A stretch of 64,000 nucleotides of DNA from sequence record OR842557. One strand, written 5' to 3'. Made by a program: the position numbers and the translations under genes. A model generated the notes under the pieces. That model was not told where the DNA came from and ran no database searches. It was given only the letters and a program-made list of their open reading frames with translations. Below are positions 1 to 64,000 of the stretch, one piece after another (positions within the stretch are counted from its first letter, which is position 1; each line of letters opens with the position of its first letter). The stretch comes from Escherichia phage 04086.

Positions 1-63
1 GATGATAACATGGACTGCAGGCTAATGAATGACGAATACGAAAAAGTTTAAGAGGTTATATGA

Positions 64-240
64 ATGACGAATTCGATGGATTTTGATAAGATTAAATCTG
101 ACAAAAATGAGATGATACTTCAATTTGAAGCCGCTCGTATTAAAGCAGAAAATGAAGGTACTATTACCTATAAGCCTATCAAGTTCAGGTCTAATCACGA
201 ACCTCTGTACGGTGTATTAGTTGGTAAAGGAGCTTAGGCT
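64..240 (+). CDS. hypothetical small protein (58 aa)
   Basis: ATG with AGAGG upstream; below ORF-track cutoff; stop lies in terminator hairpin. Confidence 0.3.
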
Positions 241-249
241 CCTTTTTTG
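228..249 (+). terminator. rho-independent terminator-like hairpin
   Basis: AGGAGC-TTAG-GCTCCT inverted repeat followed by TTTTTT. Confidence 0.55.
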
Positions 250-291
250 CTTTATATTTGGATGATAAAATGAACCAACTGAGGAGAACAT

Positions 292-435
292 ATGGAACTA
301 CTTTTAGGATATGTCGTGTTATTCATGGCATTCTACACATTCACACGAGCTTGTTGGATAGGATTCTTTTCCACTCCTGACGGGTTCATTTCAATAATTT
401 TATTTTGCATTGCAATAACGGCGCTTGGCTTATGA
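292..435 (+). CDS. small hydrophobic membrane peptide (47 aa)
   Basis: GAGGAG RBS 5 nt upstream of ATG; hydrophobic; stop overlaps gene 47 start (ATGA). Confidence 0.35.
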   Translation: MELLLGYVVLFMAFYTFTRACWIGFFSTPDGFISIILFCIAITALGL

Positions 436-1937
436 AAATATTAAACACAGGTGACTGGCACCTTGGAGTGAAGGCCGATGATGTGTGGGTACAAAATATC
501 CAACGTCAAGGTATCCAAGACGCTATTAATTATTCTAAAGCAAATGACATTACTGTATGGATTCAATACGGTGATATCTTTGACGTTCGTAAAGCAATTA
601 CCCATAAGTGTATGGAATTCGCTCGCGAAATCTCCGATTTGCTTAAAGCCAACGGCATTACCATGTATACGGTCGTTGGCAACCATGATATGCACTACAA
701 AAACACATTGACTCCGAACGCTGCTTCTGAAGTTCTGGGTAAATACGACCATATCAAGGTTATTGAGAAACCTACTACGGTTAATTTTGATGGTACAGAA
801 ATTGATTTGATTCCATGGATGTGTGAAGANNNNNTGTTAACTTTGATGGCACCGAAATTGATTTGATTCCATGGATGTGTGAAGAAAACACGACCGATAT
901 CATGGACCATATCAAAAATACTACAGCAGATTTCTGTATTGGCCACTGGGAATTAAATGGTTTCTATTTCTATAAAGGAATGAAATCTCATGGTTTAGAA
1001 CCTGATTTCCTTAAGAGGTATAAGCAAGTTTGGTCAGGCCACTTCCACACCATTTCTGATGCAGCAAACGTCAAGTATATTGGTACGCCATGGACCCTGA
1101 CTGCAGGTGATGAGAACGACCCTCGTGGCTTCTGGATTTTCGATACAGAAACCCATAAAATGGATTTCATCATCAATGNGCATATCAAAAATACCACGGC
1201 AGATTTTTGTATTGGCCACTGGGAATTAAATGGTTTCTATTTCTATAAAGGAATGAAATCTCATGGTTTAGAACCTGATTTCCTTAAGAAGTATAAGCAA
1301 GTATGGTCTGGCCACTTCCACACCATTTCTGATGCGGCAAACGTTAAGTATATTGGTACGCCATGGACCCTGACTGCAGGTGATGAGAACGACCCTCGAG
1401 GATTCTGGATTTTCGATACAGAAACTCATAAGATGGATTTCATCATCAATGAAACCTGTTGGCACCGTAAGATTCATTATCCAAACGCGACTATCGATTA
1501 CAAAGATTTTACAAATATCGCAGTTCGTGTTATAGTCGATAAAATCGATGANTGGCTTCTGGATTTTCGATACAGAAACCCATAAAATGGATTTCATCAT
1601 CAATGAAACCTGTTGGCACCGTAAGATTCATTATCCAAACGCGACTATCGATTACAAAGATTTTACAAATATCGCAGTTCGTGTTATAGTCGATAAAATC
1701 GATGATGGCCTTACCAAGTTCGAATCTGAACTTGAAAAGGTCGTCCATTCTTTACGTATCGTGTCTAAGGTAGATAACAGTGTTGATATCGATGATTCTG
1801 AAGAGGAAGATGAAGTTAAGTCCCTCTTGGATATGATGTATGATTATATCGATGCCCTCCCTGATGGCCACACTGAAGACGATGTTAAAGCCCTTAAGAC
1901 TATGGCCGCACAACTTTATAATGAGGTTACACGATGA
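432..1937 (+). CDS. 47: recombination endonuclease subunit gp47 (Mre11/SbcD-like)
   Basis: phosphoesterase motifs GDWHLG, GDIFD, GNHD; upstream of Rad50-like gp46; ORF track splits it in three only because of N-junction duplications at 830, 1179, 1552. Confidence 0.9.
780..884 (+). repeat. N-flanked near-identical duplication (N at 830-834), likely scaffold-join artefact
   Basis: ~50 bp before the N run repeats after it with a few mismatches. Confidence 0.7.
907..1451 (+). repeat. N-flanked near-identical duplication (N at 1179), likely artefact
   Basis: ~270 bp unit present twice with ~3-5% mismatches inside gene 47. Confidence 0.7.
1399..1703 (+). repeat. N-flanked near-identical duplication (N at 1552), likely artefact
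   Basis: ~150 bp unit repeated either side of single N. Confidence 0.7.
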
Positions 1938-2197
1938 CTTTAGATGAATTCAAAAAATCAGGACTTGAACTGGAGCATGACTGTACAGTTATTGATGACG
2001 ATAACCAAACGAATATCATTAAGTTCTGGTTTGAAGCCGTGAGCACTCGCGATACCAACGAGCTTATTAAAGTTTATGTTGCTACTGATTGGGCTGTGGA
2101 ATTTAGCTTTAATGTAATGGTAGATGATACTCCAGAAACATTAATTCATATGGCTGAATCATGCATCAAGGATGCTTATAACGATGAAGACTTTTAA
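1934..2197 (+). CDS. hypothetical acidic protein (87 aa) between genes 47 and 46
   Basis: ATGA start/stop overlap with gene 47; 3' end overlaps gene 46 start. Confidence 0.5.
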   Translation: MTLDEFKKSGLELEHDCTVIDDDNQTNIIKFWFEAVSTRDTNELIKVYVATDWAVEFSFNVMVDDTPETLIHMAESCIKDAYNDEDF

Positions 2198-3866
2198 GTT
2201 AAAGAAAGTAACGTATAAAAATATTATGTCGGTAGGCCAGCAACCTATTACAATCCAACTTGACAAGGTCCAAAAGACCTTAGTCACCGGTAAAAATGGT
2301 GCTGGGAAATCTACGTTCCTTGAAGCCGTTACATTTGCTCTGTTCGGTAAGCCTTTTCGTGATGTTAAGAAAGGGCAGTTGATTAACTCAAGTAATAAGA
2401 AAGACCTTTTGGTCGAACTGTGGATGGAATATGATGGCAAAGAATACTATATCAAGCGCGGGCAAAAACCCAATATTTTTGAAATCTCTTGTGGCGGTGA
2501 ACGTCTTGATGAATCTGCCAGCAGTAAAGACTTCCAAGCAGAATTTGAACAGCTTATCGGAATGTCATATACCAGTTTCAAACAGATTGTCGTACTTGGT
2601 ACAGCAGGGTATACCCCTTTCATGGGTTTGTCGACCCCTGCGCGCCGAAAGCTTGTGGAAGACCTCTTAGAGGTTTCTGTATTAGCGGATATGGACAAGT
2701 TGAACAAATCTTTGATTCGTGAGACTAATAGCCAAATCCAAGTAATCGACGTTAAACAGGATTCTATTATCCAGCAAATTAAAATTTATAATGACAACGA
2801 AGAACGTCAGCGTAAATTATCAGGTGAGAACGCAGCACGTCTACAAACAATGTACGATGAGCTCGTTAAAGAAGCCAGGACTGCGAAGGGCAATATAGAA
2901 AAACTGACTGATGAATTACTCAATGTCATCGTCGATGATGACCCTAGCAACTCTATGAGTGACCTGAGCAATAAAGGATTTGCAATCAAGAATGATATGG
3001 CAACCTTTACTAAGGTCGTGAAATTATACGAAACCGGTGGTAGTTGTCCTACATGTATGCAAGGACTGGAAGAGCATGGAAATATCCTTACTAAAATTAA
3101 GGATAAGAACTTTGAGCTTCAAAAATCTTTGGATAAGATTAATGAGCAGTACCAAGAACTCAAGCTCATTAAGGACCAAGTAACCGAACAACGTAATAAA
3201 GCGCTGGCTATTAAATCTCAGATAGCTACTCATAAGCAACAAGCCATTACTGCTGTAGAGAAAGCTAAAAAGGTTAAAGTATTAATCGACCAAGCCGCTG
3301 CTGAGTTCGTAAGTAATGCCGAAGAGATTGCCGCGCTTCAAGCAGAGCTTGATAAAATCGTCTCTACCAAATCGTCCTTGGTAATGGAAAAATACCATCG
3401 TGGAATTCTGACAGAAATGTTGAAGGATACTGGTATTAAAGGTTCCATTATTAAGAAATACATTCCTATCTTTAATAAGCAGATAAATTCTTATTTGAAG
3501 ATTATGGAAGCCGACTACGTCTTTACCCTAGACGAAGAATTCAATGAGACGATTAAATCACGTGGACGTGAAGACTTTAGTTATGCTTCATTTTCACAGG
3601 GTGAGAAAGCACGTATTGATATCGCACTACTTTTTACATGGCGCGATATTGCTGAAAAAGTCAGTGGGGTCCACATTAGTACATTAGTGTTGGATGAAGT
3701 TTTTGACGGAGCAGTTGACGCTGAGGCTGTTAAGGCGATTGCAAGTATTCTTAATAGTCTTGAAGACAGTAATGTTTTTATAATCAGCCACAGGGACCAT
3801 GACCCTCAAGCATATGGTCAGCATTTACAAATGAAAAAGGTAGGTCGATTTACAATTATGGAATAA
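2184..3866 (+). CDS. 46: recombination endonuclease ATPase subunit gp46 (Rad50/SbcC-like)
   Basis: Walker A GKNGAGKST, coiled-coil with CPTC hook, C-terminal LVLDEVFDG; ~560 aa class; start taken at MKTFKL. Confidence 0.92.
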   Translation: MKTFKLKKVTYKNIMSVGQQPITIQLDKVQKTLVTGKNGAGKSTFLEAVTFALFGKPFRDVKKGQLINSSNKKDLLVELWMEYDGKEYYIKRGQKPNIFEISCGGERLDESASSKDFQAEFEQLIGMSYTSFKQIVVLGTAGYTPFMGLSTPARRKLVEDLLEVSVLADMDKLNKSLIRETNSQIQVIDVKQDSIIQQIKIYNDNEERQRKLSGENAARLQTMYDELVKEARTAKGNIEKLTDELLNVIVDDDPSNSMSDLSNKGFAIKNDMATFTKVVKLYETGGSCPTCMQGLEEHGNILTKIKDKNFELQKSLDKINEQYQELKLIKDQVTEQRNKALAIKSQIATHKQQAITAVEKAKKVKVLIDQAAAEFVSNAEEIAALQAELDKIVSTKSSLVMEKYHRGILTEMLKDTGIKGSIIKKYIPIFNKQINSYLKIMEADYVFTLDEEFNETIKSRGREDFSYASFSQGEKARIDIALLFTWRDIAEKVSGVHISTLVLDEVFDGAVDAEAVKAIASILNSLEDSNVFIISHRDHDPQAYGQHLQMKKVGRFTIME

Positions 3867-3871
3867 GCCTC

Positions 3872-4588
3872 TTATTGAGGCTTCATTTTGCAGTTATCGA
3901 AATGCCAACGATTCATATTACCGGAATTCCCTTGTTTACCACAATGAGGGCATTCTACCTTCTTTTCTGTTTTTTTGCGCCCGTTAGGATTTTCCTTACA
4001 AAAAACTTTATGAGACGCAATAACACAGGATTTTCCTGAAAGGCCACAGAATTCACATTCCACAATTTTATAGACCATGTTTTCTAGGCCTTTCTTTATT
4101 TTTAATTTTCGCTCTTCAGATATAGAGCGGTCCACTTTATTAGGGCCTTTAGGGCAGTTATCGAAATGCCATCTGTTCATATTGCCTACCAATCCGGTTT
4201 TGCCGCAGTGTGGACATGTAACTCTAGGCTTTTTTAAAGCGGAAATTGACATTTTCTTTCTGGTTTCTTCCGAGAATTCTTTATCCTTTTGGACTTCTGA
4301 ATTCTTACGACGAAGCCATCCAAATAATTTATTTTTAGACCTATCAGCTTTTGGTGAGCTAACTGTCATCATTCTTGCTGCATAGACTAAGGATGCGTTA
4401 TCTGGATGGATTTTAACTAACAACTGATGAGCCAAGTAATGTTCTTCAGGTGTTAAGTCTACCAAGTTTAAAGCGTCATCCGTCCCACCCATGCATTGTG
4501 GTATAATGTGATGACGTTCTTTATAGGTAGTTAAATTTCTATTAACTGCTCGTTGAATAAGCTTTTCGTATATTGATTTATAATTCAT
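3872..4588 (-). CDS. freestanding HNH homing endonuclease with zinc-finger-like repeats
   Basis: HNH core ERHHIIPQCMGG..N..EEH; CPHCGK..GNMNRWHFDNC occurs twice with a degenerate CxxC copy between; antisense to flanking early genes; first ATG at 4588 preceded by AAGGAT. Confidence 0.8.
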   Translation of the reverse strand: MNYKSIYEKLIQRAVNRNLTTYKERHHIIPQCMGGTDDALNLVDLTPEEHYLAHQLLVKIHPDNASLVYAARMMTVSSPKADRSKNKLFGWLRRKNSEVQKDKEFSEETRKKMSISALKKPRVTCPHCGKTGLVGNMNRWHFDNCPKGPNKVDRSISEERKLKIKKGLENMVYKIVECEFCGLSGKSCVIASHKVFCKENPNGRKKTEKKVECPHCGKQGNSGNMNRWHFDNCKMKPQ

Positions 4589-4624
4589 TATCAAATCCTT
4601 ATTTGATACAGCGACCGATAAAGA

Positions 4625-4632
4625 TATTTATA
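4625..4632 (-). promoter_or_regulatory. T4-type late promoter TATAAATA upstream of HNH gene
   Basis: exact TATAAATA on minus strand ~37 nt upstream of HNH start. Confidence 0.5.
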
Positions 4633-4826
4633 TGGCTTCTAATTTTATAACAGGCCAGCATTTGTTGGCCGCTCCGGAAATAAAGAGATATGTTTTAGTT
4701 AACAACTTCTCCGGTGACGAACACCTTGTTACTGAAGATTATCTCCGAAATGCTTTTACGTCAGAGTATGATAAAATCATGTCGAACAGGAACCCTGCCT
4801 GGTTCGTTTATGAATACTTTGATTAA
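4632..4826 (+). CDS. hypothetical protein (64 aa), 45.2-like position
   Basis: ORF between 46 and rpbA/45 slot. Confidence 0.5.
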   Translation: MASNFITGQHLLAAPEIKRYVLVNNFSGDEHLVTEDYLRNAFTSEYDKIMSNRNPAWFVYEYFD

Positions 4827-4888
4827 ACGTTAAGTGCTTTAAAATATTGATTTATAATACATCTACCAACCAAATGAGAGAAAATATT

Positions 4889-5302
4889 ATGTTTGCTAAC
4901 GCTATTACTGTTAAAGATATCCAAGTTAAAACCATTCGTACCGATTCCAACCCGCACAATCAAAATCGTATTCGTAAATCATGGGTACTGAATATTGATA
5001 CCAACTCTGCACGTCGTCTGCAGTCTCTTCCACAAGAAACTAAGTTCATGCTCTACGGTATCATTGATAACGACGTATCCGATAAGTGGGTAGAAATTAT
5101 GCGTCGCCATTATAATGATTCACTGGCCGCAGGTGCTAAACTGGTTATCGACCGTGATGGTTCTGAACGTCTCGAAGATGATTATTGCGTAGATTTTGAC
5201 GAACAGTTGCTTGAAGCCGGTGCTATTGTTGCTTCCCAGATTCCAGAGTATATTGAATCTCTGCCTGAATCCATTCGTAAACAAATGATCGTTATTGCTT
5301 AA
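4889..5302 (+). CDS. rpbA: probable RNA polymerase-binding protein RpbA
   Basis: ~137-aa ORF immediately upstream of gene 45 (synteny with T4 rpbA); start taken at MFANAIT. Confidence 0.5.
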   Translation: MFANAITVKDIQVKTIRTDSNPHNQNRIRKSWVLNIDTNSARRLQSLPQETKFMLYGIIDNDVSDKWVEIMRRHYNDSLAAGAKLVIDRDGSERLEDDYCVDFDEQLLEAGAIVASQIPEYIESLPESIRKQMIVIA

Positions 5303-5326
5303 TTTTTGACTTGATAAGGAAACATT

Positions 5327-6239
5327 ATGAAATTCTCTAAAGAAACTCTGAACATTCTGAAAAACTTCTCCAGTATTAACCCAGGTATCATGCTTAAGCC
5401 TGGTAACACTATTCTAACTCGTTCAGTAACGGGTGCAAGTTATGGTGAAGCTACTGTAAGCGATACCTTTGATATCGAAGCCGCAATCTATGATTTGAAC
5501 GGCTTCTTAAGTATTCTGTCATTGGTATCTGATAGTGCTGAAGTTTCGGTAAGTGAAGACCAAACCACCTTAATTATTAAAGACCAACGTTCAACTATTA
5601 AATGGCCTATTGCCGACCCAAGTACAATCGCATTCCCAAGCAAAGCTATTCCATTCCCGGTGGCTGAAGTTATTTTTGACCTTAAAGCCGAAGATTACCA
5701 ACAGTTGATGCGTGTGTCCTCTGGATTGAGTATTGATACATTTGCTATCACTGTAGACAACGGTAAAATTGTAATCAATGGCTACAAACAAGTTGATGAT
5801 AAGGACCTGGCACGTCCATTGTATTCCTTAGTGGNGCACAATTGCATTCCCAAGCAAAGCTATTCCGTTCCCGGTGGCTGAAGTTATTTTTGACCTTAAA
5901 GCCGAAGATTACCAACAGTTGATGCGTGTGTCCTCTGGATTGAGTATTGATACATTTGCTATCACTGTAGACAACGGTAAAATTGTAATCAATGGCTACA
6001 AACAAGTTGATGATAAGGACCTGGCACGTCCATTGTATTCCTTAGTGGTTGCAGACCATGATGGTCCTGAATTCAAATTCATTATCAACAAAACCAATAT
6101 GAAAATGATGCCTGCTGATTACCATGTATTGCTATGGGCTCGTGGTGAAGGTCAGGACGCTCGTTTCGCAGCCAAGTTTGAAGGTTCACAAGCTTCTTAT
6201 GTATTGGCTATGGAAGCAGGCTCAAGCCACTCGTTCTAA
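5327..6239 (+). CDS. 45: sliding clamp gp45
   Basis: 228-aa class, conserved order 45-44-62-regA-43; contains N-junction duplication at 5835. Confidence 0.9.
5622..6048 (+). repeat. N-flanked near-identical duplication (N at 5835), likely artefact
   Basis: ~210 bp of gene 45 repeated with mismatches. Confidence 0.7.
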
Positions 6240-6245
6240 AGCATA

Positions 6246-6274
6246 GGGAGGAGATTCCTCCCTTGGAGTATAAT
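6246..6274 (+). promoter_or_regulatory. GC hairpin followed by TTGGAGTATAAT (promoter-like -10)
   Basis: GGGAGGA-gat-TCCTCCC stem then TTGGAGTATAAT; same 12-mer after the hairpin upstream of gene 43. Confidence 0.4.
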
Positions 6275-6300
6275 GTAAAAACAAACCTGAGGAAATTAAT

Positions 6301-7260
6301 ATGCTTACAGTAAACAATAATGAATTCATGTGGGAACAGAAATATCGTCCAGGTACTTTATCTGAGTGTATTCTGCCGGCGCATGATAAAGAAACCCTCC
6401 AAGCCATTGTTAATAAGGGCCTAATCCCTAACATTATCCTAGTCTCTGCTTCACCAGGCACAGGTAAAACTACCGTAGCTAAAGCATTGTGTGCTGATAC
6501 AAATTCAGATATGCTGTTTGTTAACGGTTCTGACTGCCGTATTGATTTCGTTCGTAATGAACTTACTCGTTTTGCATCTTCAAAATCTATCGAAGGTAAA
6601 CGTAAGGTAATTGTTATCGACGAATTCGACCGTGCCGGTGTTGCTGAAGCTCAACGTCACCTTCGTTCGTTCTTAGAAGCCTATTCCTCAAACTGTTCTG
6701 TAATTATTACAGCAAACAATATTGATGGTATTATCGGCCCACTTCAATCCCGTTGTCGCGTTATTAAATTTGGTGAAGCCACTCCAGCCGACCAAACATC
6801 CATGATGAAAGAAATGATTCATCGTGCTGTAGCAATCTGTAAAAACGAAAATATCGAAGTCGAAGACCTTAAAGTTATTGCTGCTTTAGTTAAACAAAAC
6901 TTTCCTGACTTCCGTAAAACAGTTAACCAACTGGACCGTTACTCATCCAGTGGTAAAATAGATACAGGCATTTTGAGTATTGTAATGAATACCAATTCGC
7001 CTATTGATGAAGTAGTGGCTGCCCTGAAAGATAAAAACTTTAAAGAACTCCGGGCATTAGCTCCACGTCACGTCAATGACTATTCCAACTTTATTATGTC
7101 ACTGGCTAACGAACTCTATGGTAAATTGCCTGGACCAAGCATTGTTAGAATGTACGAAATTGTCGGTGAAAATAACCAATACCACGGTATTGCGGCTAAC
7201 CCAGAAATTCACATGACTTATCTGTTCATCCAACTTGCTCTGGAGCTCCAATGGCTATAA
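6301..7260 (+). CDS. 44: clamp loader large subunit gp44 (AAA+)
   Basis: Walker A SPGTGKTT, Walker B VIVIDEFD; 319 aa. Confidence 0.92.
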   Translation: MLTVNNNEFMWEQKYRPGTLSECILPAHDKETLQAIVNKGLIPNIILVSASPGTGKTTVAKALCADTNSDMLFVNGSDCRIDFVRNELTRFASSKSIEGKRKVIVIDEFDRAGVAEAQRHLRSFLEAYSSNCSVIITANNIDGIIGPLQSRCRVIKFGEATPADQTSMMKEMIHRAVAICKNENIEVEDLKVIAALVKQNFPDFRKTVNQLDRYSSSGKIDTGILSIVMNTNSPIDEVVAALKDKNFKELRALAPRHVNDYSNFIMSLANELYGKLPGPSIVRMYEIVGENNQYHGIAANPEIHMTYLFIQLALELQWL

Positions 7261-7823
7261 GTCTTTTTGATGATGACGTTGAACTGAACGAACATGAAGT
7301 TGCTTGGAAACAACGTAACGATGCTGCTATTCAAGCCTTGGCCGATTCATTTAAAGAAAAGGCTGAAAACGAATTGTTTGCCATTATGAACGATATCACA
7401 TATGGTAAGAACCAACGTAACTTGGCTCAGTCGGAAAACTATAATCAATTTTGGCTCGATAATAGTTTGAGCCAACATGTGGATTGCATTATGCAAGCTG
7501 CAATGGTTAACTGTTTGAAACTTGATGACCAAAGTCATTTTAACTATCTTTTACACGCGGTTCCTAAGGGTAAGAGATTTGGTAAATGGGCTAAGGCCCA
7601 TGATGATGAAGTTAGTGTAGTTTTTATTACTCGTTTATTGATGAAATACCATTCAATTAATAATGATGACGCTTATCGTTATCTCGAGACTTATAAAATT
7701 AAAGGCCATCTTCCTGCAGTGCTTAAGAAGATGAAAGGGTTGGTTACGGACGAATTCCTTAAATCCGTAACCAAAAATGTTAAAGAACAAAAAGACTTGA
7801 AAAAGAAAGCATTGGAATGGTAA
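7251..7823 (+). CDS. 62: clamp loader small subunit gp62
   Basis: overlaps gene 44 end; ~190 aa; synteny. Confidence 0.85.
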   Translation: MAISLFDDDVELNEHEVAWKQRNDAAIQALADSFKEKAENELFAIMNDITYGKNQRNLAQSENYNQFWLDNSLSQHVDCIMQAAMVNCLKLDDQSHFNYLLHAVPKGKRFGKWAKAHDDEVSVVFITRLLMKYHSINNDDAYRYLETYKIKGHLPAVLKKMKGLVTDEFLKSVTKNVKEQKDLKKKALEW

Positions 7824-7829
7824 ATTAAA

Positions 7830-8192
7830 ATGATTGAAATTACTCTGAAACAACCTGAAGACTTCTTGAAAGTGAAAGAGACCCTAACTCGTATGGGTAT
7901 CGCTAATAATAAAGAAAAGAAACTATATCAATCCTGCCACATTCTGCAAAAGCAAGGGCTATATTATATCGTCCACTTTAAAGAGATGTTGCGTATGGAT
8001 GGCCGCCAAGTTGATATCGATGGTGAAGACTACCAACGTCGTGATTCGATTGCTCAGCTTCTTAAGGAGTGGGGACTGATTGATATTGTAGATGAATCTG
8101 AACTGTTCGAAATCACCAATAACTTCCGTGTCATTTCCTTTAAACAGAAAAATGACTGGGAATTGTTGTCTAAGTACACTATAGGTAATTAA
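7830..8192 (+). CDS. regA: translational repressor RegA
   Basis: 120 aa, strong similarity to T4 RegA as recalled (MIEITLK...TRMGIANNK). Confidence 0.92.
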   Translation: MIEITLKQPEDFLKVKETLTRMGIANNKEKKLYQSCHILQKQGLYYIVHFKEMLRMDGRQVDIDGEDYQRRDSIAQLLKEWGLIDIVDESELFEITNNFRVISFKQKNDWELLSKYTIGN

Positions 8193-8193
8193 T

Positions 8194-8400
8194 ATGAGTT
8201 CAATAACCCAACTTCAAGTATCCGATATGGGTGGGATTAAAATTCCTGCTCCTAGTTGGATTAATCTTCCAATTGACGAACAGATACAGCATCAAGTTAA
8301 ATTGGCTTTATCCGAAAGTCAAGAACCACGTGCTATTATGGTCTTCACATATGATAAAGACCGTCATCCTCAAATGCAACGTCAGGTTATTGAAATTTAA
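8194..8400 (+). CDS. hypothetical protein (68 aa) in regA-43 intergenic region
   Basis: ORF only; no recognisable motifs. Confidence 0.3.
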   Translation: MSSITQLQVSDMGGIKIPAPSWINLPIDEQIQHQVKLALSESQEPRAIMVFTYDKDRHPQMQRQVIEI

Positions 8401-8403
8401 GCA

Positions 8404-8434
8404 AAGGGACTTCGGTCCCTTTTTGGAGTATAAT
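8404..8434 (+). terminator. hairpin + T-run followed by TTGGAGTATAAT (terminator and/or gene 43 operator/promoter)
   Basis: AAGGGAC-TTCG-GTCCCTT then TTTT then TTGGAGTATAAT, ~50 nt upstream of gene 43 ATG. Confidence 0.5.
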
Positions 8435-8482
8435 AATTCATCAACAAACAAAAGACAATCACTCGTCTATAAAGGAAATGAA

Positions 8483-11194
8483 ATGCAAGAATTCTATTTG
8501 ACAGTCGAACAAATCGGTGATAATATTCTCGAACGTTACATCGATAAAAATGGTAACGAACGTAGTCGTGAAGTTCCATACAAGCCTACAATGTTTATGC
8601 ATGCTAATCCAGAGCAAGCCGTAAAATACATTGATATCTATGGTAAGGGTTGTGTTAAGAAAGAATTCGACTCTATGCGTGATGCATCCCAATGGATGAA
8701 ACGTATGGATGATATGGGCCTCGAAGCCCTGGGTATGGACGACTATAAATTAGCCTATTTGTCTGATACCTATCGTAAAGAAATCAAATATGATTCTTCT
8801 AAGATTCGTATTGCTAACTTCGACATCGAGGTAACATCTCCTGATGGATTCCCTGAACCAGCTCAGGCTAAACATCCTATCGATGCCATTACCCACTACG
8901 ACTCGATTGACGATAAATTCTATGTATTCGACCTTTTAGTTTCGCCTTATGGTACTGTTGAAGAGTGGTCGATTAAAATCGCTGAGAAACTCCAAGACGA
9001 AGGTGGTGACGAAGTTCCACAGGAAATCATTGACAAAATCGTTTATCTTCCGTTTAATTCTGAAGAAGAAATGATGCTTGAGTATCTGAATTTCTGGCAA
9101 CAGAAAACTCCTGTGATTTTGACTGGATGGAACGTTGAATCATTTGACGTGCCGTACGTTTATAACCGTCTGAAAAATCTGTTCGGTGAGAACACTGCTA
9201 AGCGATTAAGCCCACATCGTAAAACTCGTGTTAAAGTTATCGAGAACATGTACGGTGCTCGTGAAATCATTACTTTGTTCGGCATCTCTGTTCTGGATTA
9301 TATCGACCTCTATAAAAAATTCAGCTTCACCAACCAGCCTTCTTATTCTCTGGATTATGTTTCTGAATATGAATTGAAAGTAGGTAAGTTGAAATATGAT
9401 GGTCCAATCTCCAAGTTACGTGAGACGAACCACCAACGATATATTTCCTATAATATTATCGACGTATATCGTGTAGTGCAGATTGATATGAAACGCCAGT
9501 TCATTCTTCTGAGTTTGGACATGGGTTATTATGCTAAGATGCAGATTCAGTCGGTGTTTAGTCCAATTAAGACTTGGGACGCTATTATCTTTAATAGCCT
9601 TAAAGAGCAAGGCAAGGTAATTCCACAAGCTCGTTCACACGTGGTTCAACCTTATCCTGGTGCTTTCGTTAAGGAACCTATTCCTAACGCTTACAAATAT
9701 GTAATGAGTTTCGACCTTACATCTCTGTACCCGAGTATCATTCGACAAGTGAATATAAGCCCAGAGACCATCGCAGGGACATTCGCTAACGCACCGATAC
9801 ATGAATATATTGCCGGAACAGCTCCGCGTCCTAGCGACGTCTACAGTTGCTCTCCTAACGGCATGATGTACTATAAAGACCGCGATGGTGTGATTCCTAC
9901 AGAAATCACTAAGGTGTTCTTACAACGTAAAGAACATAAAGGTTATATGCTTGCAGCTCAACGTAATGGTGAGTTAATTAAAGAAGCATTAGAAAATCCT
10001 AATCTCTCGGCTGATAGTCCACTGGATATCGATTATCGTTTTGACTTCTCTGACGAAATCAAAGCCAAGATTAAAACGCTGTCAGCACCTTCTTTAAGAG
10101 AAATGTTGTTCAGAGCTGAACGTACCGAAGTTGCAGGTATGACTGCTCAGATTAACCGTAAGTTGCTTATCAACTCCCTTTATGGTGCACTTGGTAACGT
10201 ATGGTTCCGTTATTACGACCTCAGGAACGCAACTGCAATCACACTGTTTGGTCAAATGGCCCTCCAATGGATTGAACGTAAGGTTAACGAATATCTGAAT
10301 AGCGTGTGTAAGACTGAAAATCAGAAGTTCGTGCTCTATGGTGATACTGACTCCATTTATGTTAAGGCGGATGCAATCATCAATAAAGTAGGCGAAGACA
10401 AATTCCGTGATACTAACCACTGGGTTGACTTCTTAGATAAATTTGCACGTGAACGTATGGAACCGGCTATTGATGCAGGCTTCCGTGAGATGTGCGAGTA
10501 CATGAACAACAAACAGCACTTGATGTTCATGGACCGAGAAGCTATCGCAGGTCCTCCACTTGGTTCTAAAGGTCTTGGTGGATTCTGGACAGGTAAGAAA
10601 CGTTATGCACTGAACGTTTGGGACATGGAAGGTACTCGTTATGCCGAACCGCACTTGAAAATCATGGGCCTCGAAACTCAGAAATCAAGTACACCTAAAG
10701 CAGTTCAGAAAGCTCTGAAGGAATGTATCCGTCGTATGCTTCAGGAAGGTGAGGCATCTTTGCAAGAATATTTCAAACAGTTTAATAAGGAATTTAACGA
10801 ACTCAACTATGTAAGCATTGCAGCAGTATCCAGTGCTAACAACATCGAGAAATATAATGAAGGTGGATTCCCGGGTTCTAAATGTCCATACCACATCAAA
10901 GGTTGCTTAGCTTACATGCGTGCTTCTGCAGGTGATTTGACTATGCCTCGTATCGTTGATGGTGAAAAGGTATATGTACTGCCACTTAAAGAAGGCAACC
11001 CATTCGGTGAAGCATGTATGGCATGGCCGTCAGGTATTGAACTCCCGATTCAGATTCGTGACCAAGTCCTCCGTTGGATGGACTACAACGTACTGTTCCA
11101 AAAGACCTTTATCAAACCTCTGACCGGTTTTACCGAGTCTGCTAAAATCGACTACGAGAAAAAAGCAACATTATTTGACATGTTCGACTTTTAA
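8483..11194 (+). CDS. 43: DNA polymerase gp43 (family B)
   Basis: exo I FDIE, DLTSLYPS, KLLINSLYG, YGDTDS; 903 aa; start at MQEFYL with AAAGGA RBS (ORF-track 5' extension rejected). Confidence 0.95.
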   Translation: MQEFYLTVEQIGDNILERYIDKNGNERSREVPYKPTMFMHANPEQAVKYIDIYGKGCVKKEFDSMRDASQWMKRMDDMGLEALGMDDYKLAYLSDTYRKEIKYDSSKIRIANFDIEVTSPDGFPEPAQAKHPIDAITHYDSIDDKFYVFDLLVSPYGTVEEWSIKIAEKLQDEGGDEVPQEIIDKIVYLPFNSEEEMMLEYLNFWQQKTPVILTGWNVESFDVPYVYNRLKNLFGENTAKRLSPHRKTRVKVIENMYGAREIITLFGISVLDYIDLYKKFSFTNQPSYSLDYVSEYELKVGKLKYDGPISKLRETNHQRYISYNIIDVYRVVQIDMKRQFILLSLDMGYYAKMQIQSVFSPIKTWDAIIFNSLKEQGKVIPQARSHVVQPYPGAFVKEPIPNAYKYVMSFDLTSLYPSIIRQVNISPETIAGTFANAPIHEYIAGTAPRPSDVYSCSPNGMMYYKDRDGVIPTEITKVFLQRKEHKGYMLAAQRNGELIKEALENPNLSADSPLDIDYRFDFSDEIKAKIKTLSAPSLREMLFRAERTEVAGMTAQINRKLLINSLYGALGNVWFRYYDLRNATAITLFGQMALQWIERKVNEYLNSVCKTENQKFVLYGDTDSIYVKADAIINKVGEDKFRDTNHWVDFLDKFARERMEPAIDAGFREMCEYMNNKQHLMFMDREAIAGPPLGSKGLGGFWTGKKRYALNVWDMEGTRYAEPHLKIMGLETQKSSTPKAVQKALKECIRRMLQEGEASLQEYFKQFNKEFNELNYVSIAAVSSANNIEKYNEGGFPGSKCPYHIKGCLAYMRASAGDLTMPRIVDGEKVYVLPLKEGNPFGEACMAWPSGIELPIQIRDQVLRWMDYNVLFQKTFIKPLTGFTESAKIDYEKKATLFDMFDF

Positions 11195-11196
11195 GT

Positions 11197-11239
11197 GTTT
11201 ACATACCACAAGGAACGTGGTAGTATCCTTCCTATCAAC
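11197..11239 (+). promoter_or_regulatory. early promoter (GTTTAC -35, TAGTAT -10, downstream CCTATCAAC box)
   Basis: sigma70-like hexamers; member of repeated promoter family. Confidence 0.6.
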
Positions 11240-11256
11240 TACATGAGGAAATTACA

Positions 11257-11493
11257 ATGGAAGCTTTAATCGTTAGTGCTGGTGTTTTAGGATTCGGTTC
11301 TCTGGTTATTATGTTCATCGGTTACTTTTTACCATGGATTCTGGCTCTTCTGCGAGGCACTCGTAGTAATGTAGGAATTTTCTTCCTTAATCTCCTGTTA
11401 GGCTGGACGATGATTGGTTGGGTAGTGGCTTTAATCTGGGCTATCGTCGCTGAACGTAAATCAAACGCACAAATCATTATTGTTAAACAATGA
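11257..11493 (+). CDS. imm: probable superinfection immunity membrane protein Imm
   Basis: 78-aa two-TM protein with LLGWT..GW..AL.WA motif; adjacent to gene 43 as in T4. Confidence 0.55.
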   Translation: MEALIVSAGVLGFGSLVIMFIGYFLPWILALLRGTRSNVGIFFLNLLLGWTMIGWVVALIWAIVAERKSNAQIIIVKQ

Positions 11494-11627
11494 AAATAAT
11501 TGTTTTATTTCTTATAATGGCTGCCTTTACCGTTTATTGGGCAGTGGCAATTCCACCAATGATTCCGACACTAATCATCGGATGGATTATTCTTATAGCA
11601 CAAATTAAGTATAACTGTTTTAATTGA
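11490..11627 (+). CDS. small hydrophobic membrane peptide (45 aa)
   Basis: ATGA overlap with imm stop; entirely hydrophobic; below ORF-track cutoff. Confidence 0.35.
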   Translation: MKIIVLFLIMAAFTVYWAVAIPPMIPTLIIGWIILIAQIKYNCFN

Positions 11628-11634
11628 GGATATT

Positions 11635-12135
11635 ATGAAAAAGTTAATTATCGCAATGAGTATGCTCCTATCAGGTTGCGCGGTCCAATATGGTGATGCA
11701 GTTTCGGCTGATGAAGTTGGTAAAGCTCGTATCGCAGCTGAACAGAAACAATTCGATGGCGAAATGAAATTCCGTGCCGGTTCTGGACTTGTGTATACCC
11801 GAGCTAATAATCAATGCGGTAATAACTGTGCAAAATATGCTCAACGAGAAATTGAATTCCAACGTGAACAAGAGTCCAAGCGTGAAGCGGTACTAGCCAA
11901 ACACCAGGCAGAAATGAAGCGCCAAGATGATTTGTACAAAAAGCAGAAACTGTATGCGATGTGCGTAAACCATATCAATCTACAGATTTCCATCCATGAG
12001 GCTCGTTATTACGAAATGCTCGAAACTGAGAGCTTCGGTAAAGCTCGTGATTATAAGAAACAAATCGATAAGCTCAAGACCAAAGTACCAGCGGCAATAG
12101 AACAGTGTATTGAAATCGGTAAAGATAAGATTTAA
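11635..12135 (+). CDS. predicted lipoprotein (166 aa)
   Basis: signal peptide with lipobox LLSGC; charged coiled-coil-like mature region. Confidence 0.6.
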   Translation: MKKLIIAMSMLLSGCAVQYGDAVSADEVGKARIAAEQKQFDGEMKFRAGSGLVYTRANNQCGNNCAKYAQREIEFQREQESKREAVLAKHQAEMKRQDDLYKKQKLYAMCVNHINLQISIHEARYYEMLETESFGKARDYKKQIDKLKTKVPAAIEQCIEIGKDKI

Positions 12136-12195
12136 GCAATACCAATTTATTAAAAATAGTGTATAATGTACCTACATTCACTTGAGGAACAGATA

Positions 12196-13869
12196 ATGAA
12201 AAAGGTTGTTATTTTAGGCGCGGGTCTTGGCTCACGGTTGTATCCAATTACCAACGAAATCCCGAAGGTACTGGTTAACTACAAACAACATACCGTATTA
12301 AAACATTTGTACGATTTGTATAGTAACCAATCGGATGAAATTATTCTGGTTATTCACAGCAAATTTAACGACCTCGTTAAAGGCTATATTAAATCCATTA
12401 ACATGATTAATAGTGATAAGCCTAAATTCACTATTCGTAACGTAGACGTGGCCAATGGTTCAGCTCATGCTATCGATTGCATTGCTGAAGATATCATTGG
12501 GCACAATGTCCTGTTTAACTGGTGTGACATCATTCCTGAAGGTCATAAGGTTGAGTGGGATAACGACTATTGCTATACTTACGGGACTGACTGTCGTTTT
12601 ACATTTGAAGAACCGTACTTGCGTGAAATTGGTACTGGCGGTGGTGTGGTTGGTTTGTATCAGGTGGCTAATTGGACAGGTTTTAACGGTCTGTATTATG
12701 GCGAAGACCTGGCCGACAACCTGGATTCAATGGTCCATTTGACTGAACGTAAGCTGGACTTTGTGGTTGATGTCGGTGACAAATTGAAACTGGCCAAGGC
12801 CCATGAAGATTCTGAAATTAACCGTGAATTTAATAAATTAGAGTTCACTGAGAATCTGGCTATTAAAGTACCAACTAACGAATTGGGTAAAGAAATCCAA
12901 TCTAAAGAAATCAATTGGTATAATTCTATTGATTCTGAATTCGTTCCTAGCATTGTAGACTTTGCTCCAGGCGAATTCATTAAAATGGAACGTATCTTTG
13001 GTCGTACCATGGCAGATGCCTACCGGTTTATGTCTAAAGAAACCAAAGTCCTCATGGTTTATAAGGTCATTAGTGCATTGCGTTCATTCGGCGGAACTAT
13101 CGATAACCCATCCGATGAGCAATGGTATTCTGATGTTAAGAAAGAAGTATTGGACAAGGTCCTTATTCGTAATGCTTCTATTGCCGGATTGATTGAAGGC
13201 TTTGCTCCACAGGGCATTACCCATGTTAACGACTTCAAGGTAGGCGACCCTGAAAAGCTTCTCCGTCACGCACTAGAAATTCTGTCTGAACATAAAGAAC
13301 CGTACCAACTTATTCATGGTGACCCGCACTACAGTAATATTATGCTGTCGGACGAAGGTGATATTAAAATCATCGACCCGCGTGGTTATTTTGGTAATAG
13401 TTCTAAAGGCCCTGCGATTTATGACGAAGCTAAGGTGCTTTATTCTATCGATGGTTATGACAAATTTAACTCTGACCCTCTATGGGGTGGTTTAACTCGT
13501 AACGGGACCCGTGTATTCGTTGATATTGAAAAGGTTATGCCTTTAGATGATATTCCAATGTGTACATTTAAGCACAAGCTCTGGATTGCTGTTATCTGGA
13601 TGGCATTGGCAGGTTACTTTAAAAATAACCCTCTGAAAGCTCTGGGTGCTTATTACAACGGTCTATATCAACTGAGTGTGCTGCTTAAGCGGCATCCTCG
13701 TAAGCGTAAGCTTATTACAGGTGAATTTGTCGATGAAGTTCGTGACCCTATTACGGCTCAAATTATCACTCGTTGTCCTGATAAGTGGGTTTTGCTTGAC
13801 CAGGAAACTGGTGTAAAATATAAACCTACAGGTTCTACTGAACTCCACAAACAATGGAAGAAAATTTAA
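12196..13869 (+). CDS. bifunctional nucleotidyltransferase / APH-like (anomeric sugar or alcohol) kinase
   Basis: N-terminus VVILGAGLGSRLYPITNEIPKVLV (GxGxRL..PK nucleotidyltransferase signature); C-terminus HGDPHYSNIM + IIDPRGYFG (Brenner motif of APH/choline-kinase fold); start at MKKVVIL with GAGGAA RBS (track start 12166 sits inside TATAAT). Confidence 0.75.
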   Translation: MKKVVILGAGLGSRLYPITNEIPKVLVNYKQHTVLKHLYDLYSNQSDEIILVIHSKFNDLVKGYIKSINMINSDKPKFTIRNVDVANGSAHAIDCIAEDIIGHNVLFNWCDIIPEGHKVEWDNDYCYTYGTDCRFTFEEPYLREIGTGGGVVGLYQVANWTGFNGLYYGEDLADNLDSMVHLTERKLDFVVDVGDKLKLAKAHEDSEINREFNKLEFTENLAIKVPTNELGKEIQSKEINWYNSIDSEFVPSIVDFAPGEFIKMERIFGRTMADAYRFMSKETKVLMVYKVISALRSFGGTIDNPSDEQWYSDVKKEVLDKVLIRNASIAGLIEGFAPQGITHVNDFKVGDPEKLLRHALEILSEHKEPYQLIHGDPHYSNIMLSDEGDIKIIDPRGYFGNSSKGPAIYDEAKVLYSIDGYDKFNSDPLWGGLTRNGTRVFVDIEKVMPLDDIPMCTFKHKLWIAVIWMALAGYFKNNPLKALGAYYNGLYQLSVLLKRHPRKRKLITGEFVDEVRDPITAQIITRCPDKWVLLDQETGVKYKPTGSTELHKQWKKI

Positions 13870-14228
13870 TGCATCTGTGTTTTGATATCGATAATACCAT
13901 TACTCACTGGCAAGATGACCGTGATTACGAAAACTTTAAACCGGACACCGAAATGGTGTCCATGATTAATAAGCTTTATGACGAAGGTCACGAGATTACA
14001 TTGTTCACTGCTCGTGGTATGACTTCATGTGGCCCTGGTCGAATCTTGGTTGAAGTAGTTCCTGCATTGGTTAAGAACCTTGAAAAGATCGGATTGAAAT
14101 ATCATAATCTGCTTACACATAAGCCGAGTTATACTTTTATCATCGATGACCGAGCAATCCGTCCTGACCATTTTAAAGAAATGGTTCGTGAAGGAACTCT
14201 TGAAACCTATAAGGCATATCATCCGTGA
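13869..14228 (+). CDS. HAD-superfamily phosphatase (small)
   Basis: motif I FDIDNTIT near N-terminus, LFTAR, IIDDR; start overlaps upstream stop (TAATG). Confidence 0.7.
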   Translation: MHLCFDIDNTITHWQDDRDYENFKPDTEMVSMINKLYDEGHEITLFTARGMTSCGPGRILVEVVPALVKNLEKIGLKYHNLLTHKPSYTFIIDDRAIRPDHFKEMVREGTLETYKAYHP

Positions 14229-14761
14229 ACCCAAAAATCATTGTTATCGACGGCCCGGATAATTCCGGGAAGTCTACTTTAATTGAATCACTTTTATCTG
14301 ATAAGAAATATCGTCTTATTGATTTCCCTAAAAAGATTAATGGCAAATGCATTTCATTAGGGACTGATAATGACAAGGCTTTAGTCGAGACGTTGTATAA
14401 GTTTTTAGACCCTAATTTCGTTTACATCCTTGACCGTGGTTATCCAAGTAATATAGTTTACTCGGGATTCCTTCGTGGTGAAATGGACCCTTATGTAGAA
14501 CTAGCAGATTGGATTGATTTCAAAAAAGAATTCAATATCATTGAGATTATTTTAACCCGTAATCCACTGGATAAAGACTTCGAAGACGACCTTATTAAAT
14601 TAACCAAAGATGAGTTCAACTTAACTATCCAAAAATATGAAGACTGTTTTAAAAATGTTTTTAAAGTTTTAAACCATGACGGATATAATAACTTGCTTAA
14701 CGTCGATATGGTAGAATTAAAACGTCTGAATGAATATATTGAAAATAAGGTGAATAAATGA
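14225..14761 (+). CDS. thymidylate-kinase-like P-loop (d)NMP kinase
   Basis: P-loop IDGPDNSGKST and DRGYPSNIVY (TMK DRY-like); GTG start overlapping upstream stop. Confidence 0.65.
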   Translation: MNPKIIVIDGPDNSGKSTLIESLLSDKKYRLIDFPKKINGKCISLGTDNDKALVETLYKFLDPNFVYILDRGYPSNIVYSGFLRGEMDPYVELADWIDFKKEFNIIEIILTRNPLDKDFEDDLIKLTKDEFNLTIQKYEDCFKNVFKVLNHDGYNNLLNVDMVELKRLNEYIENKVNK

Positions 14762-15456
14762 AACACATTACCGCTGTTAGTTTTGAAAACGCGTTTAAGC
14801 AAATGAACGAAGAAATCCTGGAAGCTCCACAGTTTGCAGTTGATTCTCGTATCGGCCGTTGTTATGAAATCGGTTCTGCTTCGGTAGAAGTACTGGATGC
14901 AAGCACCTATAAATTCACCGACCCTCGTATTAATCGTATCAACTATGATTATGCCGAATCTTTCTGGAAGTTTATGATTTCCGGTGGTACTGATGCCGCC
15001 GAAGCATTTAAGGAATACCCTAATGTTGCTAAGTTCATTGATAAGCCGAAAAGTGACGTATTGCCTGCAAACTTCAACACTTTCTATGGACCTCGAATTG
15101 TGGCCCAACTCCCAGCCCTACTTAAAGAGCTTAAAGAAAAGCCTAACTCGAGACGAGTTGTGTTCCAAATTCTCCAAGAACAAGACCAAGCCCTCCTTGA
15201 TTCTGACGAATCCTTAGAATATCCGTGTACCGATTCGGTAACATATTATATTCGTGATGGACGTCTGTATGCACACACTCATATGCGTTCACAGAACTGT
15301 GCTATCGTTATGCAGCTGGATTTCTATCTGCAGGGTAAACTGATGGCCTTTATTGCTGAACAGTGTGGTGTTGGTCTGGGTACGTATTCCCATACTATGG
15401 TTAGTGCACATGTATTTGAACGTGATTTTAACTACGTTCGAGGATTCCTGAAATGA
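14758..15456 (+). CDS. 42: thymidylate-synthase-fold pyrimidine hydroxymethylase (gene 42-like, divergent)
   Basis: PNSRR, catalytic Cys in EYPCTD, HMRSQN...QLD with Asp at the cytosine-specifying position; syntenic with T4 gene 42. Confidence 0.6.
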   Translation: MKHITAVSFENAFKQMNEEILEAPQFAVDSRIGRCYEIGSASVEVLDASTYKFTDPRINRINYDYAESFWKFMISGGTDAAEAFKEYPNVAKFIDKPKSDVLPANFNTFYGPRIVAQLPALLKELKEKPNSRRVVFQILQEQDQALLDSDESLEYPCTDSVTYYIRDGRLYAHTHMRSQNCAIVMQLDFYLQGKLMAFIAEQCGVGLGTYSHTMVSAHVFERDFNYVRGFLK

Positions 15457-16346
15457 GTTTGTTTATCGTTCCTATTTTCAGTATGCGTAGTTACGAAACA
15501 GGTGAATATGCCGTCCTTAAGGACGGCAATTTTCAACTCCATTTAAACCGTGCTTGCCCAGGTGATTATCTGGCTTATCCTAGAAATTCGAGCGATATCA
15601 AAGAATGTATTGAATTATTTCCTGAACTGAATTTCGTGCCGCTTTGGTATAAAGAAAATGCTTATGAGACCCGTAAACATTTTTGGTCCGAAAATGAGTT
15701 TGTCGTTGATTCGTTAATCGAATACTATGACTGCTCGGGATTAGTAACCGATATCACTGGTTATGATGGTGCTCAGACTGTACAATTCAACTTTAACATT
15801 ACAATGGACCCTGAAGTTCCTCGTTATTACATCGATGAGTTTATTGATACCGACGTGTCTTCAGTTGAACGTTCGATTTATACTACAGTCTTGAACCAAT
15901 GTCAGAAAGACGTCCTGGTGTCACGAGGTGTGTCCTCTGATAAGATTTTTGTAGACCAAAAGGTAATTAATCCGGCAGTAATTGAGCGTTACTCTGAAGG
16001 TCTAGCGCCTATTAAAATTGATGGTATTTTCCACCCATTCCGTATTTCGGATAAGTGTTATCAATTCGAAAGAGTTGTAGACCAAGCTGCGGCTGAAGGT
16101 GCTCGTCTTTATATCACCGACCCGAATGATTCGTTTAAACGTGAAGACTATCGTCCTGATGTAGAGATTATTAAATTCAAACCGAGTAAGGTTGAATATT
16201 ATCAGATTCTGAAATCAAGACCCCATATCATTTATCATGAGAACCCTGGTTTAGTATTCCATCCTGGTCTAGCTGAATTCATTTATTTCGGTGCCCATAT
16301 CCATTCCGAGCACGAAATGCCAAGTTATGAGGACGTGGTCCTTTAA
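15453..16346 (+). CDS. unknown protein in beta-gt syntenic slot (candidate DNA-modifying transferase)
   Basis: 297-aa ORF between TS-like gene and uvsX; no similarity to T4 beta-gt that I can recognise; function is inference from position. Confidence 0.55.
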   Translation: MSLFIVPIFSMRSYETGEYAVLKDGNFQLHLNRACPGDYLAYPRNSSDIKECIELFPELNFVPLWYKENAYETRKHFWSENEFVVDSLIEYYDCSGLVTDITGYDGAQTVQFNFNITMDPEVPRYYIDEFIDTDVSSVERSIYTTVLNQCQKDVLVSRGVSSDKIFVDQKVINPAVIERYSEGLAPIKIDGIFHPFRISDKCYQFERVVDQAAAEGARLYITDPNDSFKREDYRPDVEIIKFKPSKVEYYQILKSRPHIIYHENPGLVFHPGLAEFIYFGAHIHSEHEMPSYEDVVL

Positions 16347-16377
16347 CGCTGTAAATGTGAAGTGATATAATTACCCT
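16342..16377 (+). promoter_or_regulatory. uvsX promoter-like element containing GTGATATAATTACCCT
   Basis: perfect TATAAT; same 16-mer recurs upstream of gene 32. Confidence 0.45.
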
Positions 16378-16423
16378 ATCTTAAAACGTGAGTAAAATAT
16401 AATGATGCCTATGGAAAAATATA

Positions 16424-17596
16424 ATGTCTGATTTAAAATCCCGTTTGATTAAAGCTTCTACTTCTAAAATGACTGCCGACCTGACCAAATCTAAATTGTT
16501 TAATGGTCGTGACGAAGTTCCTACTCGTATCCCTATGCTGAATATTGCATTAGGTGGTGCGTTGAATGCAGGCTTACAATCAGGTTTGACAATCTTTGCT
16601 GCTCCATCTAAACACTTTAAAACGTTGTTTGGACTTACCATGGTTGCGGCATATATGAAGAAATATCCAGACGCAATTTGTTTGTTCTATGACTCTGAGT
16701 TCGGTGCTTCAGAATCTTATTTCCGTTCGATGGGTGTTGATTTGGAACGTGTGGTTCATACACCAATCCAGTCAGTCGAACAGCTGAAGGTTGATATGAC
16801 CAACCAGTTAGAAGAAATTACTCGTGGCGAAAAGGTTATTATCTTTATCGACTCCATTGGTAACACTGCTTCTAAGAAAGAAACCGAAGATGCTTTGAAC
16901 GAGAAAGTTGTAGGTGATATGACTCGTGCTAAGTCACTGAAATCTCTGTTCCGTATCGTAACACCTTATCTGACCATCAAGGATATCCCTTGCGTAGCAA
17001 TTAACCACACTGCTATGGAAATTGGTGGAATGTACCCTAAAGAGATTATGGGTGGCGGTACTGGTATTCTGTACTCTGCTTCTACCGTGTTCTTTATCTC
17101 TAAACGCCAAGTTAAAGATGGTACCGAGCTCACAGGTTACGACTTCACACTGAAGGCAGAGAAATCTCGTACGGTTAAAGAGAAATCAACGTTCCCTATC
17201 ACCGTTAACTTCGAAGGCGGCATTGACCCATTCAGTGGATTGCTTGAAATGGCTACTGATATCGGTTTTGTTGTGAAACCTAAAGCTGGTTGGTATAATC
17301 GTGCATTCCTTGACGAAACCACAGGTGAAATGGTTCAAGAAGAAAAAGCATGGCGTGCTAAAGCTACCGATTGTGTTGAGTTCTGGGGACCGCTGTTTAA
17401 ACATGCTCCGTTCCGTGAAGCAATCGAGAATAAGTATAAGCTTGGTGCAATTAATTCTATTAAAGAAGTTGACGATGCGGTAAATGACCTTATTAACTCT
17501 CGTGTCTCTAAGAACGTTGCTGTTAAATTAAGCGGAAATACCCAAAGCGCCGCTGATATCGAAAACGATTTAGAAGAGATGGATTTAGATGACTGA
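16424..17596 (+). CDS. uvsX: recombinase UvsX (RecA-like)
   Basis: 390 aa; RecA-fold ATPase motifs; strong similarity to T4 UvsX as recalled. Confidence 0.95.
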   Translation: MSDLKSRLIKASTSKMTADLTKSKLFNGRDEVPTRIPMLNIALGGALNAGLQSGLTIFAAPSKHFKTLFGLTMVAAYMKKYPDAICLFYDSEFGASESYFRSMGVDLERVVHTPIQSVEQLKVDMTNQLEEITRGEKVIIFIDSIGNTASKKETEDALNEKVVGDMTRAKSLKSLFRIVTPYLTIKDIPCVAINHTAMEIGGMYPKEIMGGGTGILYSASTVFFISKRQVKDGTELTGYDFTLKAEKSRTVKEKSTFPITVNFEGGIDPFSGLLEMATDIGFVVKPKAGWYNRAFLDETTGEMVQEEKAWRAKATDCVEFWGPLFKHAPFREAIENKYKLGAINSIKEVDDAVNDLINSRVSKNVAVKLSGNTQSAADIENDLEEMDLDD

Positions 17597-17918
17597 TTTA
17601 TCTGATTTAGATAATTTTGTTAAAGATACCGAAGAGGGTCCTAGTGACCCTCGTTATTATGAGAAATCATTAGATATAATCCGTAAGTCAATGGGTTCTG
17701 TTAAGCAGGAAATTATGCTTACTTTACCTGATGGCACTGCTCACATCGTTTATGTGATGAATATTGTTATTGAGAAAGATGGAAAAGTGTCGGTTGATTT
17801 CGGAACACCTTCCGAAGACCGAAAAGAAGAGCTAGCGCTTCATGTAGAAAAATGTGTTACAATGCAAATACAAGAAGAACTGGATAAAATTAAATCTAAG
17901 AGGTGGTGGAAGTGGTAG
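17589..17918 (+). CDS. 40: probable gp40 head vertex assembly chaperone
   Basis: 109-aa ORF between uvsX and 41 (synteny only). Confidence 0.5.
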   Translation: MTDLSDLDNFVKDTEEGPSDPRYYEKSLDIIRKSMGSVKQEIMLTLPDGTAHIVYVMNIVIEKDGKVSVDFGTPSEDRKEELALHVEKCVTMQIQEELDKIKSKRWWKW

Positions 17919-19342
17919 AAACTATTTTGGCTCAACTGCTAGGCAATAGTGATTATTTCACTAAGGTCTGGCCTTATATGAATGATTCATATTTTGACCA
18001 GGGTCCTGCAAAGACCCTTTTCAAAGAAATTAAAAAACATGTCAATGAATATAATGCAGTGCCTTCTAAGAATGCATTGAGTATTGCGTTAGATAACAGT
18101 ACGCTTTCAGAAGTCGAGCATCAAGGTGCTAAAGAGCTTTTAAGTTCGCTGAATGCCGGACCTGAAGACCAAGAATGGTTGGTTAAAGAGACGGAGAAAT
18201 ACGTTCAGAAAGCAGCGATGTATAATGCAACTTCAAAAATCATTGAAATCCAAACTAATGCCGACCTTCCGGTTGAGCAACAAAATAGAAAACTTCCAGG
18301 TATTGGTGCTATTCCGGATATCATGCGTGATGCATTATCGATTTGTTTCGATTCTGAATTAGGTCATGACTGGATGGATGACTATGAAGAACGATTCAAA
18401 AGTTATTCCGATAAAGCACGTAAGGTTCCATTCCGTCTTAATATTCTGAATAAGATTACTAAAGGTGGTGCCGAGTTTGGTACTGAAAACGTATTGTTAG
18501 CAGGAACAAACGTAGGTAAGTCTCTTGGTCTGTGTTCATTGGCTGCTGATTATCTTCAATCGGGGTACGATGTTCTTTATATCTCCATGGAGATGGCAGA
18601 GGAAGTATGTGCTAAGCGTATCGATGCCAACCTTCTGGATGTATCACTAGACGATATTGACGATGGTCACGTCTCTTGGCCTGAATATAAAGCTAAGATG
18701 GATAAATGGCGTTCAACTGCCACTTTAGGTCGTTTAAAGATTAAACAGTATCCTACTGGCGGTGCTAATGCCGATACATTCCGTGCATTATTAAACGAAT
18801 ACAAGCTCAAACAAAACTTTGTCCCACAGGTCGTTATCGTCGACTACTTGGCCATCTGTGCATCGTCTCGTACGAAAGTTTTCTCTGAAAACAGTTACGG
18901 ATTGATTAAGATGGTTGCTGAAGAACTACGTGGACTTGCAGTAGAGAAGAAATTATTGTTGTGGACAGCAGCCCAGACTACTCGTGGCGCGAATGTTGCG
19001 GCTGAAATCGATATGGCTGATATTGCTGAATCCTTTGGTATTGCACATACTGCAGACTTCATGTTAGGTGTGGTCGAGACAGAAGAGTTCGCTCAGATGG
19101 GTATGCAGATGGTTAAGCAGCTTAAATCACGTTATGGCGATAAGAGCTACTACAACAAATTTAAGATTGGTGTTAAGAAAGGAAATCAACGTTGGTACGA
19201 AGTTGAAGACGATTCCAACCCAGGTCCGGTGAACACCGTTCGTGAGGCTACAGGTGAGATGAATCGTCAAGCCGAGGTCAATCGACAGACGCGTGTTAAT
19301 AGAAGTGATTTGGACGATTTAGCAGCATCTATCAAATTTTAA
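17903..19342 (+). CDS. 41: replicative DNA helicase gp41 (DnaB-like)
   Basis: Walker A GTNVGKS, 479 aa; GTG start overlapping gene 40. Confidence 0.95.
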   Translation: MVEVVETILAQLLGNSDYFTKVWPYMNDSYFDQGPAKTLFKEIKKHVNEYNAVPSKNALSIALDNSTLSEVEHQGAKELLSSLNAGPEDQEWLVKETEKYVQKAAMYNATSKIIEIQTNADLPVEQQNRKLPGIGAIPDIMRDALSICFDSELGHDWMDDYEERFKSYSDKARKVPFRLNILNKITKGGAEFGTENVLLAGTNVGKSLGLCSLAADYLQSGYDVLYISMEMAEEVCAKRIDANLLDVSLDDIDDGHVSWPEYKAKMDKWRSTATLGRLKIKQYPTGGANADTFRALLNEYKLKQNFVPQVVIVDYLAICASSRTKVFSENSYGLIKMVAEELRGLAVEKKLLLWTAAQTTRGANVAAEIDMADIAESFGIAHTADFMLGVVETEEFAQMGMQMVKQLKSRYGDKSYYNKFKIGVKKGNQRWYEVEDDSNPGPVNTVREATGEMNRQAEVNRQTRVNRSDLDDLAASIKF

Positions 19343-19362
19343 GGAGCTTCGGCTCCTTTTTT
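19343..19362 (+). terminator. rho-independent terminator
   Basis: GGAGC-TTCG-GCTCC + TTTTTT immediately after gene 41 stop. Confidence 0.65.
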
Positions 19363-19372
19363 GTTTTTAAGG

Positions 19373-19413
19373 GTTTACATCTCCTGTAGGCGTGATACTA
19401 TAGACCTATCAAC
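19373..19413 (+). promoter_or_regulatory. early promoter (GTTTAC-N17-TACTAT + AGACCTATCAAC box)
   Basis: hexamers with 17-bp spacer; conserved downstream box. Confidence 0.65.
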
Positions 19414-19425
19414 TTGGAGAACAAA

Positions 19426-19743
19426 ATGAAAACCATCGACTGTAAAGCAGAATATAAAGTGTATTACCATGGAAGTTGTAGTGTTGCTAATATTGGTAAT
19501 ATGCTTTGTCCTCCTGAGGAAACAGGAGTTTTGTCTGAAACCGGTCGTAAGAAAAACCTAAATCGTGTGTTCTTTACTGAAGATATCGGTTTGGCTAAGA
19601 TTTATGCTGGACGTGCAGCTCGTTCAGTGGGAGGAGAACCTCGTCTTTATCGTGTAATTGCTCCGGTGGATGTGGTTTGTTTAAATGATACTAAAGGCGC
19701 TACGGTTTATCATGCTGAATGGGCCTTCTGTGAGGAAATCTAA
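19426..19743 (+). CDS. hypothetical protein
   Basis: ATG with GGAGA RBS (track TTG start 19414 rejected). Confidence 0.5.
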   Translation: MKTIDCKAEYKVYYHGSCSVANIGNMLCPPEETGVLSETGRKKNLNRVFFTEDIGLAKIYAGRAARSVGGEPRLYRVIAPVDVVCLNDTKGATVYHAEWAFCEEI

Positions 19744-19938
19744 ATGTCCAAATTGACTACGGTAAAATTTGTATGCTGTTTTAATAATGCTGATACCGCT
19801 ACCAAAGAAGCTTCAATACCTGAAAATGATATTGTGTGGGTGGCCACTCAATTCGCTGAAATCAATGGCGTTCTAGTCAAGGCCTATGTCGACGACGTAG
19901 AAATTTATGAACATGATGCTCGCATTGAGGAAATCTAA
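19744..19938 (+). CDS. hypothetical protein (paralog of 19939-20142)
   Basis: TAAATG junction; C-terminal ...YEHDARIEEI shared with next ORF. Confidence 0.5.
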   Translation: MSKLTTVKFVCCFNNADTATKEASIPENDIVWVATQFAEINGVLVKAYVDDVEIYEHDARIEEI

Positions 19939-20142
19939 ATGCCTAAATTAGAGAAAGTAGTGTTTATTGGTTGGTTTGAAAATGGTAATATGTTTACCAA
20001 AGAAACCGTTCTGGATGTTAATGACCAAAATATGATTGAATGGGTTACAGTGCAGTATGCAGAAGTGAATAATGCGCTGGTGAAAGCCTTTGTTAATGAC
20101 AATAAAGTTTTTGAATATGATGCCCGCATTGAGGAAATCTAA
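19939..20142 (+). CDS. hypothetical protein (tandem paralog)
   Basis: C-terminal ...FEYDARIEEI; TAAATG junction. Confidence 0.5.
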   Translation: MPKLEKVVFIGWFENGNMFTKETVLDVNDQNMIEWVTVQYAEVNNALVKAFVNDNKVFEYDARIEEI

Positions 20143-20283
20143 ATGGAAGAGTTCGAATGTGTAGTATGTGGTTGTTCAGTTTGTGAAGACCAAGCGGTAT
20201 TTGATGCTTGGGACAATGCAACCTGTTTAGACTGTGACAGCGAATTCGAAGAAATTGCCCATAAACATGAAGGTGAGGAATAA
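20143..20283 (+). CDS. small zinc-ribbon protein (46 aa)
   Basis: CVVCGC...CLDC; TAAATG junctions both sides; below track cutoff. Confidence 0.4.
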   Translation: MEEFECVVCGCSVCEDQAVFDAWDNATCLDCDSEFEEIAHKHEGEE

Positions 20284-20523
20284 ATGAATATTACCTTAAT
20301 GAAACCAACTCCTAGTTCTTTTTGGAACAAATCTTTCGGTAAGCATAATATGTTTATCCAACGTACCGTAAACAACTGGGAACTGGTTCTTTCAGTTGGT
20401 CACAATGATTATGAACAAGAATACGTAGAGTTCTTCGAATTTCCTGTGAAGCCTACTAAGCGTCAGATTCGTCAGACAAAACGTAAATTCCGTAAGATTT
20501 ATTTGGAAGATTCGTTAAAATAA
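20284..20523 (+). CDS. hypothetical basic protein
   Basis: ORF, tight packing. Confidence 0.45.
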   Translation: MNITLMKPTPSSFWNKSFGKHNMFIQRTVNNWELVLSVGHNDYEQEYVEFFEFPVKPTKRQIRQTKRKFRKIYLEDSLK

Positions 20524-20524
20524 A

Positions 20525-20566
20525 GTTTACAACGGTCTATGGTAGTGATACTATAGACCTATCAAC
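20525..20566 (+). promoter_or_regulatory. early promoter (GTTTAC / TACTAT / AGACCTATCAAC)
   Basis: promoter family member, 18-bp spacer. Confidence 0.6.
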
Positions 20567-20582
20567 TAACGAGGAGTTAAAA

Positions 20583-20876
20583 ATGAAAAAGTTATTAATC
20601 GCAGCAATCCTTACAGTAGCATCATGTGGCACGGCTCCAGTTACGGCTGGATTGGATAAAGACCTTTGTGAATGGTCTATGACCGCAGACCAAGAATCGG
20701 TTGAACATCAGATTTATGCTGATATCATGAACATCACTAAACGTGACCGTCCTGACATGGTTAAAGAAGTGTCCGACCAATTAGCTTCAACCGGTGTTAT
20801 GCAGTACAACTATGTTTTGTATTGTGACGCTAATTTCGATAACAAAAACATTGTTAAAGAGGTTACAGGTGAGTAA
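20583..20876 (+). CDS. predicted lipoprotein (97 aa)
   Basis: signal peptide with lipobox TVASC. Confidence 0.55.
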   Translation: MKKLLIAAILTVASCGTAPVTAGLDKDLCEWSMTADQESVEHQIYADIMNITKRDRPDMVKEVSDQLASTGVMQYNYVLYCDANFDNKNIVKEVTGE

Positions 20877-20877
20877 A

Positions 20878-21735
20878 ATGATTAACAGAACTTTGGTTAT
20901 TAAAAAGCTTCGTTGTAAAAATCCAAACGCACAAGCATACAGGATGTTTTGGAGCGACGACCATCAGTACCTAGGTTATTTTATTGTTGATAGCGACGAT
21001 AGAATTGTATTCGCTCATAAACTTCTTAACAGAGAATTAAACCATTGGCAAGAACTTATTACTGTTAAGTCTAAATTATTTTCGCTCAATGTAATGCACC
21101 AATTGGTTTATTTTTTCGCTGACGGGTTTCCGGACAAGGTTGAATTTGAAGGATTCGAATTTAAAGATATCCACCCGGACAACGAATTGAATGACGGCGT
21201 TAATATGGATATCCCTAGCAAGTATATCAAAAACAGTCTGTTGAAAANCGCGGTGAGGTCTAAATTATTTTCGTGCAATACAATGCACCAATTGGTTTAT
21301 TTTTTCGCTGAAGGTATTCCTGACAAGGTTGAGTTTGATGGATTCGAATTTAAAGACATCCTCCCAGACAACGAATTGAACGACCGCGTTAATATGGACA
21401 TCCCTAGCAAGTATATCAAAAACAGTCTGTTGAAAATTCTGGAAGCTCCAGTTTATTCAATTGACGACCAGATTTTTAATGNTACTGTTAAGTCTAAATT
21501 ATTTTCGCTCAATGTAATGCACCAATTGGTTTATTTTTTCGCTGACGGGTTTCCGGACAAGGTTGAATTTGAAGGATTCGAATTTAAAGATATCCACCCG
21601 GACAACGAATTGAATGACGGCGTTAATATGGATATCCCTAGCAAGTATATCAAAAACAGTCTGTTGAAAATTCTGGAAGCTCCAGTTTATTCAATTGACG
21701 ACCAGATTTTTAATGCCTTTATGAATCGAGGTTGA
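20878..21735 (+). CDS. hypothetical protein; apparent triple repeat is N-junction duplication
   Basis: start MINRTL overlapping upstream stop; three ~230-bp near-identical units separated by N at 21248 and 21481. Confidence 0.45.
   Translation: MINRTLVIKKLRCKNPNAQAYRMFWSDDHQYLGYFIVDSDDRIVFAHKLLNRELNHWQELITVKSKLFSLNVMHQLVYFFADGFPDKVEFEGFEFKDIHPDNELNDGVNMDIPSKYIKNSLLKXAVRSKLFSCNTMHQLVYFFAEGIPDKVEFDGFEFKDILPDNELNDRVNMDIPSKYIKNSLLKILEAPVYSIDDQIFNXTVKSKLFSLNVMHQLVYFFADGFPDKVEFEGFEFKDIHPDNELNDGVNMDIPSKYIKNSLLKILEAPVYSIDDQIFNAFMNRG
21060..21720 (+). repeat. N-flanked triplicated unit (N at 21248, 21481-21482), likely artefact
   Basis: three near-identical copies with scattered mismatches. Confidence 0.65.
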
Positions 21736-21736
21736 T

Positions 21737-21958
21737 ATGTTTGTCTTAACTCAATTCTCTAAAGCCGTGTATAGTTACTCTTGTCAGTGGGAAGTCTTTA
21801 TCGATTCTCCTTCACCTAAGTATGGTGTTTTTGGACGAGTAACTACTCAAGCTTATGTTGCACGGCCGACTAAGCGCCAGCTTCGTAAACTTAAAAAGGC
21901 TCATCGCCAACTGATTAAAAGAAGGGAACAATATGACTGCAATGTGTACGGGCTCTAA
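21737..21958 (+). CDS. hypothetical basic protein
   Basis: ORF. Confidence 0.4.
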   Translation: MFVLTQFSKAVYSYSCQWEVFIDSPSPKYGVFGRVTTQAYVARPTKRQLRKLKKAHRQLIKRREQYDCNVYGL

Positions 21959-22124
21959 GATTTCTGTATTCGAATTGTTCGAAGAATATGAAATCGTATC
22001 AAAAGACCAAGAAGCTATCCATATTATTGCCGGTGATGGTGTGACTTGGATTATTCCACTTTACCACGAAGATACCTATGAAGTCACTGATGCAAATGGT
22101 GATAAAGCTATTTTCGTAATATAA
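21933..22124 (+). CDS. hypothetical protein
   Basis: ORF. Confidence 0.4.
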   Translation: MTAMCTGSKISVFELFEEYEIVSKDQEAIHIIAGDGVTWIIPLYHEDTYEVTDANGDKAIFVI

Positions 22125-22140
22125 ATAAGGCCAGGAGCCT

Positions 22141-22302
22141 ATGAAATCTTTTAAAGAAGTTATGAACGAAGATATGGTCGCAGGCGATGCAGGCGGAAAT
22201 CCTACTGCTATTGCCTCCGGAACTACCTCAGGCGCGGTCGTCAACAAAGGGCCTGAACAAATCCCATCTAAAAAGCGTAAAGAAAAATCCGAAAACGAAT
22301 GA
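22141..22302 (+). CDS. hypothetical small protein (53 aa)
   Basis: AGGAG RBS; Gly/Ala-rich then basic tail; below track cutoff. Confidence 0.35.
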   Translation: MKSFKEVMNEDMVAGDAGGNPTAIASGTTSGAVVNKGPEQIPSKKRKEKSENE

Positions 22303-22340
22303 TATAATGGCTCTATTAATTTAGAGCCCAAGGAAAAATA

Positions 22341-23585
22341 ATGTCATATGTCGATAGAGAATTTGCTGTACGTGCCTTGAATTACCAACCTAAATTCAGA
22401 CAAGTAACTGGTAGTGATTTTAAATTAAACTGTCGTTGCCGTGTATGTGGCGACTCCCTAAAAGATGAGAACAAAGCTCGTTTTTGGGCCTATCCAGCCA
22501 ATGACGGCTCCGTAATGCTGCACTGTTTTAACTGTGATTATTCAGCAGGAATTAAGAAGTACCTATACGAATACGAGCCTGATTTATATCGCGAATATAT
22601 TCTTGAGAAACATAAAGAGCAATCGTTCGGGAGACAAGCTGCACCTAAGGTGGAGATATCTGAAAAAATTAAAGCTAAGATGCCTGTCATCGAAAAGCTT
22701 AATTTCTGTGAACGATTAGATAGGATGCCGAAGGACCATCCTATTATCAAATATGTAACACTACGTTGCATTCCTGAAAACAAATGGAATCGGCTGTGGT
22801 TTACTAAAGAATGGCCTGCANNNAAACATAAAGAGCAATCGTTCGGGAGACAAGCTGCACCTAAGGTGGAGATATCTGAAAAAATTAAAGCTAAGATGCC
22901 TGTCATCGAAAAGCTTAATTTCTGTGAACGATTAGATAGGATGCCGAAGGACCATCCTATTATCAAATATGTAACACTACGTTGCATTCCTGAAAACAAA
23001 TGGAATCGGCTGTGGTTTACTAAAGAATGGCCTGCATTAGTTAACTCTGTGAATCCAGGGACCTATTCTAAAGAAATGCCTGAGCCTCGTTTGGTTATTC
23101 CAATTTTCAATAAGAATAAACAAATTGAAAGTTTTCAGGGTCGAGCCTTACGTAAAGATGCTCCACAAAAATATATTACAATAAAAGCTCATGACCAAGC
23201 TACAAAAATATATGGAATGGATACAGTTGACGAACGTCAATTGGTCTGGGTAATGGAAGGTCCTATCGATTCATTATTCGTACCGAATGCAATAGCAATT
23301 ACTGGTGGGTCATTGGACTTGGCTATAGTTCCATGTAAAGAAACTCGTGCCTGGGTAATGGACAATGAACCCCGCCATCCTGACACAATTAAGCGTATGC
23401 AACGATTAGTTGATGCTGGCGAAAGGGTTCTATTCTGGGACAAGGCTCCATGGCCTTCTAAAGATATAAATGATATGATTATGAAAGATAAAGCTGATAT
23501 AAATGATGTACTGGCATATATGAAAGCTAATATAGCCCAAGGTCTAATGGCTAAAATGAGACTTTCGAAATATTCCAAAATTTAG
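22341..23585 (+). CDS. 61: DNA primase gp61
   Basis: N-terminal zinc ribbon CRCRVCGD...CFNCDY, TOPRIM region, C-terminal ...AQGLMAKMRLSKY; N-junction duplication at 22821. Confidence 0.93.
   Translation: MSYVDREFAVRALNYQPKFRQVTGSDFKLNCRCRVCGDSLKDENKARFWAYPANDGSVMLHCFNCDYSAGIKKYLYEYEPDLYREYILEKHKEQSFGRQAAPKVEISEKIKAKMPVIEKLNFCERLDRMPKDHPIIKYVTLRCIPENKWNRLWFTKEWPAXKHKEQSFGRQAAPKVEISEKIKAKMPVIEKLNFCERLDRMPKDHPIIKYVTLRCIPENKWNRLWFTKEWPALVNSVNPGTYSKEMPEPRLVIPIFNKNKQIESFQGRALRKDAPQKYITIKAHDQATKIYGMDTVDERQLVWVMEGPIDSLFVPNAIAITGGSLDLAIVPCKETRAWVMDNEPRHPDTIKRMQRLVDAGERVLFWDKAPWPSKDINDMIMKDKADINDVLAYMKANIAQGLMAKMRLSKYSKI
22608..23033 (+). repeat. N-flanked near-identical duplication (N at 22821-22823), likely artefact
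   Basis: ~213-bp unit of gene 61 repeated. Confidence 0.7.
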
Positions 23586-23782
23586 GCAGGAATTCCGCTA
23601 AAGAATCCAATTATGCTTAACACGTGTTCCATTGTAACCGCTGGTAAAATTATCCCTTGGCTAGCGGCTACAGGGACTACTAAAAGATTCCAAAGGAATA
23701 CGTCTAGCGCAAGAAAACCTAACATCATTTTCTTGTCTTTCTTTTCGGCCAATTTCCAGATTTGGTAAAAAATACTGCCCAT
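23582..23782 (-). CDS. antisense small membrane protein (66 aa)
   Basis: AGGAGG RBS 5 nt upstream; two hydrophobic segments; AATAAATA late-like motif upstream. Confidence 0.4.
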   Translation of the reverse strand: MGSIFYQIWKLAEKKDKKMMLGFLALDVFLWNLLVVPVAASQGIILPAVTMEHVLSIIGFFSGIPA

Positions 23783-23874
23783 GTTATCCTCCTGTTAAAT
23801 TAATATTTATTCGCTTTAATCTGACAGTTTATAATTATCTAACTTACTAATGAATTGAAAAGGAAAAAAATATA

Positions 23875-24616
23875 ATGGCTCATTTTAATGAATGTTCTCA
23901 ACTGATTGCAGGTGTTGATAAAGCTGAGGAAGCTTATTTTAATGCTCTGATTCACGAAGATAAAGACCCTCTGCAGGTTATGCTTGATATGCAGAAATCT
24001 TTGCAGGTCCGTTTATCTAAAGATAAACCTGAATATAACCGTCATCCTGATGACTTGGCCACTGCAGGTGAAGTTGTTGATTGGTTGCGTAATCAGAAAG
24101 ATTATATTGATGACGAATTCCGCGAACTTCTGACTTCTCTTGGTGGCATGAGCAATGGCGAAAAAGATGCATCTGCAGTATGGAAGCCTTGGAAAGCTCA
24201 ACATGCTGAACGTCGTGAAACCTTGATTAACGATTTGTCTCCTGAAGACCAGCTCGAAATTAAATTNTGATGATTTGGCTACTGCAGGTGAAGTTGTTGA
24301 TTGGCTGCGTAATCAGAAAGATTATATTGATGATGAATTCCGTGAACTTCTGACTTCTCTTGGTGGTATGAGCAATGGTGAAAAAGATGCATCTGCAGTA
24401 TGGAAGCCTTGGAAAGCTCAACATGCTGAACGTCGTGAAACCTTGATTAACGATTTGTCTCCTGAAGACCAGCTCGAAATTAAATTCGAAATGATTGATA
24501 TTCTGCACTTTGTTCTGAATATGTTCCAGGGTCTTGGACTGACTGCTGAAGAAATCTTTAAACTGTATTATCTGAAAAATGCCGAGAACTTTGCTCGTCA
24601 AGACCGAGGTTATTAA
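23875..24616 (+). CDS. 56: dCTPase/dUTPase gp56 (MazG-like NTP pyrophosphatase)
   Basis: all-alpha NTP-PPase acidic motifs (DDEFRELL, EMIDILHF); ~172 aa once duplication at 24267 is removed. Confidence 0.75.
24048..24486 (+). repeat. N-flanked near-identical duplication (N at 24267), likely artefact
   Basis: ~218-bp unit repeated. Confidence 0.7.
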
Positions 24617-24831
24617 TGAAATTCAATTTCAAGAAATGGGACGATGATGGTCGTCCCGCCGTCAAAGCATTCGGCTCTAATGCAACAGAGCTCGGGCGGC
24701 ATTTTGAATTCCCAGAAGAAAACTATTTCCGGTTAGATAATTTTTACTGTCGGGATACAGATGATAGAAATCTATTCTGGGTCCTTATTAAAGGTGGCGG
24801 ACACTTTTATATTGATAAGAAATATGCGTAA
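24616..24831 (+). CDS. hypothetical protein
   Basis: ORF. Confidence 0.45.
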   Translation: MKFNFKKWDDDGRPAVKAFGSNATELGRHFEFPEENYFRLDNFYCRDTDDRNLFWVLIKGGGHFYIDKKYA

Positions 24832-24868
24832 TAAATACACCTGTAATTAAACAACAAAGGAGTTTATT

Positions 24869-25102
24869 ATGGGTGGTTTCGTTAATATCAAAACCTTTAC
24901 GCATCCAGCTGGTGAAGGTAAAGAAGTTAAAGGTACTGAGGTTTCGGTTCCGTTTGAGATTTATTCAAACGAGCATCGTATTGCAGACTCTCATTATCAG
25001 ACATTTCCTTCGGCCGTTGCAGCCTACACTACTGTAGTAACTGATGCAGCCGATTGGCGAACTAAGAACGCAGCAATGTTTACGCCTACCCCAGTAGTTT
25101 AA
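24869..25102 (+). CDS. soc: small outer capsid protein Soc
   Basis: 77 aa, VNIKTF...HYQTFPS resembles T4 Soc as recalled; late-like TAATAAATA ~30 nt upstream. Confidence 0.6.
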   Translation: MGGFVNIKTFTHPAGEGKEVKGTEVSVPFEIYSNEHRIADSHYQTFPSAVAAYTTVVTDAADWRTKNAAMFTPTPVV

Positions 25103-25108
25103 TTATAA

Positions 25109-25131
25109 GGAACCTTCGGGTTCCTTTTTTT
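25109..25131 (+). terminator. rho-independent terminator
   Basis: GGAACC-TTCG-GGTTCC + TTTTTTT after soc. Confidence 0.65.
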
Positions 25132-25141
25132 GGTTTTAAGG

Positions 25142-25171
25142 GTTTACTTTCTAGGAAGGTTGTGTTAAGAT
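25142..25171 (+). promoter_or_regulatory. possible early promoter (GTTTAC with weak -10)
   Basis: GTTTAC present; -10 poorly matched. Confidence 0.35.
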
Positions 25172-25197
25172 GGTCTTACCTTATAGAGGAGAACACT

Positions 25198-25407
25198 ATG
25201 TTAAATCGTTGGATTAAACCTAATAAAGGTCTAGATGAAATTATAGCTAACCATGTATTGAAAAAGTACTTCTATACGCCTTGGTATACCGAAGTTATTG
25301 TCCATTCATTTATGATGCATGAAGACGGTTCTATCGAATTTAATGCCGAAATCCGTCACGAGACTGATGATATTGATAAAGTTGAATTTAAACGAGGTTT
25401 CCTATGA
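25198..25407 (+). CDS. hypothetical protein
   Basis: ATG with GAGGAG RBS (track GTG start 25162 rejected). Confidence 0.45.
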   Translation: MLNRWIKPNKGLDEIIANHVLKKYFYTPWYTEVIVHSFMMHEDGSIEFNAEIRHETDDIDKVEFKRGFL

Positions 25408-25721
25408 TTCGTTGGCTTAAGAATTTTTTCAAGACCAAACCTGGCGAAGGGGTGGTTCCTATCTCAGGTCCGAAGGAATATGTTTACGTGGGTGGTGGTA
25501 TGATGGAAGAAGTTACCCGTCGACCTGAAAAAGCAGGTAATGTGGGGCTGGGCACTCTTCCTTTGAATTCTAAAAAGTTAAAAGAACATCTAGAAGCTCG
25601 TCGCACAAGCCATATTGATACTACTCCTATTATGGTTGCGGCTGCTGTTAGTTCGTGGACCGGTGATTCGTCTTATTCCGACTCAGGAAGCTGTGGCTCA
25701 TCGTCCAGCTCGTGTGATTAA
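25404..25721 (+). CDS. hypothetical protein
   Basis: ORF. Confidence 0.45.
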   Translation: MIRWLKNFFKTKPGEGVVPISGPKEYVYVGGGMMEEVTRRPEKAGNVGLGTLPLNSKKLKEHLEARRTSHIDTTPIMVAAAVSSWTGDSSYSDSGSCGSSSSSCD

Positions 25722-25921
25722 TGAAACCTTTATCGTGGCTTAAAGATTGGCTAGACCGTCCAGGCGATTATCTTGATGACGGATGGTTAGACCAAGCCAA
25801 TGCAGAAATGAAACGTGACTCCGAAGAATGGATTCTTAAAGGTATCCGTGAAGAACGCGAAAAGAAATTAGAACGCGAAGCCCTTAGGATTATGCGTGAC
25901 ATCTATGGGGATAAATCATGA
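25721..25921 (+). CDS. hypothetical protein
   Basis: ORF. Confidence 0.45.
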
Positions 25922-26085
25922 CTATTAAAGAGGCCGAAAAACAAGCTAAAGAGGCGTTAGATTTGCTTCTTAAAATTGGTAGTAAAATGATGGAAGAAAA
26001 TGAGAAATACATCCAAGAAAATAAAATTCCGGATGGCCCTTTAGTAGGTAAACTAAGAAGAGGAAAACATAATGAAAGTCTATGA
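25918..26085 (+). CDS. hypothetical small protein (55 aa)
   Basis: ATGA overlap with upstream stop; below track cutoff. Confidence 0.3.
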
Positions 26086-26756
26086 ACTTGAATTCCACGT
26101 ACGTGATTCTTCAGGTCAAACACGCCCTTATGATGCTACAGCGTGTCTTATCCTTGTCGATAATGGTATGAATTCTATAACCCAGTTAGAAACACGATTA
26201 AAAGATATTAAGCTGCCAGAAAATATTATGATGAAGGCATATCATAATAAAAATGTTGATGTTGCTGAAGGTTGTCCTTTTAGCCTGGCTGAAGCATTAC
26301 ATATCAAGGGCTATCGATATCCGGCAGACCCATATGCCGAAGGAACAATGGACATTTTCTATAAAGATACCGATAGAATGTCCAACGAACGTCTTAAAGG
26401 TCGTACTTATCTGATTTCAGCTACCGAAGACCTTACTGAAGTCGAACGTCAGATTTGGAAACACTTTGATATTGGATTGCGCTTTACCATGACTGAAGAC
26501 NNNCTATCGATATCCGGCAGACCCATATGCCGAAGGAACAATGGACATTTTCTATAAAGATACCGATAGAATGTCCAACGAACGTCTTAAAGGTCGTACT
26601 TATCTGATTTCAGCTACCGAAGACCTTACTGAAGTCGAACGTCAGATTTGGAAACACTTTGATATTGGATTGCGCTTTACCATGACTGAAGACGCTATTC
26701 GTGATGCTAAGGTGCGAGCTCGTATGTACGAGTACGGTCCTATCGGTGGTTACTAA
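26072..26756 (+). CDS. hypothetical protein (~163 aa after removing duplication)
   Basis: ORF with N-junction duplication at 26501. Confidence 0.5.
26311..26691 (+). repeat. N-flanked near-identical duplication (N at 26501-26503), likely artefact
   Basis: ~190-bp unit repeated. Confidence 0.7.
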
Positions 26757-27114
26757 TGGACTTATTTGATATGTTTGTCATTCCGGACCCTGAGCCTGAA
26801 ACAACTCAGGAGCCGCCTGTTGACTTTGTCAACGAACTTGATATGATTATACAGAAGCACGGTTTTANGACCTTATTGAAGTTGAACGTCAGATTTGGAA
26901 GCACTTTGATATTGGATTGCGCTTTACCATGACTGAAGACGCTATTCGTGATGCTAAGGTGCGAGCTCGTATGTACGAGTACGGTCCTATCGGTGGTTAC
27001 TAATGGACTTATTTGATATGTTTGTCATTCCGGACCCTGAGCCTGAAACAACTCAGGAGCCGCCTGTTGACTTTGTCAACGAACTTGATATGATTATACA
27101 GAAGCACGGTTTTA
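26617..27114 (+). repeat. N-flanked near-identical duplication (N at 26868), likely artefact
   Basis: ~250-bp unit spanning a gene junction repeated. Confidence 0.7.
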
Positions 27115-27191
27115 AGTTGCCTAAAGAGGTCCTTAGTGACCTTGCTTCTTATTACTTAGACCCTCCACCTTGGGCTCCTTGGGTAAAATAA
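27003..27191 (+). CDS. hypothetical acidic protein
   Basis: ORF; a near-identical copy begins at 26757 (artefact). Confidence 0.45.
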   Translation: MDLFDMFVIPDPEPETTQEPPVDFVNELDMIIQKHGFKLPKEVLSDLASYYLDPPPWAPWVK

Positions 27192-27424
27192 TGAATTGGC
27201 TGACTAATATACCTACATCGGCGTTGGATATCGACCGTAAACAGGCTCGTAAGGAAATCGAGCAAAAAAATATTCAGGCGAAAGCTCCTAAGATTACGGC
27301 CAAGGCGCCGGAAACAAAAAGCTCTTATGAATCAAAAAGCTCCTATACTTCATATACCCAATCCTCATTAGGCATGGCTGCTGACATTGCAGTGTTTGGC
27401 GTCCCACTTGGTGTGTTTAAGTAG
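27191..27424 (+). CDS. hypothetical protein
   Basis: TAATG overlap. Confidence 0.45.
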   Translation: MNWLTNIPTSALDIDRKQARKEIEQKNIQAKAPKITAKAPETKSSYESKSSYTSYTQSSLGMAADIAVFGVPLGVFK

Positions 27425-27452
27425 TTTACACCTCCTCCCTTCATGTTATAAT
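27424..27452 (+). promoter_or_regulatory. early promoter (GTTTAC-N17-TATAAT)
   Basis: CATGTTATAATG -10 context; followed by SD-sequestering hairpin 27451-27476. Confidence 0.6.
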
Positions 27453-27476
27453 GACCTCTAAATCACTGGAGGTCAT

Positions 27477-28046
27477 ATGAACATCGAACAAAAATGTCTT
27501 TATCAAGTCCGAATCAATTCCAAATTCTCAAAACACGAACAGAATCTTTTAGAAAAATGTCTGGATGCTAAAAAGGACCCTAACTTCCATTACGACCTCG
27601 ACAAACTGGTTCGTAAGCATGTTACTTCAGCGGTTCCAGTAGAGTTGTATCGTGGGATTACCACCAGAGAACTTGAGCAATTAGAGCTCCTTTCAGTAGG
27701 GTGTCAATGGTCTCCTGGTCGAGTTACTTCTTTTAGTACACAATACTCTCAGGCTCGTCAGTTTGCAGGGGCATGGGAATATGGAACCAAAACCATTTTA
27801 AGTCTCAGGAATGCTCCATTCATTTTTGACTACTATAACCATGCTATCGACCTTGTTCTTGCAGGGAATGTGGATGAGCTTGAAATAGATGAAACCCGTA
27901 TTGACCTCTATGATATGGTTGAAACTGAATGTGAGTTCATGGTCTCCAGCCAATCGCGATTTGAGATTGTTGCAATCGAAACCGTCAAAAGAGACCCGTA
28001 CGAAATCGAGTACAAAACAATTCATTTAAAAATGTTGGATTTTTAG
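27477..28046 (+). CDS. ADP-ribosyltransferase (Mod family, modB-like position)
   Basis: R-S-E signature LYRGI, TSFS, ECEF; paralog of next gene. Confidence 0.5.
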   Translation: MNIEQKCLYQVRINSKFSKHEQNLLEKCLDAKKDPNFHYDLDKLVRKHVTSAVPVELYRGITTRELEQLELLSVGCQWSPGRVTSFSTQYSQARQFAGAWEYGTKTILSLRNAPFIFDYYNHAIDLVLAGNVDELEIDETRIDLYDMVETECEFMVSSQSRFEIVAIETVKRDPYEIEYKTIHLKMLDF

Positions 28047-28087
28047 TTTACGAGCAAGGAAGCTTGTGGTACTATCTTTCTATCAAC
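28046..28087 (+). promoter_or_regulatory. early promoter
   Basis: GTTTAC / TACTAT / CTATCAAC. Confidence 0.6.
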
Positions 28088-28100
28088 TGAGGAGAATAAT

Positions 28101-28715
28101 ATGTTGTATCCGAGCCATAAATTAGCAGAATTTATCAACAATGTCAAATGCGATGATTTCCGTGAGAATACTCAGATAGAAATTGATGAGGTGTATTCTG
28201 ATTTAGAACAGAGTACCCTCTGGCAGTGCATGGAAAATAAACCAGATTGTATCCAGGAAACTCTGAACAAAATTATTCGTAAGAATCTGACTTCTGTAGT
28301 GCCTGATAAGCTCTATCGAGGCATATCTAAAAAGACTATGAAGTATCTAGAGTCCACAATGTGTGTAGGTGCGGTAATTGAATTCGACCGCGTGATGAGC
28401 TTCTCTAAAGACTTCAACGTGGCAAGGAATTTTGCATCTTATAACTTCTATGGAACATTTAATATCTTTTGTATTAATGATGCGCCATTTGTGTACAATT
28501 ATCAGGAAGAAATCTTTAAAATGTTATGTGCTGCTCCCCCTGAAGAGTTCCCAGGCGCATTTCCTGAATCTACCCGTATAGCAAACTTACAATTAATCAA
28601 TGATGAAGATGAGATGATGTTCCCTGCGGGAACTACGCTGCGCGTAGACTCTATTGAGAGAAATCCTAAATGGAATAATTACACCATTTGGAATCTTTCC
28701 GTTCTTTCTTACTGA
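28101..28715 (+). CDS. ADP-ribosyltransferase (Mod family, modA-like position)
   Basis: LYRGIS, MSFS, EDEM; paralog of 27477-28046. Confidence 0.5.
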   Translation: MLYPSHKLAEFINNVKCDDFRENTQIEIDEVYSDLEQSTLWQCMENKPDCIQETLNKIIRKNLTSVVPDKLYRGISKKTMKYLESTMCVGAVIEFDRVMSFSKDFNVARNFASYNFYGTFNIFCINDAPFVYNYQEEIFKMLCAAPPEEFPGAFPESTRIANLQLINDEDEMMFPAGTTLRVDSIERNPKWNNYTIWNLSVLSY

Positions 28716-28785
28716 ACCACCCGGTTTAATTGAAAGGCAAAGTCCTTGATTCATTATACCGTCGAAAATTTAAAGCAAAAAAGTT

Positions 28786-28826
28786 GTTTACTTTACCAAG
28801 CAACATGATACTATAGACCTATCAAC
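28786..28826 (+). promoter_or_regulatory. early promoter
   Basis: GTTTAC-N17-TACTAT + AGACCTATCAAC. Confidence 0.65.
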
Positions 28827-28840
28827 CAATCGTCCGTAAG

Positions 28841-29587
28841 ATGAGAAATATCATGACTACTGAATTTGAGTTAAAGGTTTACAACCGCCGCAAACATACC
28901 AAAGCTTCTGCTTATAAACGTGGTAAGGACTTCAATCTGTCTAGTAATTATGTTCGTAGACTTCTTGAACAAAAAGTGTGTGCTTATTCAGGCGAGCGCT
29001 TTGATGAGAATTCAGTTAGTGATAAGATTTCATTTGAACGTTTTAACAACGATATCGGCTATATTGAGGGTAATGTAATCCCAGTTAAAGTCAAGTATAA
29101 CAGCTTACGTGCCGATTTGTCTCTAGATGAATTGAAACGAGCCCAGACCCGTTTAGCGGTCCGTATTTCAGGTAGTTCTAAAATGCCTAATAGTTTTAAA
29201 GTTACTCCCGATAATTATTATAAAATTCGTAAAATCGTTAAAAACATTAAAGATACCCAAAGAGGTCTTAAAAAGCGTGAAAAACGTCTTAAGGACCTTA
29301 TTAAATCAGGAGCTACTGATAAGACCCCTTCTGTCATCGCGGTTAAAGCTCGTATCCATGGTTCTAACGCTTCAATCGGTACTATGGAAAAGGGTCTTAA
29401 ATCTTTAATTGGTGGGCCTGATTGGCGCGTCAAGTTTAAATTGTCTGAAGCAGAAACGCGTTACGATATGTATGATAAAATTATTCAAGGTCTGGAGCGT
29501 TTAGAACACCTTTCTTTTATTGACAAAATGAAGTTGAAAAAAGGTCTTCCGCTGAATGCTTCAATTTTTTCACTGATTAGAGGTTAA
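28841..29587 (+). CDS. hypothetical basic protein (srd-like position)
   Basis: 248 aa upstream of dda; assignment by synteny only. Confidence 0.4.
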   Translation: MRNIMTTEFELKVYNRRKHTKASAYKRGKDFNLSSNYVRRLLEQKVCAYSGERFDENSVSDKISFERFNNDIGYIEGNVIPVKVKYNSLRADLSLDELKRAQTRLAVRISGSSKMPNSFKVTPDNYYKIRKIVKNIKDTQRGLKKREKRLKDLIKSGATDKTPSVIAVKARIHGSNASIGTMEKGLKSLIGGPDWRVKFKLSEAETRYDMYDKIIQGLERLEHLSFIDKMKLKKGLPLNASIFSLIRG

Positions 29588-29588
29588 C

Positions 29589-29888
29589 GTGATGTACTAT
29601 GCATACGTATTAGTTCACAAGGACAAAGACGGGTATGAAATTCCATTAGAAGAGGCTGGTGAAGTGACTTTGTATTCGACAAAGATTGGAGCCGATACCG
29701 CTCTATCCATTTATGAAATGGCGACAAAAAGATATCTTCGGCTTGGACGCCTTGAAACGGTGTGCACACCTAGAAAATGGTGGTTTGATAAGTGGGAAAC
29801 TAAAACCGTGTATCCTACCGAAGAACGAGCCCGAGAACTTAAATTAGTTTTAGACACTTTATATGTTAAGCGAGTAAAATTGGCATGA
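29589..29888 (+). CDS. hypothetical protein
   Basis: ORF overlapping dda start. Confidence 0.45.
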   Translation: MMYYAYVLVHKDKDGYEIPLEEAGEVTLYSTKIGADTALSIYEMATKRYLRLGRLETVCTPRKWWFDKWETKTVYPTEERARELKLVLDTLYVKRVKLA

Positions 29889-31216
29889 TTACATTTGAAG
29901 ACTTGAACATCGGCCAGAGGACGGCCTTTAAAGAAATCATTGAAGCTATTAAACGACGTAAGGGCGAATGGATTACATTGAACGGCCCTGCTGGTACGGG
30001 CAAAACAACCCTTACCAAATTTATTCTTGACCATCTAGTCAAGAATGGTGAACTCGGAGTTATTTTGACTGCACCTACCCATGCGGCCAAAAAGGTGTTG
30101 TCGAAACTCGCAGGTCAAGAAGCATCAACAATCCACAGAATTCTAAAGATTAACCCTACTACATACGAAGACCAGGACATCTTTGAACAACGCGAAGCTC
30201 CTGACTTGAGCAAATGCAATGTGTTAGTTGTTGATGAAGGCTCGATGATTGACGGTAAGCTGTTTAAGATTATTGAATCTTCCGTGCCGCCGTGGTGTAC
30301 TGTATTAGGGATCGGTGACAGAGCTCAGCTACAGCCAGTGGAACCTGGAAGTGATGGAAGTCCGCAGTTGTCTCCGTTCTTTACTCATCCAAAAATCAAG
30401 CAATTGTATTTGACCGAAGTAATGCGTAGCAATGCTCCTATCATTGAGGTTGCTACTGAAATCCGTAATGGTGGGTGGTTTAGAGATTGTGTATTCGAAG
30501 GACATGGTGTCCATGGCTTTAAATCTCAAACTGCTTTAAAAGATTTTATGATGAATTATTTTTCCATTGTAAAAGACGCGGATGCCTTGTTTGAGAATAG
30601 GATGTTTGCTTATACAAATAAATCGGTTGAAAAGCTGAATAGCATTATTCGTAAAAAGCTTTATGAAACCGATGCACCTTATATCAAGGGCGAAATCCTG
30701 GTAATGCAAGAGCCTTTTATGAAGGAACTTGAATACGACGGTAAGAAATTCTCTGAAACCATTTTTAATAACGGACAAATGGTTCGTATTCTGGATGTGA
30801 ACCACACCTCATTGTTCTTGTCTGCTAAGGATGTAGGCACTCGACAAATGATTAATTACTGGGACCTGCAAGTAGAATCTATCGATGAAGATGATGAGTA
30901 TTATGTAGAGCATTTAAAGGTTATAGATGAGGCTTCGGTTGAGAAGTTCCATTATTTCTTGGCTAAGGTTGCTACTGAATACAAAGCCATGCGTGGTAGT
31001 GGTAAGAAACCTAAGTGGGCCGATTTTTGGAAAGCTAAGAGAATGTTTACTAAGGTTCGAGCTCTTCCTGTGAGCACTGTTCATAAATCACAAGGCCTCA
31101 CAGTCCAGAACAGTTTCATCTATACCCCGTGTATGCACATGGCTGATGTGAGTTTAGCTTCACAGCTAGCTTATGTTAGTATTACTCGTGCTCGTACTGA
31201 TGCTTATTATGTTTGA
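29885..31216 (+). CDS. dda: DNA helicase Dda (SF1)
   Basis: Walker A GPAGTGKTT, DEGSM; 443 aa. Confidence 0.93.
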   Translation: MITFEDLNIGQRTAFKEIIEAIKRRKGEWITLNGPAGTGKTTLTKFILDHLVKNGELGVILTAPTHAAKKVLSKLAGQEASTIHRILKINPTTYEDQDIFEQREAPDLSKCNVLVVDEGSMIDGKLFKIIESSVPPWCTVLGIGDRAQLQPVEPGSDGSPQLSPFFTHPKIKQLYLTEVMRSNAPIIEVATEIRNGGWFRDCVFEGHGVHGFKSQTALKDFMMNYFSIVKDADALFENRMFAYTNKSVEKLNSIIRKKLYETDAPYIKGEILVMQEPFMKELEYDGKKFSETIFNNGQMVRILDVNHTSLFLSAKDVGTRQMINYWDLQVESIDEDDEYYVEHLKVIDEASVEKFHYFLAKVATEYKAMRGSGKKPKWADFWKAKRMFTKVRALPVSTVHKSQGLTVQNSFIYTPCMHMADVSLASQLAYVSITRARTDAYYV

Positions 31217-31223
31217 GGAAAAT

Positions 31224-31463
31224 ATGATTAAAATAACTAAAGACCAATTTTATAAGTTGAAATTTGAAACTGAATATATTATTAAGGTCAACCAAGACGA
31301 TACCAATATCCGTGGCAAGGCTCATAAGGTCTTGCACTCACTTAAAGAGATTGAATACGATTTTATTGCAGTACAGCGTCTAATGGACGACAATATCTCT
31401 TCGGTTTATATTGAAGACTACACCGTCGGCCAAATCCGAGACCTTATGAGGTACGTTAAATGA
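31224..31463 (+). CDS. hypothetical protein
   Basis: GAGGAAAA RBS. Confidence 0.45.
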   Translation: MIKITKDQFYKLKFETEYIIKVNQDDTNIRGKAHKVLHSLKEIEYDFIAVQRLMDDNISSVYIEDYTVGQIRDLMRYVK

Positions 31464-32134
31464 AAGATATAATTATTGACTTTGAAACCTTTGCCACAAC
31501 CCAAAATGCAGCGGTTATCGACCTCGCTGTAATTGCTTACGACCCTAATCCAGAGGTTGTAGAAACGTTTGAAGAGCTTACTCAACGAGGCCTTCGTATT
31601 AAATTTGACCTCGCTTCTCAACGTGATAAACGACTGTTTTCTAAAAGCACGTTGCAGTGGTGGAAAGAGCAAGGGCCTGAAGCACGTAAAAACCTGGCTC
31701 CATCTGAAATTGATGTGTCCACTTCTATCGGCCTTGGTAATTTCCTGGAATACTGCCGTAAAAACGAAGTAGACCAATGGAAATCTCAGATGTGGTGCCG
31801 TGGAATGTCATTTGACTTTCCTATCTTAGTCGACCTAATTCGTGATGCTTATCGTTCTGAAGGTGTTCCTGAGAATGAAATTGATACCAGTAAATTAGAA
31901 CCGGTTAAATTCTGGAACCAACGTGACATCCGTACGGCTATTGAAGCATATTCACTAACTCGTGGATTGAGCATGTGTCCTCTGCCTAACGGAACATTGG
32001 ATGGCTTTGTTGCTCATGACTCCATCCATGACTGTGCTAAGGATATCTTGATGCTGAAATATGCCCAACGTTATGCCTTAGGCCTGGAAGATGTCCCTGA
32101 GAATCCCGACCCATTAAGTATAAAAAATCGATAA
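31460..32134 (+). CDS. dexA: exonuclease A DexA (DEDDh)
   Basis: IIDFETFA exo motif; 224 aa. Confidence 0.8.
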   Translation: MKDIIIDFETFATTQNAAVIDLAVIAYDPNPEVVETFEELTQRGLRIKFDLASQRDKRLFSKSTLQWWKEQGPEARKNLAPSEIDVSTSIGLGNFLEYCRKNEVDQWKSQMWCRGMSFDFPILVDLIRDAYRSEGVPENEIDTSKLEPVKFWNQRDIRTAIEAYSLTRGLSMCPLPNGTLDGFVAHDSIHDCAKDILMLKYAQRYALGLEDVPENPDPLSIKNR

Positions 32135-32138
32135 AAGT

Positions 32139-32180
32139 GTTTACTTCTCCTCATGACATGATATTATCTACCCTATCAAC
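32139..32180 (+). promoter_or_regulatory. early promoter
   Basis: GTTTAC-N17-TATTAT + CCCTATCAAC. Confidence 0.6.
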
Positions 32181-32194
32181 ATGAGGAGAACAAA

Positions 32195-32704
32195 ATGAAA
32201 ATTTATCGAGTGGAGTCATCGTTCAGTATCTTAGACAACAGCGATGTTATCACAATCACTCGTCAACAATGTCGCCAATTAACCCCGTATAGAGGCTCAT
32301 TTGACGAATGGAGTGAAGGTTGGTTATTGGAAGTAGGTTTCGACAGACCTAATTTTAGACACCATCATACCAATAATAAAAATATTCCACTACCAAGTCA
32401 AGACGAATTGTTGGTTAGAAATTCTAATACGGTAATTAAAACCAAATTCGAACATGAAGATTATAAAGATGTAGATAACTACATTCCAGGTTGGTTTGTT
32501 AACCTCTACCATTTTGCTTTTGCCAGCGAGTATGATATGATGCGCTGGTTTACTCGTGAAGAGCGTGCTGAATTATCTTCTAAAGGATTCTATCTTGCTG
32601 TTTACGAAATACCAGAAGATGAGGTTGTCATTGGTGGCCGCCAAGTAATGTTCCGCAAATCCCATGCCGAACTCGTAGATTTTATTGAATTGAGAACAAT
32701 ATGA
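32195..32704 (+). CDS. hypothetical protein
   Basis: ORF. Confidence 0.5.
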   Translation: MKIYRVESSFSILDNSDVITITRQQCRQLTPYRGSFDEWSEGWLLEVGFDRPNFRHHHTNNKNIPLPSQDELLVRNSNTVIKTKFEHEDYKDVDNYIPGWFVNLYHFAFASEYDMMRWFTREERAELSSKGFYLAVYEIPEDEVVIGGRQVMFRKSHAELVDFIELRTI

Positions 32705-33249
32705 AATTTAATTACAACCCTAAATACACTCCAAATCCGGCAGCTAAACTGATTGATTTTGATGTTTTAAGCACTTATGTATGCCCTGTTAAACCACTGG
32801 AAATTAAGGAACCTACTATGACTACTCAGACTATCGAAATCGGCAAAACCTACAAACTGGTTGAACCTGAAATTAAAACTAAGGCCTTGATTTCCGGCCA
32901 TAAAACTCTGACTGATGTTTTTGGCGAAGGCGAATTTATTGTTGAAGAATTTGCCAAAAGTGACTGGTTTGCCAAATCTTACGTCATCCACGGCCGCCGG
33001 TTAGATAATAACAAAATAGAGAAAACCCTGGTTTATGAAGCAGAGTTAATCCTGTTCCAAGAAGTTGAAGAACAAGACCCTACTGACCTTCTGTGTGCTG
33101 CTGTGTCTATCCGTCGTCCTTTTGATAATCCTATCTGTGGTTGGGTAACAGACCAGTGGGTTGAAGATGGTGTTGAGCTGCTGAACGTTGTCCATGCAGG
33201 TGATTTTAGTGTAGTACCTCGCAGTGCAGTGGTTAATGTATTGAATTAG
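32701..33249 (+). CDS. hypothetical protein (paralog of 33323-33889)
   Basis: C-terminal ...WVEDGVELLNVV...VVP shared with next gene. Confidence 0.5.
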   Translation: MKFNYNPKYTPNPAAKLIDFDVLSTYVCPVKPLEIKEPTMTTQTIEIGKTYKLVEPEIKTKALISGHKTLTDVFGEGEFIVEEFAKSDWFAKSYVIHGRRLDNNKIEKTLVYEAELILFQEVEEQDPTDLLCAAVSIRRPFDNPICGWVTDQWVEDGVELLNVVHAGDFSVVPRSAVVNVLN

Positions 33250-33251
33250 TA

Positions 33252-33286
33252 GTTTACTTTATCGAGAGCCATGTTATAATGGCTCT
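33252..33286 (+). promoter_or_regulatory. early promoter with -10 inside 8-bp inverted repeat
   Basis: GTTTAC-N17-TATAAT; AGAGCCAT/ATGGCTCT arms flank the -10. Confidence 0.6.
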
Positions 33287-33322
33287 TATGGATTATAAAC
33301 CTTTAACCAAGAGAGAAAAATT

Positions 33323-33889
33323 ATGATTACTATTTCCGATATCGGTGGTATTGTTCGTGTATCCAAAAAGTCTCGTTCAAAAGCTGCAGGCCATTTAGTT
33401 GAAGTTGATAGCATCCAACTTAAAGAAGGTGTCAGTGTAGAAAATTCTGAAGTAAAAGTGCGTATCATTCCTAAAAACGGCCAGACTGAAACTCAATTCG
33501 CTTATGTGCGTGCTAAATTCTTGGAATCGACTGAATTTACCGGATACATCGCTCCTGTGGTTGAAGAAGTTGAATCCCATGATGGATATGTATGTGAAAG
33601 CAATGATATCCGTGGCATAGTAGCTCAAGACGTTGAAACTATCGACCAATCTCATGTTGGCGTTGATTTCAAATGGAAATTAGGTAAAGGTGTCTTTTTC
33701 GTTTCACCTAAACCGTTTGAATACAATTGCAAGTACGGACCGACTTATGAAACCACCAGCATGTCCGGTTACATCACCGACCGGTGGGTTGAAGAAGGAG
33801 TTAAGCTCTATAACATCGTGTTCCTTGGAACTTTTAAGGTGGTTCCTGAGAGCTTTATCGTTGAGTATGCTGATATTCATTTTGCATAA
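33323..33889 (+). CDS. hypothetical protein (paralog)
   Basis: C-terminal ...WVEEGVKLYNIV...VVP. Confidence 0.5.
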   Translation: MITISDIGGIVRVSKKSRSKAAGHLVEVDSIQLKEGVSVENSEVKVRIIPKNGQTETQFAYVRAKFLESTEFTGYIAPVVEEVESHDGYVCESNDIRGIVAQDVETIDQSHVGVDFKWKLGKGVFFVSPKPFEYNCKYGPTYETTSMSGYITDRWVEEGVKLYNIVFLGTFKVVPESFIVEYADIHFA

Positions 33890-33903
33890 AGTTTTAAAAA
33901 ACA

Positions 33904-33945
33904 GTATACAATATGGTAGGGTAGTGATAAGATTACCCTATCAAC
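33904..33945 (+). promoter_or_regulatory. early promoter variant (GTATAC -35)
   Basis: GTATAC..TAAGAT + CCCTATCAAC. Confidence 0.5.
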
Positions 33946-33963
33946 AAATGAGAGGAAAATAAA

Positions 33964-34188
33964 ATGGCTAAAGTTACTGTGAATTCGACTCGTGAAGAAT
34001 TTGAAGATGTTCTGTTCAACCCTGATTTAATCGTGGTTCAAAAGGAACATTCTGATACGTTTTCTCATTTATCGTCGGTTTATGTATACGAAAATCAAGG
34101 TGATAAAACCCCTATCTATGCAGTGTTCCGTGAAATCACTGCTGAAGGCACCGACTTCTGGAAGGAAACTTACAATGCCACTTTATGA
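33964..34188 (+). CDS. hypothetical protein
   Basis: ORF. Confidence 0.45.
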   Translation: MAKVTVNSTREEFEDVLFNPDLIVVQKEHSDTFSHLSSVYVYENQGDKTPIYAVFREITAEGTDFWKETYNATL

Positions 34189-34351
34189 TTATAAATGCCA
34201 ATCTGAAGACTGCGCGAAAGAATACGAAAAAATCAAGAAAATCTCTGAAAGAGATAATGACGTTTGCCCTGATTGCCATCGGCTGGCTGTTCGGTTAGTC
34301 TCGGCTCCTAAACATGTTAATGGCGGTTTTTACGACCTGCTGACTAAGTGA
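34175..34351 (+). CDS. FmdB-type zinc-ribbon protein (58 aa)
   Basis: MPLYDYKC...C...CPDC; below track cutoff as independent ORF. Confidence 0.45.
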   Translation: MPLYDYKCQSEDCAKEYEKIKKISERDNDVCPDCHRLAVRLVSAPKHVNGGFYDLLTK

Positions 34352-34357
34352 GAAATT

Positions 34358-34618
34358 ATGAAATATATTAATCGTTCTATTGCAGCTCTTGTACTAGCCG
34401 TTTCGTTGGTTGGTTGTACTGATGCTGATAATGCTACCCGTGTATTGGATGCAAATGGCTACGAACAAATCCAAATCACAGGATACAACCTATTTGGCTG
34501 CTCTGAAGATGATTTCCAACGTACAGGCTTTATTGCTGTAGGTCCGACAGGTAAAAGGGTTGAAGGAACAGTTTGTTCCGGGTTATTCTTTAAAAAGTCT
34601 ACCATTCGATTTGATTAA
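34358..34618 (+). CDS. predicted lipoprotein (86 aa)
   Basis: signal peptide with lipobox SLVGC. Confidence 0.55.
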   Translation: MKYINRSIAALVLAVSLVGCTDADNATRVLDANGYEQIQITGYNLFGCSEDDFQRTGFIAVGPTGKRVEGTVCSGLFFKKSTIRFD

Positions 34619-34806
34619 GGGCTTCGGCCCTTTTATGCTTTAAGTGAAATGGGATAATATTCTCCTACTACATGAGGAAATAACATGATTAAGAATGAAA
34701 TTAAAGTACTGTCCGACATTGAACATNCGGTCCGACGGGTAAAAGGGTTGAAGGAACAGTTTGTTCTGGGTTATTCTTTAAAAAGTCGACCATTCGATTT
34801 GATTAA

Positions 34807-34822
34807 GGGCTTCGGCCCTTTT
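34807..34822 (+). terminator. rho-independent terminator (copy adjacent to gene 39)
   Basis: GGGC-TTCG-GCCC + TTTT; duplicate copy at 34619-34636. Confidence 0.55.
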
Positions 34823-34823
34823 A

Positions 34824-34848
34824 TGCTTTAAGTGAAATGGGATAATAT
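34824..34848 (+). promoter_or_regulatory. MotA-type middle promoter for gene 39
   Basis: MotA box TGCTTTA then 12 bp then -10 TAATAT. Confidence 0.5.
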
Positions 34849-34872
34849 TCTCCTACTACATGAGGAAATAAC

Positions 34873-36690
34873 ATGATTAAGAATGAAATTAAAGTACTGT
34901 CCGACATTGAACATATCAAAAAACGTAGTGGGATGTATATTGGCTCCAGTGCTAATGAAGCTCACGGTCGATTCCTGTTTGGTAATTTTACACAGGTAAA
35001 CTATGTTCCTGGACTAGTTAAATTAATTGACGAAATCATTGATAACTCTGTCGATGAAGCTATTCGTACCAATTTTAAATTCGCAAATAAAATTGATGTT
35101 CAAATTAAGAATAACCAGGTTTCAGTTTCTGATAATGGTCGTGGTATTCCACAAGCAATGGTCACCGACCAAAATGGTGAACAGATTCCAGGTCCTGTAG
35201 CAGCATGGACTATTCCAAAGGCGGGTGGTAACTTTGGAGATGACGCTGAGCGTAAGACAGGCGGCATGAATGGTGTCGGTAGTAGTTTAACTAATATCTT
35301 CTCCGTTTTGTTCACAGGCATCACCTCTGATGGCGAGAATGAAATTACAGTTAACTGTTCCAATGGAATGGAAAACAAAGGTTGGTCTACTAAGAAATCT
35401 AAAGGTAAGGGTACTTCGGTTATATTCACTCCAGACTTTAATCATTTTGAAGAGAACTCTCTATCACAAATTTATCTGGATATTACTCTAGATCGTCTTA
35501 AAACTCTAGCTGTAATTTATCCTAGTATCCAATTTACTTTTAATGGTAAAAAAGTAGATGGTAACTTTAAAAAGTATGCTAATCAATTTGGTAAAGATGT
35601 AGTAATTCAAGAAACCGATAATGTCTCAATGGCATTTACCACATCTCCGGATGGATTCCGTCACCTAACTTATGTGAACAATATTCATACTAAGAATGGT
35701 GGTCATCATGTTGAATGTGTGTTTGATGATATCTGCGAACATCTCTTGCCAGGCATCAAGAAGAAATATAAAGGCATCGAAGTAAGTAAGGCCCGAGTTA
35801 AAGAATGCTTAACTATGCTGATGTTCATTCGCGATATGAGTAATATGCGTTTTGATTCCCAGACTAAAGAACGTTTGACGTCACCATTCGGTGAAATTCG
35901 TAACCATATTCAAATTGATGCAAAGAAAATCTCACAGTATATTCTTAAAGACGAAGGGTTGATTATGCCTATCGTTGAAGCTGCTTTAGCACGTAAATTA
36001 GCAGCTGAAAAGGCTGCCGAAACTAAAGCCGCTAAGAAAGCTTCTAAAGCCAAGGTCCATAAGCATATTAAAGCTAACTTATACGGCAAAGATGCTGATA
36101 CAACCCTGTTCCTAACCGAAGGTGATTCCGCTATGGGTCCTTTCATTGAAGTCCGTAATAAAGACCTTCAAGGTGGTTATCCGTTACGTGGTAAGGTTAT
36201 GAATACCTGGGGAATGACAGCAACAGATATCATGAAGAACAAGGAACTATTTGATATCTGTGCAATCACTGGACTGGTTATTGGTGAACCTGCAGAGAAA
36301 ACCAACTATCGTAATATCGCTATCATGACCGATGCTGATGTGGATGGTACTGGTTCGATTTATCCATCATTGCTAGCCTTCTTTAGTCAATGGCCTGAAT
36401 TGTTCGAACAAGGTCGAGTGCGGTTCTGTAAAACTCCGGTAATTATTGCTCAGGTGGGTAAAGAACAGGAATGGTTCTATGATGTCCCTAGTTATACCAA
36501 AGCTAAGGACTCTCTACCAAAACATTCTATTCGTTATATCAAAGGACTAGGTTCTCTTGAGAAGGCCGAATACCGTCGAATGATTCAAGACCCTAAATTT
36601 GATGTGGTTCAATTGCCTGAAGATTGGAAAGAACAGTTCGAAATGCTCCTCGGAAACGACCCTCAACTCCGTAAGGCCTGGATGTCGTAA
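34873..36690 (+). CDS. 39: DNA topoisomerase II large subunit gp39 (GyrB-like), unsplit
   Basis: GHKL ATPase N-terminus, TOPRIM region; 605 aa, i.e. gp39 plus gp60-equivalent in one ORF. Confidence 0.93.
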   Translation: MIKNEIKVLSDIEHIKKRSGMYIGSSANEAHGRFLFGNFTQVNYVPGLVKLIDEIIDNSVDEAIRTNFKFANKIDVQIKNNQVSVSDNGRGIPQAMVTDQNGEQIPGPVAAWTIPKAGGNFGDDAERKTGGMNGVGSSLTNIFSVLFTGITSDGENEITVNCSNGMENKGWSTKKSKGKGTSVIFTPDFNHFEENSLSQIYLDITLDRLKTLAVIYPSIQFTFNGKKVDGNFKKYANQFGKDVVIQETDNVSMAFTTSPDGFRHLTYVNNIHTKNGGHHVECVFDDICEHLLPGIKKKYKGIEVSKARVKECLTMLMFIRDMSNMRFDSQTKERLTSPFGEIRNHIQIDAKKISQYILKDEGLIMPIVEAALARKLAAEKAAETKAAKKASKAKVHKHIKANLYGKDADTTLFLTEGDSAMGPFIEVRNKDLQGGYPLRGKVMNTWGMTATDIMKNKELFDICAITGLVIGEPAEKTNYRNIAIMTDADVDGTGSIYPSLLAFFSQWPELFEQGRVRFCKTPVIIAQVGKEQEWFYDVPSYTKAKDSLPKHSIRYIKGLGSLEKAEYRRMIQDPKFDVVQLPEDWKEQFEMLLGNDPQLRKAWMS

Positions 36691-36733
36691 TAAATATGTA
36701 TGGTACATGAGTGCCATACAATTAGGAGACTTT

Positions 36734-36886
36734 ATGAGAAAGTACTGGATAACGCTAGCCACCGGTGAATTTGGATATCTCTGGGCTGAGAAGAGACCTT
36801 TGTTCGCAGAGTACGTGACCATTATGGTAGAAACCTGGGAAGGCGAATTTTATCAAGTTCGAGGACAAGTCTACAAAATTGAATAA
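36734..36886 (+). CDS. hypothetical small protein (50 aa)
   Basis: AGGAG RBS 6 nt upstream; alternative start 36707. Confidence 0.4.
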   Translation: MRKYWITLATGEFGYLWAEKRPLFAEYVTIMVETWEGEFYQVRGQVYKIE

Positions 36887-36890
36887 TTAA

Positions 36891-36909
36891 GGGCCGCAAG
36901 GCCCTTTTC
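36891..36909 (+). terminator. rho-independent terminator
   Basis: GGGCC-GCAA-GGCCC + TTTTC. Confidence 0.55.
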
Positions 36910-36959
36910 GGGGTTTACAACATAACAAAACTGTGATAGGATTATCTAGAGGTGAGAAT

Positions 36960-37283
36960 ATGATTATGCAAGATAACAGTATAGTGAACACTGATAACCT
37001 GGCTTTATCTTTTATGGAAACGGCTATTCGTAACTGTAAAGATGAAGGAGTAGTGACTACAAGCGGTAAGGGACTTGAATACCTTAAGGCTGTAAAATCT
37101 ATTGCCTTAAAGATTAAAGATAACCAGGCGCTCTCTCCTGTTGTCCAGGAAAAGGTTTTAGAGATAATGTATCGCCACAGAGAGCACAAAAGTACAATGG
37201 GTTCTATGAGAAGAATTCTGGCTGAACTTGGTTCTACCAGAGAATATGTTCAACATGAGGTAGTTAAAAATGACAAACTTTAA
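36960..37283 (+). CDS. hypothetical protein
   Basis: GGTGAG RBS; track GTG start 36933 rejected. Confidence 0.45.
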   Translation: MIMQDNSIVNTDNLALSFMETAIRNCKDEGVVTTSGKGLEYLKAVKSIALKIKDNQALSPVVQEKVLEIMYRHREHKSTMGSMRRILAELGSTREYVQHEVVKNDKL

Positions 37284-37473
37284 AGTGAATATTGATTTGT
37301 TCGATAAAGCCGTCCATAAAGAATTCCGGCTAATCCAGCGATTTTTTGATATCAATGCGGCTGAGGATTTTAAAGAACGCTTTAAAGAAATCAGATATAA
37401 AATACTCAACGACATCGCTACTAAGGACGAGCTCCTTGAAGTGGCAGACCTTTTTAAACGTAACCTGAATTGA
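37270..37473 (+). CDS. hypothetical protein (rIIA.1-like position)
   Basis: ORF immediately upstream of rIIA. Confidence 0.45.
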   Translation: MTNFKVNIDLFDKAVHKEFRLIQRFFDINAAEDFKERFKEIRYKILNDIATKDELLEVADLFKRNLN

Positions 37474-37480
37474 GAAAAAT

Positions 37481-39691
37481 ATGATTATCGAAACCGAAAA
37501 AGAACAAATCATTGGTAATGGTGCTAAGTCCACAGGCTTTACTATCCAGGCATCGCCTAAGGTCTTTAAAATTCTGTCGTCAGACCTTTATAGTAATAAG
37601 GTACGTGCTGTAGTACGTGAACTAATTACCAACATGATTGATGCTCATATTCTGAATGGTAATAAAGAACGTTGGAAAGTACAGGTTCCTGGTAAACTGG
37701 ACCCTCGTTTCGTGTGCCGTGACTTCGGGCCGGGTATGAGCGATTTCCAAATTCGCGGTGATGAAAATGAAACAGGTTTGTACAACTCTTATTTCGCATC
37801 ATCCAAAACGGCTTCTAATGATTTCATCGGCGGCTTTGGCCTTGGTTCAAAATCTCCGTTCAGTTATACCGAAACGTTTAATATCACCTCATGGCATAAC
37901 GGTGAAGTTCGTGGTTATGTAGCTTATATGGACGGCGATGGCCCGCAGATTAAACCCACTTTCGTCGAACCTATGCAGCCAGGCGATAAAACAGGTATCG
38001 AAATCACGGTTCCTGTTGATGAAGAAGATTTCCGTAAGTTTGAAACTGAAGTTCGTTATATCATGCGGCCTTTCATTGGCCTTGGTGATGTCGATGGTGT
38101 TGAAGTTGATTATTTCCCTGAATTTGACGATTACTATCCTGTAACCACTACAAATTATGGCAACTTCGAACGTTCAGGTCTTTATGCTGTTTATGGTGGT
38201 ATTGTCTATCCATTAGATTCAGCTTATAATAAAGGCACATGGATGCGTACTCGCCATGATGTAGTTTATATTAAGTTCCCTATGGGTTCACTGGATATTG
38301 CTCCGTCTCGTGAAGTGCTGTCTCTTGATAAACGTACGATGGAAAATATTGCAACCCGTATCGAAGCACTGGATGCCTTGGTCTTTAAAAACGATACACA
38401 GGAATGGGTTGAATCTGATAATCCACGCCATGTTTATCGTGACCTTTCTAACCTTGGTTACAGTGCTCGTGACTATCTTACCAAAAAAGGTGGAACTAGC
38501 CTGTTTACTACAGAAAAATTGACCTTTGAAAAACTGTATCAAAAATATACACTTCAAAACGACCTTCTTAATTTAGGCGTTGTTTACGAAATCGTTTCAG
38601 ACCCACGTTTGAAACGAATTAAGCCGAGTGGTAATACTTCTTCGGTGGCAGGACTTAGTAGTTTATTAGGCATTAATAAGAAAGAAATCCATGTTGTTTA
38701 TGATGATGAAAAGGGTCGTGTGCCACTAGTTCGAGGACTTTGGGCCTTGGCAATGGACAACAGTGCTTCGGCTAAGAAAATTGTTAAAGAGAACAATATT
38801 CCTAAATACGGAACCGACCTTATTTTTGTCGACCCAAATTCAATGCTGCAAATGCAACAACTTGAAAAGGTTAAAGAACTTTTTAAAGGTGACACCATTC
38901 ATTTTTATAAAGTCTCAGAGCTGAATAAAATTGTTAAGCCATGGATTCCGGTTACTGTGCGTTCATCAGAACCTCGTCCTAAAACACCGAGTGCTTATCG
39001 TTGGTTCATTAAAGACGGGCGTTGGCAAACAGAGACCATGTATTTGACCGCCGCAGAAGCAGAAGAAATTACAGGTTATGTGCTGTTTGGCAGTCGTTCT
39101 GATATCATGGGAATGGACGAAGCTTATGGTATCTTTGACATCAATACCACTACCATGTGTCGTATGGCTAATTTGATTGGTGTAACAGAATTCCATATCA
39201 TTCGCCCTCAGATTGCCAAAAAGATTAAAAAGTTAGGTCAATGTGAATGCTTGATGGAAGCTACATTAGAAGCCTATGCCGAAGCCCTAGACGCGGTAGA
39301 TGTTGATGACTACCTTGGTAGTAATACCCGTGCTCGGTATTACCTTGAAATCATTGCCAAGTTCCCTGAGCTCGGTTTCATGACTAAGTATTTTAGTGAT
39401 AAGCCTGTGACTGAAGCATATACTCGTCTGAGTAATTTCTATGATATATTCCGTTATATGAATTTCCATGGTTATATCACTGATGACAAGCTTTCCGTTA
39501 TCAAGAAAATTTGTAACACCACGTTTAATACGTTAACCAATAATGCTTCAAGCAACAATGATAAAATGACTTTACAGTTTGAATCTGATTACCATTTAGT
39601 TTCGGACTACATGTATCGTCGTGGAACATCCATTACCGAGGCTTCTGTAGCTCAAATCGTTAAATTCATGAAAGCCGTGGAAGCGGCTTAA
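37481..39691 (+). CDS. rIIA: rIIA membrane-associated protein (GHKL ATPase-like N-terminus)
   Basis: 736 aa; N-terminus MIIETEKEQIIGNG...VRELITNMIDAH matches T4 rIIA as recalled. Confidence 0.93.
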   Translation: MIIETEKEQIIGNGAKSTGFTIQASPKVFKILSSDLYSNKVRAVVRELITNMIDAHILNGNKERWKVQVPGKLDPRFVCRDFGPGMSDFQIRGDENETGLYNSYFASSKTASNDFIGGFGLGSKSPFSYTETFNITSWHNGEVRGYVAYMDGDGPQIKPTFVEPMQPGDKTGIEITVPVDEEDFRKFETEVRYIMRPFIGLGDVDGVEVDYFPEFDDYYPVTTTNYGNFERSGLYAVYGGIVYPLDSAYNKGTWMRTRHDVVYIKFPMGSLDIAPSREVLSLDKRTMENIATRIEALDALVFKNDTQEWVESDNPRHVYRDLSNLGYSARDYLTKKGGTSLFTTEKLTFEKLYQKYTLQNDLLNLGVVYEIVSDPRLKRIKPSGNTSSVAGLSSLLGINKKEIHVVYDDEKGRVPLVRGLWALAMDNSASAKKIVKENNIPKYGTDLIFVDPNSMLQMQQLEKVKELFKGDTIHFYKVSELNKIVKPWIPVTVRSSEPRPKTPSAYRWFIKDGRWQTETMYLTAAEAEEITGYVLFGSRSDIMGMDEAYGIFDINTTTMCRMANLIGVTEFHIIRPQIAKKIKKLGQCECLMEATLEAYAEALDAVDVDDYLGSNTRARYYLEIIAKFPELGFMTKYFSDKPVTEAYTRLSNFYDIFRYMNFHGYITDDKLSVIKKICNTTFNTLTNNASSNNDKMTLQFESDYHLVSDYMYRRGTSITEASVAQIVKFMKAVEAA

Positions 39692-39705
39692 TCTAAGGAA
39701 ATATT

Positions 39706-40872
39706 ATGTACAATATTAAGTGTCTGGCTAAATCTGAACAAGAGAAAGTAGTTTCCCTCTATAAATCCGGTAATTATACTCAGCAAGAATTAGCTGACTG
39801 GTATAGTGTTTCGGTTGATACCATTCGTAAAGTCCTGAAAAATGCTGAAGAAGCTAAACGTTCTCAAGTGGCTAAAGAATTAGCCGAATCTCTTAAAAAA
39901 GCACCTACTGTACCTCTTAACGCCCCAACAGAAGTGGTTATTACTGGAAATATCAAAGTAACGGTTCCTAACGAGCCTCGTGTAGTTCCGGTTGATATTA
40001 CTATTGGTGGTTCTCGTCCAGAAATTATCTGGAATGCTAGTTCTAAATTCGTGTCCATCACCGAAGGCCGTACAGTATGGAACACCACTAATAAGAACAA
40101 ACATTTTGATGCCATCGTACAGGCTCTTAAAGAATCTCGTTTTGACGACGCGATTAAACTGATTTCCATTAAAGAAGCTGTTAAGGCCTTCGTCAAAGGT
40201 AACGTTCGTATTGAAGGCGGACGTCTGGTTTATCAAGGTATCGAATTGCGTTCCGGTTTGATTGACCGTATTATCACCTCAATGGAAAATGGCGAAGACT
40301 TCGAATTCTACCTGCCGTTCCTTGAGAACCTGTTAGAAAACCCAAGTGAAAAAGCTGTACAGCGTCTGTTCGACTTCTTGGTCGCGAACGATATCAAAAT
40401 CACTGAAGACGGCCACTTTATCACATGGAAGGTGGTTAACTCCGATTACACCGACTGCCGTACTGGTACGTTTGATAANNNTGAAAAAGCTGTACAGCGT
40501 CTGTTCGACTTCTTGGTCGCGAACGATATCAAAATCACTGAAGACGGCCACTTTATCACATGGAAGGTGGTTAACTCCGATTACACCGACTGCCGTACTG
40601 GTACGTTTGATAACTCACCAGGCAAACCGGTTAAAATGCCTCGTTCACGTGTAAACAATGACGACACAGTAACTTGTTCAAGCGGTCTACACGTTTGCTC
40701 TCGTAGCTATATCGGCGCATTTGGTAATTCAAACAACCGTGTAGTTTCATGTAAAGTTAACCCACGTGATGTTGTTAGTATTCCTGTTGATTATGGCGAT
40801 GCTAAAATGCGCGTATGTTATTATGAAGTTCTGGAAGACGTTACCGATCAGTTTAAATCAGATTTACGTTAA
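39706..40872 (+). CDS. rIIB: rIIB protein
   Basis: N-terminal MYNIKCL...GNYTQQELADW; N-junction duplication at 40479. Confidence 0.9.
   Translation: MYNIKCLAKSEQEKVVSLYKSGNYTQQELADWYSVSVDTIRKVLKNAEEAKRSQVAKELAESLKKAPTVPLNAPTEVVITGNIKVTVPNEPRVVPVDITIGGSRPEIIWNASSKFVSITEGRTVWNTTNKNKHFDAIVQALKESRFDDAIKLISIKEAVKAFVKGNVRIEGGRLVYQGIELRSGLIDRIITSMENGEDFEFYLPFLENLLENPSEKAVQRLFDFLVANDIKITEDGHFITWKVVNSDYTDCRTGTFDXXEKAVQRLFDFLVANDIKITEDGHFITWKVVNSDYTDCRTGTFDNSPGKPVKMPRSRVNNDDTVTCSSGLHVCSRSYIGAFGNSNNRVVSCKVNPRDVVSIPVDYGDAKMRVCYYEVLEDVTDQFKSDLR
40347..40613 (+). repeat. N-flanked near-identical duplication (N at 40479-40481), likely artefact
   Basis: ~130-bp unit repeated in rIIB. Confidence 0.7.
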
Positions 40873-40908
40873 AACTAAACGGAGGCTTCGGCCTCCTAAG
40901 AGGAAATT

Positions 40909-41106
40909 ATGTTAGGTTACCAAGCACGTGTAGTTGAAGAATACGACCAGTTAGTTCTTAAAATTAATGCACTAGAAACCTTTATTAAAGGCGGTGTTTT
41001 TGAAACTCTTGATATCCGTCAACAAGGGTTACTGATTGCCCAACTGGATGCGATGGGTGCATATGCTCATTGTTTAGAGGTTCGTATTTCTTATTTCGGT
41101 GAGTAA
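40909..41106 (+). CDS. hypothetical protein
   Basis: ORF after stem-loop GGAGGC-TTCG-GCCTCC. Confidence 0.45.
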   Translation: MLGYQARVVEEYDQLVLKINALETFIKGGVFETLDIRQQGLLIAQLDAMGAYAHCLEVRISYFGE

Positions 41107-41107
41107 A

Positions 41108-41407
41108 ATGATTAATTACCTGAATGTCAGTGAACGTGATATCAAGATTTCTAATTTGCGTGGGTTCCATAAAGCAGGTACTGTTTATTGTGCTAAGCTT
41201 GTTAAACACCCTGGTGATGTTCATTACGCTTTTTTAGAATGCGATGAGGTGGTCGAAGGTGAATTTCCTTTAATTGATTCTGATACTTTAGAACCCGACG
41301 ACCGAATTTATTACGGCGAACTTCATATTCGAGGCATTTATGGTGAAGACGAACCCGGGACTACTCCGATTGGCAGCGATGCCGACATTTACCCTGAAGA
41401 CATCTGA
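41108..41407 (+). CDS. hypothetical protein
   Basis: ATG after upstream stop; overlaps next ORF N-terminus. Confidence 0.4.
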   Translation: MINYLNVSERDIKISNLRGFHKAGTVYCAKLVKHPGDVHYAFLECDEVVEGEFPLIDSDTLEPDDRIYYGELHIRGIYGEDEPGTTPIGSDADIYPEDI

Positions 41408-41897
41408 TTTAACAGGTGAAATGAAGGTTAAGATTAAGGATACCGTATTGTATTCCTTAAGCCAAGACCCATCCCAAGATAAGAAAGAAGTATTGACTCG
41501 GTGTGTTATTGCAACATACGCTGAGTACATGGTGGCTGATTGGTTGAAAGGATACGTTAACAGTGGTCTAGAAGACCATGACGACCCTTATACCTATGCA
41601 TGGGATGTTTTAGCTCATCCTATGTACTGTGGACTACGTGTAGAGGTCAAGACCCATCAATCAGATTCTAAGTGGATTTCCTGCACTACAGGATACTCTG
41701 GTGACTTCCCTTATGGAACAGGGATTAACCTAGGACCGCTCTTGAATCATAAAGTTGCAGACTGTATAATCATATTCGACACTTCAGTAAATGAGGCAGG
41801 CGACGTCCTGTTCACTCCTAAGTTCTCTGGTGACAGAGAATCCATCACAAAGCTAGTCCGTAAGAGCAATTACAACGGCTGGTATCTCGCATTATAA
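41340..41897 (+). CDS. hypothetical protein in denB (endonuclease IV) syntenic position
   Basis: 185-aa ORF from ATG; alternative start 41421 (MKVKIKD, GGTGA RBS) would remove the overlap; synteny only. Confidence 0.4.
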   Translation: MVKTNPGLLRLAAMPTFTLKTSDLTGEMKVKIKDTVLYSLSQDPSQDKKEVLTRCVIATYAEYMVADWLKGYVNSGLEDHDDPYTYAWDVLAHPMYCGLRVEVKTHQSDSKWISCTTGYSGDFPYGTGINLGPLLNHKVADCIIIFDTSVNEAGDVLFTPKFSGDRESITKLVRKSNYNGWYLAL

Positions 41898-41910
41898 TTT
41901 TAATAAAGTA

Positions 41911-41952
41911 GTTTACATACGCCATGGATGGTGTTACTATCTTCCTATCAAC
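41911..41952 (+). promoter_or_regulatory. early promoter
   Basis: GTTTAC..TACTAT + CCTATCAAC. Confidence 0.6.
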
Positions 41953-41968
41953 TAATGAGGAGAACAAA

Positions 41969-42235
41969 ATGGATATCAAATTATATTACGCTAAACACAA
42001 AGTTACAGGTACGGTTGTTGCTGCTATGTATGACGCGTCAGGTGATGGTGACGATATTACTACAGAGTTATCTCTTTCTGAATGTAAATTTCTCCGTCCT
42101 TTAATCGCATCAAAGGAAGATTTACAAAAACTTATCGACGGTAAACTGGATAATGTCGACGGCATAGTTATTCTTTATGACCTCCGCACTGCATTGTACA
42201 GGGGATTGATTGAGATAAAAGAGGTAGTGTTTTGA
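41969..42235 (+). CDS. hypothetical protein
   Basis: GAGGAGAA RBS. Confidence 0.5.
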   Translation: MDIKLYYAKHKVTGTVVAAMYDASGDGDDITTELSLSECKFLRPLIASKEDLQKLIDGKLDNVDGIVILYDLRTALYRGLIEIKEVVF

Positions 42236-42325
42236 GTAGCAAAATGTGGTGTCTTATTTGGATGGCCTGTATCCCAGTGATTTGTGTATGTTTTAGTTTA
42301 TTGTTGTGGAAATTGGCATAAAACA

Positions 42326-42366
42326 GTATACATCTCCATTAATCATGATATTATAGACATATCAAC
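42326..42366 (+). promoter_or_regulatory. early promoter variant (GTATAC -35)
   Basis: GTATAC-N17-TATTAT + ATATCAAC. Confidence 0.55.
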
Positions 42367-42380
42367 TAATGGAGATGATT

Positions 42381-42491
42381 ATGAAAAACTTACTTAAAGC
42401 AATTTGGAACATGTTTGTGTTATTTTTGGTATTGAGCATTTTCCCAATCGTTTTTATGATTGACCATGTACGTGTATTCTTTAACTTCTGA
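42381..42491 (+). CDS. small hydrophobic membrane peptide (36 aa)
   Basis: GGAGATG RBS after promoter; hydrophobic; below track cutoff. Confidence 0.35.
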   Translation: MKNLLKAIWNMFVLFLVLSIFPIVFMIDHVRVFFNF

Positions 42492-42501
42492 GGAAAATAT
42501 T

Positions 42502-42714
42502 ATGAAACTTTTTAAAGATGTTGCAGTTGGTGAGAGCTTTGTATTACATAATGGTCAACAACTGATTCGCATTTCTCCTTTGCAAGTTGGGACCGAATTA
42601 CAACCTGTTAACGCTACAGACCTTTATGATTCAACTAAGCGGTTTTGTGTAGGCCCTAGTGTACAGTGCCTTACCGTTGATGAACTGATGGCTATTTCTG
42701 TTGACGCTGAATAA
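42502..42714 (+). CDS. hypothetical protein
   Basis: GAGGAAAA RBS; track TTG start 42460 rejected. Confidence 0.45.
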   Translation: MKLFKDVAVGESFVLHNGQQLIRISPLQVGTELQPVNATDLYDSTKRFCVGPSVQCLTVDELMAISVDAE

Positions 42715-42724
42715 GGAAATTATC

Positions 42725-43069
42725 ATGTCTAAAATCTTTTTTGGTAATGCTAAGGTAATGTTCTTTAAACAACTCAGCCTTCAGGATGCATCGGTAGCAT
42801 TCAATCAAAGTATGATTCCCGGCGTAGATTCAAAAATTATGACGAGTGCCGATTTCGTTTTCGTTCAAGACCCAGAAACAGGCTTTTATCGGTTCATTAA
42901 ATTTCGTATAAGTATGGACCCGTATTATCATAGTGGTTATTATGTAAGCTATGAAAATGTTATCAAAGAACTATGTGATACTTACGGACAGGCTTTGAAC
43001 CCGCTGAACAAGATTTATAATGCAACCTTTTATACGAGCGGATTTATTTTAGAACAGCTACAAAAATAG
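42725..43069 (+). CDS. hypothetical protein
   Basis: AAGGAAA RBS. Confidence 0.45.
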   Translation: MSKIFFGNAKVMFFKQLSLQDASVAFNQSMIPGVDSKIMTSADFVFVQDPETGFYRFIKFRISMDPYYHSGYYVSYENVIKELCDTYGQALNPLNKIYNATFYTSGFILEQLQK

Positions 43070-43097
43070 TTTACAACCTCGAGAATCATGTTATAAT
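43069..43097 (+). promoter_or_regulatory. early promoter (GTTTAC-N17-TATAAT)
   Basis: CATGTTATAATGG context with flanking imperfect inverted repeat. Confidence 0.6.
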
Positions 43098-43146
43098 GGT
43101 TCTCGTTGACTGGATAACAAAACATTAATCTACTGAGGAAATTGAT

Positions 43147-43596
43147 ATGAATACTTATATGACTCGCCGTAACGTTCTGTCTGCTGGTGCTACTACTGTT
43201 GCTTATGTTAAGAATGGTGAATACCAAAATGGTAAACCTTCTAAAGAAATCTCTGCTCAGCCAGGCTTTTACTTCTTTGTTAAAGGTGGAGCTGATTCTC
43301 GTGTCGTAGCGGCTCGTTTTTATGTCGGTAATCAACGTTCGGCTCAAGGTCTTGATGGTATCGTGGCTAATATTCGTAAGAAACGTTCTCAATCAGCTCG
43401 CACTATGGCAGTGAATGGTGTTGTGTATGAAGTTCTTTATGTGCCGGCTTCTAAGATGAAACCTCTGACTACTGGTTTTGGTAAGGGTCAAATTGCAATG
43501 GCTTTCACTCGCAATCATAGTTCCGACCTCCAGACACTGGAAGAAATGAACCGCATGTTGGCTGATAACTTTAAATTCATTCTGCAGGCGTACTAA
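43147..43596 (+). CDS. ndd: probable nucleoid disruption protein Ndd
   Basis: 149 aa; position downstream of rIIB/denB slot; C-terminal [14 protein letters not shown]. Confidence 0.5.
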
Positions 43597-43683
43597 TGAG
43601 CAATTTCCATAACGAACATGTGATGCAATTCTATCGTAACAATCTTAAAACTAAAGGCGTCTTCGGACGCTAATGAGGAAAAT

Positions 43684-43845
43684 ATGGTTATTCTAGTTTT
43701 TATTGAGCTTATTATGGCTATTGTCTGTTCGGTTTGCTTCTTTTTAGGTGTGTGGACCCCTGGTCCGATATTCTTAAGTTTTCTGCTTATTGGCTGGGTT
43801 CTTTCTGCTTTTGTCGGTTTACTTAAGATGATTAAAAATGATTAA
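43684..43845 (+). CDS. small hydrophobic membrane peptide (53 aa)
   Basis: hydrophobic ORF below track cutoff. Confidence 0.3.
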   Translation: MVILVFIELIMAIVCSVCFFLGVWTPGPIFLSFLLIGWVLSAFVGLLKMIKND

Positions 43846-43978
43846 TAAAATCCTGGGCTACTCTGTAGCCCTTGCTGCTTTATTAGTAGCACTGTATTAC
43901 GGAGTAATGTTCGGACTTATCCAAGTTGTGCTTTTTATTTCCGATGTTATTATGGCTATTCATTCACTAGTATGGTAA
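43838..43978 (+). CDS. small hydrophobic membrane peptide (46 aa)
   Basis: overlaps previous stop; hydrophobic. Confidence 0.3.
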   Translation: MINKILGYSVALAALLVALYYGVMFGLIQVVLFISDVIMAIHSLVW

Positions 43979-43982
43979 AATT

Positions 43983-45678
43983 ATGGAATTAACATCTCGT
44001 GGTTTAAAAAGTATTATCGACAACGAAGCATTGGCTTATGCAATGTATACTGTCGAAAACCGAGCCATTCCGAATATGATTGATGGCTTTAAACCTGTAC
44101 AACGTTTTGTAGTGGCTCGTTGTCTTGATATGGCTCGTGGTAATAAAGAAAAATTCCACAAACTCGCTTCTATTGCTGGCGGCGTAGCCGACCTTGGATA
44201 TCACCACGGTGAAGGTTCTGCTCAGGAAGCAGGGGCTTTGATGGCTAACACATGGAATAACAACTATCCATTGTTAGATGGTCAGGGTAACTTTGGTTCC
44301 CGATTGGTTCAAAAAGCTGCGGCCTCTCGTTATATCTTTGCACGTATTGGAAGTAACTTTNGGCTTCTATCGCTGGTGGTGTAGCCGACCTCGGATATCA
44401 CCACGGTGAAGGTTCTGCTCAGGAAGCAGGGGCTTTGATGGCTAACACATGGAATAACAACTATCCATTGTTAGATGGTCAGGGTAACTTTGGTTCCCGA
44501 TTGGTTCAAAAAGCTGCGGCCTCTCGTTATATCTTTGCACGTATTGGAAGTAACTTTGCAAAAGTTTATAAGGACACAGAATATGCTCCGGTTCATGCGG
44601 ATGTCGAACATAAGCCACCGGCTTTTTATCTGCCTATTATTCCTACTGTTCTTCTTAATGGCGTTTCCGGTATTGCAACTGGTTATGCAACTAATATTCT
44701 TCCTCATAGTTTTGATTCTGTTAAGAAAGCTGTATTGCAAGTTCTTCAGGAAAAACGAGTAACAAAACCTAAAGTGGCTTATCCTGAATTCCGTGGTGAA
44801 GTTGTTGAAATTGAACCAGGTAGTTATGAGATTCGTGGAACGTATAAGTTCACATCCCGAACCCAAATGCATATCACGGAAATCCCGTACAAATATGACC
44901 GTGAAACATATGTGGCCAAGATATTAGACCCTCTGGAAGACAAAGGGTATATCACATACGATGACGATTGTGATGAGAATGGTTTCGGCTTCAAGGTTAA
45001 GATTCGTAAAGAATACGAATTGCCTACTGATGAAGATAAGAAACACGAAAAAATCATGAAGGACTTCGGGTTAATCGAACGTCGTTCACAAAACCTGACC
45101 GTCATTAATGAAAAAGGTAAACTTAAGGTTTACGAAGATGCAGTTGAACTGATTCGTGATTTCGTTGAGGTCCGTAAGACCTTTGTACAAAAACGTATTG
45201 ATGGTAAAATCATCGAAACCGAANCATGAAGGACTTCGGGTTAATAGAACGTCGTTCACAAAACCTGACTGTCATTAATGAGAAAGGTAAACTTAAGGTT
45301 TACGAAGATGCAGTTGAACTGATTCGTGATTTCGTTGAGGTCCGTAAGACCTTTGTACAAAAACGTATTGATGGTAAAATCATCGAAACCGAAGAAGCTT
45401 TCAAACTAGCATTGGCTAAAGCCACATTTATCAAAGATGTTATTGATGGTGTAGTGGTTATCCAAGGTAAGACTCGTAAGGTTTTAACCGAAGAATTGGC
45501 CGGTAATAAAGTCTATGGCGAATATGCCGATAAACTAGTGGCCATGAACATTTTCCATATCACTTCTGATGAAGCTAAGAAACTGGCTTTGGAAGCCAAG
45601 GCTAAGAAAGAAGAGCATCAATATTGGAAAACCACTGATGTGGTAACTGAGTATGTTAAAGATTTGGAGGCTCTATGA
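43983..45678 (+). CDS. 52: DNA topoisomerase II medium subunit gp52 (GyrA-like)
   Basis: N-terminus with VENRAIPN...DGFKPVQRF; N-junction duplications at 44361 and 45224. Confidence 0.9.
44165..44559 (+). repeat. N-flanked near-identical duplication (N at 44361), likely artefact
   Basis: ~195-bp unit repeated. Confidence 0.7.
45054..45399 (+). repeat. N-flanked near-identical duplication (N at 45224), likely artefact
   Basis: ~170-bp unit repeated. Confidence 0.7.
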
Positions 45679-45779
45679 GCCTTGGAGTCGAGTTCTTGTT
45701 ACTCTGTATCTTTGCTGTTATCCTAGGCCTGGCGACAGGCTTAGCTATAGGTTTAATAGCAGCTCACTTTAAAAAGTAA
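45675..45779 (+). CDS. small hydrophobic membrane peptide (34 aa)
   Basis: ATGA overlap with gene 52 stop; hydrophobic; followed directly by terminator. Confidence 0.3.
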   Translation: MSLGVEFLLLCIFAVILGLATGLAIGLIAAHFKK

Positions 45780-45801
45780 GGAACCTTCGGGTTCCTTTTT
45801 T
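45780..45801 (+). terminator. rho-independent terminator
   Basis: GGAACC-TTCG-GGTTCC + TTTTTT. Confidence 0.65.
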
Positions 45802-45820
45802 GGGTTTAGTGCAAAAAAGT

Positions 45821-45860
45821 GTTTACTTCTGCTTTAAACATGATACTATAGACCTATCAA
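45821..45860 (+). promoter_or_regulatory. early promoter
   Basis: GTTTAC-N17-TACTAT + AGACCTATCAA. Confidence 0.65.
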
Positions 45861-45887
45861 AACAACAGAGTGAAATGGAGATACAAA

Positions 45888-46109
45888 ATGAAAACCTTAA
45901 ATATTAATTCTTTTTTCTACAACGCTAATACCGATCATGCAATGTTCTTTGATTGTGATTTAGATACTTATATCCATGTATGGGGTGTTAAGTCAGATAA
46001 AGTGGTTGTTAAGAAAAATTTAAAAACCGGTAATGGTCGTGGTCAAGCTAAAATTTCTTCTAAGAAAGTTGTTGAAGCTTATGTTGATTATGTTAAAAGC
46101 GCAATTTAA
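45888..46109 (+). CDS. hypothetical basic protein
   Basis: GGAGA RBS; track GTG start 45870 rejected. Confidence 0.45.
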   Translation: MKTLNINSFFYNANTDHAMFFDCDLDTYIHVWGVKSDKVVVKKNLKTGNGRGQAKISSKKVVEAYVDYVKSAI

Positions 46110-46118
46110 TTAAAAATT

Positions 46119-46160
46119 ATATACAAAGGTCTATGATAATGTTATTATAGACCTATCAAA
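46119..46160 (+). promoter_or_regulatory. possible early promoter upstream of motA
   Basis: TATTAT -10 + ACCTATCAAA box; weak -35. Confidence 0.4.
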
Positions 46161-46182
46161 TAAATGGTTATCGGAGATTAAA

Positions 46183-46818
46183 ATGTCTAAAATTACTTAT
46201 ATCATCAAAGCTTCTGAAGACGTCCTGAATGAAAAAACTGCTTCGATCTTAGTACATATCATCAAGCATAACTTCATCACTTCAGGCGAAGTCCGTGAAG
46301 CCCTGAGTGAGCAATTTAGTGCTGCGGTAGTTAACTCTAACATTGGTGTGTTGATTAAGAAAGGATTCATCGAAAAATCTGGTGATGGTTTAGTGGCTAC
46401 GGGTGAAGCAATGGACCTAGTTCAAAAAGCTGCCGACTTGTTCGCTTCTGAAAATGCTCCAGAGATGTTGGAAAAACGTAAAACACGTAGTTCACGTGGT
46501 GTTACTCCTGAAATGGTAACTCTGGCTGATGAAGTTAAAGCTTTATTAGAAGACCGTATCGAGATTCGTGAAATTGCTGAAAACCGTAGCAACCTTGAAG
46601 TTCGATTCGCCAAACGTACCAATGGTATTCGTCAAATTGAAGTCCGTCGTGACGGAATGATGCGTATCTTCGGTTATAATATGACTGATAAAGAAAAACA
46701 AGTGTTTACTTCCTTGAATCTTGATGTTAAGATTAAGACTGGTGGTAAGAATACTTATATCGACTTCCAAAACGTATCATCTGAAGTTATCAAAACCGTA
46801 ACCAACGCAATTATCTGA
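46183..46818 (+). CDS. motA: middle-transcription activator MotA
   Basis: 211 aa; N-terminal MSKITYIIKAS..NSNIGVLIKKG matches T4 MotA as recalled. Confidence 0.8.
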   Translation: MSKITYIIKASEDVLNEKTASILVHIIKHNFITSGEVREALSEQFSAAVVNSNIGVLIKKGFIEKSGDGLVATGEAMDLVQKAADLFASENAPEMLEKRKTRSSRGVTPEMVTLADEVKALLEDRIEIREIAENRSNLEVRFAKRTNGIRQIEVRRDGMMRIFGYNMTDKEKQVFTSLNLDVKIKTGGKNTYIDFQNVSSEVIKTVTNAII

Positions 46819-46832
46819 CTGAGGAAATTATT

Positions 46833-47162
46833 ATGAACAAGCTGAATATTGTTAATGAACTTCGTCGTTGTGCAGAACCTACTCAAGAAGGTTGGGACAT
46901 TTGGTACCACGGTGCTTATCTCGGCACTATTGTTAAGATTAAAGCAGGTAAATACTTAATCATCCGTGGTGGTTCTGAAGCTTCTATGGGAATTCGCAAG
47001 AACTTCATGGCCGCAATCAGCACCTTTGTTCCAGCCGCTTATGAAGTCTATAAAGCAGACTACAAAGAATACCAGGAATCACAACCGGTTATTCGTTCAA
47101 TTGGTGTTAATAAAGCTCAACAGAAAAGTCTGTGGAAACGTGTTAAAGGATGGTTCAAATGA
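46833..47162 (+). CDS. hypothetical protein
   Basis: GAGGAAA RBS. Confidence 0.45.
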
Positions 47163-47647
47163 ATCCATTAAAAGGTAAAGAATTATCCTTTAAAGACCGT
47201 ATGGCCTTGTTGGATAAAGCTCTTTCTCGTGAGACGCCTGAAAGCTTAGCAGCTAAATTACAGGCCTATGGCGATTACACCGAATATACCGAAGAGGATG
47301 TTTTAGAAGAGGTTCCTGAAATCTGTTGGCAAGTGGCCCATTGGTGTGAAGACCAAAAATTCCAGCGTCGAATTGTGTGTGCTGCAAACCGTTTTAAGTT
47401 AAAAGATGGTGGAACTCTGGTTATTCCTGCGACACGTCATTACTCTAAAGATATGGGTGCGGTTGTCAAGGCAGTTGAAGATAAATTGGTAACACGATTT
47501 GTCTGTGATGATGACCAAGGCTTTGTCGACCAATATGGTAATTATTGGACTCGTGAAGAAGCAATGATAATTGCAACATATGCTAATCAGGTTCGTATTG
47601 AACGTGGTGGTAGTGAAAAAGAACTTTACTCTGAGGACCTTTACTAA
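47159..47647 (+). CDS. hypothetical protein
   Basis: ATGA overlap. Confidence 0.45.
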
Positions 47648-47928
47648 TGAATCTTAAACAACTTCAAATCGATGCAATCGAAACCCATATTAATCATGTT
47701 AAACGACTGAATGTCATGCTGGAAGACAACTGGGGAACTTATGTCAACCAACCGGCTTGGGATGCCTTAGACCACGAATATATAAAGAATATTAGTTCTA
47801 AGACAATCCATGGGAATATGGAAGGTTTGAAGCCATTCCTACGTGATATGTATATTGCAACTAATAAAGAAATTATCAGCTCTCTTGAATATCAATTAAG
47901 GAAATTACGTGAACAATCTGGTAGCTAA
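47647..47928 (+). CDS. hypothetical protein (arn-like position)
   Basis: 93 aa between motA region and asiA; synteny only. Confidence 0.35.
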   Translation: MNLKQLQIDAIETHINHVKRLNVMLEDNWGTYVNQPAWDALDHEYIKNISSKTIHGNMEGLKPFLRDMYIATNKEIISSLEYQLRKLREQSGS

Positions 47929-48017
47929 GCACGATTTCAATAAGGCGTCTGTCCATAAGGATAAGAAGAAAAATCTTAAAGAGTCTAAACGTAAACAGAA
48001 ACATAAGGGTAAAGGCT

Positions 48018-48176
48018 ATGAGTCATAACTTAGAGAATACCGTAACAGGCATGCGTACGCGTGAGCAGGAGTGCTTTGAGGAATTCCTGGGAGCTGATTT
48101 TAAGTTCCAGGAACCAATAGAAGAGATGTATCAGGAATATGTTAAAAAGAACGAAGGACATGTTTACAATCCCTAA
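48018..48176 (+). CDS. hypothetical small protein (52 aa)
   Basis: AAGGGTAAAGG RBS; below track cutoff. Confidence 0.3.
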   Translation: MSHNLENTVTGMRTREQECFEEFLGADFKFQEPIEEMYQEYVKKNEGHVYNP

Positions 48177-48231
48177 GGATATGTTAGTATAGCCTTATCA
48201 GATAATGACGTACTGAATTGAAGAGAATATT

Positions 48232-48507
48232 ATGACTAAAATTGAAATCGTTTCCGAAATTGCCACTATTGTTTCCATTTTGATTAAAACGGATTGTGAA
48301 GACATCATGCAACGTCGTGATGAGTTTATTGCCTTTTTGAATGAGTTAGGTATTCGTAATGAACATGGAAAGGAACTTAATGGGCTGTCTTATAACAAAT
48401 TATTTAAGTCATTAACTGAAGATGAACGTGAAACTCTTATTGAGCAATTTAATGAAGGGTATGAAGATATACACCGTTATTTAATGATGTATACCTCCAA
48501 TTTCTAA
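48232..48507 (+). CDS. asiA: anti-sigma70 factor AsiA
   Basis: 91 aa; IVSILIK...IAFLNELG...LIEQFNEGYEDIHRYL matches T4 AsiA as recalled. Confidence 0.8.
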   Translation: MTKIEIVSEIATIVSILIKTDCEDIMQRRDEFIAFLNELGIRNEHGKELNGLSYNKLFKSLTEDERETLIEQFNEGYEDIHRYLMMYTSNF

Positions 48508-49157
48508 CGTGTTCGACCTAATGTCCTTCCGGCTTGACCACACATAGACGAAAGTCTAGGAAATCCCAAATCCGGTTTGATATCATACCAGTACAACGAT
48601 ATCGAGCCGGCGTAGACGTTATCCAAATTAAAAAACGGGCATGAAAACATATACGTGAATTGTGTTTTCTTCTTTGTAGGAAGGAATACAGTTTCGGTAC
48701 TTGATTCAAAATAGTTCCCGTTAACTCCCGCCATATATTCTACTGACGTTTTGTCAATTGGAAACCCTCCCGTATTTTTTGCGTCTACCGTTTCCGGTAA
48801 TTTACCCTCATAAGCCACCATATCCACAAAATAATTCATGTTGGTTGGTCTAAAAGAATATATTGCTGTAAAGTCTGCACCTGAAGAAGAATGCACTATT
48901 CGGAGCTGCTCGATAGCCGCAATTTTAAATCTATTGTCCTGGTCTTGTCTAATCATTTCAGTATAAGAGGCATAAGTAGTCTCTTTATAAAAGTTTAGAA
49001 TATACTCGCCTTTATACCAAACCAGTGCCATAAAGAACAATAATATCACGACTAGGACCCGGGAAAAAACTACTTTCCCGGAAGAAGTATCTTTAAAAAT
49101 TCTATCAAGAAGTCCAAAAAGTAGGTCTGATAATGATATTCCTACTTTTGGTTCCAT
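48504..49157 (-). CDS. t: holin T
   Basis: 217 aa, single N-terminal TMD and large periplasmic domain; LLDRIFKD, FLPTKK motifs. Confidence 0.88.
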   Translation of the reverse strand: MEPKVGISLSDLLFGLLDRIFKDTSSGKVVFSRVLVVILLFFMALVWYKGEYILNFYKETTYASYTEMIRQDQDNRFKIAAIEQLRIVHSSSGADFTAIYSFRPTNMNYFVDMVAYEGKLPETVDAKNTGGFPIDKTSVEYMAGVNGNYFESSTETVFLPTKKKTQFTYMFSCPFFNLDNVYAGSISLYWYDIKPDLGFPRLSSMCGQAGRTLGRTR

Positions 49158-49175
49158 ACTTTTCTCCTTTAAAGA

Positions 49176-49183
49176 TATTTATA
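49176..49183 (-). promoter_or_regulatory. late promoter TATAAATA for t
   Basis: exact TATAAATA on minus strand ~18 nt upstream of t start. Confidence 0.6.
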
Positions 49184-49194
49184 ATACAGAAGTA

Positions 49195-49737
49195 TTATTT
49201 GAAAAATCTCTTATACCAAGGCTTCCGTTCTTTTTCAGGCCACGCAGGGAATTCACCACCTAAATGCTCATGCTTTTCTAAAAGAGCAAAGAACCGTTTA
49301 AGGTTTTGATGATAGAATTTTTCCTTTTTATCAGCGACTGAAGCTTCAACCATATTACTTAATACCTGGAATTCTTTGTACAATTCTTCAATTTTTCTAT
49401 TACGAATTAAAACACGTTTATAGGTTTCGTCTTCTTTCCAACCATCGTCAGTCCATATGTCAAATTCGCCAGGCTCATCAAAAGCTATACCAACCGGGCT
49501 TCCTATGTCATTTATTAAGATTTCTTCTTTATTAAAAGTCCAGGCACGTTTGCCTCGATGGTCTTCTTCATAAATCCAATCTTGAATGCGTTCGTCAAAT
49601 ACAATCGCATATCCTTCTTTAGGTTCTAAAGGTTTTTTAGCTGTTGAATGGGCAGGAAGGCCAAGACCTTTAACAGGTTTGTAATTTTCTTCTTTGTAAA
49701 ATTCTTTTGTGTCAAAATAAAAATGATAAATTTTCAT
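49195..49737 (-). CDS. 38: gp38 tail-fibre assembly chaperone (T4-type)
   Basis: 180 aa; near-identical to T4 gp38 as recalled (MKIYHFYFDTKEFYKEENYKP...). Confidence 0.9.
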   Translation of the reverse strand: MKIYHFYFDTKEFYKEENYKPVKGLGLPAHSTAKKPLEPKEGYAIVFDERIQDWIYEEDHRGKRAWTFNKEEILINDIGSPVGIAFDEPGEFDIWTDDGWKEDETYKRVLIRNRKIEELYKEFQVLSNMVEASVADKKEKFYHQNLKRFFALLEKHEHLGGEFPAWPEKERKPWYKRFFK

Positions 49738-49744
49738 ATTCAGA

Positions 49745-49760
49745 AGGGGCCGAAGCCCCT
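49745..49760 (-). other. intercistronic stem-loop between genes 37 and 38
   Basis: AGGGGC-TTCG-GCCCCT in transcript; no T-run. Confidence 0.4.
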
Positions 49761-49764
49761 CTCC

Positions 49765-52700
49765 TTATGCTAAACGAACAATATAGTTAAAAGCAATGTT
49801 TTTAACCGTGTTTTCTGTATTACCTGTACTATTTATGGTAATGGTATGCCCATGTGAACCAATTGCTACTGAATGGGTGTGAGCACCAATACCTACTGAA
49901 TGGGTGTGAGCACCAATACCTACAGTATGCGCGTGGTTACCCGTAGCGCTAGTAGTTCCTGACCAACTATGAGTATGGGCACCGTCTGAAGAAGTTTTGG
50001 CCATATTCGATGCTGCAGTAGCACCGCTCACGGTTCCAGTGATTTTAGCGTTGGCGTTTGCACCTACACTATTATATCCGTCATAGAATATGTTATTGGG
50101 TACGCCGGCTTGCATCTGAGGGCCTGAACGCGCGTGTTGGTGTGCTCCGGCTGAACTGGTAGTACCACTCACTGTATGGTTATGGTTACCGGTGGTATTA
50201 CTGGTCTTAGTACCATAATCAAAGCTTGAAGATGTTTTAGTGCCATAATCAAAGCTTGATGTGGTTTTAGTACCCAAGTCAGTACTCGAAGCAGATGCGC
50301 CATGGTTATGAGACTTAATACCATCAGCTTCTGCACTCAACACTGCGCGGCCACTTGGTTTACCCTTGATAGTTTGTCCACGCATATCAGGAATAGTACC
50401 AGAAGGATATGCAACAGCAAGCTTAGGATAAGCACCTGTATCAAAGGTCTGACCTTCCATCAAAGCATAACCATTAGGAGGAGTATCCGTTGGCCATGGA
50501 ATTGGGGCTCCAATAGGATAACTTGAAACAATATCAGTTTTAAGTGATTCAATTGTACTGTTTAAGTTAGCAAAGTTACCAGAGCCACCGGTGATATTAC
50601 CATCAGTTCCTAAAGTTGCGGCACCTGCAATAATTTTACCAGGTACGCGGAAGTCACCGGTACGACGGAATTCCCAACTTATATCAGTTCCGGTAGTACT
50701 ATTGCCCTGGTGATAATGGACGCGGAAGTCTCCTTGAGAAATTAAGGTACCAATAGAATAAGTACTATCACCTTGTACGTAACGTTGTTTGACAATAGGA
50801 ATATATTCAGAAGGAGCAGTACGCTCTATATTCATATAAATCGGAGCTCTTACGTTTGCGTCATTCTGGGATGCAAATGAACCAGCTCCTGCTGGGCGTA
50901 CCGTATCAGTACATTCGGCCTCAATATATGTCGACTGCCCCAATTTCATTCTAAAATTGGCATTAATGCGAGAGTTACTGTTTATCGTAGTTAAAGCATT
51001 ATTTTGATCTACTATAAAAGAATCTCTTCCTAATCCAACCATACCATCGTTTAATCCTATTCTCACAGGTCTCAAAGAGCTGTGAATGTCTCCACTTTCG
51101 CCTTCATTTTGATTGGTTGGAAGAATATAAAAGTTACTTTCTGAACGACGGAAAATAGCGCCATATTCAGCATTCCAAATTCTTAATGCATCTGCTGTTC
51201 CACCAATTTTTACTTGTCCGGTAATAGAAGAACCACCTTGGACAAACAAACCGTTAGACATAGTAACATTGCCACCAAAAGAACCTGTACCGGAGGCACT
51301 TATATTTCCAAGGCCTATGATATGGTCTGTTTCAACAGCTCCGTTAAATTTAAAGTTAACTGGACCTACTGTTTGACCTGACGCAGGATTAGTACGTTGA
51401 GCGTAGAAATAATAACCTTGTGAATCTGAAACTTCGAATACAGTTTCTCTATTACCGCCACCTGTATTAAATGAATTACCCCACGCTTTAATAGATATAT
51501 AGTTTTTATTCTGTCCTGCGCGAGTACCAGCGCCCCACAGTATAGTTTTAGTGCCATCTAATGATGTAGGTGCATCAAGTTGAATACCGTCAGCTCTAGC
51601 CCCGGTAAGAAGTACCCCGTTATCAAATTTAATTCTTTGAATAGAAGAAATAGTGCCGTCAGCATAAAGCTGTACATTATTAGCGGCGGTTACCAGTTTA
51701 AGAATACCTGGGTTAAGTTCCATGCCTTCTTGGGTGTTAATATTGGTTTGACCTCTACCGCGGAAATAGTGCGACATTTTTCCGCCAGAGTTATAACCAA
51801 TATGCGTCTGACCATCGCCAGCTGTATTCCCGTCAGCCTGAGTTTGAGCTGATAAAAATGCAGCATTGGTTCCAGGCATAATCCATGTGGTGCCTTGGTC
51901 TTCTGAACGACCAAATAAACCTTTACGAGTACTACGGAAACTATCTGGAGTAATAGAAGCAACTGAATTCCCTGAACCAACTAAATCATAAACACCGGTT
52001 TTTTTGTATGACAGCCCCGTCCCGTTATCGCCTAGAGCTAAATAAACACCGAATCCTAAAGCGGCACCATTACCATAGTCGCTTGACGGGTATCCTTCAG
52101 TCACAGTACCAATGGCCAAGCTATTGCGAACAATCATTCTGCCGTCATTACGAATACCATATAGTTTATATGTTGGTGTATTACCAGACCACCAAGAAAC
52201 CTCATCAGCTTGGCCTAATTGGGCCGTACAAATTTCATGATACATTGTACCACCAGACTTGGCGCGAACTTTACGAAGATAGTTTACACCATTCGTTTCG
52301 CCTGTGCCTGGGTATGTATATTTAACTAATGAATCAGTGTCATATACACCAAATGCTTTGGCATCGTGAATAACTGTATCAGCTGCAATGCGTTTTGTTA
52401 ATAACGCATCCGAAGCTAAAATACGGTTAGCCTGAAATTCACCGCCGTTTATAGAACGGAAATAGAATTCACTATTAGCAGTGCCTTCTGTCCCCTGTTT
52501 AAGCCTAATGCGTAATTCACCAGCATTTGTAGTTTGAGGGCGAGTATATATAACACCACGTTCAGTGCCATCGGCATTTTCAAACCAAAGGTGGGCATTT
52601 GACGTATCGTTTGTTGCTCTTGAATAAAACGAACCCTGTAATGCTCTAAAAGTTTGAGCCGAAATACTCGTGCCTGCTGTAATCGACCCGCTTGTGGAAA

Positions 52701-52938
52701 AGTTTCCAAAATTGTTTAATGGGCCATTAATGCGTAAAGTTCCAGTAATAGTTACATCGCCATCAACTTGTCCACCTTTTGCAAAGCCCAAATCAATAAT
52801 CTGTCCCTGGTCGGACTTGGTAAAAATAGTGCGGTCACGCAAGTTAATAGCCAGTTCGCCTTCATCTAACTGAGCTGCAGTAGGCTTGGCTCCTGGTGTT
52901 TTACTTCTTTTAAATTGTATCGATTTTAAAGTAGCCAT
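49765..52938 (-). CDS. 37: long tail fibre distal subunit gp37
   Basis: 1057 aa; [13 protein letters not shown] start; C-terminal tandem GAHTHSVGI His boxes and ...[18 protein letters not shown]. Confidence 0.93.
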
Positions 52939-52946
52939 AATGCCTC

Positions 52947-53606
52947 TTAATAATATCCAAAATCTTCAGATGTACCTCTAAGAACAACCTGGTCAATACG
53001 AGGAACGTGTTCGTTCAATGTTCCTGGGTTCCTAGATATGAAATTCGGGGCTGAAAGAACACCAGCCATAGATTGTATGTTACTATTATTTATTTGGACC
53101 TGTTTTGCGTTATCCACATCACTTAACCCAACTTGGGCTTTTGTCGGAGCATTCCCTGGAGAAAATACGCGACCTGATTCGTCTTTAATTTGACGACCAA
53201 GGATATCACCCATTACTGTAAGACGGTTAGCTCCTACTGTAGTGGTAGGGTCAAAGATTATAAATGGTGTCCCATCTGCCGTTTCAAGTCCCATACCTTT
53301 ACTCATTCTAAATGAGAAAGAATACGTAGATGACATTGGGGTTGTATTGGTTTTTCTACCTAATTTAACCCAGTATCCATCAGAATCTTTAAATTGTAGG
53401 TCTTTATCAAAGTTTACTGTACCTAAATAATTCCCACCATTAGCTTTAGAAACAAAGTCATTATCTGTAGCTTGAGGCTTATTAAATTCGGTATAGATTT
53501 TGTAGGTCTTATATAAAATATCATTTGATACCGGCGTCAGCGGAAAGTTACCTTGGTGCCATATAACGGAACCTCCGGTTGTTGAGCCTAATTTTAAATC
53601 AGCCAT
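52947..53606 (-). CDS. 36: long tail fibre distal connector gp36
   Basis: 219 aa; [23 protein letters not shown]; ends ...DFGYY. Confidence 0.9.
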
Positions 53607-53631
53607 AGTTATTCCTCTTTATTAGATAACG

Positions 53632-53639
53632 TATTTATA
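53632..53639 (-). promoter_or_regulatory. late promoter TATAAATA for gene 36
   Basis: exact TATAAATA ~25 nt upstream of gene 36 start. Confidence 0.6.
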
Positions 53640-53641
53640 GC

Positions 53642-53662
53642 AAAAAGGGACCTTAAGGTCCC
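53642..53662 (-). terminator. rho-independent terminator after gene 35
   Basis: GGGACC-TTAA-GGTCCC + TTTTT on minus strand. Confidence 0.6.
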
Positions 53663-54787
53663 TTAATATTTTTCTTTAAATTCTTGAACAAATACCTTAC
53701 CTGCGTTACCAGATGATTTGTCATTCAATTGTGCAATAACATTACCCATTGAACGGGTTTCGGTACCATAGCTCATACGAATACCATTAACACCAATTTC
53801 AGCGGATTTAGGAGTATCTTCAGGTCTAGCTATTTCACCAAACATAACATTCCTAACACCTCCTACTCCGCCTGAGACAGTTTTTCTACAATATAATGTA
53901 AAACCATTGGCATTCGGCGGAACTTCTATTACTCGCTCAAAAGACATCCATGCACCCGCCGGTGGAGAGCCAGCTCCTACAGGAATATTGATATCAGTGG
54001 ATTGAAGCATTTCCTGGCCATTAAAAAATCGTATGGACATCTGGGTTGTCCCTAAATCTTTTAAAGCCTGGTCGTAGGTCATTTGGAATTTAAGATAAAA
54101 GAAATCTCCAGGGACCATATTGTAATCAGCACAAGGAGTTATGGTGGATTCGGTAGGAAACCTTTTAATTTCTTGAGTAGCTCCGCTATAATAAGTGTTT
54201 TCATCTTCAACAATACGAACAGGGAATCCGGTTCCTCCTACATCATTAAAGTTATCATAAACGACTTCTAATGGGGTGGAAACGTCTTCTACCAAAACGC
54301 CGTCATTATAAAGAACGTGTTCCATTACAATGGCATTTCTTCCTGAAACATAAAAAGCTGAATAAGAAGTATCCACTTTATCAATGAGCCACTTATCCGG
54401 GAACGCTGTAGAACCTGAAGCTCTAAACCAATCAATTAATATCTGTGAGGCGTTTAATTTACCAGAAGAAATAAAACAAACAATTCTCCCAGCAGGTATA
54501 GAAGAAATATAAGTTATAAACGCTTGGGAAATAACATCATGGTCTTTGGTAAAGGCATATGATTTTGTAGACACTATTGTGTTATTGGTTGGGTCTATTT
54601 CAACCAAATTTAGGCCAGATTGGAAATTCTGAGGACCGAAGTCCTCATCTTGAAATTTGATATAAGCCTTTTTAGTGGACTTAGTACAGCTCCCTGCTAT
54701 ACTAAGTTTATAACTAACGGCATTATTTTCAGATAGTACAGGAATTTGAACGTAATCTTGTCCAAATTCAGCCATAAATCTTTCCAT
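53663..54787 (-). CDS. 35: long tail fibre hinge gp35
   Basis: 374 aa; MERFMAEFGQDYVQIP start. Confidence 0.9.
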   Translation of the reverse strand: MERFMAEFGQDYVQIPVLSENNAVSYKLSIAGSCTKSTKKAYIKFQDEDFGPQNFQSGLNLVEIDPTNNTIVSTKSYAFTKDHDVISQAFITYISSIPAGRIVCFISSGKLNASQILIDWFRASGSTAFPDKWLIDKVDTSYSAFYVSGRNAIVMEHVLYNDGVLVEDVSTPLEVVYDNFNDVGGTGFPVRIVEDENTYYSGATQEIKRFPTESTITPCADYNMVPGDFFYLKFQMTYDQALKDLGTTQMSIRFFNGQEMLQSTDINIPVGAGSPPAGAWMSFERVIEVPPNANGFTLYCRKTVSGGVGGVRNVMFGEIARPEDTPKSAEIGVNGIRMSYGTETRSMGNVIAQLNDKSSGNAGKVFVQEFKEKY

Positions 54788-54795
54788 ATTACCTC

Positions 54796-57700
54796 TTATG
54801 GTGTATCAATCCATTCGAATTTAACAGAACGAGTTACCGGGTCCGGAACTATACGAACGTTACCAATACGTAACCAATCACGAATGGTCAAGTTACTCAT
54901 TGAAGCGTTGTCTGAAGGCAAAGCACCGATATCAGACGGCTGCGGTGGGTTACCACCATCAAATACCTGAACAAATCCAGACCAAGCATTTTTATTTTGC
55001 TGCCAAGTACGAGTCCAACGAGTGGTGCTTCCGTCTGCAGTATTTGGATAGGTAATCCAATCTTGGTAAAGTGAATTCAGGGTGTTACCAAACTGAGTTA
55101 ACGTACCGGGCGATTTAACTTCTTCACCGCGGACCAGATACGGCAGTCCAGTTACTTCGTTGGTCTTTTCAACCATTTTAAAATAACCTGGGAACTGGTT
55201 ATATGTGGCTGAATCATTAACGTCAACAGACCAAAACCCGGTGTTATCGGCATTTGGTTTTCTCGAATAAAGGTCAGCGGGTTTAGTACCTTGCGAACGA
55301 ATTCTCGAGTTAACTGTTAAACCACCCAAATTTATAGTAGCACCTTTGGCAATGATTAAGCTTTCACCAATCGTTACTTGGCCAGATGTATTACTAATAG
55401 CTAATGGTCTTAATCCGTTAAAGCCACCAGTCTGGTCATTTGCATTTGTAAGCATGAAATAGATGTTCGAGTTATCATTACGAATAAAGAACCCGTACTG
55501 TCCACTAATAGCTCTAAATGCGTTTGCACTATAGGTTATAAATTCACCCTGTGCAGTCACTGAACGTCCAAATGTTGCCACCCCATTAGCATTCAATGTT
55601 CCGGATGCATTAACGTTAATCGGTTGAACTGTGCCGTTGATACTAAAAGTAATATTACCAAGATTATTCCGTTGAGAATAAAAATGGTTGGATGTTTCAT
55701 CGCCAACTTCAAATATCGTAGAACGACTTGTATCAGAACCACCAGCGAATTGGTTACCCCATACTCGGATATTCATGGTTTGAAACGGGTTATTTCCAGT
55801 TTGTGGTCCTTTTTCAAATATCAAACGAGTTGAAGCACCTGTATTACGAATAGTAAATGTAGAATTAGCAGCTAAAGAACCACCAAACTCACCTGTACCA
55901 CCTGTAGCCAATTGGCCATCCACTCTGATGTTTTTACGAAGGGTTAATGTTCCTTCAACTATTTGGTCGATATCTCTCCTGACAAACTGAGAGCTATCCA
56001 GATTGTCCAATTTATCGGAGTCAAAAGCCTTACCTTTAATCGGAAGATAGTGAGTTAATGCGGTGTTCATCTGAAATGGTGAAATAGCAAAACCATCGTC
56101 TTCAAATTTAGCCAGGTTGGCAACCGAACCATTAGTATCGTCACCTTCCCAAGTGGCCGTACCTGTGGTTAATTTAACATATCCTCTACGAGCAGAAGTA
56201 GCTTCCCAGGATTTTTCCTGTTGGACGATATATTTGTAATGCTTGGGACTAAACGCTTTATTACTTACCGTACCAACAATAACTTCGGCCTGAGTAGCGA
56301 GTTGGATAATACCTTCAGCGTTTTCGGTAGCCTTTTTAGCTTGAAGCTTAAGTGGAGTGATGATTGTTTTGTCATCAATACCGGTATTAACTTCAGTTTG
56401 GGTAGCCAAACGAGCCGTACCACGTTGAGTATTACTTGCTTCACGGATATCTAGTGTATAATGGTTCCATAAGGTTCCTGTTTCAATCAAACCACTGGCT
56501 GCTGAGACAGAAGTTCTAGCAGTATCATTAAATCTTGTTTTAACTTTCAACGGAGTTGAAATAACATTATCTAATACACCTGCATCAAATTCTACTTGAG
56601 TACCAATACGAGCAATACCAGTAAGTGTTTGAGTAGCATTCCTGTCATTTAACGTCTTAGGCGTTACCGCACGAGTATAATCAGTTCCAGCATCAGTCTC
56701 TGTTTGCGTAGCAATTTCAATTAAACCGTGATTAGTATCAGTAGCACGACGAGCACCTAATGTTTCAGGTGTAACAACTGAGTTACTAAAACCTAGGTTA
56801 GTAGCACCGGCGTTAACTTCGGCTTGCGTAGCAAGATATACAGCACCTTGGTTCTCATAGTTAGCTTTATATTGGTCCAAAGCTTTAGGAGAAATAACTA
56901 AAGTAGTTGTGTTCTTATTATAAACGTTAGTACCTACAGTTGCTCTAGAAGTCGCAGGAGTGGTTCCAGTGGTGGATACGTATTTTACTATACCTGACAG
57001 GCTTTCAGTTCCCTGGCGCGTCTGTAGCTTCTTAGGAGTGATAATGGTTGTATCATCAACACCTGCATCAGTTTCCTGTTGCGTAGCAATTTCAGCGACA
57101 CCACGACGGGTTTCGGTAGCAGTACGTTCGTTTAATTTCTTAGGAGAAATAATCAAATCGTCCTGGAATGCAAATCCAGTATTCTGGTTTACCTGAGCAG
57201 TTGTAGCAATACGGGCAATACCACGACGTGATTCAGTCGCTACACGATTGGCTAAAGTCTGCGGAGTAATTGCAAGTTCTTTTTCAGGATTATTTTCGTG
57301 GTCGACGTTTGCTTGGGTCTGTGACGCCAGAGCAATAACACCTAGACGAGCACGGGTTAAATCATCCTTAGAATCCACACGTTCTACAGTAGGAACGTTC
57401 TGAGCAACAACCCAATATTTGCCACCTGTAGTGATGTCTTCGATATAACTCAGTTCAATAACCGGAGTATAACTTAAGTTACCATTGAAGGTCAATACAT
57501 CATTCAACACCCATTCGGTATCCGGCGGATATTCAGAACGTTTAGGGAACTGGAGCAATTGAACCGAAGAAGCTATTTTATCTCCTACAGAAGCCTTAAT
57601 ATTTACCGTCTGAGCTTTACGGAGATAGTTCAGAGCAATCTTAACGACATCACCCTGGGCTACGCTTGTGGGTAACGTGATATTAATGGTTTGTGGAGTT

Positions 57701-58695
57701 GTATTATTAGGGCCAAAAACAATAACACTTTCGTTAGCCAAGAGCTCAACATCGTCACGAATTACACGTAAACGAGTTTGACGGTCGCCGTCCCAAACAT
57801 ACCATAATTTTTCGGTAGAGTTATAAACAAAGAATCCATCACCGGAGGTACGGAATTCCATGCTATGCTGACCAAGCTTACCTAATGAAGATGAAGCATC
57901 AAACGTTTCAACGATTAAGTGGAATTTACTTCCTAAACCATCGATATCAACGGTTTTAATCATATCACCTTGGTTTGCATACTTAGGAAGAGTAAACTTA
58001 ATTACTGCACCTGAAGTATAACGACGAAGAACGTTATCACCTGCTTGAGACTGGAATTGTGCGGTGTTAGGTTCTACACGGATACCACGTTCTTCGTTAC
58101 CCGATTCCCAGAAATGCCAAAGACGGTTAGCAAAGATAAGCATGTTATAAGAAAAAGGCTTAGTTATCAGGGTTTCAGAGAACTGATTACCAAAACGAAC
58201 AATTTTCTGATTGCCACCACCAGGAGCAGAACTAGATTGGACCTTGATTTCGTTATAACCTACGCGACCACCAATATCCTTGATTACGATGGTATCACCA
58301 TCAGTAGGGTTAGGAGGCAGGGTAAATGTAGTAAAGCTAGCAGCAGAATCCACCGCAATATATTCACCGGAAGCCAGCTGGCGTGTAGGAGACGCTACAG
58401 TAATCCATTTAGGGTCAGTACGGGTAGCGGTCCAATAACCCGGTACAAAGGTTCCTGCAGGAGCATCGATATCACGTTGAGCAACCCAGATACGTTGGTC
58501 ATGGATTACTGCAAACCCATTCTTATATCCTCGCGTCTCGTCGTACGCCTGGATGGTGTTCTCATCTATAAAGAATTCAACGTTGACGCCATCATCTAAT
58601 ACATTGTAATCGGCTTTGGCAACATTGATAACTTTCTCGCCCGCAGCATCGAGTCCGGATGTAGCACGGAATGCAGGTTTTAAAATATCAGCCAT
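54796..58695 (-). CDS. 34: long tail fibre proximal subunit gp34
   Basis: 1299 aa; conserved KIASSVQLLQFPKRSEYPP and repeated ATQ..V..G units. Confidence 0.95.
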   Translation of the reverse strand: MADILKPAFRATSGLDAAGEKVINVAKADYNVLDDGVNVEFFIDENTIQAYDETRGYKNGFAVIHDQRIWVAQRDIDAPAGTFVPGYWTATRTDPKWITVASPTRQLASGEYIAVDSAASFTTFTLPPNPTDGDTIVIKDIGGRVGYNEIKVQSSSAPGGGNQKIVRFGNQFSETLITKPFSYNMLIFANRLWHFWESGNEERGIRVEPNTAQFQSQAGDNVLRRYTSGAVIKFTLPKYANQGDMIKTVDIDGLGSKFHLIVETFDASSSLGKLGQHSMEFRTSGDGFFVYNSTEKLWYVWDGDRQTRLRVIRDDVELLANESVIVFGPNNTTPQTINITLPTSVAQGDVVKIALNYLRKAQTVNIKASVGDKIASSVQLLQFPKRSEYPPDTEWVLNDVLTFNGNLSYTPVIELSYIEDITTGGKYWVVAQNVPTVERVDSKDDLTRARLGVIALASQTQANVDHENNPEKELAITPQTLANRVATESRRGIARIATTAQVNQNTGFAFQDDLIISPKKLNERTATETRRGVAEIATQQETDAGVDDTTIITPKKLQTRQGTESLSGIVKYVSTTGTTPATSRATVGTNVYNKNTTTLVISPKALDQYKANYENQGAVYLATQAEVNAGATNLGFSNSVVTPETLGARRATDTNHGLIEIATQTETDAGTDYTRAVTPKTLNDRNATQTLTGIARIGTQVEFDAGVLDNVISTPLKVKTRFNDTARTSVSAASGLIETGTLWNHYTLDIREASNTQRGTARLATQTEVNTGIDDKTIITPLKLQAKKATENAEGIIQLATQAEVIVGTVSNKAFSPKHYKYIVQQEKSWEATSARRGYVKLTTGTATWEGDDTNGSVANLAKFEDDGFAISPFQMNTALTHYLPIKGKAFDSDKLDNLDSSQFVRRDIDQIVEGTLTLRKNIRVDGQLATGGTGEFGGSLAANSTFTIRNTGASTRLIFEKGPQTGNNPFQTMNIRVWGNQFAGGSDTSRSTIFEVGDETSNHFYSQRNNLGNITFSINGTVQPINVNASGTLNANGVATFGRSVTAQGEFITYSANAFRAISGQYGFFIRNDNSNIYFMLTNANDQTGGFNGLRPLAISNTSGQVTIGESLIIAKGATINLGGLTVNSRIRSQGTKPADLYSRKPNADNTGFWSVDVNDSATYNQFPGYFKMVEKTNEVTGLPYLVRGEEVKSPGTLTQFGNTLNSLYQDWITYPNTADGSTTRWTRTWQQNKNAWSGFVQVFDGGNPPQPSDIGALPSDNASMSNLTIRDWLRIGNVRIVPDPVTRSVKFEWIDTP

Positions 58696-58727
58696 TTTAT
58701 TTCCTTTTCGTTTTCAGGGTATAGAAC

Positions 58728-58735
58728 TATTTATA
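58728..58735 (-). promoter_or_regulatory. late promoter TATAAATA for gene 34
   Basis: exact TATAAATA ~33 nt upstream of gene 34 start; back-to-back with rnh early promoter. Confidence 0.6.
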
Positions 58736-58742
58736 GCAAAGT

Positions 58743-58771
58743 GTTTACTTCTTCTAGGGTCATGATATAAT
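58743..58771 (+). promoter_or_regulatory. early promoter for rnh (GTTTAC-N17-TATAAT)
   Basis: hexamers; followed by SD-sequestering hairpin 58771-58801. Confidence 0.6.
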
Positions 58772-58802
58772 GAACCTCTACACTAATTGGACAGAGGTTC
58801 AT

Positions 58803-59750
58803 ATGAACGATTTAGATTTTTTACTTCCTGAAGAAGACCAACAAAAAGATGGATTCTTGTTGTTAGACTTTAGCCAAATCATTATGGCTGCAGCTTTCCA
58901 AGAGTTTGGTGAGAATGCTGGATTTCCTAAAGTAACTACAGCAATGCTTCGACATCTCGTGTTGAATTCAATTAAGAAAAACATTAAAGACTTTAAAAAA
59001 CAAGGTTACAACCAATTAATCATTTGTGTTGATAACTCCAAATCAGGTTATTGGCGTCGTCGTTATTCTTCTTATTATAAGAAAAACCGTGCTAAGGCTC
59101 GTGATGAATCACCATTTGACTGGGAAGGCTTATTCACAGCAATGCACATTATTGTTGATGAACTGGAACAAAACATGCCTTATATTGTTATGAATATCGA
59201 TACAATCGAGGCTGATGACCATATTGCTGTATTGACTCGCATCCTCACGGCTTTAGGCCATCCTGTTATGATCGGTTCTTCGGATGGTGACTTTACCCAA
59301 CTTCATAAATTCCCTGGGGTAAAACAATGGTCTCCAATGCAGAAAAAATTCGTCAAAACGAAATCTGGCGATGCCTTGCTTGATTGTGTAACTAAAGTAG
59401 TTAAAGGCGACCGCAAGGATAACGTTGCAAGTATTAAAGTTCGTGGTGATTATTGGTTGACAATGGTTGAAGGCGAACGTACTCCTAGCACTCGTGCCAA
59501 GGAACTTGAAGCAATTGCTCTTAATTATTATGACCATGATATAATTAAAACACTTCTTACTGAAGAACAATATGAACGTTTCTGTGAAAACCAAATCTTA
59601 ATTGATATGGACTTTATTCCAGATGATATTGTTGCTTTAATTACTGAAAGATATAATACGTATAACAAACCTTCGAAATCTAAAGTTTATCCTTATTTCG
59701 TTAAATCTGGTTTGTCTAAACTAACCGCTACAGTAGCTGATTTTTATTAA
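58803..59750 (+). CDS. rnh: RNase H / 5'-3' flap exonuclease
   Basis: FEN-family motifs (CVDNSKSGYWRR, SSDGDFTQL); start at MNDLDF with GAGGT RBS (track start 58770 lies inside the -10). Confidence 0.9.
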   Translation: MNDLDFLLPEEDQQKDGFLLLDFSQIIMAAAFQEFGENAGFPKVTTAMLRHLVLNSIKKNIKDFKKQGYNQLIICVDNSKSGYWRRRYSSYYKKNRAKARDESPFDWEGLFTAMHIIVDELEQNMPYIVMNIDTIEADDHIAVLTRILTALGHPVMIGSSDGDFTQLHKFPGVKQWSPMQKKFVKTKSGDALLDCVTKVVKGDRKDNVASIKVRGDYWLTMVEGERTPSTRAKELEAIALNYYDHDIIKTLLTEEQYERFCENQILIDMDFIPDDIVALITERYNTYNKPSKSKVYPYFVKSGLSKLTATVADFY

Positions 59751-59760
59751 GGTGAATATA

Positions 59761-60030
59761 ATGGCTAAAGAAAAAGTGAAAGTTGAATTCAATCAAGAAG
59801 AACATGGTAACACATTGGCACAACTGATTAAGTCTGCTTCCGATACTAAATTAAAAATGGAAGCCTACGGTGACGAAATTAAAGATATCAAAGACCGCGC
59901 TAAGACTGAACTTGGTGTAGACGGTAAAATGTTTAACCAACTGTTCTCACTGTATCATAAAGGCACTCGTGAACGTTTCGAAGATGAAAAAACTGAAGTG
60001 GTAGAACTGTATGACACAATCTTTGAATGA
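59761..60030 (+). CDS. hypothetical basic protein (dsbA-like position)
   Basis: 89 aa between rnh and gp59; synteny only. Confidence 0.4.
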   Translation: MAKEKVKVEFNQEEHGNTLAQLIKSASDTKLKMEAYGDEIKDIKDRAKTELGVDGKMFNQLFSLYHKGTRERFEDEKTEVVELYDTIFE

Positions 60031-60313
60031 TTTTGATGGAGCGGTTAATACCGCTTCCGAACCTGTCCATGTATTGGTAAATAAACAACAGAATGGCCTT
60101 GATATTGAGGCCTTTGTTGAGGCTGAAGGTTGTAGTTACCTCGAAGCGGCTACCGCATGGTTGGAAGAGAACAGCATCCCTGAAGGTAACTTTGCTCGTT
60201 ATTTGCCTGCAGGAATTATTGATAAAATTATGAACGAAGCCATTGATGATAACTTGCTTCGACCTTCAATGGCCCGAACGCAAAAGACTAATACCCTGGA
60301 TTTCTTGTTATGA
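60011..60313 (+). CDS. hypothetical acidic protein (gene 33-like position)
   Basis: 100 aa acidic ORF; synteny only. Confidence 0.4.
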   Translation: MTQSLNDFDGAVNTASEPVHVLVNKQQNGLDIEAFVEAEGCSYLEAATAWLEENSIPEGNFARYLPAGIIDKIMNEAIDDNLLRPSMARTQKTNTLDFLL

Positions 60314-60963
60314 TTAAGATTCGCATGCCACCAAACAATAACCGTATGGTGAACGGCAAAAGTGTATATTCCCTATACTTAATGCTCAAACATCACTTCA
60401 ATGCCAAATACGACGTTATCAAATATAACTGGGTCATGCGAATCTCTGATACGGCTTATCAAAAACGTCGTGACAAATATTTCTTTGAGAAATTGAGTGA
60501 TAAATACACTTTGAAAGAGCTTGCTCTTATCTTCATGAGTAACTTGGTGGCTAACCAGGATGCATGGATTGGCGACATCAGTGATGCTGACGCCTTAGTC
60601 TTTTACCGAGAATATATCGGTAGACTTAAAAGAATAAAACAAGTTTTTGAGGATGATATCAAAAACATTTATTATTTTAGTAAGAAAGTGGAAGTTAAAG
60701 CGCTTTCTGAAATTTTTGATTATAATAAAAAAGTTAACTCGAGCTATATTTTTAAGCTCCTTCAATCGAATGTTATTTCATTCGAAACGTTTATTTTGCT
60801 TGACAGTTTTCTCAATATAATTGATAAGCATGATGAACAGACCAACGATTTAGTGTGGTCTAAATACTCCACCAAGTTAAATGCTTATAAGAAAATTCTT
60901 ATAATAGATGCTGTAGAGGCAAGAAAATTATTCATTGAGACTATTAAGAGTTGTCAATTTTGA
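60310..60963 (+). CDS. 59: helicase loader gp59
   Basis: 217 aa; MIKIRMP...LVANQDAWIGDISDADALVFYREYIGRLK. Confidence 0.9.
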   Translation: MIKIRMPPNNNRMVNGKSVYSLYLMLKHHFNAKYDVIKYNWVMRISDTAYQKRRDKYFFEKLSDKYTLKELALIFMSNLVANQDAWIGDISDADALVFYREYIGRLKRIKQVFEDDIKNIYYFSKKVEVKALSEIFDYNKKVNSSYIFKLLQSNVISFETFILLDSFLNIIDKHDEQTNDLVWSKYSTKLNAYKKILIIDAVEARKLFIETIKSCQF

Positions 60964-61580
60964 ATATAGTCTATTGGCTAGAATTTAGTCAACGTATCAA
61001 AGCCAAAACACCTCCCTATTATTACATTGGGTCTAAGCATGATTGCTTAATTAAAAATGGTGTTATAATTGATTCACGTAACAAAGAATATTGGTCTTCG
61101 TGTAAACAACCACGATTTATCTCTGCTTTGTCTGAGCGTCCTAAAGTTAAAGTTCTTCATGTATGCGAAGATGTTTTAACTGAAGAAGAATTTTACCATA
61201 ATCATTATGATGTGGTTAAATCACCCTTATTCTTTAATAAGGCAATGGCTAAAGGGACTTTCAAATCCTGTTTGAAAGGTAAATCCAAATCTGAAAGCCA
61301 TAAACAAAAGATGAAAGAAAGTTCTCATCTTAAAGGTAAAGAGCCATGGGAACATCCTAATGCTATAGCAAAAGGTACCCATTTAGTGTGGAAAAATGCT
61401 AAAGTCTTTTATGACTGGTATATAGGCCCACATGAAACTACTAGATTAGGTCCGAAGATAATGTCTCGTGAAACCGGTTTAGCCTGTTCTACAATGACAG
61501 GGCATTCAATGATAAATAAATTTAAATCAGGATGGAATCCTCATCTCGATATTAAATTTAATGAATTTGCTTCAAACTGA
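60951..61580 (+). CDS. GIY-YIG homing endonuclease (Seg-like) between genes 59 and 32
   Basis: N-terminal IVYWLEF...(12)...YYIGSKHD (GIY..YIG spacing); SESHKQKMKESSHLKGK linker; TTG start overlapping gp59 end. Confidence 0.5.
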   Translation: MSILNIVYWLEFSQRIKAKTPPYYYIGSKHDCLIKNGVIIDSRNKEYWSSCKQPRFISALSERPKVKVLHVCEDVLTEEEFYHNHYDVVKSPLFFNKAMAKGTFKSCLKGKSKSESHKQKMKESSHLKGKEPWEHPNAIAKGTHLVWKNAKVFYDWYIGPHETTRLGPKIMSRETGLACSTMTGHSMINKFKSGWNPHLDIKFNEFASN

Positions 61581-61592
61581 GGGTGATATAAT
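61568..61592 (+). promoter_or_regulatory. MotA-type middle promoter for gene 32
   Basis: MotA box TGCTTCA then 12 bp then -10 TATAAT; lies within 3' end of the GIY-YIG ORF. Confidence 0.55.
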
Positions 61593-61682
61593 TACCCTCT
61601 GGAACAAACCTAGTTATCAAGGTAAACGTGATAACAACAACTGTTAATAAATTTATTAAATATATCAAATAAGGTAAATAAT

Positions 61683-62594
61683 ATGTCTATGTTTAAACGC
61701 CGTAATCCTGCTGAACTTGCTGCTCAACTGTCTGCAATGAAAGGTGGTTCTTCTTTCTCTTCCGATGATAAAGCTGAATGGAAATTGAAAGATGACAACG
61801 GTGTTGGTACTGCGGTAATTCGTTTCCTACCTTCGAAAAACGAAGAAAATCCATCTCCATTCATTAAGCTCGTTAACCACGGCTTTAAGAAAAATGGTCA
61901 ATGGTATATTGAAAACTGTACGTCTACTCACGGTGATTTCGATTCTTGTCCTGTATGTAAATACATGAACCAGAACGATACCTTTAATACTAATAATGCC
62001 GAATACAAACTGATGAAACGTAAAACTTCCTTCTGGGCTAACATCCTTGTTATTAAGGATAGTGCAGTGCCTGCTAACGAAGGTAAAGTGTTTAAATTCC
62101 GTTTCGGTCAGAAAATTATGGATAAAATCAACCAGATGGTTGAAGTTGATACTGATATTGGTGAAGTGCCGGTTGACGTAACATGTCCGTTTGATGGTGC
62201 GAACTTCGTACTGAAATCTAAGAAAGTTGGCGACTTCAAAAACTACGACGATTCCAAATTCATGGGTCAGTCTGAAATTCCTAACATCAATGATGAAGCT
62301 TACCAAGCTAAATTGATGGAAGAAATGCACGACCTTTCTAAACTGCTCGATTTCAAATCATTCGAAACTAACGAAGCCAAGTTTAAGAAAGTTGTTGGTA
62401 CAGCTGCTCTTGGTGGTGCTGCCGCTAAAGCTTCTGCTGCCGCTGATAAGATTGGTGATGACCTGGACGCATTCAGTGCAGACCTTGATGCATATGATTC
62501 CAAACCGTCTACACCCGCTCGTTCCACCACTCCTGAGCCGTCAGTAAGTCCTTCTGATGACGATGGTCTGGACGACCTGTTAGCTGGTCTATAA
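61683..62594 (+). CDS. 32: ssDNA-binding protein gp32
   Basis: 303 aa; FLPSKN, CxxHxxxxxCPVC zinc site, acidic C-terminus [12 protein letters not shown]. Confidence 0.93.
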
Positions 62595-62610
62595 GTTATT
62601 GATTTATAAA

Positions 62611-62635
62611 GGGAAGACTTCGGTCTTCCCTTTTT
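62611..62635 (+). terminator. rho-independent terminator after gene 32
   Basis: GGGAAGAC-TTCG-GTCTTCCC + TTTTT. Confidence 0.7.
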
Positions 62636-62646
62636 GGCATTTAACG

Positions 62647-62687
62647 GTTTACAATGCCTTTAAACATGATACTATAGACTTATCAAC
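62647..62687 (+). promoter_or_regulatory. early promoter
   Basis: GTTTAC-N17-TACTAT + AGACTTATCAAC. Confidence 0.65.
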
Positions 62688-62703
62688 TACATGAGGAAAT
62701 AAA

Positions 62704-63090
62704 ATGGAAATCGGTAAAACTTATGAACTTCGTCCTGAGCGTATCAAAGCTTTTATTAATATCAGCCCTATCAATAATAACGATATGGTAGATATTATCC
62801 AAGACAATGGTGGTTGGTTTGAAGTAAAGGATACGATGACCTCGGATGAGGATAAATTTGTAACTAAAATCAAATGTGCGAATGGTAAGATTTTTAGTGC
62901 AGACGGGACACTAGAGGAATATTTTGAATTGCATGAAGATGAGTTCTATTGCTTCCGTGAATATGGTGAACAAGCTGATGGACTTGACACCCCTGTTACT
63001 AAGGCAGGTGTGACTCAAATCCATTGCATTGTTACCGAACAAAACGTTGACCAAATCATTGAACTTTTGCAAAAAACTTTTAAGGCCTAA
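62704..63090 (+). CDS. hypothetical protein (paralog of 63703-)
   Basis: ME.GKTY.L...EYFEL shared with last ORF. Confidence 0.5.
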   Translation: MEIGKTYELRPERIKAFINISPINNNDMVDIIQDNGGWFEVKDTMTSDEDKFVTKIKCANGKIFSADGTLEEYFELHEDEFYCFREYGEQADGLDTPVTKAGVTQIHCIVTEQNVDQIIELLQKTFKA

Positions 63091-63091
63091 T

Positions 63092-63352
63092 ATGACTAAA
63101 GATGATTTCCTGGATGCAGTAGAAAAAGCCAGTGAGAAATTTGAAGTGATGGGTGTGCGAGTTCATAAAGACCGAAATTACGGGCTCGATATCCAAACGT
63201 ATTCGTTATGGCTTGTAGGTGAACATAGTCTTGTAACCACTTTAGTTATGGGTGTTGATGCCCAACCTTTACTGGTTAAATTCAGAAGTATGGAAAAAGC
63301 TACCAAAGAAATGATTAAACTTGGTAAATGGCTCGATAAAATTCAAAAATAA
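63092..63352 (+). CDS. hypothetical protein
   Basis: ATG after upstream stop. Confidence 0.45.
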   Translation: MTKDDFLDAVEKASEKFEVMGVRVHKDRNYGLDIQTYSLWLVGEHSLVTTLVMGVDAQPLLVKFRSMEKATKEMIKLGKWLDKIQK

Positions 63353-63354
63353 AT

Positions 63355-63395
63355 GTTTACACCTGCTTTAAACATGATACTATAGACCCATCAAC
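63355..63395 (+). promoter_or_regulatory. early promoter
   Basis: GTTTAC-N17-TACTAT + AGACCCATCAAC. Confidence 0.65.
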
Positions 63396-63415
63396 TAATG
63401 AGTGAGGAAAATAAA

Positions 63416-63643
63416 ATGGCTAAGGTTAATATTGATATCGTTGATTTTGAATACACTTACGAAGTTATCCGTAATCGTTATCCTTCTTTAGTTATGACCC
63501 ATATTAAAGATACCCAATTCTGTAGTATGCAAATTGAAGTCCAAGGTCCTCTTGAAGACCTTACCCGCTTTATGGCTGACGAGTATTGTGACGGTATGCA
63601 CCCGGAAGACGCTAAATTTTATATGAATTTGATTAAAGCCTAG
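63416..63643 (+). CDS. hypothetical protein
   Basis: GAGGAAAA RBS; track start 63398 less likely. Confidence 0.45.
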
Positions 63644-63677
63644 TATACAAACCGACGGGAACATGATAATATGTTCC
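63643..63677 (+). promoter_or_regulatory. early promoter variant with -10 inside 7-bp inverted repeat
   Basis: GTATAC-N16-GATAAT; GGAACAT/ATGTTCC arms flank the -10. Confidence 0.5.
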
Positions 63678-63702
63678 TTAAATTGAATATGAGGAAATAA
63701 AA

Positions 63703-64000
63703 ATGGAAACTGGTAAAACTTACGCATTAGACCCCGCTGCTAAAAAACAATTCATCGCTGGTGGTGATGCGGGCATGGTCAAGTTGATGGAACAACACGG
63801 CAATTCCTTCAAAGTCCTGGATATGTGTTATATCGATGGCGATTATTTTGTTGAAAAAGTTGAAATGAAAGACGGTACTATCCTGAATAGTATGGGTGGG
63901 CCTGATGAGTACTTTGAACTCGGTGAATGGGAATTCAAACACTTCCTGGAAGTTGATGGCGATGCCCCTGATATTGATACCCAAACCATTCATGTACAAG
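63703..64000 (+). CDS. hypothetical protein, 3' partial (paralog of 62704-63090)
   Basis: GAGGAAA RBS; runs off window end. Confidence 0.45.
   Translation, partial: METGKTYALDPAAKKQFIAGGDAGMVKLMEQHGNSFKVLDMCYIDGDYFVEKVEMKDGTILNSMGGPDEYFELGEWEFKHFLEVDGDAPDIDTQTIHVQ

Follow-up and report, generated by a model that had tools for sequence, protein, structure and literature searches.

The window analysed here is a stretch of 64,000 nucleotides from Escherichia phage 04086 (OR842557). Judged by its sequence it is a Dhakavirus, a JS98/AnYang-like T4-type coliphage, with an identity of 94-96% to JS98 and AnYang. The composite motif [GA]T[AT]TAC-N14/15-TGn-TAnnAT, in which the distance between -35 and -10 amounts to 17 or 18 nt with TGn counted, matches 22 times on the plus strand and not once on the minus strand of the whole window; dinucleotide shuffles yielded 0.085 matches of the same motif on average and two at most. 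The string CCTATCAAC occurs in seven exact copies, all on the plus strand, where 0.35 were expected, and no shuffle reached seven. A family of about 19 promoters had been proposed from the sequence; it does exist and is larger than that. It extends from the first -35 at 11197 to the last -10 at 63667-63672, in agreement with the originally proposed limits of 11197-63677.

Twenty-one of the matches were aligned as cassettes. The 22nd (46704..46733, GTTTAC-N18-TAAGAT, plus strand like all features described here) lies outside the alignment within the 3' end of motA, lacks the box discussed below and is kept in AnYang; its -35 is GTTTAC, as in 17 of the aligned copies, among which GTATAC occurs three times and ATATAC once. 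TG is present at -15/-14 in all 21, and the sequence upstream of the aligned promoters is, by eye, A/T-rich. A GGAG/GAGG-type Shine-Dalgarno (SD) sequence and an ATG follow 12-33 nt 3' of the box position in the 21 aligned copies, which bears out the expected GAGGAG/GAGGAA-like ribosome binding site. The cassettes precede, in the same orientation, orthologues of the T4 genes imm, sp, modB, modA, srd, motB, cef, ndd, motA, asiA and rnh, and orthologous T4 promoters were found at the same genes. By sequence and gene context the repeats are ordinary early promoters of a T4-like coliphage of the JS98 group.

ATCAA(C/A) follows the -10 in 13 of the 22 promoters, at an offset of 6 nt in 11 copies and of 7 nt in two, so that the predicted box is real and its attribution to "most" copies too generous. 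The gap between box and SD is variable, 1 to about 15 nt. Transcription of the T4 promoters Pe133295, Pe40.4 (41,225) and Pe148.6 (150,727) starts at the seventh nucleotide after the -10 hexamer, which places +1 here on the A of ATCAAC, a register transferred from three promoters that themselves lack the box. By this T4 rule the box would span -6 to +6, with AGACCT as discriminator and the A of ATCAAC as +1. Among the copies, pairwise identity rises from 0.36 in the spacer to 0.80 at -3 to -1; with spacers that are unrelated, recent duplication alone does not account for the copies.

GTTTAC-N17-TACTAT followed by AGACCT-ATCAAC is found at 19373..19428 (SD GGAG, ATG 19426) and, with a long leader, in front of srd (28786..28855). 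Between -35 and +6 the former hardly differs from the T4 denV promoter, although the two loci are not orthologous, and its orthologue in RB69 is promoter 20523. With an N18 spacer and the same box, the sp (spackle) cassette (20525..20585, GTTTAC-N18-TACTAT, AGACCT-ATCAAC) carries the inverted repeat GGTCTAT/ATAGACC across the -10. Other bases precede ATCAAC in the modA cassette (28046..28103, GTTTAC-N18-TACTAT, CTTTCT), at 41911..41971 (GTTTAC-N18-TACTAT, CTTCCT, then taat and GAGGAG), at 42326..42383 (GTATAC-N17-TATTAT, AGACAT), at 62647..62706 (GTTTAC-N17-TACTAT, AGACTT), at 63355..63418 (GTTTAC-N17-TACTAT, AGACCC) and in the cef cassette (33904..33966, GTATAC-N18-TAAGAT, TACCCT), which has TAGGGTA/TACCCTA on both sides of its -10. 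The box is shifted by +1 in the imm cassette (11197..11259, GTTTAC-N18-TAGTAT, CCTTCCT-ATCAAC, SD GAGGAA, ATG 11257), whose orthologue is present in AnYang, and in a motB.2-like one (32139..32197, GTTTAC-N17-TATTAT, CTACCCT-ATCAAC). AGACCT-ATCAAA is found at 45821..45890 (GTTTAC-N17-TACTAT) and in the motA cassette (46119..46185, ATATAC-N18-TATTAT), where an 8-nt inverted repeat AGGTCTAT/ATAGACCT crosses the -10. The spacer ctttaaacatga is common to the cassettes at 45821, 62647 and 63355.

The nine promoters without the box comprise four with a TATAAT -10 and five others. To the TATAAT class belong the cassettes of modB (27424..27479), motB (33252..33325), ndd (43069..43149) and rnh (58743..58805). 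Sequences on both sides of the -10 are complementary at motB (AGAGCCA/TGGCTCT; GGGACC/GGTCCC at the same place in the T4 orthologue) and at ndd (CGAGAA/TTCTCG). Besides the match within motA, the others are 25142..25200 (GTTTAC-N18-TAAGAT GGTCTT ACCTTA), the orthologue of the T4 promoter 15288 located 3' of soc; 36913..36962 (GTTTAC-N18-TAGGAT TATCTA); the asiA cassette with a degenerate box (48162..48234, GTTTAC-N17-TAGTAT AGCCTT ATCAGA); and 63643..63705 (GTATAC-N18-TAATAT GTTCCT), with GGAACA/TGTTCC on both sides of the -10. Presumably these nine promoters work without the box. Its presence follows the type of the -10: in the window all 11 TAYTAT promoters and none of the four TATAAT promoters possess it (p about 7e-4, from our own arithmetic on a hand recount of the window's cassettes), and in two scanned T4 segments it was found in seven of 11 TAYTAT and none of five TATAAT promoters.

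Many cassettes had been said to follow directly a GC-rich hairpin terminator. Such hairpins with a T run do occur, directly 5' of five of the 21 cassettes (19373, 25142, 36913, 45821 and 62647), for which "many" is generous. They are AAGGAGC-TTCG-GCTCCTT at 19341..19358, 14 nt before the -35; AAGGAACC-TTCG-GGTTCCTT after soc at 25107..25126, with a near-identical copy at 45778..45797; AGGGAAGAC-TTCG-GTCTTCCCT after gene 32 at 62610..62631; and GGGCC-GCAA-GGCCC with TTTT at 36891..36904, adjoining the -35, which the strict terminator scan missed due to its threshold of at least five T and which was found in the sequence. The TTCG-loop hairpins with their T runs look like intrinsic terminators. 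T runs are absent from a second type of repeat, perfect inverted repeats of at least 6 nt between spacer and leader, which were found in nine of the 21 cassettes and, taken together, are significant (permutation, 0/20000). In the window and in T4 alike, the complementarity between a promoter spacer and its own leader or SD region is significant. Altogether 15 of 21 cassettes have an upstream terminator, such a repeat, or a hairpin 3' of the -10 (58743), and neither stem-loop type is present in six of the 21.

In four cassettes (27424, 32139, 42326 and 58743) the SD is predicted to be hidden only in read-through RNA. Inverted repeats of 11 nt reach from the spacer to the SD at 32139 (TTCTCCTCATG/CATGAGGAGAA) and 42326 (CATCTCCATTA/TAATGGAGATG). 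The modB cassette has a GACCTC/GAGGTC hairpin, and because its 5' arm is located at -6 to -1, only read-through RNA would hide the SD. An 8-bp hairpin (GAACCTCT/AGAGGTTC) covers SD and AUG of the rnh cassette, the orthologue of Pe148.6 in T4, with its 5' arm at -6 to +2. The T4 genes e, soc, 49 and I-TevI have late promoters within an SD-sequestering hairpin, by which read-through and promoter-proximal transcripts are discriminated. As there, the 5' arm of the SD hairpin in the four cassettes is predicted to lie upstream of the start; however, the promoter here is an early one and the arm is situated in spacer or discriminator.

The original prediction compared the family to the promoter-early stem-loop (PeSL) cassettes of T4-type phages. 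With the PeSLs of RB49/phi1, PST/T4 and nt-1/KVP40 (Arbiol 2010, PMC2839356; Comeau 2014, PMC4122927) the cassettes share an AT-rich region, early promoter, SD and ATG, and part of them also an associated stem-loop. In PeSLs the stem-loop may precede the -35, sit between the promoter boxes or overlap them, and five positions are described (PMC2839356, PMC4122927). Further marks of PeSLs are a stem-loop that works as terminator or attenuator, a preference for junctions of insertions, deletions or replacements among close relatives, and recombination of cassettes into mini-circles. In contrast, the terminator type is confined to five of 21 cassettes here, the stems differ from the G(n)/C(n) stems of RB49, and in many cases the genes behind the cassettes are conserved early genes, not ORFans. 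In one comparison with AnYang over about 49 kb no real indel had a cassette at its junction. The real differences are a replacement between regA and 43, an extra dmd-like ORF, segF versus a 71-aa ORF, and two deletions, each the size of a gene, with microhomology at ATGC and ttcaaATGA; the junctions of the two deletions were read in the sequence, the other three derive from alignment coordinates and annotation. The likeness to PeSLs thus holds for the UP/-35/TGn/-10/SD/ATG layout and is weak for upstream terminators and for a position at indel junctions.

The box is not restricted to this phage. T4 has TACTAT-N6-ATCAAC too, once as the identical AGACCTATCAAC; four of the listed promoters read TACTAT ACAACT ATCAAC, and that of denV has AGACCT ATCAAC. 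TAnnAT-N6-ATCAAM gave 13 matches on the early strand in about 129 kb of T4, with the -35 checked at some of them. The share of boxed promoters appears larger here (13/22) than in T4, where these 13 matches compare with a total of roughly 39 early promoters. The element was also found in RB69 and in phages of other hosts, namely Yersinia phiR1-RT, Citrobacter Moon, an Enterobacter Karamvirus and an Acinetobacter Lazarusvirus. The box thus exists, but as T4 and other T4-like genera carry it, its kind is for the most part known already. The promoters of the window agree with T4 early promoters (Wilkens and Rueger consensus; Hinton 2010, PMC2988021; Nolan 2006, PMC1524935) in the A-rich UP region, GTTTAC, 17-18 bp spacer, TGn, TAnnAT -10, orientation and downstream early genes, while the dominant discriminator is AGACCT in the window and ACAACT in T4. 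The sharing of one or the other within a genome could reflect gene conversion instead of selection. For T4, aligned early promoters are described as having "additional regions of consensus" (PMC2988021), and RB69, RB49 and 44RR favour C at -3 to -1 (PMC1524935). Our literature search found no paper that names the ATCAAC element.

Probably the box belongs to the T4-type early promoters themselves, as an extended region of start site and leader. These would be sigma-70-dependent promoters of the early type (UP, -35 GTTTAC, TGn, -10), a type that works directly after infection with unmodified host holoenzyme and needs no phage protein synthesis; each is joined to a short leader without structure, an SD of GGAG type and a start codon, and the box would represent the start-site region of the subclass with a non-consensus TAYTAT -10. 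A pyrimidine-rich stretch at -3 to -1 (CCT) would be followed by a start at A and by AUCAAC as first transcribed bases. Such a region probably descends from a stock shared by the T4-like phages and is maintained by selection at transcription initiation. For RNA polymerase we infer that the conserved bases influence start-site choice at Y(-1)R(+1), provide open-complex and escape properties suited to the weaker -10, and yield a G-free leader unable to pair with the SD. The part from -6 to -1 (AGACCT here, ACAACT in T4) is freer; it is partly homogenised within each genome and partly co-varies with the spacer, forming the 3' arm of an inverted repeat. An invariant six-base initial transcribed sequence exceeds what E. 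coli promoters normally show, so a purely polymerase-level reason is not obviously enough.

Recombination, by PeSL-type shuffling or gene conversion, might instead have spread or homogenised whole cassettes with a functionless box as passenger. The cassettes at 45821, 62647 and 63355 indeed form a sub-family that shares the cassette with its spacer, T4 27080 and 70696 are alike, the resemblance between the denV promoter and the cassette at 19373 concerns non-orthologous loci, the dominant -6 to -1 sequence is genome-specific, and PeSL recombination is documented in RB49/phi1 (PMC2839356). We nevertheless regard this as unlikely, because most copies have the same box despite unrelated spacers, ATCAAC spans genera and a second Straboviridae subfamily, far longer than neutral sequence would, and no real indel against AnYang has a cassette at its junction.

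It is equally improbable that the box acts in the RNA, with a 5' AUCAAC(UA) serving ribosome/S1 loading, 5'-end stability or processing. In the T4 register each mRNA would begin with AUCAAC, the leaders are short, G-poor and unstructured, and the SDs are of the GGAG type cut by T4 RegB (PMC6024815). However, the best-conserved CCT would remain untranscribed, a translational enhancer would poorly tolerate the variable gap to the SD, no complementarity to the free 16S rRNA 3' tail was seen by eye, and the promoters' own transcripts form no structure (leader MFE 0 to -3.8 kcal/mol). Neither of the two roles suggested for the box, recognition by a phage factor or signalling in RNA processing, gained support; by the T4 rule AUCAAC alone would be transcribed and AGACCT would not.

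A site for a phage-supplied factor defining a separately regulated early promoter subclass, with Alt-modified RNA polymerase or an early shut-off/activation protein as candidates, would suit a 6-9 bp box that is invariant across genera next to a free spacer and marks a discrete class (TAYTAT versus TATAAT), an Alt that stimulates only some early promoters of the same -35/TGn/-10 and an early shut-off not explained by AsiA (PMC2988021), but it is unlikely, as neither a candidate protein nor dyad symmetry nor a second half-site turned up, the box straddles +1 where polymerase itself sits, a host-polymerase feature fits its presence in Escherichia, Yersinia, Citrobacter, Enterobacter and Acinetobacter phages as well, and mutations in T4 P8.1 did not trace the Alt effect to any one position (study cited in PMC2988021). 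Because its distance to the -10 is fixed, that to the SD variable, and T4 and other-host phages share it, an initiation element for host RNA polymerase fits better than a lineage-specific factor. The early promoters of phage T5 are likewise strong, used by host polymerase and, outside the canonical hexamers, similar to each other downstream of +1, although T5 belongs to another phage family and the sequence differs from ATCAAC at +1 to +6. Their class-specific downstream homology reportedly includes a conserved block at about +7, and the initial transcribed region is said to matter in strong phage promoters.

Pieces of the window of 4 kb and 25 kb matched coliphages of the JS98 group (genus Dhakavirus, Straboviridae) with 94-96% identity, and phage AnYang was the best match. 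Gene names were transferred from the annotations of AnYang and T4. The direction of early and middle transcription is the + strand, except for the tail-fibre block at ~48.5-58.7 kb.

About 19 early promoter cassettes, most of them with a conserved box downstream of the -10, had been proposed in the original prediction. This description is correct in substance: the family actually comprises 22 composite promoters, and the box, ATCAA(C/A), is present in 13 of them. The promoters were counted with a pattern independent of the box ([GA]T[AT]TAC, 14-15 nt, TGn, TAnnAT), which occurs 22 times on the + strand of the window and not at all on the - strand, compared with a mean of 0.085 in dinucleotide shuffles. 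All but one lie in intergenic regions just 5' of a Shine-Dalgarno sequence (SD) and ATG; the remaining one (46704; cassettes are named here by the window coordinate at which the -35 hexamer starts) is situated within the 3' end of motA. T-15 and G-14 are found in 21 of 21 aligned copies. Seven exact copies of CCTATCAAC are present in the window, all on the + strand, where 0.35 are expected. The promoter and box feature is thus real and far beyond chance. Single ATCAAC matches at other promoters are at chance level (9 on the - strand of the window). Just upstream of gene 43 (8405-8445) a terminator-like hairpin is followed by TATAAT-N5-ATCAAC (8440) without a GTTTAC -35; this site might serve as a promoter, of the middle or another type, in which the start sequence is used again, though a single match is no more than chance provides.

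The box starts 6 nt past the -10 hexamer in 11 copies and 7 nt past it in two (11197 and 32139, upstream of imm and a motB.2-like gene). In T4, base 133295, to which the early promoter name Pe133295 in the T4 record refers, is found at the 7th position downstream of TATTAT. The transcription units of Pe40.4 and Pe148.6 start at 41,225 and 150,727 (Patterson-West et al., PMC6024815), again the 7th base after the hexamer in each case. If this rule is transferred, AGACCT occupies -6 to -1, the A of ATCAAC is +1, and the RNA would begin with AUCAAC. The box would then be well placed for an RNA 5'-end signal, a reading which we nevertheless consider unlikely; its distance to the -10 is fixed, while that to the SD ranges from 1 to ~15 nt. 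Comparing the 13 box copies pairwise gave an identity of 0.36 for the spacer, 0.41 for -6 to -4, 0.80 for -3 to -1 and, by construction, ~0.95 for +1 to +6, with a drop to 0.43 for +7 to +10. The low identity of the spacers indicates that most copies are not recent duplicates of each other, with the exception of a sub-family sharing the spacer ctttaaacatga (45821, 62647 and 63355). It is similarly unlikely that the box merely hitch-hikes with recombining cassettes; mobility or conversion is favoured by the near identity, over -35 to +6, of the T4 denV promoter and window cassette 19373, which precede different genes.

The box is tied to the type of -10 hexamer. In the window it accompanies all 11 promoters with TAYTAT (TACTAT or TATTAT), as well as one with TAGTAT and one with TAAGAT, and none of the four with TATAAT (Fisher test on the hand-recounted table of 11/0 versus 0/4, by our own arithmetic, p ~7e-4). 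In two scanned T4 segments the corresponding numbers are 7/11 and 0/5; these T4 statistics are based on 85 kb, and a third segment entered only the pattern count over all three, in which TAnnAT-N6-ATCAAM has 13 matches on the T4 early strand, the -35 having been checked for only some of them. The TATAAT promoters precede modB, motB, ndd and rnh (27424, 33252, 43069 and 58743); in place of the box, these have an inverted repeat positioned either around the -10 or over the SD.

In T4 the same search expression picked out TACTAT ACAACT ATCAAC tac… in four copies, the further variants TACTAT TACCCT ATCAAC, TACTAT TACCTC ATCAAA and TACTAT ATCAAT ATCAAC, and, upstream of denV, TACTAT AGACCT ATCAAC, whose spacer is almost the same as in 19373. 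At the orthologous promoters of imm and cef (11197 and 33904) ATCAAC is kept between T4 and the window and the -6 to -1 region and the spacer differ; the T4 versions at sp (20525 in the window) and motB.2 are degenerate (ATAAAC and ATAGCT). The preferred -6 to -1 sequence is AGACCT in the window and ACAACT in T4, a genome-specific choice that suggests some homogenisation within genomes. The orthologous promoters of AnYang keep the box with occasional single substitutions. Since it is present there and in other T4-like phages, the box is not missing from close relatives, and this test does not refute the original prediction. A 42-nt consensus cassette found matches in 1,094 phage records, at ~19-22 places per Dhakavirus genome and ~2-4 per Tequatrovirus genome. 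Versions of the element were read in Yersinia phage phiR1-RT (Tegunavirus; TAGTAT AGACCT ATCAAA), in Citrobacter phage Moon and an Enterobacter Karamvirus (TACTAT AGCCCT ATCAAC), in Acinetobacter phage Lazarus (Twarogvirinae; ATTTAC-N18-TACTAT AGTCAT ATCAAC) and in RB69 (TACTAT CTTTCT ATCAAC and TATTAT AGACCT ATCACC); the one Klebsiella example read out is without the box. In T4, moreover, four loci unrelated to each other (6589-6630 and 27039-27080 of T4 segment L001, 5343-5384 and 20655-20696 of segment L002) carry a sub-family of early cassettes with the long common leader ATCAAC tactgatac(a/g)gaaaa(c/t)aacttggagaataaaATG; this is a clearer cassette duplication than any in the window.

The evidence best supports a reading in which the box forms the start site and the first transcribed bases of one T4-type early promoter class, and in which host RNA polymerase reads it. 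In its favour are the constant distance from the -10, initiation at Y(-1)R(+1), a C-rich -3 to -1 region as in other T4-like phages, the association with a non-consensus -10, the conservation across hosts and a leader that is unstructured and free of G. C is preferred at -3 to -1 in early promoters of RB69, RB49 and 44RR (Nolan et al., PMC1524935). The box bases may contribute to start-site fidelity or to open-complex or escape kinetics, or may help to keep the SD from being paired. The early promoters of T4 rank with the strongest that E. coli RNA polymerase is known to use. Their alignments reveal further consensus regions (Hinton review, PMC2988021). According to the same review only some of them are stimulated by Alt, irrespective of -35, TGn and -10, early shut-off is not explained by AsiA, and the open issues include which 'extra' conserved positions matter, the selectivity of Alt and the switch-off. 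A site for a phage factor or one related to Alt would touch on these issues; we hold it to be somewhat less probable still than the 5'-end signal or the hitch-hiking, and the conservation across hosts is among the points that favour host polymerase. The least probable proposal, and a doubtful one, is that the early promoters of T4-like phages fall into two conserved classes with distinct functions, TAYTAT with (C/T)CT-ATCAAC and TATAAT with a hairpin, and that ATCAAC is recognised by a reader other than host polymerase on its own, with Alt-ADP-ribosylated polymerase or an early factor as candidates; if true, this would account for the response of only part of the early promoters to Alt, or for early shut-off.

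Known elements do not account for the box. It fits the WATCAA part of an IHF site (WATCAANNNNTTR), but none of the copies read by eye conforms in the TTR half, and by inspection it has no match to a DnaA box, a MotA box or a Dam site. AUCAAC pairs imperfectly with the 3' end of 16S rRNA, namely with GUUGGAU, which is part of helix 45. The consensus of NAD-capping promoters, HRRASWW, is not fitted, as the box has T at -1 and at +2. TATCAA is missing the critical T at its end and is a weak candidate for a sigma-dependent pause element of the initially transcribed region. In the literature searched, nothing specific came up on the box sequence or on any element described downstream in early promoters of T4, and no paper naming an ATCAAC element was found. 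As T4 itself has the box, it is not a new element; an explicit description or explanation was not found in the literature searched. The start-site element CCT-ATCAAC, tied to the TAYTAT class and conserved from T4 over Dhakavirus to an Acinetobacter phage, is a concrete and cheap target for mutagenesis and reveals no new kind of system.

Promoter-early stem-loop (PeSL) cassettes consist of an AT-rich region, an early promoter, a stem-loop, SD and ATG, with the stem-loop in front of the -35, on one of the two promoter boxes, between these boxes or just before the start; PeSL-like sequences near JS98 gene 43 are mentioned as well (PMC2839356, PMC4122927). The window promoters belong to the known kind of T4 early promoters, and of the PeSL resemblance originally proposed a loose likeness remains. 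Many cassettes were said to follow a GC-rich hairpin terminator directly, which holds for a minority of 5/21 (19373, 25142, 36913, 45821 and 62647). TTCG-tetraloop hairpins resembling intrinsic terminators (AAGGAACC-TTCG-GGTTCCTT plus a T run) are repeated at 25107-25126 and 45778-45797, and also at 19341-19358, 62610-62631 and ~8405-8425; two of them agree at 97% over a 31-nt stretch.

To address cassette mobility, the window was aligned with 49 kb of AnYang by local blastn, and ~12 near-perfect head-to-tail duplications of the window were removed before differences were read. In the real differences the intergenic stretch between regA and gene 43 is replaced (8198-8388, beside the hairpin and TATAAT site at 8405-8445), and an extra, diverged dmd-like ORF is present: 19744-19938 and 19939-20142 encode tandem dmd-like ORFs of 64 and 67 aa, where AnYang has a single annotated dmd. 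The two are only ~78% identical over their last 69 nt; this looks like a genuine diverged paralogue and not an artefactual duplication. AnYang carries the homing endonuclease segF where the window encodes an ORF of 71 aa that is unrelated to it (24616-24831; 24275-24831 versus 16713-17712 of AnYang segment L010), and in the adjoining 3' part of gene 56 identity is down to 77%, as is typical beside homing-endonuclease sites. Two gene-sized deletions precisely remove a goF-like 'RNA metabolism modulator' and the hypothetical gp180 (window ~34175 and ~47154-47166; AnYang segment L010 26631-27035 and 39338-39659), with short direct repeats, ATGC and ttcaaATGA, at the junctions on gene boundaries. 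No promoter cassette lies at a junction of these differences, the two deletion junctions having been read in the sequence and the other three differences judged by alignment coordinates and annotation. Cassette-mediated shuffling is therefore not seen in this one comparison.

A regularity that we grade as stronger than the box is that the spacer of a promoter is complementary to sequence downstream in that same promoter. A spacer and its own segment from discriminator to ATG have a longest perfect complement of 5.62 nt on average, versus 4.34 nt for spacers combined with the segments of other promoters; none of 20,000 permutations attains 5.62 nt. T4 replicates this (5.89 versus 4.63, p = 1e-4); among seven RB69 promoters it is not significant. 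Repeats enclose the -10 at 46119 (AGGTCTAT/ATAGACCT), 33904 (TAGGGTA/TACCCTA), 33252 (AGAGCCA/TGGCTCT) and in Moon (AGGGCTAT/ATAGCCCT), and connect spacer and SD at 32139 (TTCTCCTCATG/CATGAGGAGAA), 42326 (CATCTCCATTA/TAATGGAGATG), T4 denV (TCTCCTGTAG/CTACAGGAGA) and in RB69 (TTCTCCAGTAG/CTACTGGAGAA); complementary spacer and leader regions of the window are 32145-32191, 42331-42377, 27447-27479 and 58772-58805. Compensatory changes of the arms are found at motB (GGGACC/GGTCCC in T4, AGAGCC/GGCTCT in the window) and denV (CCTGTAG/CTACAGG in T4, CCAGTAG/CTACTGG in RB69). The -6 to -1 region is often the 3' arm, which explains part of its variation, but not the invariant ATCAAC. These repeats fit the PeSL sub-classes with a stem-loop over the promoter. 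In folding predictions the region from SD to AUG is mostly unpaired in RNA started at the promoter and paired in read-through RNA, the unpaired probabilities being 0.63 and 0.16 at 27424, 0.80 and 0.18 at 32139, 0.64 and 0.21 at 42326, 0.64 and 0.04 at 58743, and on average 0.71 and 0.51 over 21 cassettes. Because the spacer is complementary to its own SD, read-through transcripts and those from the promoter itself may be translated differently. The T4 genes e, soc and 49 are known for early/late discrimination, and we infer that the repeats may play an additional role of this kind. The complementarity may matter more than the box for phage gene expression.

The ~12 tandem duplications (908-1451, 1400-1709, 5624-6048, 21060-21670, 22608-23036, 24048-24486, 26311-26693, 26622-27114, 34541-34914, 40347-40613, 44166-44557 and 45052-45393) are 130-270 bp long and 95.6-100% identical with junctions of 1-3 nt. 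AnYang lacks them, and most are out of frame. Gene 52 (topoisomerase II), a single ORF of 442 aa in AnYang, is split by them into ORFs of 133, 264 and 150 aa. They look like an artefact of assembly or concatenation rather than biology; none touches a promoter cassette, so that the promoter finding is unaffected. At 20794-21735 a 313-aa ORF stands where AnYang has a 122-aa gene, with an internal repeat of ~190-230 bp in three copies, one pair of which is 100% identical and another 82%; real repeats may here be mixed with artefact.

Follow-up and report, generated by a model that had tools for sequence, protein, structure and literature searches.

A gene module of Escherichia phage 04086 is very likely the Dhakavirus version of the arabinosyl-5-hydroxycytosine DNA hypermodification pathway

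Arabinosyl-5-hydroxycytosine (ara-5hoC) DNA hypermodification is known from phages RB69, HY126 and DLP3 and from Serratia phages, and the pathway has been described in three papers from 2025–2026 (He et al. 2026, Lee et al. 2026, Mahler et al. 2025). Synthesis of NDP-arabinose from arabinose-5-phosphate is published for the RB69, HY126 and DLP3 clusters (PMC13326640), and Dhakaviruses are named among the genera with a syntenic cluster (Lee et al., NAR 2026; PMC13326640). An older report of arabinosyl-hydroxymethylcytosine in RB69 has since been revised, the modification having been re-determined as an ether on 5-hydroxycytosine (5hoC; PMC13390438). In the biochemistry of He et al. as relayed by Lee et al., donor synthesis proceeds in the order kinase (arabinose-5-phosphate to arabinose-1,5-bisphosphate), phosphatase (to arabinose-1-phosphate) and uridylyltransferase. 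Phosphorylation of 5hodCMP has been shown for the RB69 gp1-type dNMP kinase (Lee et al.). T4 (gp42, alpha-gt, beta-gt) instead relies on folate-dependent hydroxymethylation and on host UDP-glucose, and therefore needs no sugar-activation genes, whereas the locus described here encodes a hydroxylase by orthology and would make its own donor.

The DNA analysed (the window) is a 64,000-nucleotide stretch of Escherichia phage 04086 (OR842557), a Dhakavirus and T4-like coliphage whose DNA is 96–97% identical to that of phages KIT01 and Bp7. Between imm and uvsX lie six plus-strand ORFs, at the positions and between the flanks given by an initial annotation, whose title counted five genes against six ORFs in its own list. 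Upstream of the module are DNA polymerase gp43 (8231–11194), imm (11257–11493; Pfam Imm_superinfect, 5e-18) and a 45-aa ORF; uvsX (16424–17596), gp40 and gp41 follow downstream, with 98% identity to annotated Bp7 genes. The window contains 24 N positions, none inside the module region. Sequence comparison makes all five enzymes of the module orthologues of RB69/HY126 cluster members, and the slot between gp43 and uvsX is common to the clusters of RB69, HY126, 92A1, LC53, DLP2 and the window. Overlaps at the last four junctions (of 16 nt, followed by GTGA, ATGA and ATGA) suggest translational coupling of the five enzyme genes. The region is very likely the Dhakavirus version of the ara-5hoC pathway; orthology, intact catalytic motifs, diagnostic residues and the GT-B fold were obtained in this analysis, and the chemistry is that of the literature on orthologues. 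The phage-encoded activation of a sugar donor that the initial annotation had proposed is borne out by five orthologues of published clusters, here as activation of a pentose alongside a modified-cytosine synthase and a transferase, and so is its candidate, NDP-arabinose from arabinose-5-phosphate. Its suggestion of a novel pathway is superseded by the three papers above.

In the base branch, gp56 dCTPase would make dCMP, a 232-aa enzyme would use flavin and O2 to hydroxylate C5 of dCMP, kinases would raise 5hodCMP to the triphosphate, with a 178-aa thymidylate-kinase-like enzyme as putative helper, and the phage polymerase would incorporate 5hodC in place of C. The hydroxylation is assigned to a thymidylate-synthase-fold dCMP 5-hydroxylase (5hodCMP synthase; 14758..15456, plus strand, 232 aa), orthologous to RB69 gp48, which matches Pfam Thymidylat_synt at 8e-14 and is 78–79% identical to the RB69 and HY126 orthologues (78% to RB69 gp48). 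It matches PDB 9iqu/9iqc/9ir2 at an E value of about 7e-125, versus 4e-6 for T4 dCMP hydroxymethylase; within the 9iq PDB series, in which only 9iqz is explicitly labelled "phage HY126", the window's matches are 9iqc/9iqu/9ir2 (hydroxylase) and 9iqw (phosphatase). In an alignment with E. coli ThyA numbering, the enzyme retains the catalytic Cys146 and carries L143E, D169N and N177D; the true thymidylate synthase of Bp7 retains D169 and N177. D169N is a signature of 5-hydroxy-dCMP synthases (PMC13326640), validated by Lee et al. as diagnostic in nine further homologues. By orthology the protein is a flavin/O2 hydroxylase that falls in the hydroxylase clade rather than the gp42 clade, and not the gp42-like hydroxymethylase originally proposed. 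Because it carries this signature, the sugar would be attached to 5-hydroxycytosine via an ether bond and not to hydroxymethylcytosine, so that the early idea of an activated sugar decorating a modified cytosine stands, with a base other than the one proposed. As in RB69 and HY126, both gp56 and a gp1 dNMP kinase are encoded elsewhere in the genome, away from the cluster; gp56 has an accessory part, providing dCMP and excluding dCTP from the DNA. A tblastn search with Bp7 gp56 places the gene 56 dCTPase/dUTPase at 23875..24616 (plus strand) with matches in two frames. The gene is broken by an assembly artefact, the frame break being accounted for by a 219-nt direct repeat whose copies (24048–24266 and 24268–24486) are 97% identical and lie on either side of an N at 24267; relatives have one copy.

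In the sugar branch, the kinase half of a 557/567-aa protein would phosphorylate D-arabinose-5-phosphate at C1, a 124-aa HAD phosphatase would take off the 5-phosphate, and the nucleotidyltransferase half would make UDP-arabinofuranose. The fused protein (12166..13869, plus strand, 567 aa), a bifunctional sugar-1-phosphate nucleotidyltransferase and APH-like sugar kinase, is orthologous to HY126 AfhE (557 aa aligned at 42.7% identity, 416 bits) and RB69 gp52:53 (43%/41% to p053/p052). Its N-terminal nucleotidyltransferase domain (about residues 11–225) and C-terminal kinase domain match Pfam NTP_transferase (2.5e-8) and APH (1.3e-5), phrog_4098 matches across the full length at 6e-269, and the motifs GAGLGSRL...IPK (nt 12217–12276), HGDPHYSN (13315–13338) and IIDPRG (13369–13386) are present. 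The true start is most likely ATG 12196, giving 557 aa, because this codon is preceded by GAGGAA at a distance of 8 nt and because alignments with the orthologues and with phrog_4098 begin at residue 11. The small HAD-superfamily phosphatase (13854..14228, plus strand, 124 aa) is orthologous to HY126 AfhF and RB69 gp51, with 63% identity to RB69 gp51 and to PDB 9iqw_A (E 3.8e-54), and has a DxDxT motif, FDIDNT (nt 13881–13898), and a DD motif (14139–14153); its predicted reaction is conversion of arabinose-1,5-bisphosphate to arabinose-1-phosphate. It also matches the NCBIfam EcbF-BcbF capsule phosphatase model (5e-14). Pfam and PHROGs profiles uphold the initial family calls (NTP_transferase/APH, HAD, thymidylate-kinase-like, Thymidylat_synt), the HAD and P-loop/thymidylate-kinase matches being weak in Pfam and strong in PHROGs (phrog_1238, 6e-42; phrog_761, 3e-39).

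The transfer step involves a 297-aa protein (15453..16346, plus strand) that had zero matches in Pfam and NCBIfam searches and had been called an unrelated protein in the beta-gt position. Structure prediction models it as a GT-B fold glycosyltransferase, and it is orthologous to RB69 gp46:47 and DLP3 gp79 ("arabinosyltransferase 1"). The HY126 counterpart is nearer to the window's protein (66% identity) than to the GT1 of 92A1, an arabinosylating phage (46%), or to that of DLP2 (48%), a Lazarusvirus that stands in for DLP3 in this comparison. From its orthology and modelled fold, the enzyme is predicted to attach the first arabinose to the 5-hydroxyl of 5-hydroxycytosine, filling the beta-gt role. 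The thymidylate-kinase-like P-loop nucleotide kinase (14225..14761, plus strand, 178 aa), an orthologue of RB69 gp45 (37% identity) with P-loop GPDNSGKST (nt 14252–14278) and LDRGY (14429–14443), is conserved, in all the clusters examined, alongside TS-like/GT1 or HAD genes. It might have a different role: the first arabinose could be added before replication on 5hodCMP, with this protein as a dedicated arabinosyl-5hodCMP kinase and the polymerase using the glycosylated nucleotide. Hydroxylase, first transferase and this kinase occur together in every cluster examined, including that of Rhizobium phage RL38J1, a hexose rather than arabinose user (Lee et al. Table 1). Since the RB69 gp1-type kinase already handles 5hodCMP, no task is assigned to the second kinase, and in the data of Lee et al. 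single transferases showed no activity on 5hoC-DNA and addition of the first arabinose to nucleotide or to DNA was indistinguishable. This order of events is nonetheless unlikely, as the window's kinase is coupled to the phosphatase and not to the transferase. To our knowledge, all characterised T-even glycosylations occur on DNA after replication. Later arabinoses are likewise added on DNA in vitro (Lee et al.).

The cluster has the same five enzymes as those of RB69 and HY126 (Mosigviruses, Afh genes) but differs in order and content. The kinase gene follows the phosphatase gene rather than the transferase gene, and the isomerase position is taken by imm, the 45-aa ORF and a lipoprotein. Neither the window nor the whole Bp7 genome has the arabinose-5-phosphate isomerase (gp55), the U32-family protein (gp50), gp49 or the second arabinosyltransferase (gp3) of RB69, and a chorismate mutase is likewise missing from both. 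The lipoprotein (11635..12135, plus strand, 166 aa; LSGC lipobox at nt 11665–11679; phrog_1754, function unknown), originally listed as part of the module, is a mere neighbour in a variable slot, outside the pathway: its homologues are in Gaprivervirus VR7 (50%) and Salmonella phages S16 and STML-198 (33%), it is also present in phages without the modification cluster, and it has no counterpart in the RB69 and HY126 cluster regions. The closest fused-enzyme sequences outside Dhakavirus, from Klebsiella phage Marfa (80%) and Providencia phage PSTCR6 (72%), belong to clusters with the same isomerase-less order, in which the fused-enzyme, phosphatase and kinase genes are followed by those for the hydroxylase and the transferase, Marfa differing in a U32-family "peptidase" between kinase and hydroxylase.

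Isomerase-less clusters might instead activate another pentose phosphate, such as ribose-5-phosphate, or use another nucleotide carrier, giving a non-arabinose pentosyl-5hoC. Besides the missing isomerase and altered gene order, this would fit the phage records, about 363 with the fused enzyme versus 276 with an isomerase homologue, the 25 Klebsiella (Marfavirus-type) records being essentially missing from the latter. It would also fit the divergence of the two components that differ most, the fused enzyme (45–50% identical to four reference orthologues, versus 53–73% among those four) and the kinase (35–41% versus 44–68%). The fused enzyme nevertheless retains its full two-domain architecture and motifs, and the identities of the transferase and phosphatase fall in the range spanned by the enzymes of reported ara-5hoC phages. 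Arabinose-5-phosphate for Kdo is made via KdsD/GutQ in E. coli, Klebsiella and Providencia, and this host supply makes a phage isomerase dispensable in principle. A different pentose is accordingly quite improbable.

The initial model took a gp42-type hydroxymethylase to make hmdC and a phosphatase-first route like that of MupP/AmgK/MurU to supply an NDP-sugar for hydroxymethylcytosine. The enzyme classes fit (HAD phosphatase, APH-like kinase, MurU/LicC-like nucleotidyltransferase), Lee et al. Table 1 still labels the steps phosphatase-first, MurU models match the N-terminal domain of the fused enzyme weakly (NCBIfam), and MurU is the top Foldseek match for its RB69 and DLP3 orthologues (Lee et al.). 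The likeness to MurNAc salvage, which also leads from sugar phosphate to UDP-sugar, is at the level of fold only; in the account of He et al. given by Lee et al., the phage kinase acts first, on the 5-phosphate sugar, with the phosphatase acting on the 1,5-bisphosphate, and kinase and nucleotidyltransferase are fused. Given also the hydroxylase clade and the revised RB69 chemistry, the model is very improbable here, and it is already contradicted for the RB69/HY126 orthologues. CDP-alcohol or phosphocholine-type chemistry (LicC/LicA-like), separate from DNA glycosylation, can practically be dismissed: LicC is the best solved-structure sequence match of the nucleotidyltransferase domain (1jyk, E 1.7e-4) and the RB69 kinase domain has choline-kinase-like structural matches (Lee et al.), but these resemblances are at fold level only, the 416-bit full-length orthology to a UDP-arabinose enzyme is far stronger, and the gene shares its operon with the hydroxylase and GT-B transferase.

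As the literature yielded no Dhakavirus whose DNA had been analysed chemically, and no such analysis for Marfa or PSTCR6, we infer the identity and number of the sugars in the window's phage from its genes. The local twist on the ara-5hoC pathway is a minimal cluster variant that lacks a second transferase as well as the isomerase, the U32-family protein and chorismate mutase. The pentosyl-cytosine system of Shewanella phage Thanatos provides a published precedent, with one transferase and mono-arabinosylated DNA (Lee et al.). A distant Straboviridae member with a marine host, Thanatos carries a thymidylate-synthase-like gene, a fused enzyme of 561 aa that is 44% identical to the window's, and only one GT-B protein, of 300 aa, to which its authors gave UDP-xylose pyrophosphorylase activity. 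The isomerase-less architecture is a distinct type common to Dhakavirus, Marfavirus and Providencia phage PSTCR6. In the absence of a phage isomerase, host KdsD/GutQ would be the source of arabinose-5-phosphate, and with only one transferase a single arabinose would be added, so the gene content predicts mono-arabinosylation supplied by host arabinose-5-phosphate.

The six plus-strand open reading frames that the initial annotation placed at 11635-16346 are present in the window as described, bordered on one side by the DNA polymerase gene (gp43), imm, and a 45-aa ORF, and on the other by uvsX, gp40, and gp41. At the DNA level, the region is 97.3% identical to that of Escherichia phage KIT01, ~95-96% identical to Bp7, QL01, WG01, MX01, and relatives, and 94.7% identical to IME08; Bp7 belongs to the genus Dhakavirus, not to Mosigvirus, the genus of RB69. 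Overlaps at the last four junctions, of 16 nt between the fused nucleotidyltransferase/kinase gene and the phosphatase gene and of GTGA, ATGA, and ATGA thereafter, give the five enzyme genes the look of a single translationally coupled unit. The 567-aa fused ORF annotated from 12166, like the matching Bp7 annotation, probably starts 30 nt too early: 8 nt ahead of an ATG at 12196 (+) lies a GAGGAA ribosome-binding site, and the first residue of every orthologue corresponds to this ATG. Scans of 11000-16700 returned 19 sigma-70 promoter-like sites against 18.5 expected and two terminator-like sites against 4.3 expected.

Clear orthologues of all five enzymes are found in RB69 and in phage HY126. 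In RB69 and Acinetobacter phage DLP3, cytosine is replaced by mono- to tri-arabinosylated 5-hydroxycytosine, with the sugar ether-linked to C5 (Lee et al., NAR 2026, PMC13326640). The same study names Dhakaviruses among the genera carrying a syntenic cluster, so the pathway and its genus-level occurrence are already known, and the suggestion of a novel hypermodification route falls away. The outline of the initial interpretation, a phage-encoded route to an activated sugar donor for DNA decoration, stands; four elements do not, namely its base, its classing of the thymidylate-synthase-fold enzyme, its order of reactions, and its reading of the 297-aa protein. In place of a hydroxymethyl-pyrimidine, the published orthologous systems use 5-hydroxycytosine (PMC13326640), and the "arabinosyl-hmC" that Thomas et al. 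2018 assigned to RB69 is today regarded as an error. A search of the accessible literature found no chemical data on virion DNA for any Dhakavirus.

For the 232-aa protein at 14758-15456, the Pfam match is a thymidylate synthase domain. This protein is 78% identical to RB69 gp48 and 78.8% identical to its HY126 orthologue, and it matches PDB entries 9iqc, 9iqu, and 9ir2 at E 7e-125, compared with E 4e-6 for T4 gp42 structures. These three entries and 9iqw are recently deposited structures of near-identical Mosigvirus proteins; names in the 9iq series are generic ("Thymidylate synthase", "Capsule biosynthesis protein"), and the label "phage HY126" is explicit only for 9iqz. RB69 gp48 converts dCMP to 5-hydroxy-dCMP (5hodCMP) with oxygen drawn from O2 and a loosely bound flavin, and an Asn in place of E. 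coli ThyA Asp169 is diagnostic of this activity, as validated on nine further homologues (Lee et al., PMC13326640). The window enzyme was aligned with RB69 gp48, E. coli ThyA (264 aa, the expected length), and the true thymidylate synthase of Bp7. In ThyA numbering, it has the catalytic Cys146 and carries L143E, N177D, and D169N, the last being the 5hodCMP synthase signature; the Bp7 thymidylate synthase retains Asp169 and Asn177. Hydroxymethylases of the gp42 clade are folate-dependent and have Asp at position 169, where the window enzyme has Asn. These residues and the weak T4 gp42 score assign the enzyme, by sequence, to the hydroxylase clade and not to the gp42-type hydroxymethylases with which it had been grouped.

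Two accessory activities accompany the hydroxylase: the gp56 dCTPase, which supplies dCMP and is encoded at 23875-24616, and the gp1 dNMP kinase, which takes 5hodCMP toward the triphosphate and is annotated in Bp7 at a position outside the window. The 178-aa thymidylate-kinase-like protein (14225-14761), 37% identical both to RB69 gp45 and to its HY126 orthologue, has a predicted role on the same base branch, because even a Rhizobium phage that uses hexoses encodes such an enzyme together with the hydroxylase and first transferase (PMC13326640).

On the sugar side, both Pfam domains of the fused protein were found, an N-terminal nucleotidyltransferase and a C-terminal APH-type kinase, joined in a single polypeptide as in AfhE. 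The protein aligns end to end with its HY126 orthologue (42.7% over 557 aa), shares 43% and 41% identity with RB69 gp53 and gp52, and has intact catalytic motifs; Thomas et al. 2018 had previously pointed out its IME08 homologue. Adjoining it is a small AfhF-type HAD phosphatase (13854-14228) that carries the DxDxT motif and is 63% identical to RB69 gp51, to the HY126 orthologue, and to PDB 9iqw (E 4e-54). HAD and P-loop matches are weak in Pfam, and PHROGs and NCBIfam agree with the Pfam family calls. In the account of He et al. 2026 available through Lee et al. (PMC13326640), AfhE converts arabinose-5-phosphate (A5P) to the 1,5-bisphosphate, AfhF removes the 5-phosphate, and the N-terminal domain of AfhE then produces UDP-arabinofuranose. 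By that account, the kinase acts first in the orthologues, in reverse of the phosphatase-first order proposed initially. The parallel drawn with MupP/AmgK/MurU salvage extends to enzyme classes only, MurU NCBIfam models scoring 20-24 bits against cut-offs of 250-370. A CDP-alcohol (LicC/LicA) reading was rejected, as the likeness is at the level of fold only.

The 297-aa protein at 15453-16346, described initially as an unrelated protein in the beta-gt position, is an orthologue of the HY126 transferase (66% identity) and of RB69 gp47 and gp46 (69% and 63%). A GT-B glycosyltransferase orthologous to RB69 gp46:47 and DLP3 gp79 lies immediately 3' of the hydroxylase gene. Neither the Pfam search nor a sequence search against solved structures returned a match for it, and fold comparison alone was informative. 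The window transferase is nearer to that of HY126 than the transferases of 92A1 or DLP2 are, which argues for the same donor sugar. The first sugar may be added at the nucleotide level, a point left open by Lee et al. (PMC13326640).

The sixth ORF, the lipoprotein at 11635-12135, carries an LSGC lipobox and falls in phrog_1754 (function unassigned). It was rejected as a pathway member: no counterpart occurs in the RB69 and HY126 clusters, and homologues are found in phages without the cluster (Gaprivervirus VR7 and Salmonella phages S16 and STML-198). It is treated here as a neighbour in a variable slot; since imm adjoins it, a putative role in superinfection exclusion is a reasonable guess.

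The cluster is minimal in composition. Searches by tblastn with RB69 and LC53 queries found no A5P isomerase (KpsF/GutQ-like SIS) in the window or the complete Bp7 genome at E < 0.1, and likewise no U32-family protein, chorismate mutase, or RB69 gp49 homologue was found in the 64-kb window or that genome. No second or third arabinosyltransferase was detected in either with RB69 gp3 and the two extra DLP2 transferases as queries, in a search that would miss very remote GT-B proteins. The gp39-rIIA slot, which houses the second transferase gp3 in RB69, measures ~790 bp in the window. As the isomerase gene is also missing from the Marfavirus cluster locus, it is an accessory, not a universal, feature; across the phage collection, about 363 records have the fused enzyme and 276 an isomerase homologue. 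Gene order differs as well, with the thymidylate-kinase-like gene following the phosphatase in the window and the transferase in RB69. Klebsiella phage Marfa and Providencia phage PSTCR6 share the isomerase-less order of the window, and their fused enzymes share 80% and 72% identity with its own.

A comparison of the window with HY126, 92A1, LC53, and DLP2 identifies two outliers, the window fused enzyme (45-50% identity) and kinase (35-41%); the identities of its hydroxylase, phosphatase, and transferase lie inside the range that the other four show among themselves. Relative to these phages, the fused enzyme (12196-13869) and kinase have together diverged further than any other part of the cluster, and only in the isomerase-less architecture do both adjoin the phosphatase. 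Given this joint divergence and shared adjacency, the kinase may serve the sugar branch and not the base branch. A broader reading draws on the divergent fused enzyme, the relocated and divergent kinase, and the single transferase, and makes the isomerase-less clusters of Dhakavirus, Marfavirus, and PSTCR6 a functionally distinct branch that uses another pentose, another nucleotide carrier, or nucleotide-level glycosylation; we consider this improbable.

Many arabinosylating phages encode a Peptidase_U32-family protein beside the hydroxylase gene, as in RB69 (6493-7662, minus strand, of comparison locus L002) and Marfa (8787-9947 of L012), and in LC53 (12899-14409 of L010) and 92A1 (12441-14085 of L009) it is accompanied by a type II chorismate mutase. 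Among E. coli U32 proteins, RlhA, TrhP, and UbiU/V are O2-independent, prephenate-dependent hydroxylases, and the product of RlhA is 5-hydroxycytidine in 23S rRNA. By analogy, the phage U32 protein and chorismate mutase could together form 5-hydroxycytosine anaerobically; in Lee et al. the sole label for the U32 protein is "sugar or heterocycle reductase" (PMC13326640). Were the isomerase-less clusters a distinct branch, the window version, having no U32 protein, would be wholly O2-dependent for cytosine hydroxylation.

The 24 N bases in the window fall at 14 sites (830-834, 1179, 1552, 5835, 21248, 21482, 22821-22823, 24267, 26501-26503, 26868, 34727, 40479-40481, 44361, and 45224), and at each the flanking sequence is repeated across the N within about 430 nt, marking an unmerged overlap. 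The record looks like a draft assembly of pieces joined untrimmed, and interruptions of ORFs at these sites (for instance around primase, gene 56, rIIB, and gp52) are probably artefacts. Gene 56 (plus strand) is divided between two frames by a 219-nt tandem repeat (24048-24266 and 24268-24486, 97% identity) with the N at 24267. A true split or duplication was rejected, given the N at the junction, the single copy of this stretch in KIT01, JS98, QL01, and other relatives, and the same pattern at every N site. The copies differ at seven positions, each a C/T mismatch, six having C in copy 1 and T in copy 2; speculatively, they stem from base-calling trouble on modified cytosines. Elsewhere in the window, a 240-aa ORF with zinc-ribbon matches (3872-4594, minus strand) lies between the gp46 and gp45 regions, the position held in Bp7 by a gene with a homing endonuclease annotation. 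Several further homing endonuclease genes occur in Bp7 (comparison loci L003, L005, and L006), and JS98 and JS10 are reported to have none.

In the mechanism proposed for this phage, gp56 would supply dCMP for conversion by the 232-aa enzyme to 5hodCMP, which kinases would raise to the triphosphate for incorporation by the polymerase. A5P would come from host KdsD/GutQ, whose supply of this sugar phosphate belongs to established Kdo biosynthesis. The fused enzyme and phosphatase would convert A5P to UDP-arabinofuranose, from which the single GT-B enzyme would add one arabinose. Phage Thanatos provides a published precedent for one transferase and mono-arabinosylation (PMC13326640).

One value of the window is as a corrective for gene names in public Dhakavirus records. 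Most call the cluster genes "hypothetical", "thymidylate synthase", "thymidylate kinase", or "phosphoheptose isomerase". The last is applied to the HAD phosphatase. For the hydroxylase, "thymidylate synthase" and "dCMP hydroxymethylase" are both in use, and the transferase goes under "hypothetical", "RNA polymerase binding protein", or "capsid and scaffold protein"; for all three proteins these names are misleading. Members of Dhakavirus, e.g. LHE83 (PMC10987938), have been characterised as agents against pathogenic E. coli. Arabinosyl-5-hydroxycytosine shields phage DNA from restriction enzymes and CRISPR nucleases and is itself targeted by some modification-dependent defence systems, and it therefore affects host range. 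The minimal, isomerase-less form of the cluster offers a natural test of the gene set sufficient for mono-arabinosylation and of whether host A5P can feed the pathway.

Follow-up and report, generated by a model that had tools for sequence, protein, structure and literature searches.

A fused nucleotidyltransferase–kinase of Escherichia phage 04086 is very probably the Dhakavirus orthologue of AfhE in a reduced DNA arabinosylation cluster

We analyzed a window of 64,000 nucleotides from Escherichia phage 04086 (OR842557), a Dhakavirus of the JS10/IME08 group, in which the open reading frame at 12196–13869 on the plus strand encodes a protein of 557 aa with the amino terminus MKKVVILGAG. The minus strand holds nothing but short unsupported frames of ≤104 aa. 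The ATG at 12196 is preceded at a distance of 7 nt by a Shine-Dalgarno sequence, GAGGA (12184–12188, plus strand), which is invariant in comparison with IME341, RB69 and LC53, and the alignment revealed an MKK(A/V)VILG amino terminus common to all homologues. The start given in the open reading frame track, an in-frame upstream ATG at 12166, overlaps the hexamer TATAAT (12162–12167, plus strand), exactly as an earlier sequence-only reading of this DNA had pointed out, and is spurious. The same reading had expected automated annotation to adopt a wrong start, an expectation not borne out by the records, as RefSeq NC_055742 and the KIT01 protein P0001 (557 aa) both begin at the ATG equivalent to 12196.

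The hexamer at 12162–12167 resembles a −10 element. We dropped it as stand-alone evidence for a sigma-70 promoter, because no −35 partner was found for it and TATAAT occurs in the window at chance level (79 copies vs 75 ± 8.5 in shuffled sequences). A cross-genus alignment showed the block ATAGTGTAyAAT to be conserved at the equivalent place in RB69 and LC53. In these two phages a canonical MotA box, AATGCTTTA, precedes it at a distance of 12 nt, whereas the window reads ACCAATTTA at the MotA-box position, corresponding to a degenerate box in the Dhakavirus. Judged from the sequence, the hexamer probably acts as the −10 element of a promoter serving the gene cluster that starts here.

The protein combines a nucleotidyltransferase and an APH-fold kinase in one polypeptide, a combination absent from the T4 core; on both points the HMM searches, a confident structural model and the fold searches upheld what had been read from the letters. 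The domain matches greatly exceed chance: the Pfam families NTP_transferase and APH matched with 34.3 bits (cut-off 21.2) and 25.6 bits (cut-off 23.2), respectively, and PHROG 4098 matched over the full length (E 6e-269). The AlphaFold model reached a pLDDT of 92.3 and a pTM of 0.88. The amino-terminal sugar-1-phosphate nucleotidyltransferase domain spans aa 1 to ~205 (12196–12810), and the amino-terminal assignment stood in kind although not in extent, since about 240 aa had been allotted to a domain that ends near aa 205 in the model. It adopts the RmlA/MurU/LicC fold with the GxGxR...PK signature and the Mg-binding Asp residues intact, comprising GAGLGSRL (aa 8–15; 12217–12240), PKVLV (aa 23–27; 12262–12276), D111 (12526–12528) and VDVGD (aa 191–195; 12766–12780). 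The APH/choline-kinase-fold domain follows at aa ~206–500 (12811–13695), with K224 (12865–12867) and E238 as key positions, the HxDxxxxN catalytic loop present as HGDPHYSN (aa 374–381; 13315–13338) and the downstream metal-binding Asp within IIDPRG (aa 392–397; 13369–13386). All of these elements are encoded on the plus strand, and the motifs quoted in the sequence-only reading, present here as GAGLGSRL, PKVLV, HGDPHYSN and IIDPRG, were found on invariant catalytic positions.

Forty-one homologues were aligned, one of them a 97% proxy for HY126 AfhE, and none of the catalytic residues of the two domains varies among them. Many basic and aromatic residues outside the catalytic centers are likewise invariant in this set, among them the basic R134, R210, K321, R325, R396, K413 and K481, a pattern consistent with a conserved phosphosugar substrate. 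The polypeptide ends in a carboxy-terminal extension of ~55 aa (aa ~501–557; 13696–13866, plus strand) with the pattern T(K/R)xPxKWxLxDxETxxxY...W, which is conserved solely in the T4-like clade and missing from relatives of 30–33% identity as well as from the four-domain fusions described below. It was modelled as short β strands with pLDDT values of 67–85.

Sequence and fold searches against the PDB placed both domains in known fold classes. By sequence, the PDB entry that best matched the amino-terminal domain was HddC (6jq8/5xhw). The kinase domain alone gave a weak single-sequence match (E 0.46), aligned on the right motifs, and its top fold matches were choline/ethanolamine kinases, APH(4), glucosamine kinase, maltokinase and FN3K at 10–17% identity. 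With NahK and AmgK, suggested for comparison, the kinase domain has the fold class in common, but a specific similarity was not seen. MurU (4y7t), LicC (1jyk) and LicA (4r77) ranked among the best structural matches at 10–16% identity. A solved AfhE structure was not detectable in the PDB by either sequence or fold.

Homologues align end to end. The protein of HY126, a phage of the Mosigvirus type that has this cluster too, shares 43% identity (E 2e-144; aa 1–557 vs 1–562), RB69 ORF053c+052c (gp52:53) 42%, the LC53 protein 42.5% and Acinetobacter phage homologues ~44%. The protein of the related Klebsiella F48-type phages is 80% identical. The gene is single-copy, with 368 places in 368 phage records (367 near full length) and one place in the window. 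Within Dhakavirus, nucleotide divergence amounts to ~4–5% vs 0.4–0.9% at the amino-acid level, which indicates purifying selection. A distant homologue, P0073, lies on a contig that resembles a jumbo phage rather than a bacterium and so offers no independent context from bacteria.

The gene heads a block of five genes located between gp43 and uvsX, the same position as in RB69, LC53 and HY126, and preceded by imm and a predicted lipoprotein of 166 aa. The five genes, all on the plus strand, are translationally coupled through stop/start overlaps, in order TAATG, GTGA, ATGA and ATGA. The second gene (13869–14228; MHLCFDIDNT...), whose start overlaps the stop of the fusion gene by TAATG, encodes an AfhF-like HAD phosphatase of 119 aa. 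It is 63% identical to the protein encoded after the AfhE homologue in HY126 and matches the NCBIfam capsule-biosynthesis phosphatase family TIGR01689, HAD-IIIA and, weakly, Pfam Hydrolase_3. RefSeq uses this start as well, but its label, 'phosphoheptose isomerase', is a misnomer inherited from PHROG 1238. The third gene (14225–14761; GTGA overlap) encodes a P-loop thymidylate-kinase-like nucleotide kinase of 178 aa (PHROG 761), 37% identical to its HY126 counterpart, with a GC content of 32.4% vs 39–42% in its neighbours; here the gene precedes the ThyA homologue, whereas in RB69, HY126 and LC53 it comes after the transferase.

The fourth gene (14758–15456; ATGA overlap; Pfam Thymidylat_synt) encodes a thymidylate-synthase homologue of 232 aa, predicted to be a 5-hydroxy-dCMP synthase, with 78% identity to RB69 gp48 and an identical active-site motif, HMRSQNCA..MQLD. 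In E. coli ThyA numbering, the protein presumably has N at 169, the diagnostic D169N, together with D at 177. RB69 gp48 itself is an experimentally verified 5hodCMP synthase (PMC13326640). The fifth gene (15453–16346; ATGA overlap; PHROG 3891) encodes an arabinosyltransferase-like protein of 297 aa, the orthologue of RB69 gp46:47. It is 66% identical to its HY126 counterpart and 62.6% identical to the LC53 protein, and it yielded no Pfam or NCBIfam match. RB69 gp46:47 has been proposed as the first DNA arabinosyltransferase (Lee et al., PMC13326640).

Several genes that accompany this pathway in other phages were not found in the window, namely RB69 gp55 (the arabinose-5-phosphate isomerase, for which tblastn gave no match), gp50 (U32) and gp3 (second transferase) and the LC53 chorismate mutase. 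In RB69, HY126, LC53 and DLP3 the isomerase gene adjoins the AfhE-type gene. Across the phage collection, matches to the fusion exceeded matches to the isomerase by 39 in Escherichia (176 − 137), 5 in Enterobacteria (8 − 3) and 1 in Shigella (15 − 14) records, a shortfall that equals exactly the Dhakavirus record counts, and by this count arithmetic the isomerase appears to be absent from all Dhakavirus records. Judged by gene content, the cluster is reduced in Dhakaviruses: the isomerase, the pair of U32 and chorismate mutase, and the second arabinosyltransferase are all missing. Lacking a phage isomerase, the cluster therefore differs from those of RB69, HY126, LC53 and DLP3 in its substrate supply.

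Taken together, we consider it highly probable that the protein is the Dhakavirus orthologue of AfhE and belongs to the UDP-D-arabinofuranose pathway for 5-hydroxycytosine arabinosylation of phage DNA. What the present data show directly are the two folds, the invariant catalytic residues, the orthology over the full length, and the synteny and coupling of the five genes. The substrates, the order of the steps and the specificity for UDP are adopted from the literature on homologues, where domain analyses for RB69 and DLP3 are also given (PMC13326640). HY126 AfhE, which we infer to be XAN60479.1, is described there, citing He et al. 2026, as a bifunctional D-arabinose-5-phosphate 1-kinase/UDP-D-arabinose pyrophosphorylase. 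According to the same account of the HY126 work in vitro, the kinase converts arabinose 5-phosphate to arabinose 1,5-bisphosphate, the AfhF phosphatase acts next and the pyrophosphorylase finally yields UDP-arabinofuranose (PMC13326640). This modifies the sequence-only reading, which had phosphorylation followed by nucleotidylation, by a phosphatase step in between as outlined for the characterized homologue (PMC13326640). As this order puts the kinase first, its substrate would be a sugar 5-phosphate and not a free sugar or alcohol.

For the Dhakavirus, the same chemistry would begin with D-arabinose 5-phosphate drawn from the host pool, the phage being without an isomerase of its own. E. coli makes arabinose 5-phosphate via KdsD/GutQ for Kdo synthesis. 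Both enzymes have been discussed by Thomas et al. (PMC6024577). The carboxy-terminal kinase (K224, E238, D376, N381, D394) would transfer the γ-phosphate of ATP to the anomeric C1-OH, yielding arabinose 1,5-bisphosphate, whose 5-phosphate would then be removed by the HAD phosphatase from the translationally coupled next gene (13869–14228). The amino-terminal domain (G10, R14, K24, D111, D192) would subsequently convert arabinofuranose 1-phosphate and UTP to UDP-Araf and pyrophosphate. In parallel, the ThyA homologue would provide 5-hydroxy-dCMP, which, once phosphorylated, the phage polymerase would build into DNA; there, the 297-aa transferase would attach arabinose taken from UDP-Araf to the 5-hydroxycytosine. 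Dhakavirus DNA is probably mono-arabinosylated, with a probable requirement for host arabinose 5-phosphate.

A different order of the steps, in which the HAD phosphatase first releases free arabinose, an anomeric kinase of the NahK/AmgK kind phosphorylates it and arabinose 1-phosphate is then uridylylated, agrees with Table 1 of PMC13326640, where the entries for RB69 and DLP3 read 'dephosphorylates Araf5p to Ara' and 'phosphorylates Ara to Araf1p'. The closest structural relatives of the kinase domain also use non-phosphorylated substrates, for example choline, aminoglycosides and glucosamine. We nevertheless rate this order as improbable, as it is contradicted by the text of that paper on the HY126 in vitro work, which places the kinase first, and as the best structural relatives of the HAD protein are heptose-1,7-bisphosphate phosphatases (as reported in PMC13326640); among the invariant residues of the kinase domain, moreover, several basic ones fit a phosphorylated substrate. 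Among the orders considered it is the one closest to the picture drawn by the sequence-only reading. A LicA-LicC- or AmgK-MurU-like fusion that activates a substrate unrelated to DNA, such as phosphocholine, MurNAc or a capsule sugar, for remodelling of the host envelope would account for the presence of LicC, MurU and LicA among the best fold matches and for the capsule-biosynthesis family as the best NCBIfam match of the HAD neighbour. These matches are fold-level, at 12–20% identity, whereas the gene is coupled into a nucleotide/DNA-modification operon between gp43 and uvsX and is orthologous to the enzyme from a pathway shown to arabinosylate DNA, leaving envelope remodelling hardly credible.

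Counting against the AfhE assignment itself, the fusion protein is only 43% identical to that of HY126, the characterized enzyme, vs 63–78% for the neighbouring genes. Along with the isomerase, missing from the window and, by the counts, from all Dhakavirus records, this would fit an enzyme that makes a different product, accepting another pentose phosphate (e.g. ribose 5-phosphate) or another nucleotide, so that the sugar on the DNA would be unlike that of RB69. The searchable literature yielded no paper with a measured DNA modification or nucleoside analysis of any Dhakavirus, and no enzymology on this protein or any Dhakavirus orthologue. Such a switch is nonetheless improbable in our assessment: the transferase, which would have to accept the nucleotide sugar, and the phosphatase are 66% and 63% identical to those of HY126, respectively, a great many residues outside the catalytic centers are unchanged throughout the family, and E. 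coli produces arabinose 5-phosphate at all times for Kdo synthesis. Lee et al. furthermore place the Dhakaviruses with the arabinosylating genera. In a broader form the argument extends to the stripped-down pathway of both Dhakaviruses and F48-type phages, where the specificity of the enzyme may have changed, the DNA pentose may be other than arabinofuranose, or the dependence on KdsD/GutQ may be strict; we consider this unlikely, but if true, strict reliance on KdsD/GutQ would represent an exploitable host dependency.

The fusion enzyme is already known and ordinary for this T4-like group, at variance with the novelty implied by the sequence-only reading. The fusion was recognised in 2018, when IME08 gp43 was named as a full-length homologue (Thomas et al., PMC6024577) and served to show that RB69 ORF053c and ORF052c form one gene, a role in UDP-arabinose generation being merely speculated at the time (PMC6024577). 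Its homologies to RmlA and to aminoglycoside phosphotransferases were tabulated in 2021 (PMC8056088), and the biochemistry of HY126 AfhE was reported in 2026 (He et al., Nat Chem Biol, as cited in PMC13326640). Lee et al. (2026, PMC13326640) list the Dhakaviruses among the genera with the syntenic cluster and predict from synteny that arabinosylated 5-hydroxy-dC takes the place of dC in their virion DNA. By analogy with these systems, the enzyme would supply the activated sugar for arabinosyl-5-hydroxycytosine. This DNA hypermodification protects T4-like phages against restriction enzymes as well as CRISPR and is itself a target of type IV restriction systems. As Dhakaviruses are candidates for phage therapy, their probable DNA modification and host dependence are useful to know. 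The present analysis would allow 'hypothetical protein' to be replaced by bifunctional arabinose-5-phosphate 1-kinase/UDP-arabinofuranose pyrophosphorylase (predicted), 'phosphoheptose isomerase' by HAD phosphatase, 'thymidylate synthase' by 5-hydroxy-dCMP synthase (predicted) and 'RNA polymerase binding protein' by putative DNA arabinosyltransferase. The remaining interest is small, lies in the reduced cluster and opens no new question.

Comparison with known systems places the protein closest to IME08 gp43, which is essentially the same gene (94.9% nucleotide identity over the full length). HY126 AfhE, RB69 gp52:53 (ORF53_52c) and Acinetobacter phage DLP3 gp82, with lengths of 561–562 aa compared to 557 aa here, are collinear with it, consisting of the nucleotidyltransferase, the APH-fold kinase and the short carboxy-terminal extension with the same invariant catalytic residues. 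Their genes likewise lie between gp43 and uvsX and are followed by the HAD phosphatase gene with the same 1-nt TAATG-type overlap. They differ by the 43% sequence identity and by their upstream neighbour, an arabinose-5-phosphate isomerase in place of imm and the lipoprotein gene.

The pathway logic is identical to that of ADP- and GDP-heptose synthesis in Gram-negative bacteria. There, a SIS isomerase (GmhA) provides the sugar ω-phosphate, an anomeric kinase (HldE or HddA) generates the 1,ω-bisphosphate, a HAD phosphatase (GmhB) takes off the distal phosphate, and a nucleotidyltransferase (HldE or HddC) activates the resulting sugar 1-phosphate. HldE also fuses kinase and nucleotidyltransferase, however with a PfkB/ribokinase-fold kinase and a cytidylyltransferase-fold adenylyltransferase in contrast to the APH and RmlA types found here. 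Membership of the HldE family was ruled out by these folds, as Pfam and NCBIfam searches of the 557-aa protein gave no match to PfkB or CTP_transf_like. The sugar here is moreover a pentose and the acceptor DNA, so that the likeness is one of logic, with homology only to HddC. AmgK-MurU of Pseudomonas MurNAc recycling and LicA-LicC of the pneumococcal phosphocholine pathway unite the same two folds in one pathway, but as separate proteins in which the kinase product passes directly to the transferase and the substrates are not phosphosugars.

The Butyrivibrio proteins carry a SIS domain carboxy-terminal to the region homologous to ORF53_52c (Thomas et al. 2018, PMC6024577). The metagenomic proteins P0087 and P0068 resemble the window protein with 31–32% identity over its aa 4–498 (the P0087 alignment ends at aa 498) and the same motifs, but differ in having phosphatase and isomerase fused in front and no carboxy-terminal extension. 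These single polypeptides of 922–946 aa with the order HAD-SIS-nucleotidyltransferase-kinase therefore tie the four activities into one pathway.

The 1674-nt gene of the fusion protein (plus strand, 12196..13869; 557 aa) belongs, by taxonomy lookup, to a phage of the T4-like genus Dhakavirus and shares 94–97% nucleotide identity with its counterparts in KIT01, IME341, QL01, WG01, IME08, Bp7 and JS10. The mechanical ORF list starts it at 12166, an in-frame ATG located, as the sequence-only reading had stated, inside a −10-like TATAAT hexamer (plus strand, 12162–12167). The automated mis-start predicted in the same reading did not materialize, with both RefSeq and GenBank using 12196. This ATG follows a GAGGA Shine–Dalgarno sequence 7 nt upstream and opens the amino terminus MKK(A/V)VILG common to every homologue in alignment A1 (41 fusion-protein homologues). 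A transcript beginning just downstream of the −10 hexamer would exclude the 12166 ATG, in agreement with the 12196 start. Minus-strand ORFs within the gene were all ≤104 aa, none of them with support.

A single TATAAT is not significant by itself in this window (79 observed versus 75 ± 8.5 expected), and a search upstream of it yielded no −35 element. Cross-genus alignment showed that RB69 and LC53 share the block ATAGTGTAyAAT with the window at the equivalent site. In both phages the TACAAT in front of the fusion gene is preceded, at a distance of 12 nt, by a canonical MotA box of T4 middle promoters, AATGCTTTA (RB69, L002 ~7930–7970; LC53, L003 ~6930–6970). The window (12130–12170) carries ACCAATTTA at the MotA-box position, with the −10 block kept and improved to TATAAT. 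Given this alteration, timing or regulation of the cluster in Dhakaviruses may differ from that in RB69 and LC53.

All quoted motifs were found as described (GAGLGSRL, aa 8–15; PKVLV, 23–27; HGDPHYSN, 374–381; IIDPRG, 392–397), and the assignment of a nucleotidyltransferase joined to an APH-fold kinase proved right, based on Pfam matches to NTP_transferase (aa 3–100, 34.3 bits, cut-off 21.2) and APH (aa 346–417, 25.6 bits, cut-off 23.2) and on invariant catalytic residues. Across A1, the residues G10, R14, P23, K24, D111, D192, G194 and D195 of the nucleotidyltransferase and K224, E238, H374, G375, D376, N381 and D394 of the kinase are invariant; as one member of A1 matches the HY126 enzyme at 97% identity, this holds for the characterized enzyme too. 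Misplacement of the motifs relative to the catalytic positions had been named as grounds for rejection. These grounds fall away: in sequence alignments GxGxRL/PK coincides with its equivalents in HddC and LicC, and HGD..N/IDP with those in a fructosamine-3-kinase. NCBIfam matches, to many sugar-1-phosphate nucleotidyltransferases, all stayed below threshold, and PHROG 4098 ("unknown function") matched end to end (E 6e-269). The amino-terminal domain stands as proposed, but it ends near aa 205 rather than extending over ~240 aa, and a third element has to be added, a carboxy-terminal extension of ~55 aa (plus strand, 13696–13866; aa ~501–557) with the pattern T(K/R)xPxKWxLxDxETxxxY…W. It was modeled as short β-strands with lower confidence (pLDDT 67–85); all T4-like phage homologues have such an extension, whereas the 30–33% identical relatives and the four-domain fusions lack it.

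The fusion gene is the first in a block of five between DNA polymerase gp43/imm and uvsX, connected by overlapping stop and start codons (TAATG 13867–13871, GTGA 14225–14228, ATGA 14758–14761 and ATGA 15453–15456). It is followed, all on the plus strand, by genes for a 119-aa HAD phosphatase (13869–14228; 63% identity to its HY126 counterpart), a P-loop thymidylate-kinase-like protein (14225–14761), a thymidylate-synthase (ThyA) homologue (14758–15456; 78% identity to RB69 gp48) and a 297-aa putative DNA arabinosyltransferase (15453–16346; 66% identity to its HY126 counterpart), for which a Pfam and NCBIfam search gave no match. In the phage collection, HY126 (PP658200.1) contains the RB69-type cluster. 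The ThyA homologue shares the motif HMRSQNCA..MQLD with RB69 gp48 and, numbered against E. coli ThyA, would have Asn at position 169 and Asp at 177. D169N is the signature from which Lee et al. predicted 5-hydroxy-dCMP synthases (PMC13326640).

At 32.4%, the GC content of the P-loop kinase gene is unusually low (39–42% in neighboring genes). Its product and the HY126 counterpart share only 37% identity (63–78% for adjacent genes), and the gene precedes the ThyA homologue here but lies downstream of the transferase in RB69, HY126 and LC53, suggesting that it was rearranged or replaced. At an annotated Dhakavirus locus (L001), RefSeq gives several products misleading names: "phosphoheptose isomerase", taken over from PHROG 1238, for the HAD phosphatase, "RNA polymerase binding protein" for the putative DNA arabinosyltransferase, and "thymidylate synthase" for the predicted 5-hydroxy-dCMP synthase.

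Published work already describes the fusion, including its Dhakavirus orthologue. Thomas et al. (2018, PMC6024577) showed RB69 ORF053c and ORF052c to be one gene split through sequencing error. They pointed to the Dhakavirus protein IME08 gp43, homologous over the full length, and suggested that the protein serves UDP-arabinose synthesis; a 2021 survey (PMC8056088) listed the RmlA and aminoglycoside-phosphotransferase homologies of the family. Lee et al. (2026, PMC13326640) demonstrated arabinosylated 5-hydroxycytosine in RB69 and DLP3 DNA, established the ThyA homologue as a flavin-dependent 5-hydroxy-dCMP synthase, counted Dhakaviruses among the genera with a syntenic cluster, and analyzed RB69 gp52:53 and DLP3 gp82 as nucleotidyltransferase–kinase fusions, equating them with AfhE of HY126. 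Their structural hits (4y7t, 1jyk, APH) are those of the window protein. AfhE, in the account of He et al. (Nat Chem Biol 2026) relayed in PMC13326640, is a dual D-arabinose-5-phosphate kinase/UDP-D-arabinose pyrophosphorylase, partnered by the Mg-dependent phosphatase AfhF.

The present analysis supplies the folds, the catalytic residues, the orthology and the operon structure. Published work on homologues is the source for the substrates, the order of steps and the nucleotide, and we infer their transfer to the window protein. The carboxy-terminal kinase would act on D-arabinose 5-phosphate, adding a phosphate at C1, the coupled HAD phosphatase would take off the 5-phosphate, the amino-terminal domain would condense arabinofuranose 1-phosphate with UTP, and the 297-aa transferase would put the arabinose on 5-hydroxycytosine in DNA. 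We hold this account as a whole to be very probable. The reverse order, with the phosphatase acting first and the kinase then on the free sugar, still stands in Table 1 of Lee et al. (PMC13326640); the kinase activity relayed for AfhE is on the 5-phosphate, and we give this order little credence. Altered sugar or nucleotide specificity of the Dhakavirus enzyme appears similarly improbable. The enzyme is 43% identical to the HY126 protein over the full length (E 2e-144) and has the same invariant residues. An envelope-directed, LicA/LicC-like role could draw on fold matches to LicC, MurU and LicA; the gene shares its block with the ThyA homologue and the putative DNA arabinosyltransferase, and such a role is highly unlikely.

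By tblastn, the fusion protein occurs in 368 records of the phage collection, once per genome and near full length. Identity is 80% in Klebsiella F48-type phages, 72% in Proteus phages, 42–46% in Mosigvirus and many Acinetobacter, Serratia, Enterobacter and Yersinia phages, 42% for RB69 ORF053c+ORF052c (matched in two pieces), and 27–28% in phage PAU and Vibrio jumbo phages. Within Dhakavirus the gene diverges by 4–5% in nucleotides versus only 0.4–0.9% in amino acids, indicating strong purifying selection. Metagenomic proteins of 922–946 aa are single chains with a HAD, a SIS, a nucleotidyltransferase and a kinase domain (31–32% identity over window-protein aa 4–498), further supporting a four-step logic of isomerase, kinase, phosphatase and nucleotidyltransferase. 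On a contig of 315 kb (GCA_013565635.1; L005 7297–9665), a SIS-domain gene is immediately followed by the gene of a homologue with 32% identity (P0073). Because it is full of small hypothetical genes and also encodes a UvrD-type helicase, gyrase/topoisomerase IV and a Fapy-glycosylase, this contig probably represents a jumbo phage. The pathway seems to reach well beyond Straboviridae.

The window contains no arabinose-5-phosphate isomerase. In RB69, HY126 and LC53 its gene lies between gp43 and the fusion gene; here this position (11194–12196) holds imm (11257–11493), a 45-aa membrane ORF and a 166-aa predicted lipoprotein (11635–12135; PHROG 1754). Across the whole phage collection the isomerase occurs in 276 records versus 368 for the fusion protein, and the per-organism shortfall equals exactly the number of Dhakavirus records, indicating by count arithmetic that all of them lack it. 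Without its own isomerase, the phage probably draws on host arabinose 5-phosphate from KdsD/GutQ. Likewise, no RB69 gp3-type second arabinosyltransferase was found anywhere in the window. RB69 gp3 is located in the gp39–rIIA interval; the corresponding 36690–37481, between genes assigned by size and order as gp39 topoisomerase (34873–36690) and rIIA (37481–39691), has only a 116-aa ORF. Mono- rather than di-arabinosylation is therefore predicted, a single arabinose probably being added.

Mosigvirus and Winklervirus clusters also contain a gene for a Peptidase_U32-family protein with a small gene behind it (RB69 gp50, L002 10120–11286; LC53, L003 9681–10847 and 10847–11188), the small one encoding a type II chorismate mutase in LC53. 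These assignments were checked in RB69 and LC53; both genes are absent from the Dhakavirus window. The U32 members TrhP, RlhA and UbiU/UbiV are oxygen-independent hydroxylases using prephenate, the product of chorismate mutase, so the pair could provide an anaerobic route to 5-hydroxycytosine in addition to the ThyA homologue, which depends on O2 and flavin. For RB69 gp50, Lee et al. gave only the label "sugar or heterocycle reductase" (PMC13326640), and we found no such link in the accessible literature.

The main output is a better annotation of the five genes in the block. The fusion itself is confirmed but of low interest, and the Dhakavirus differences are modest variations on a system already described. 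The ADP-heptose and GDP-heptose pathways (GmhA, HldE/HddA, GmhB, HldE/HddC) follow the same logic as the phage pathway. The window protein would work in an HldE-like manner but, having different folds, stands outside the HldE family, and the best PDB sequence match of its amino-terminal domain is HddC of the heptose pathways.
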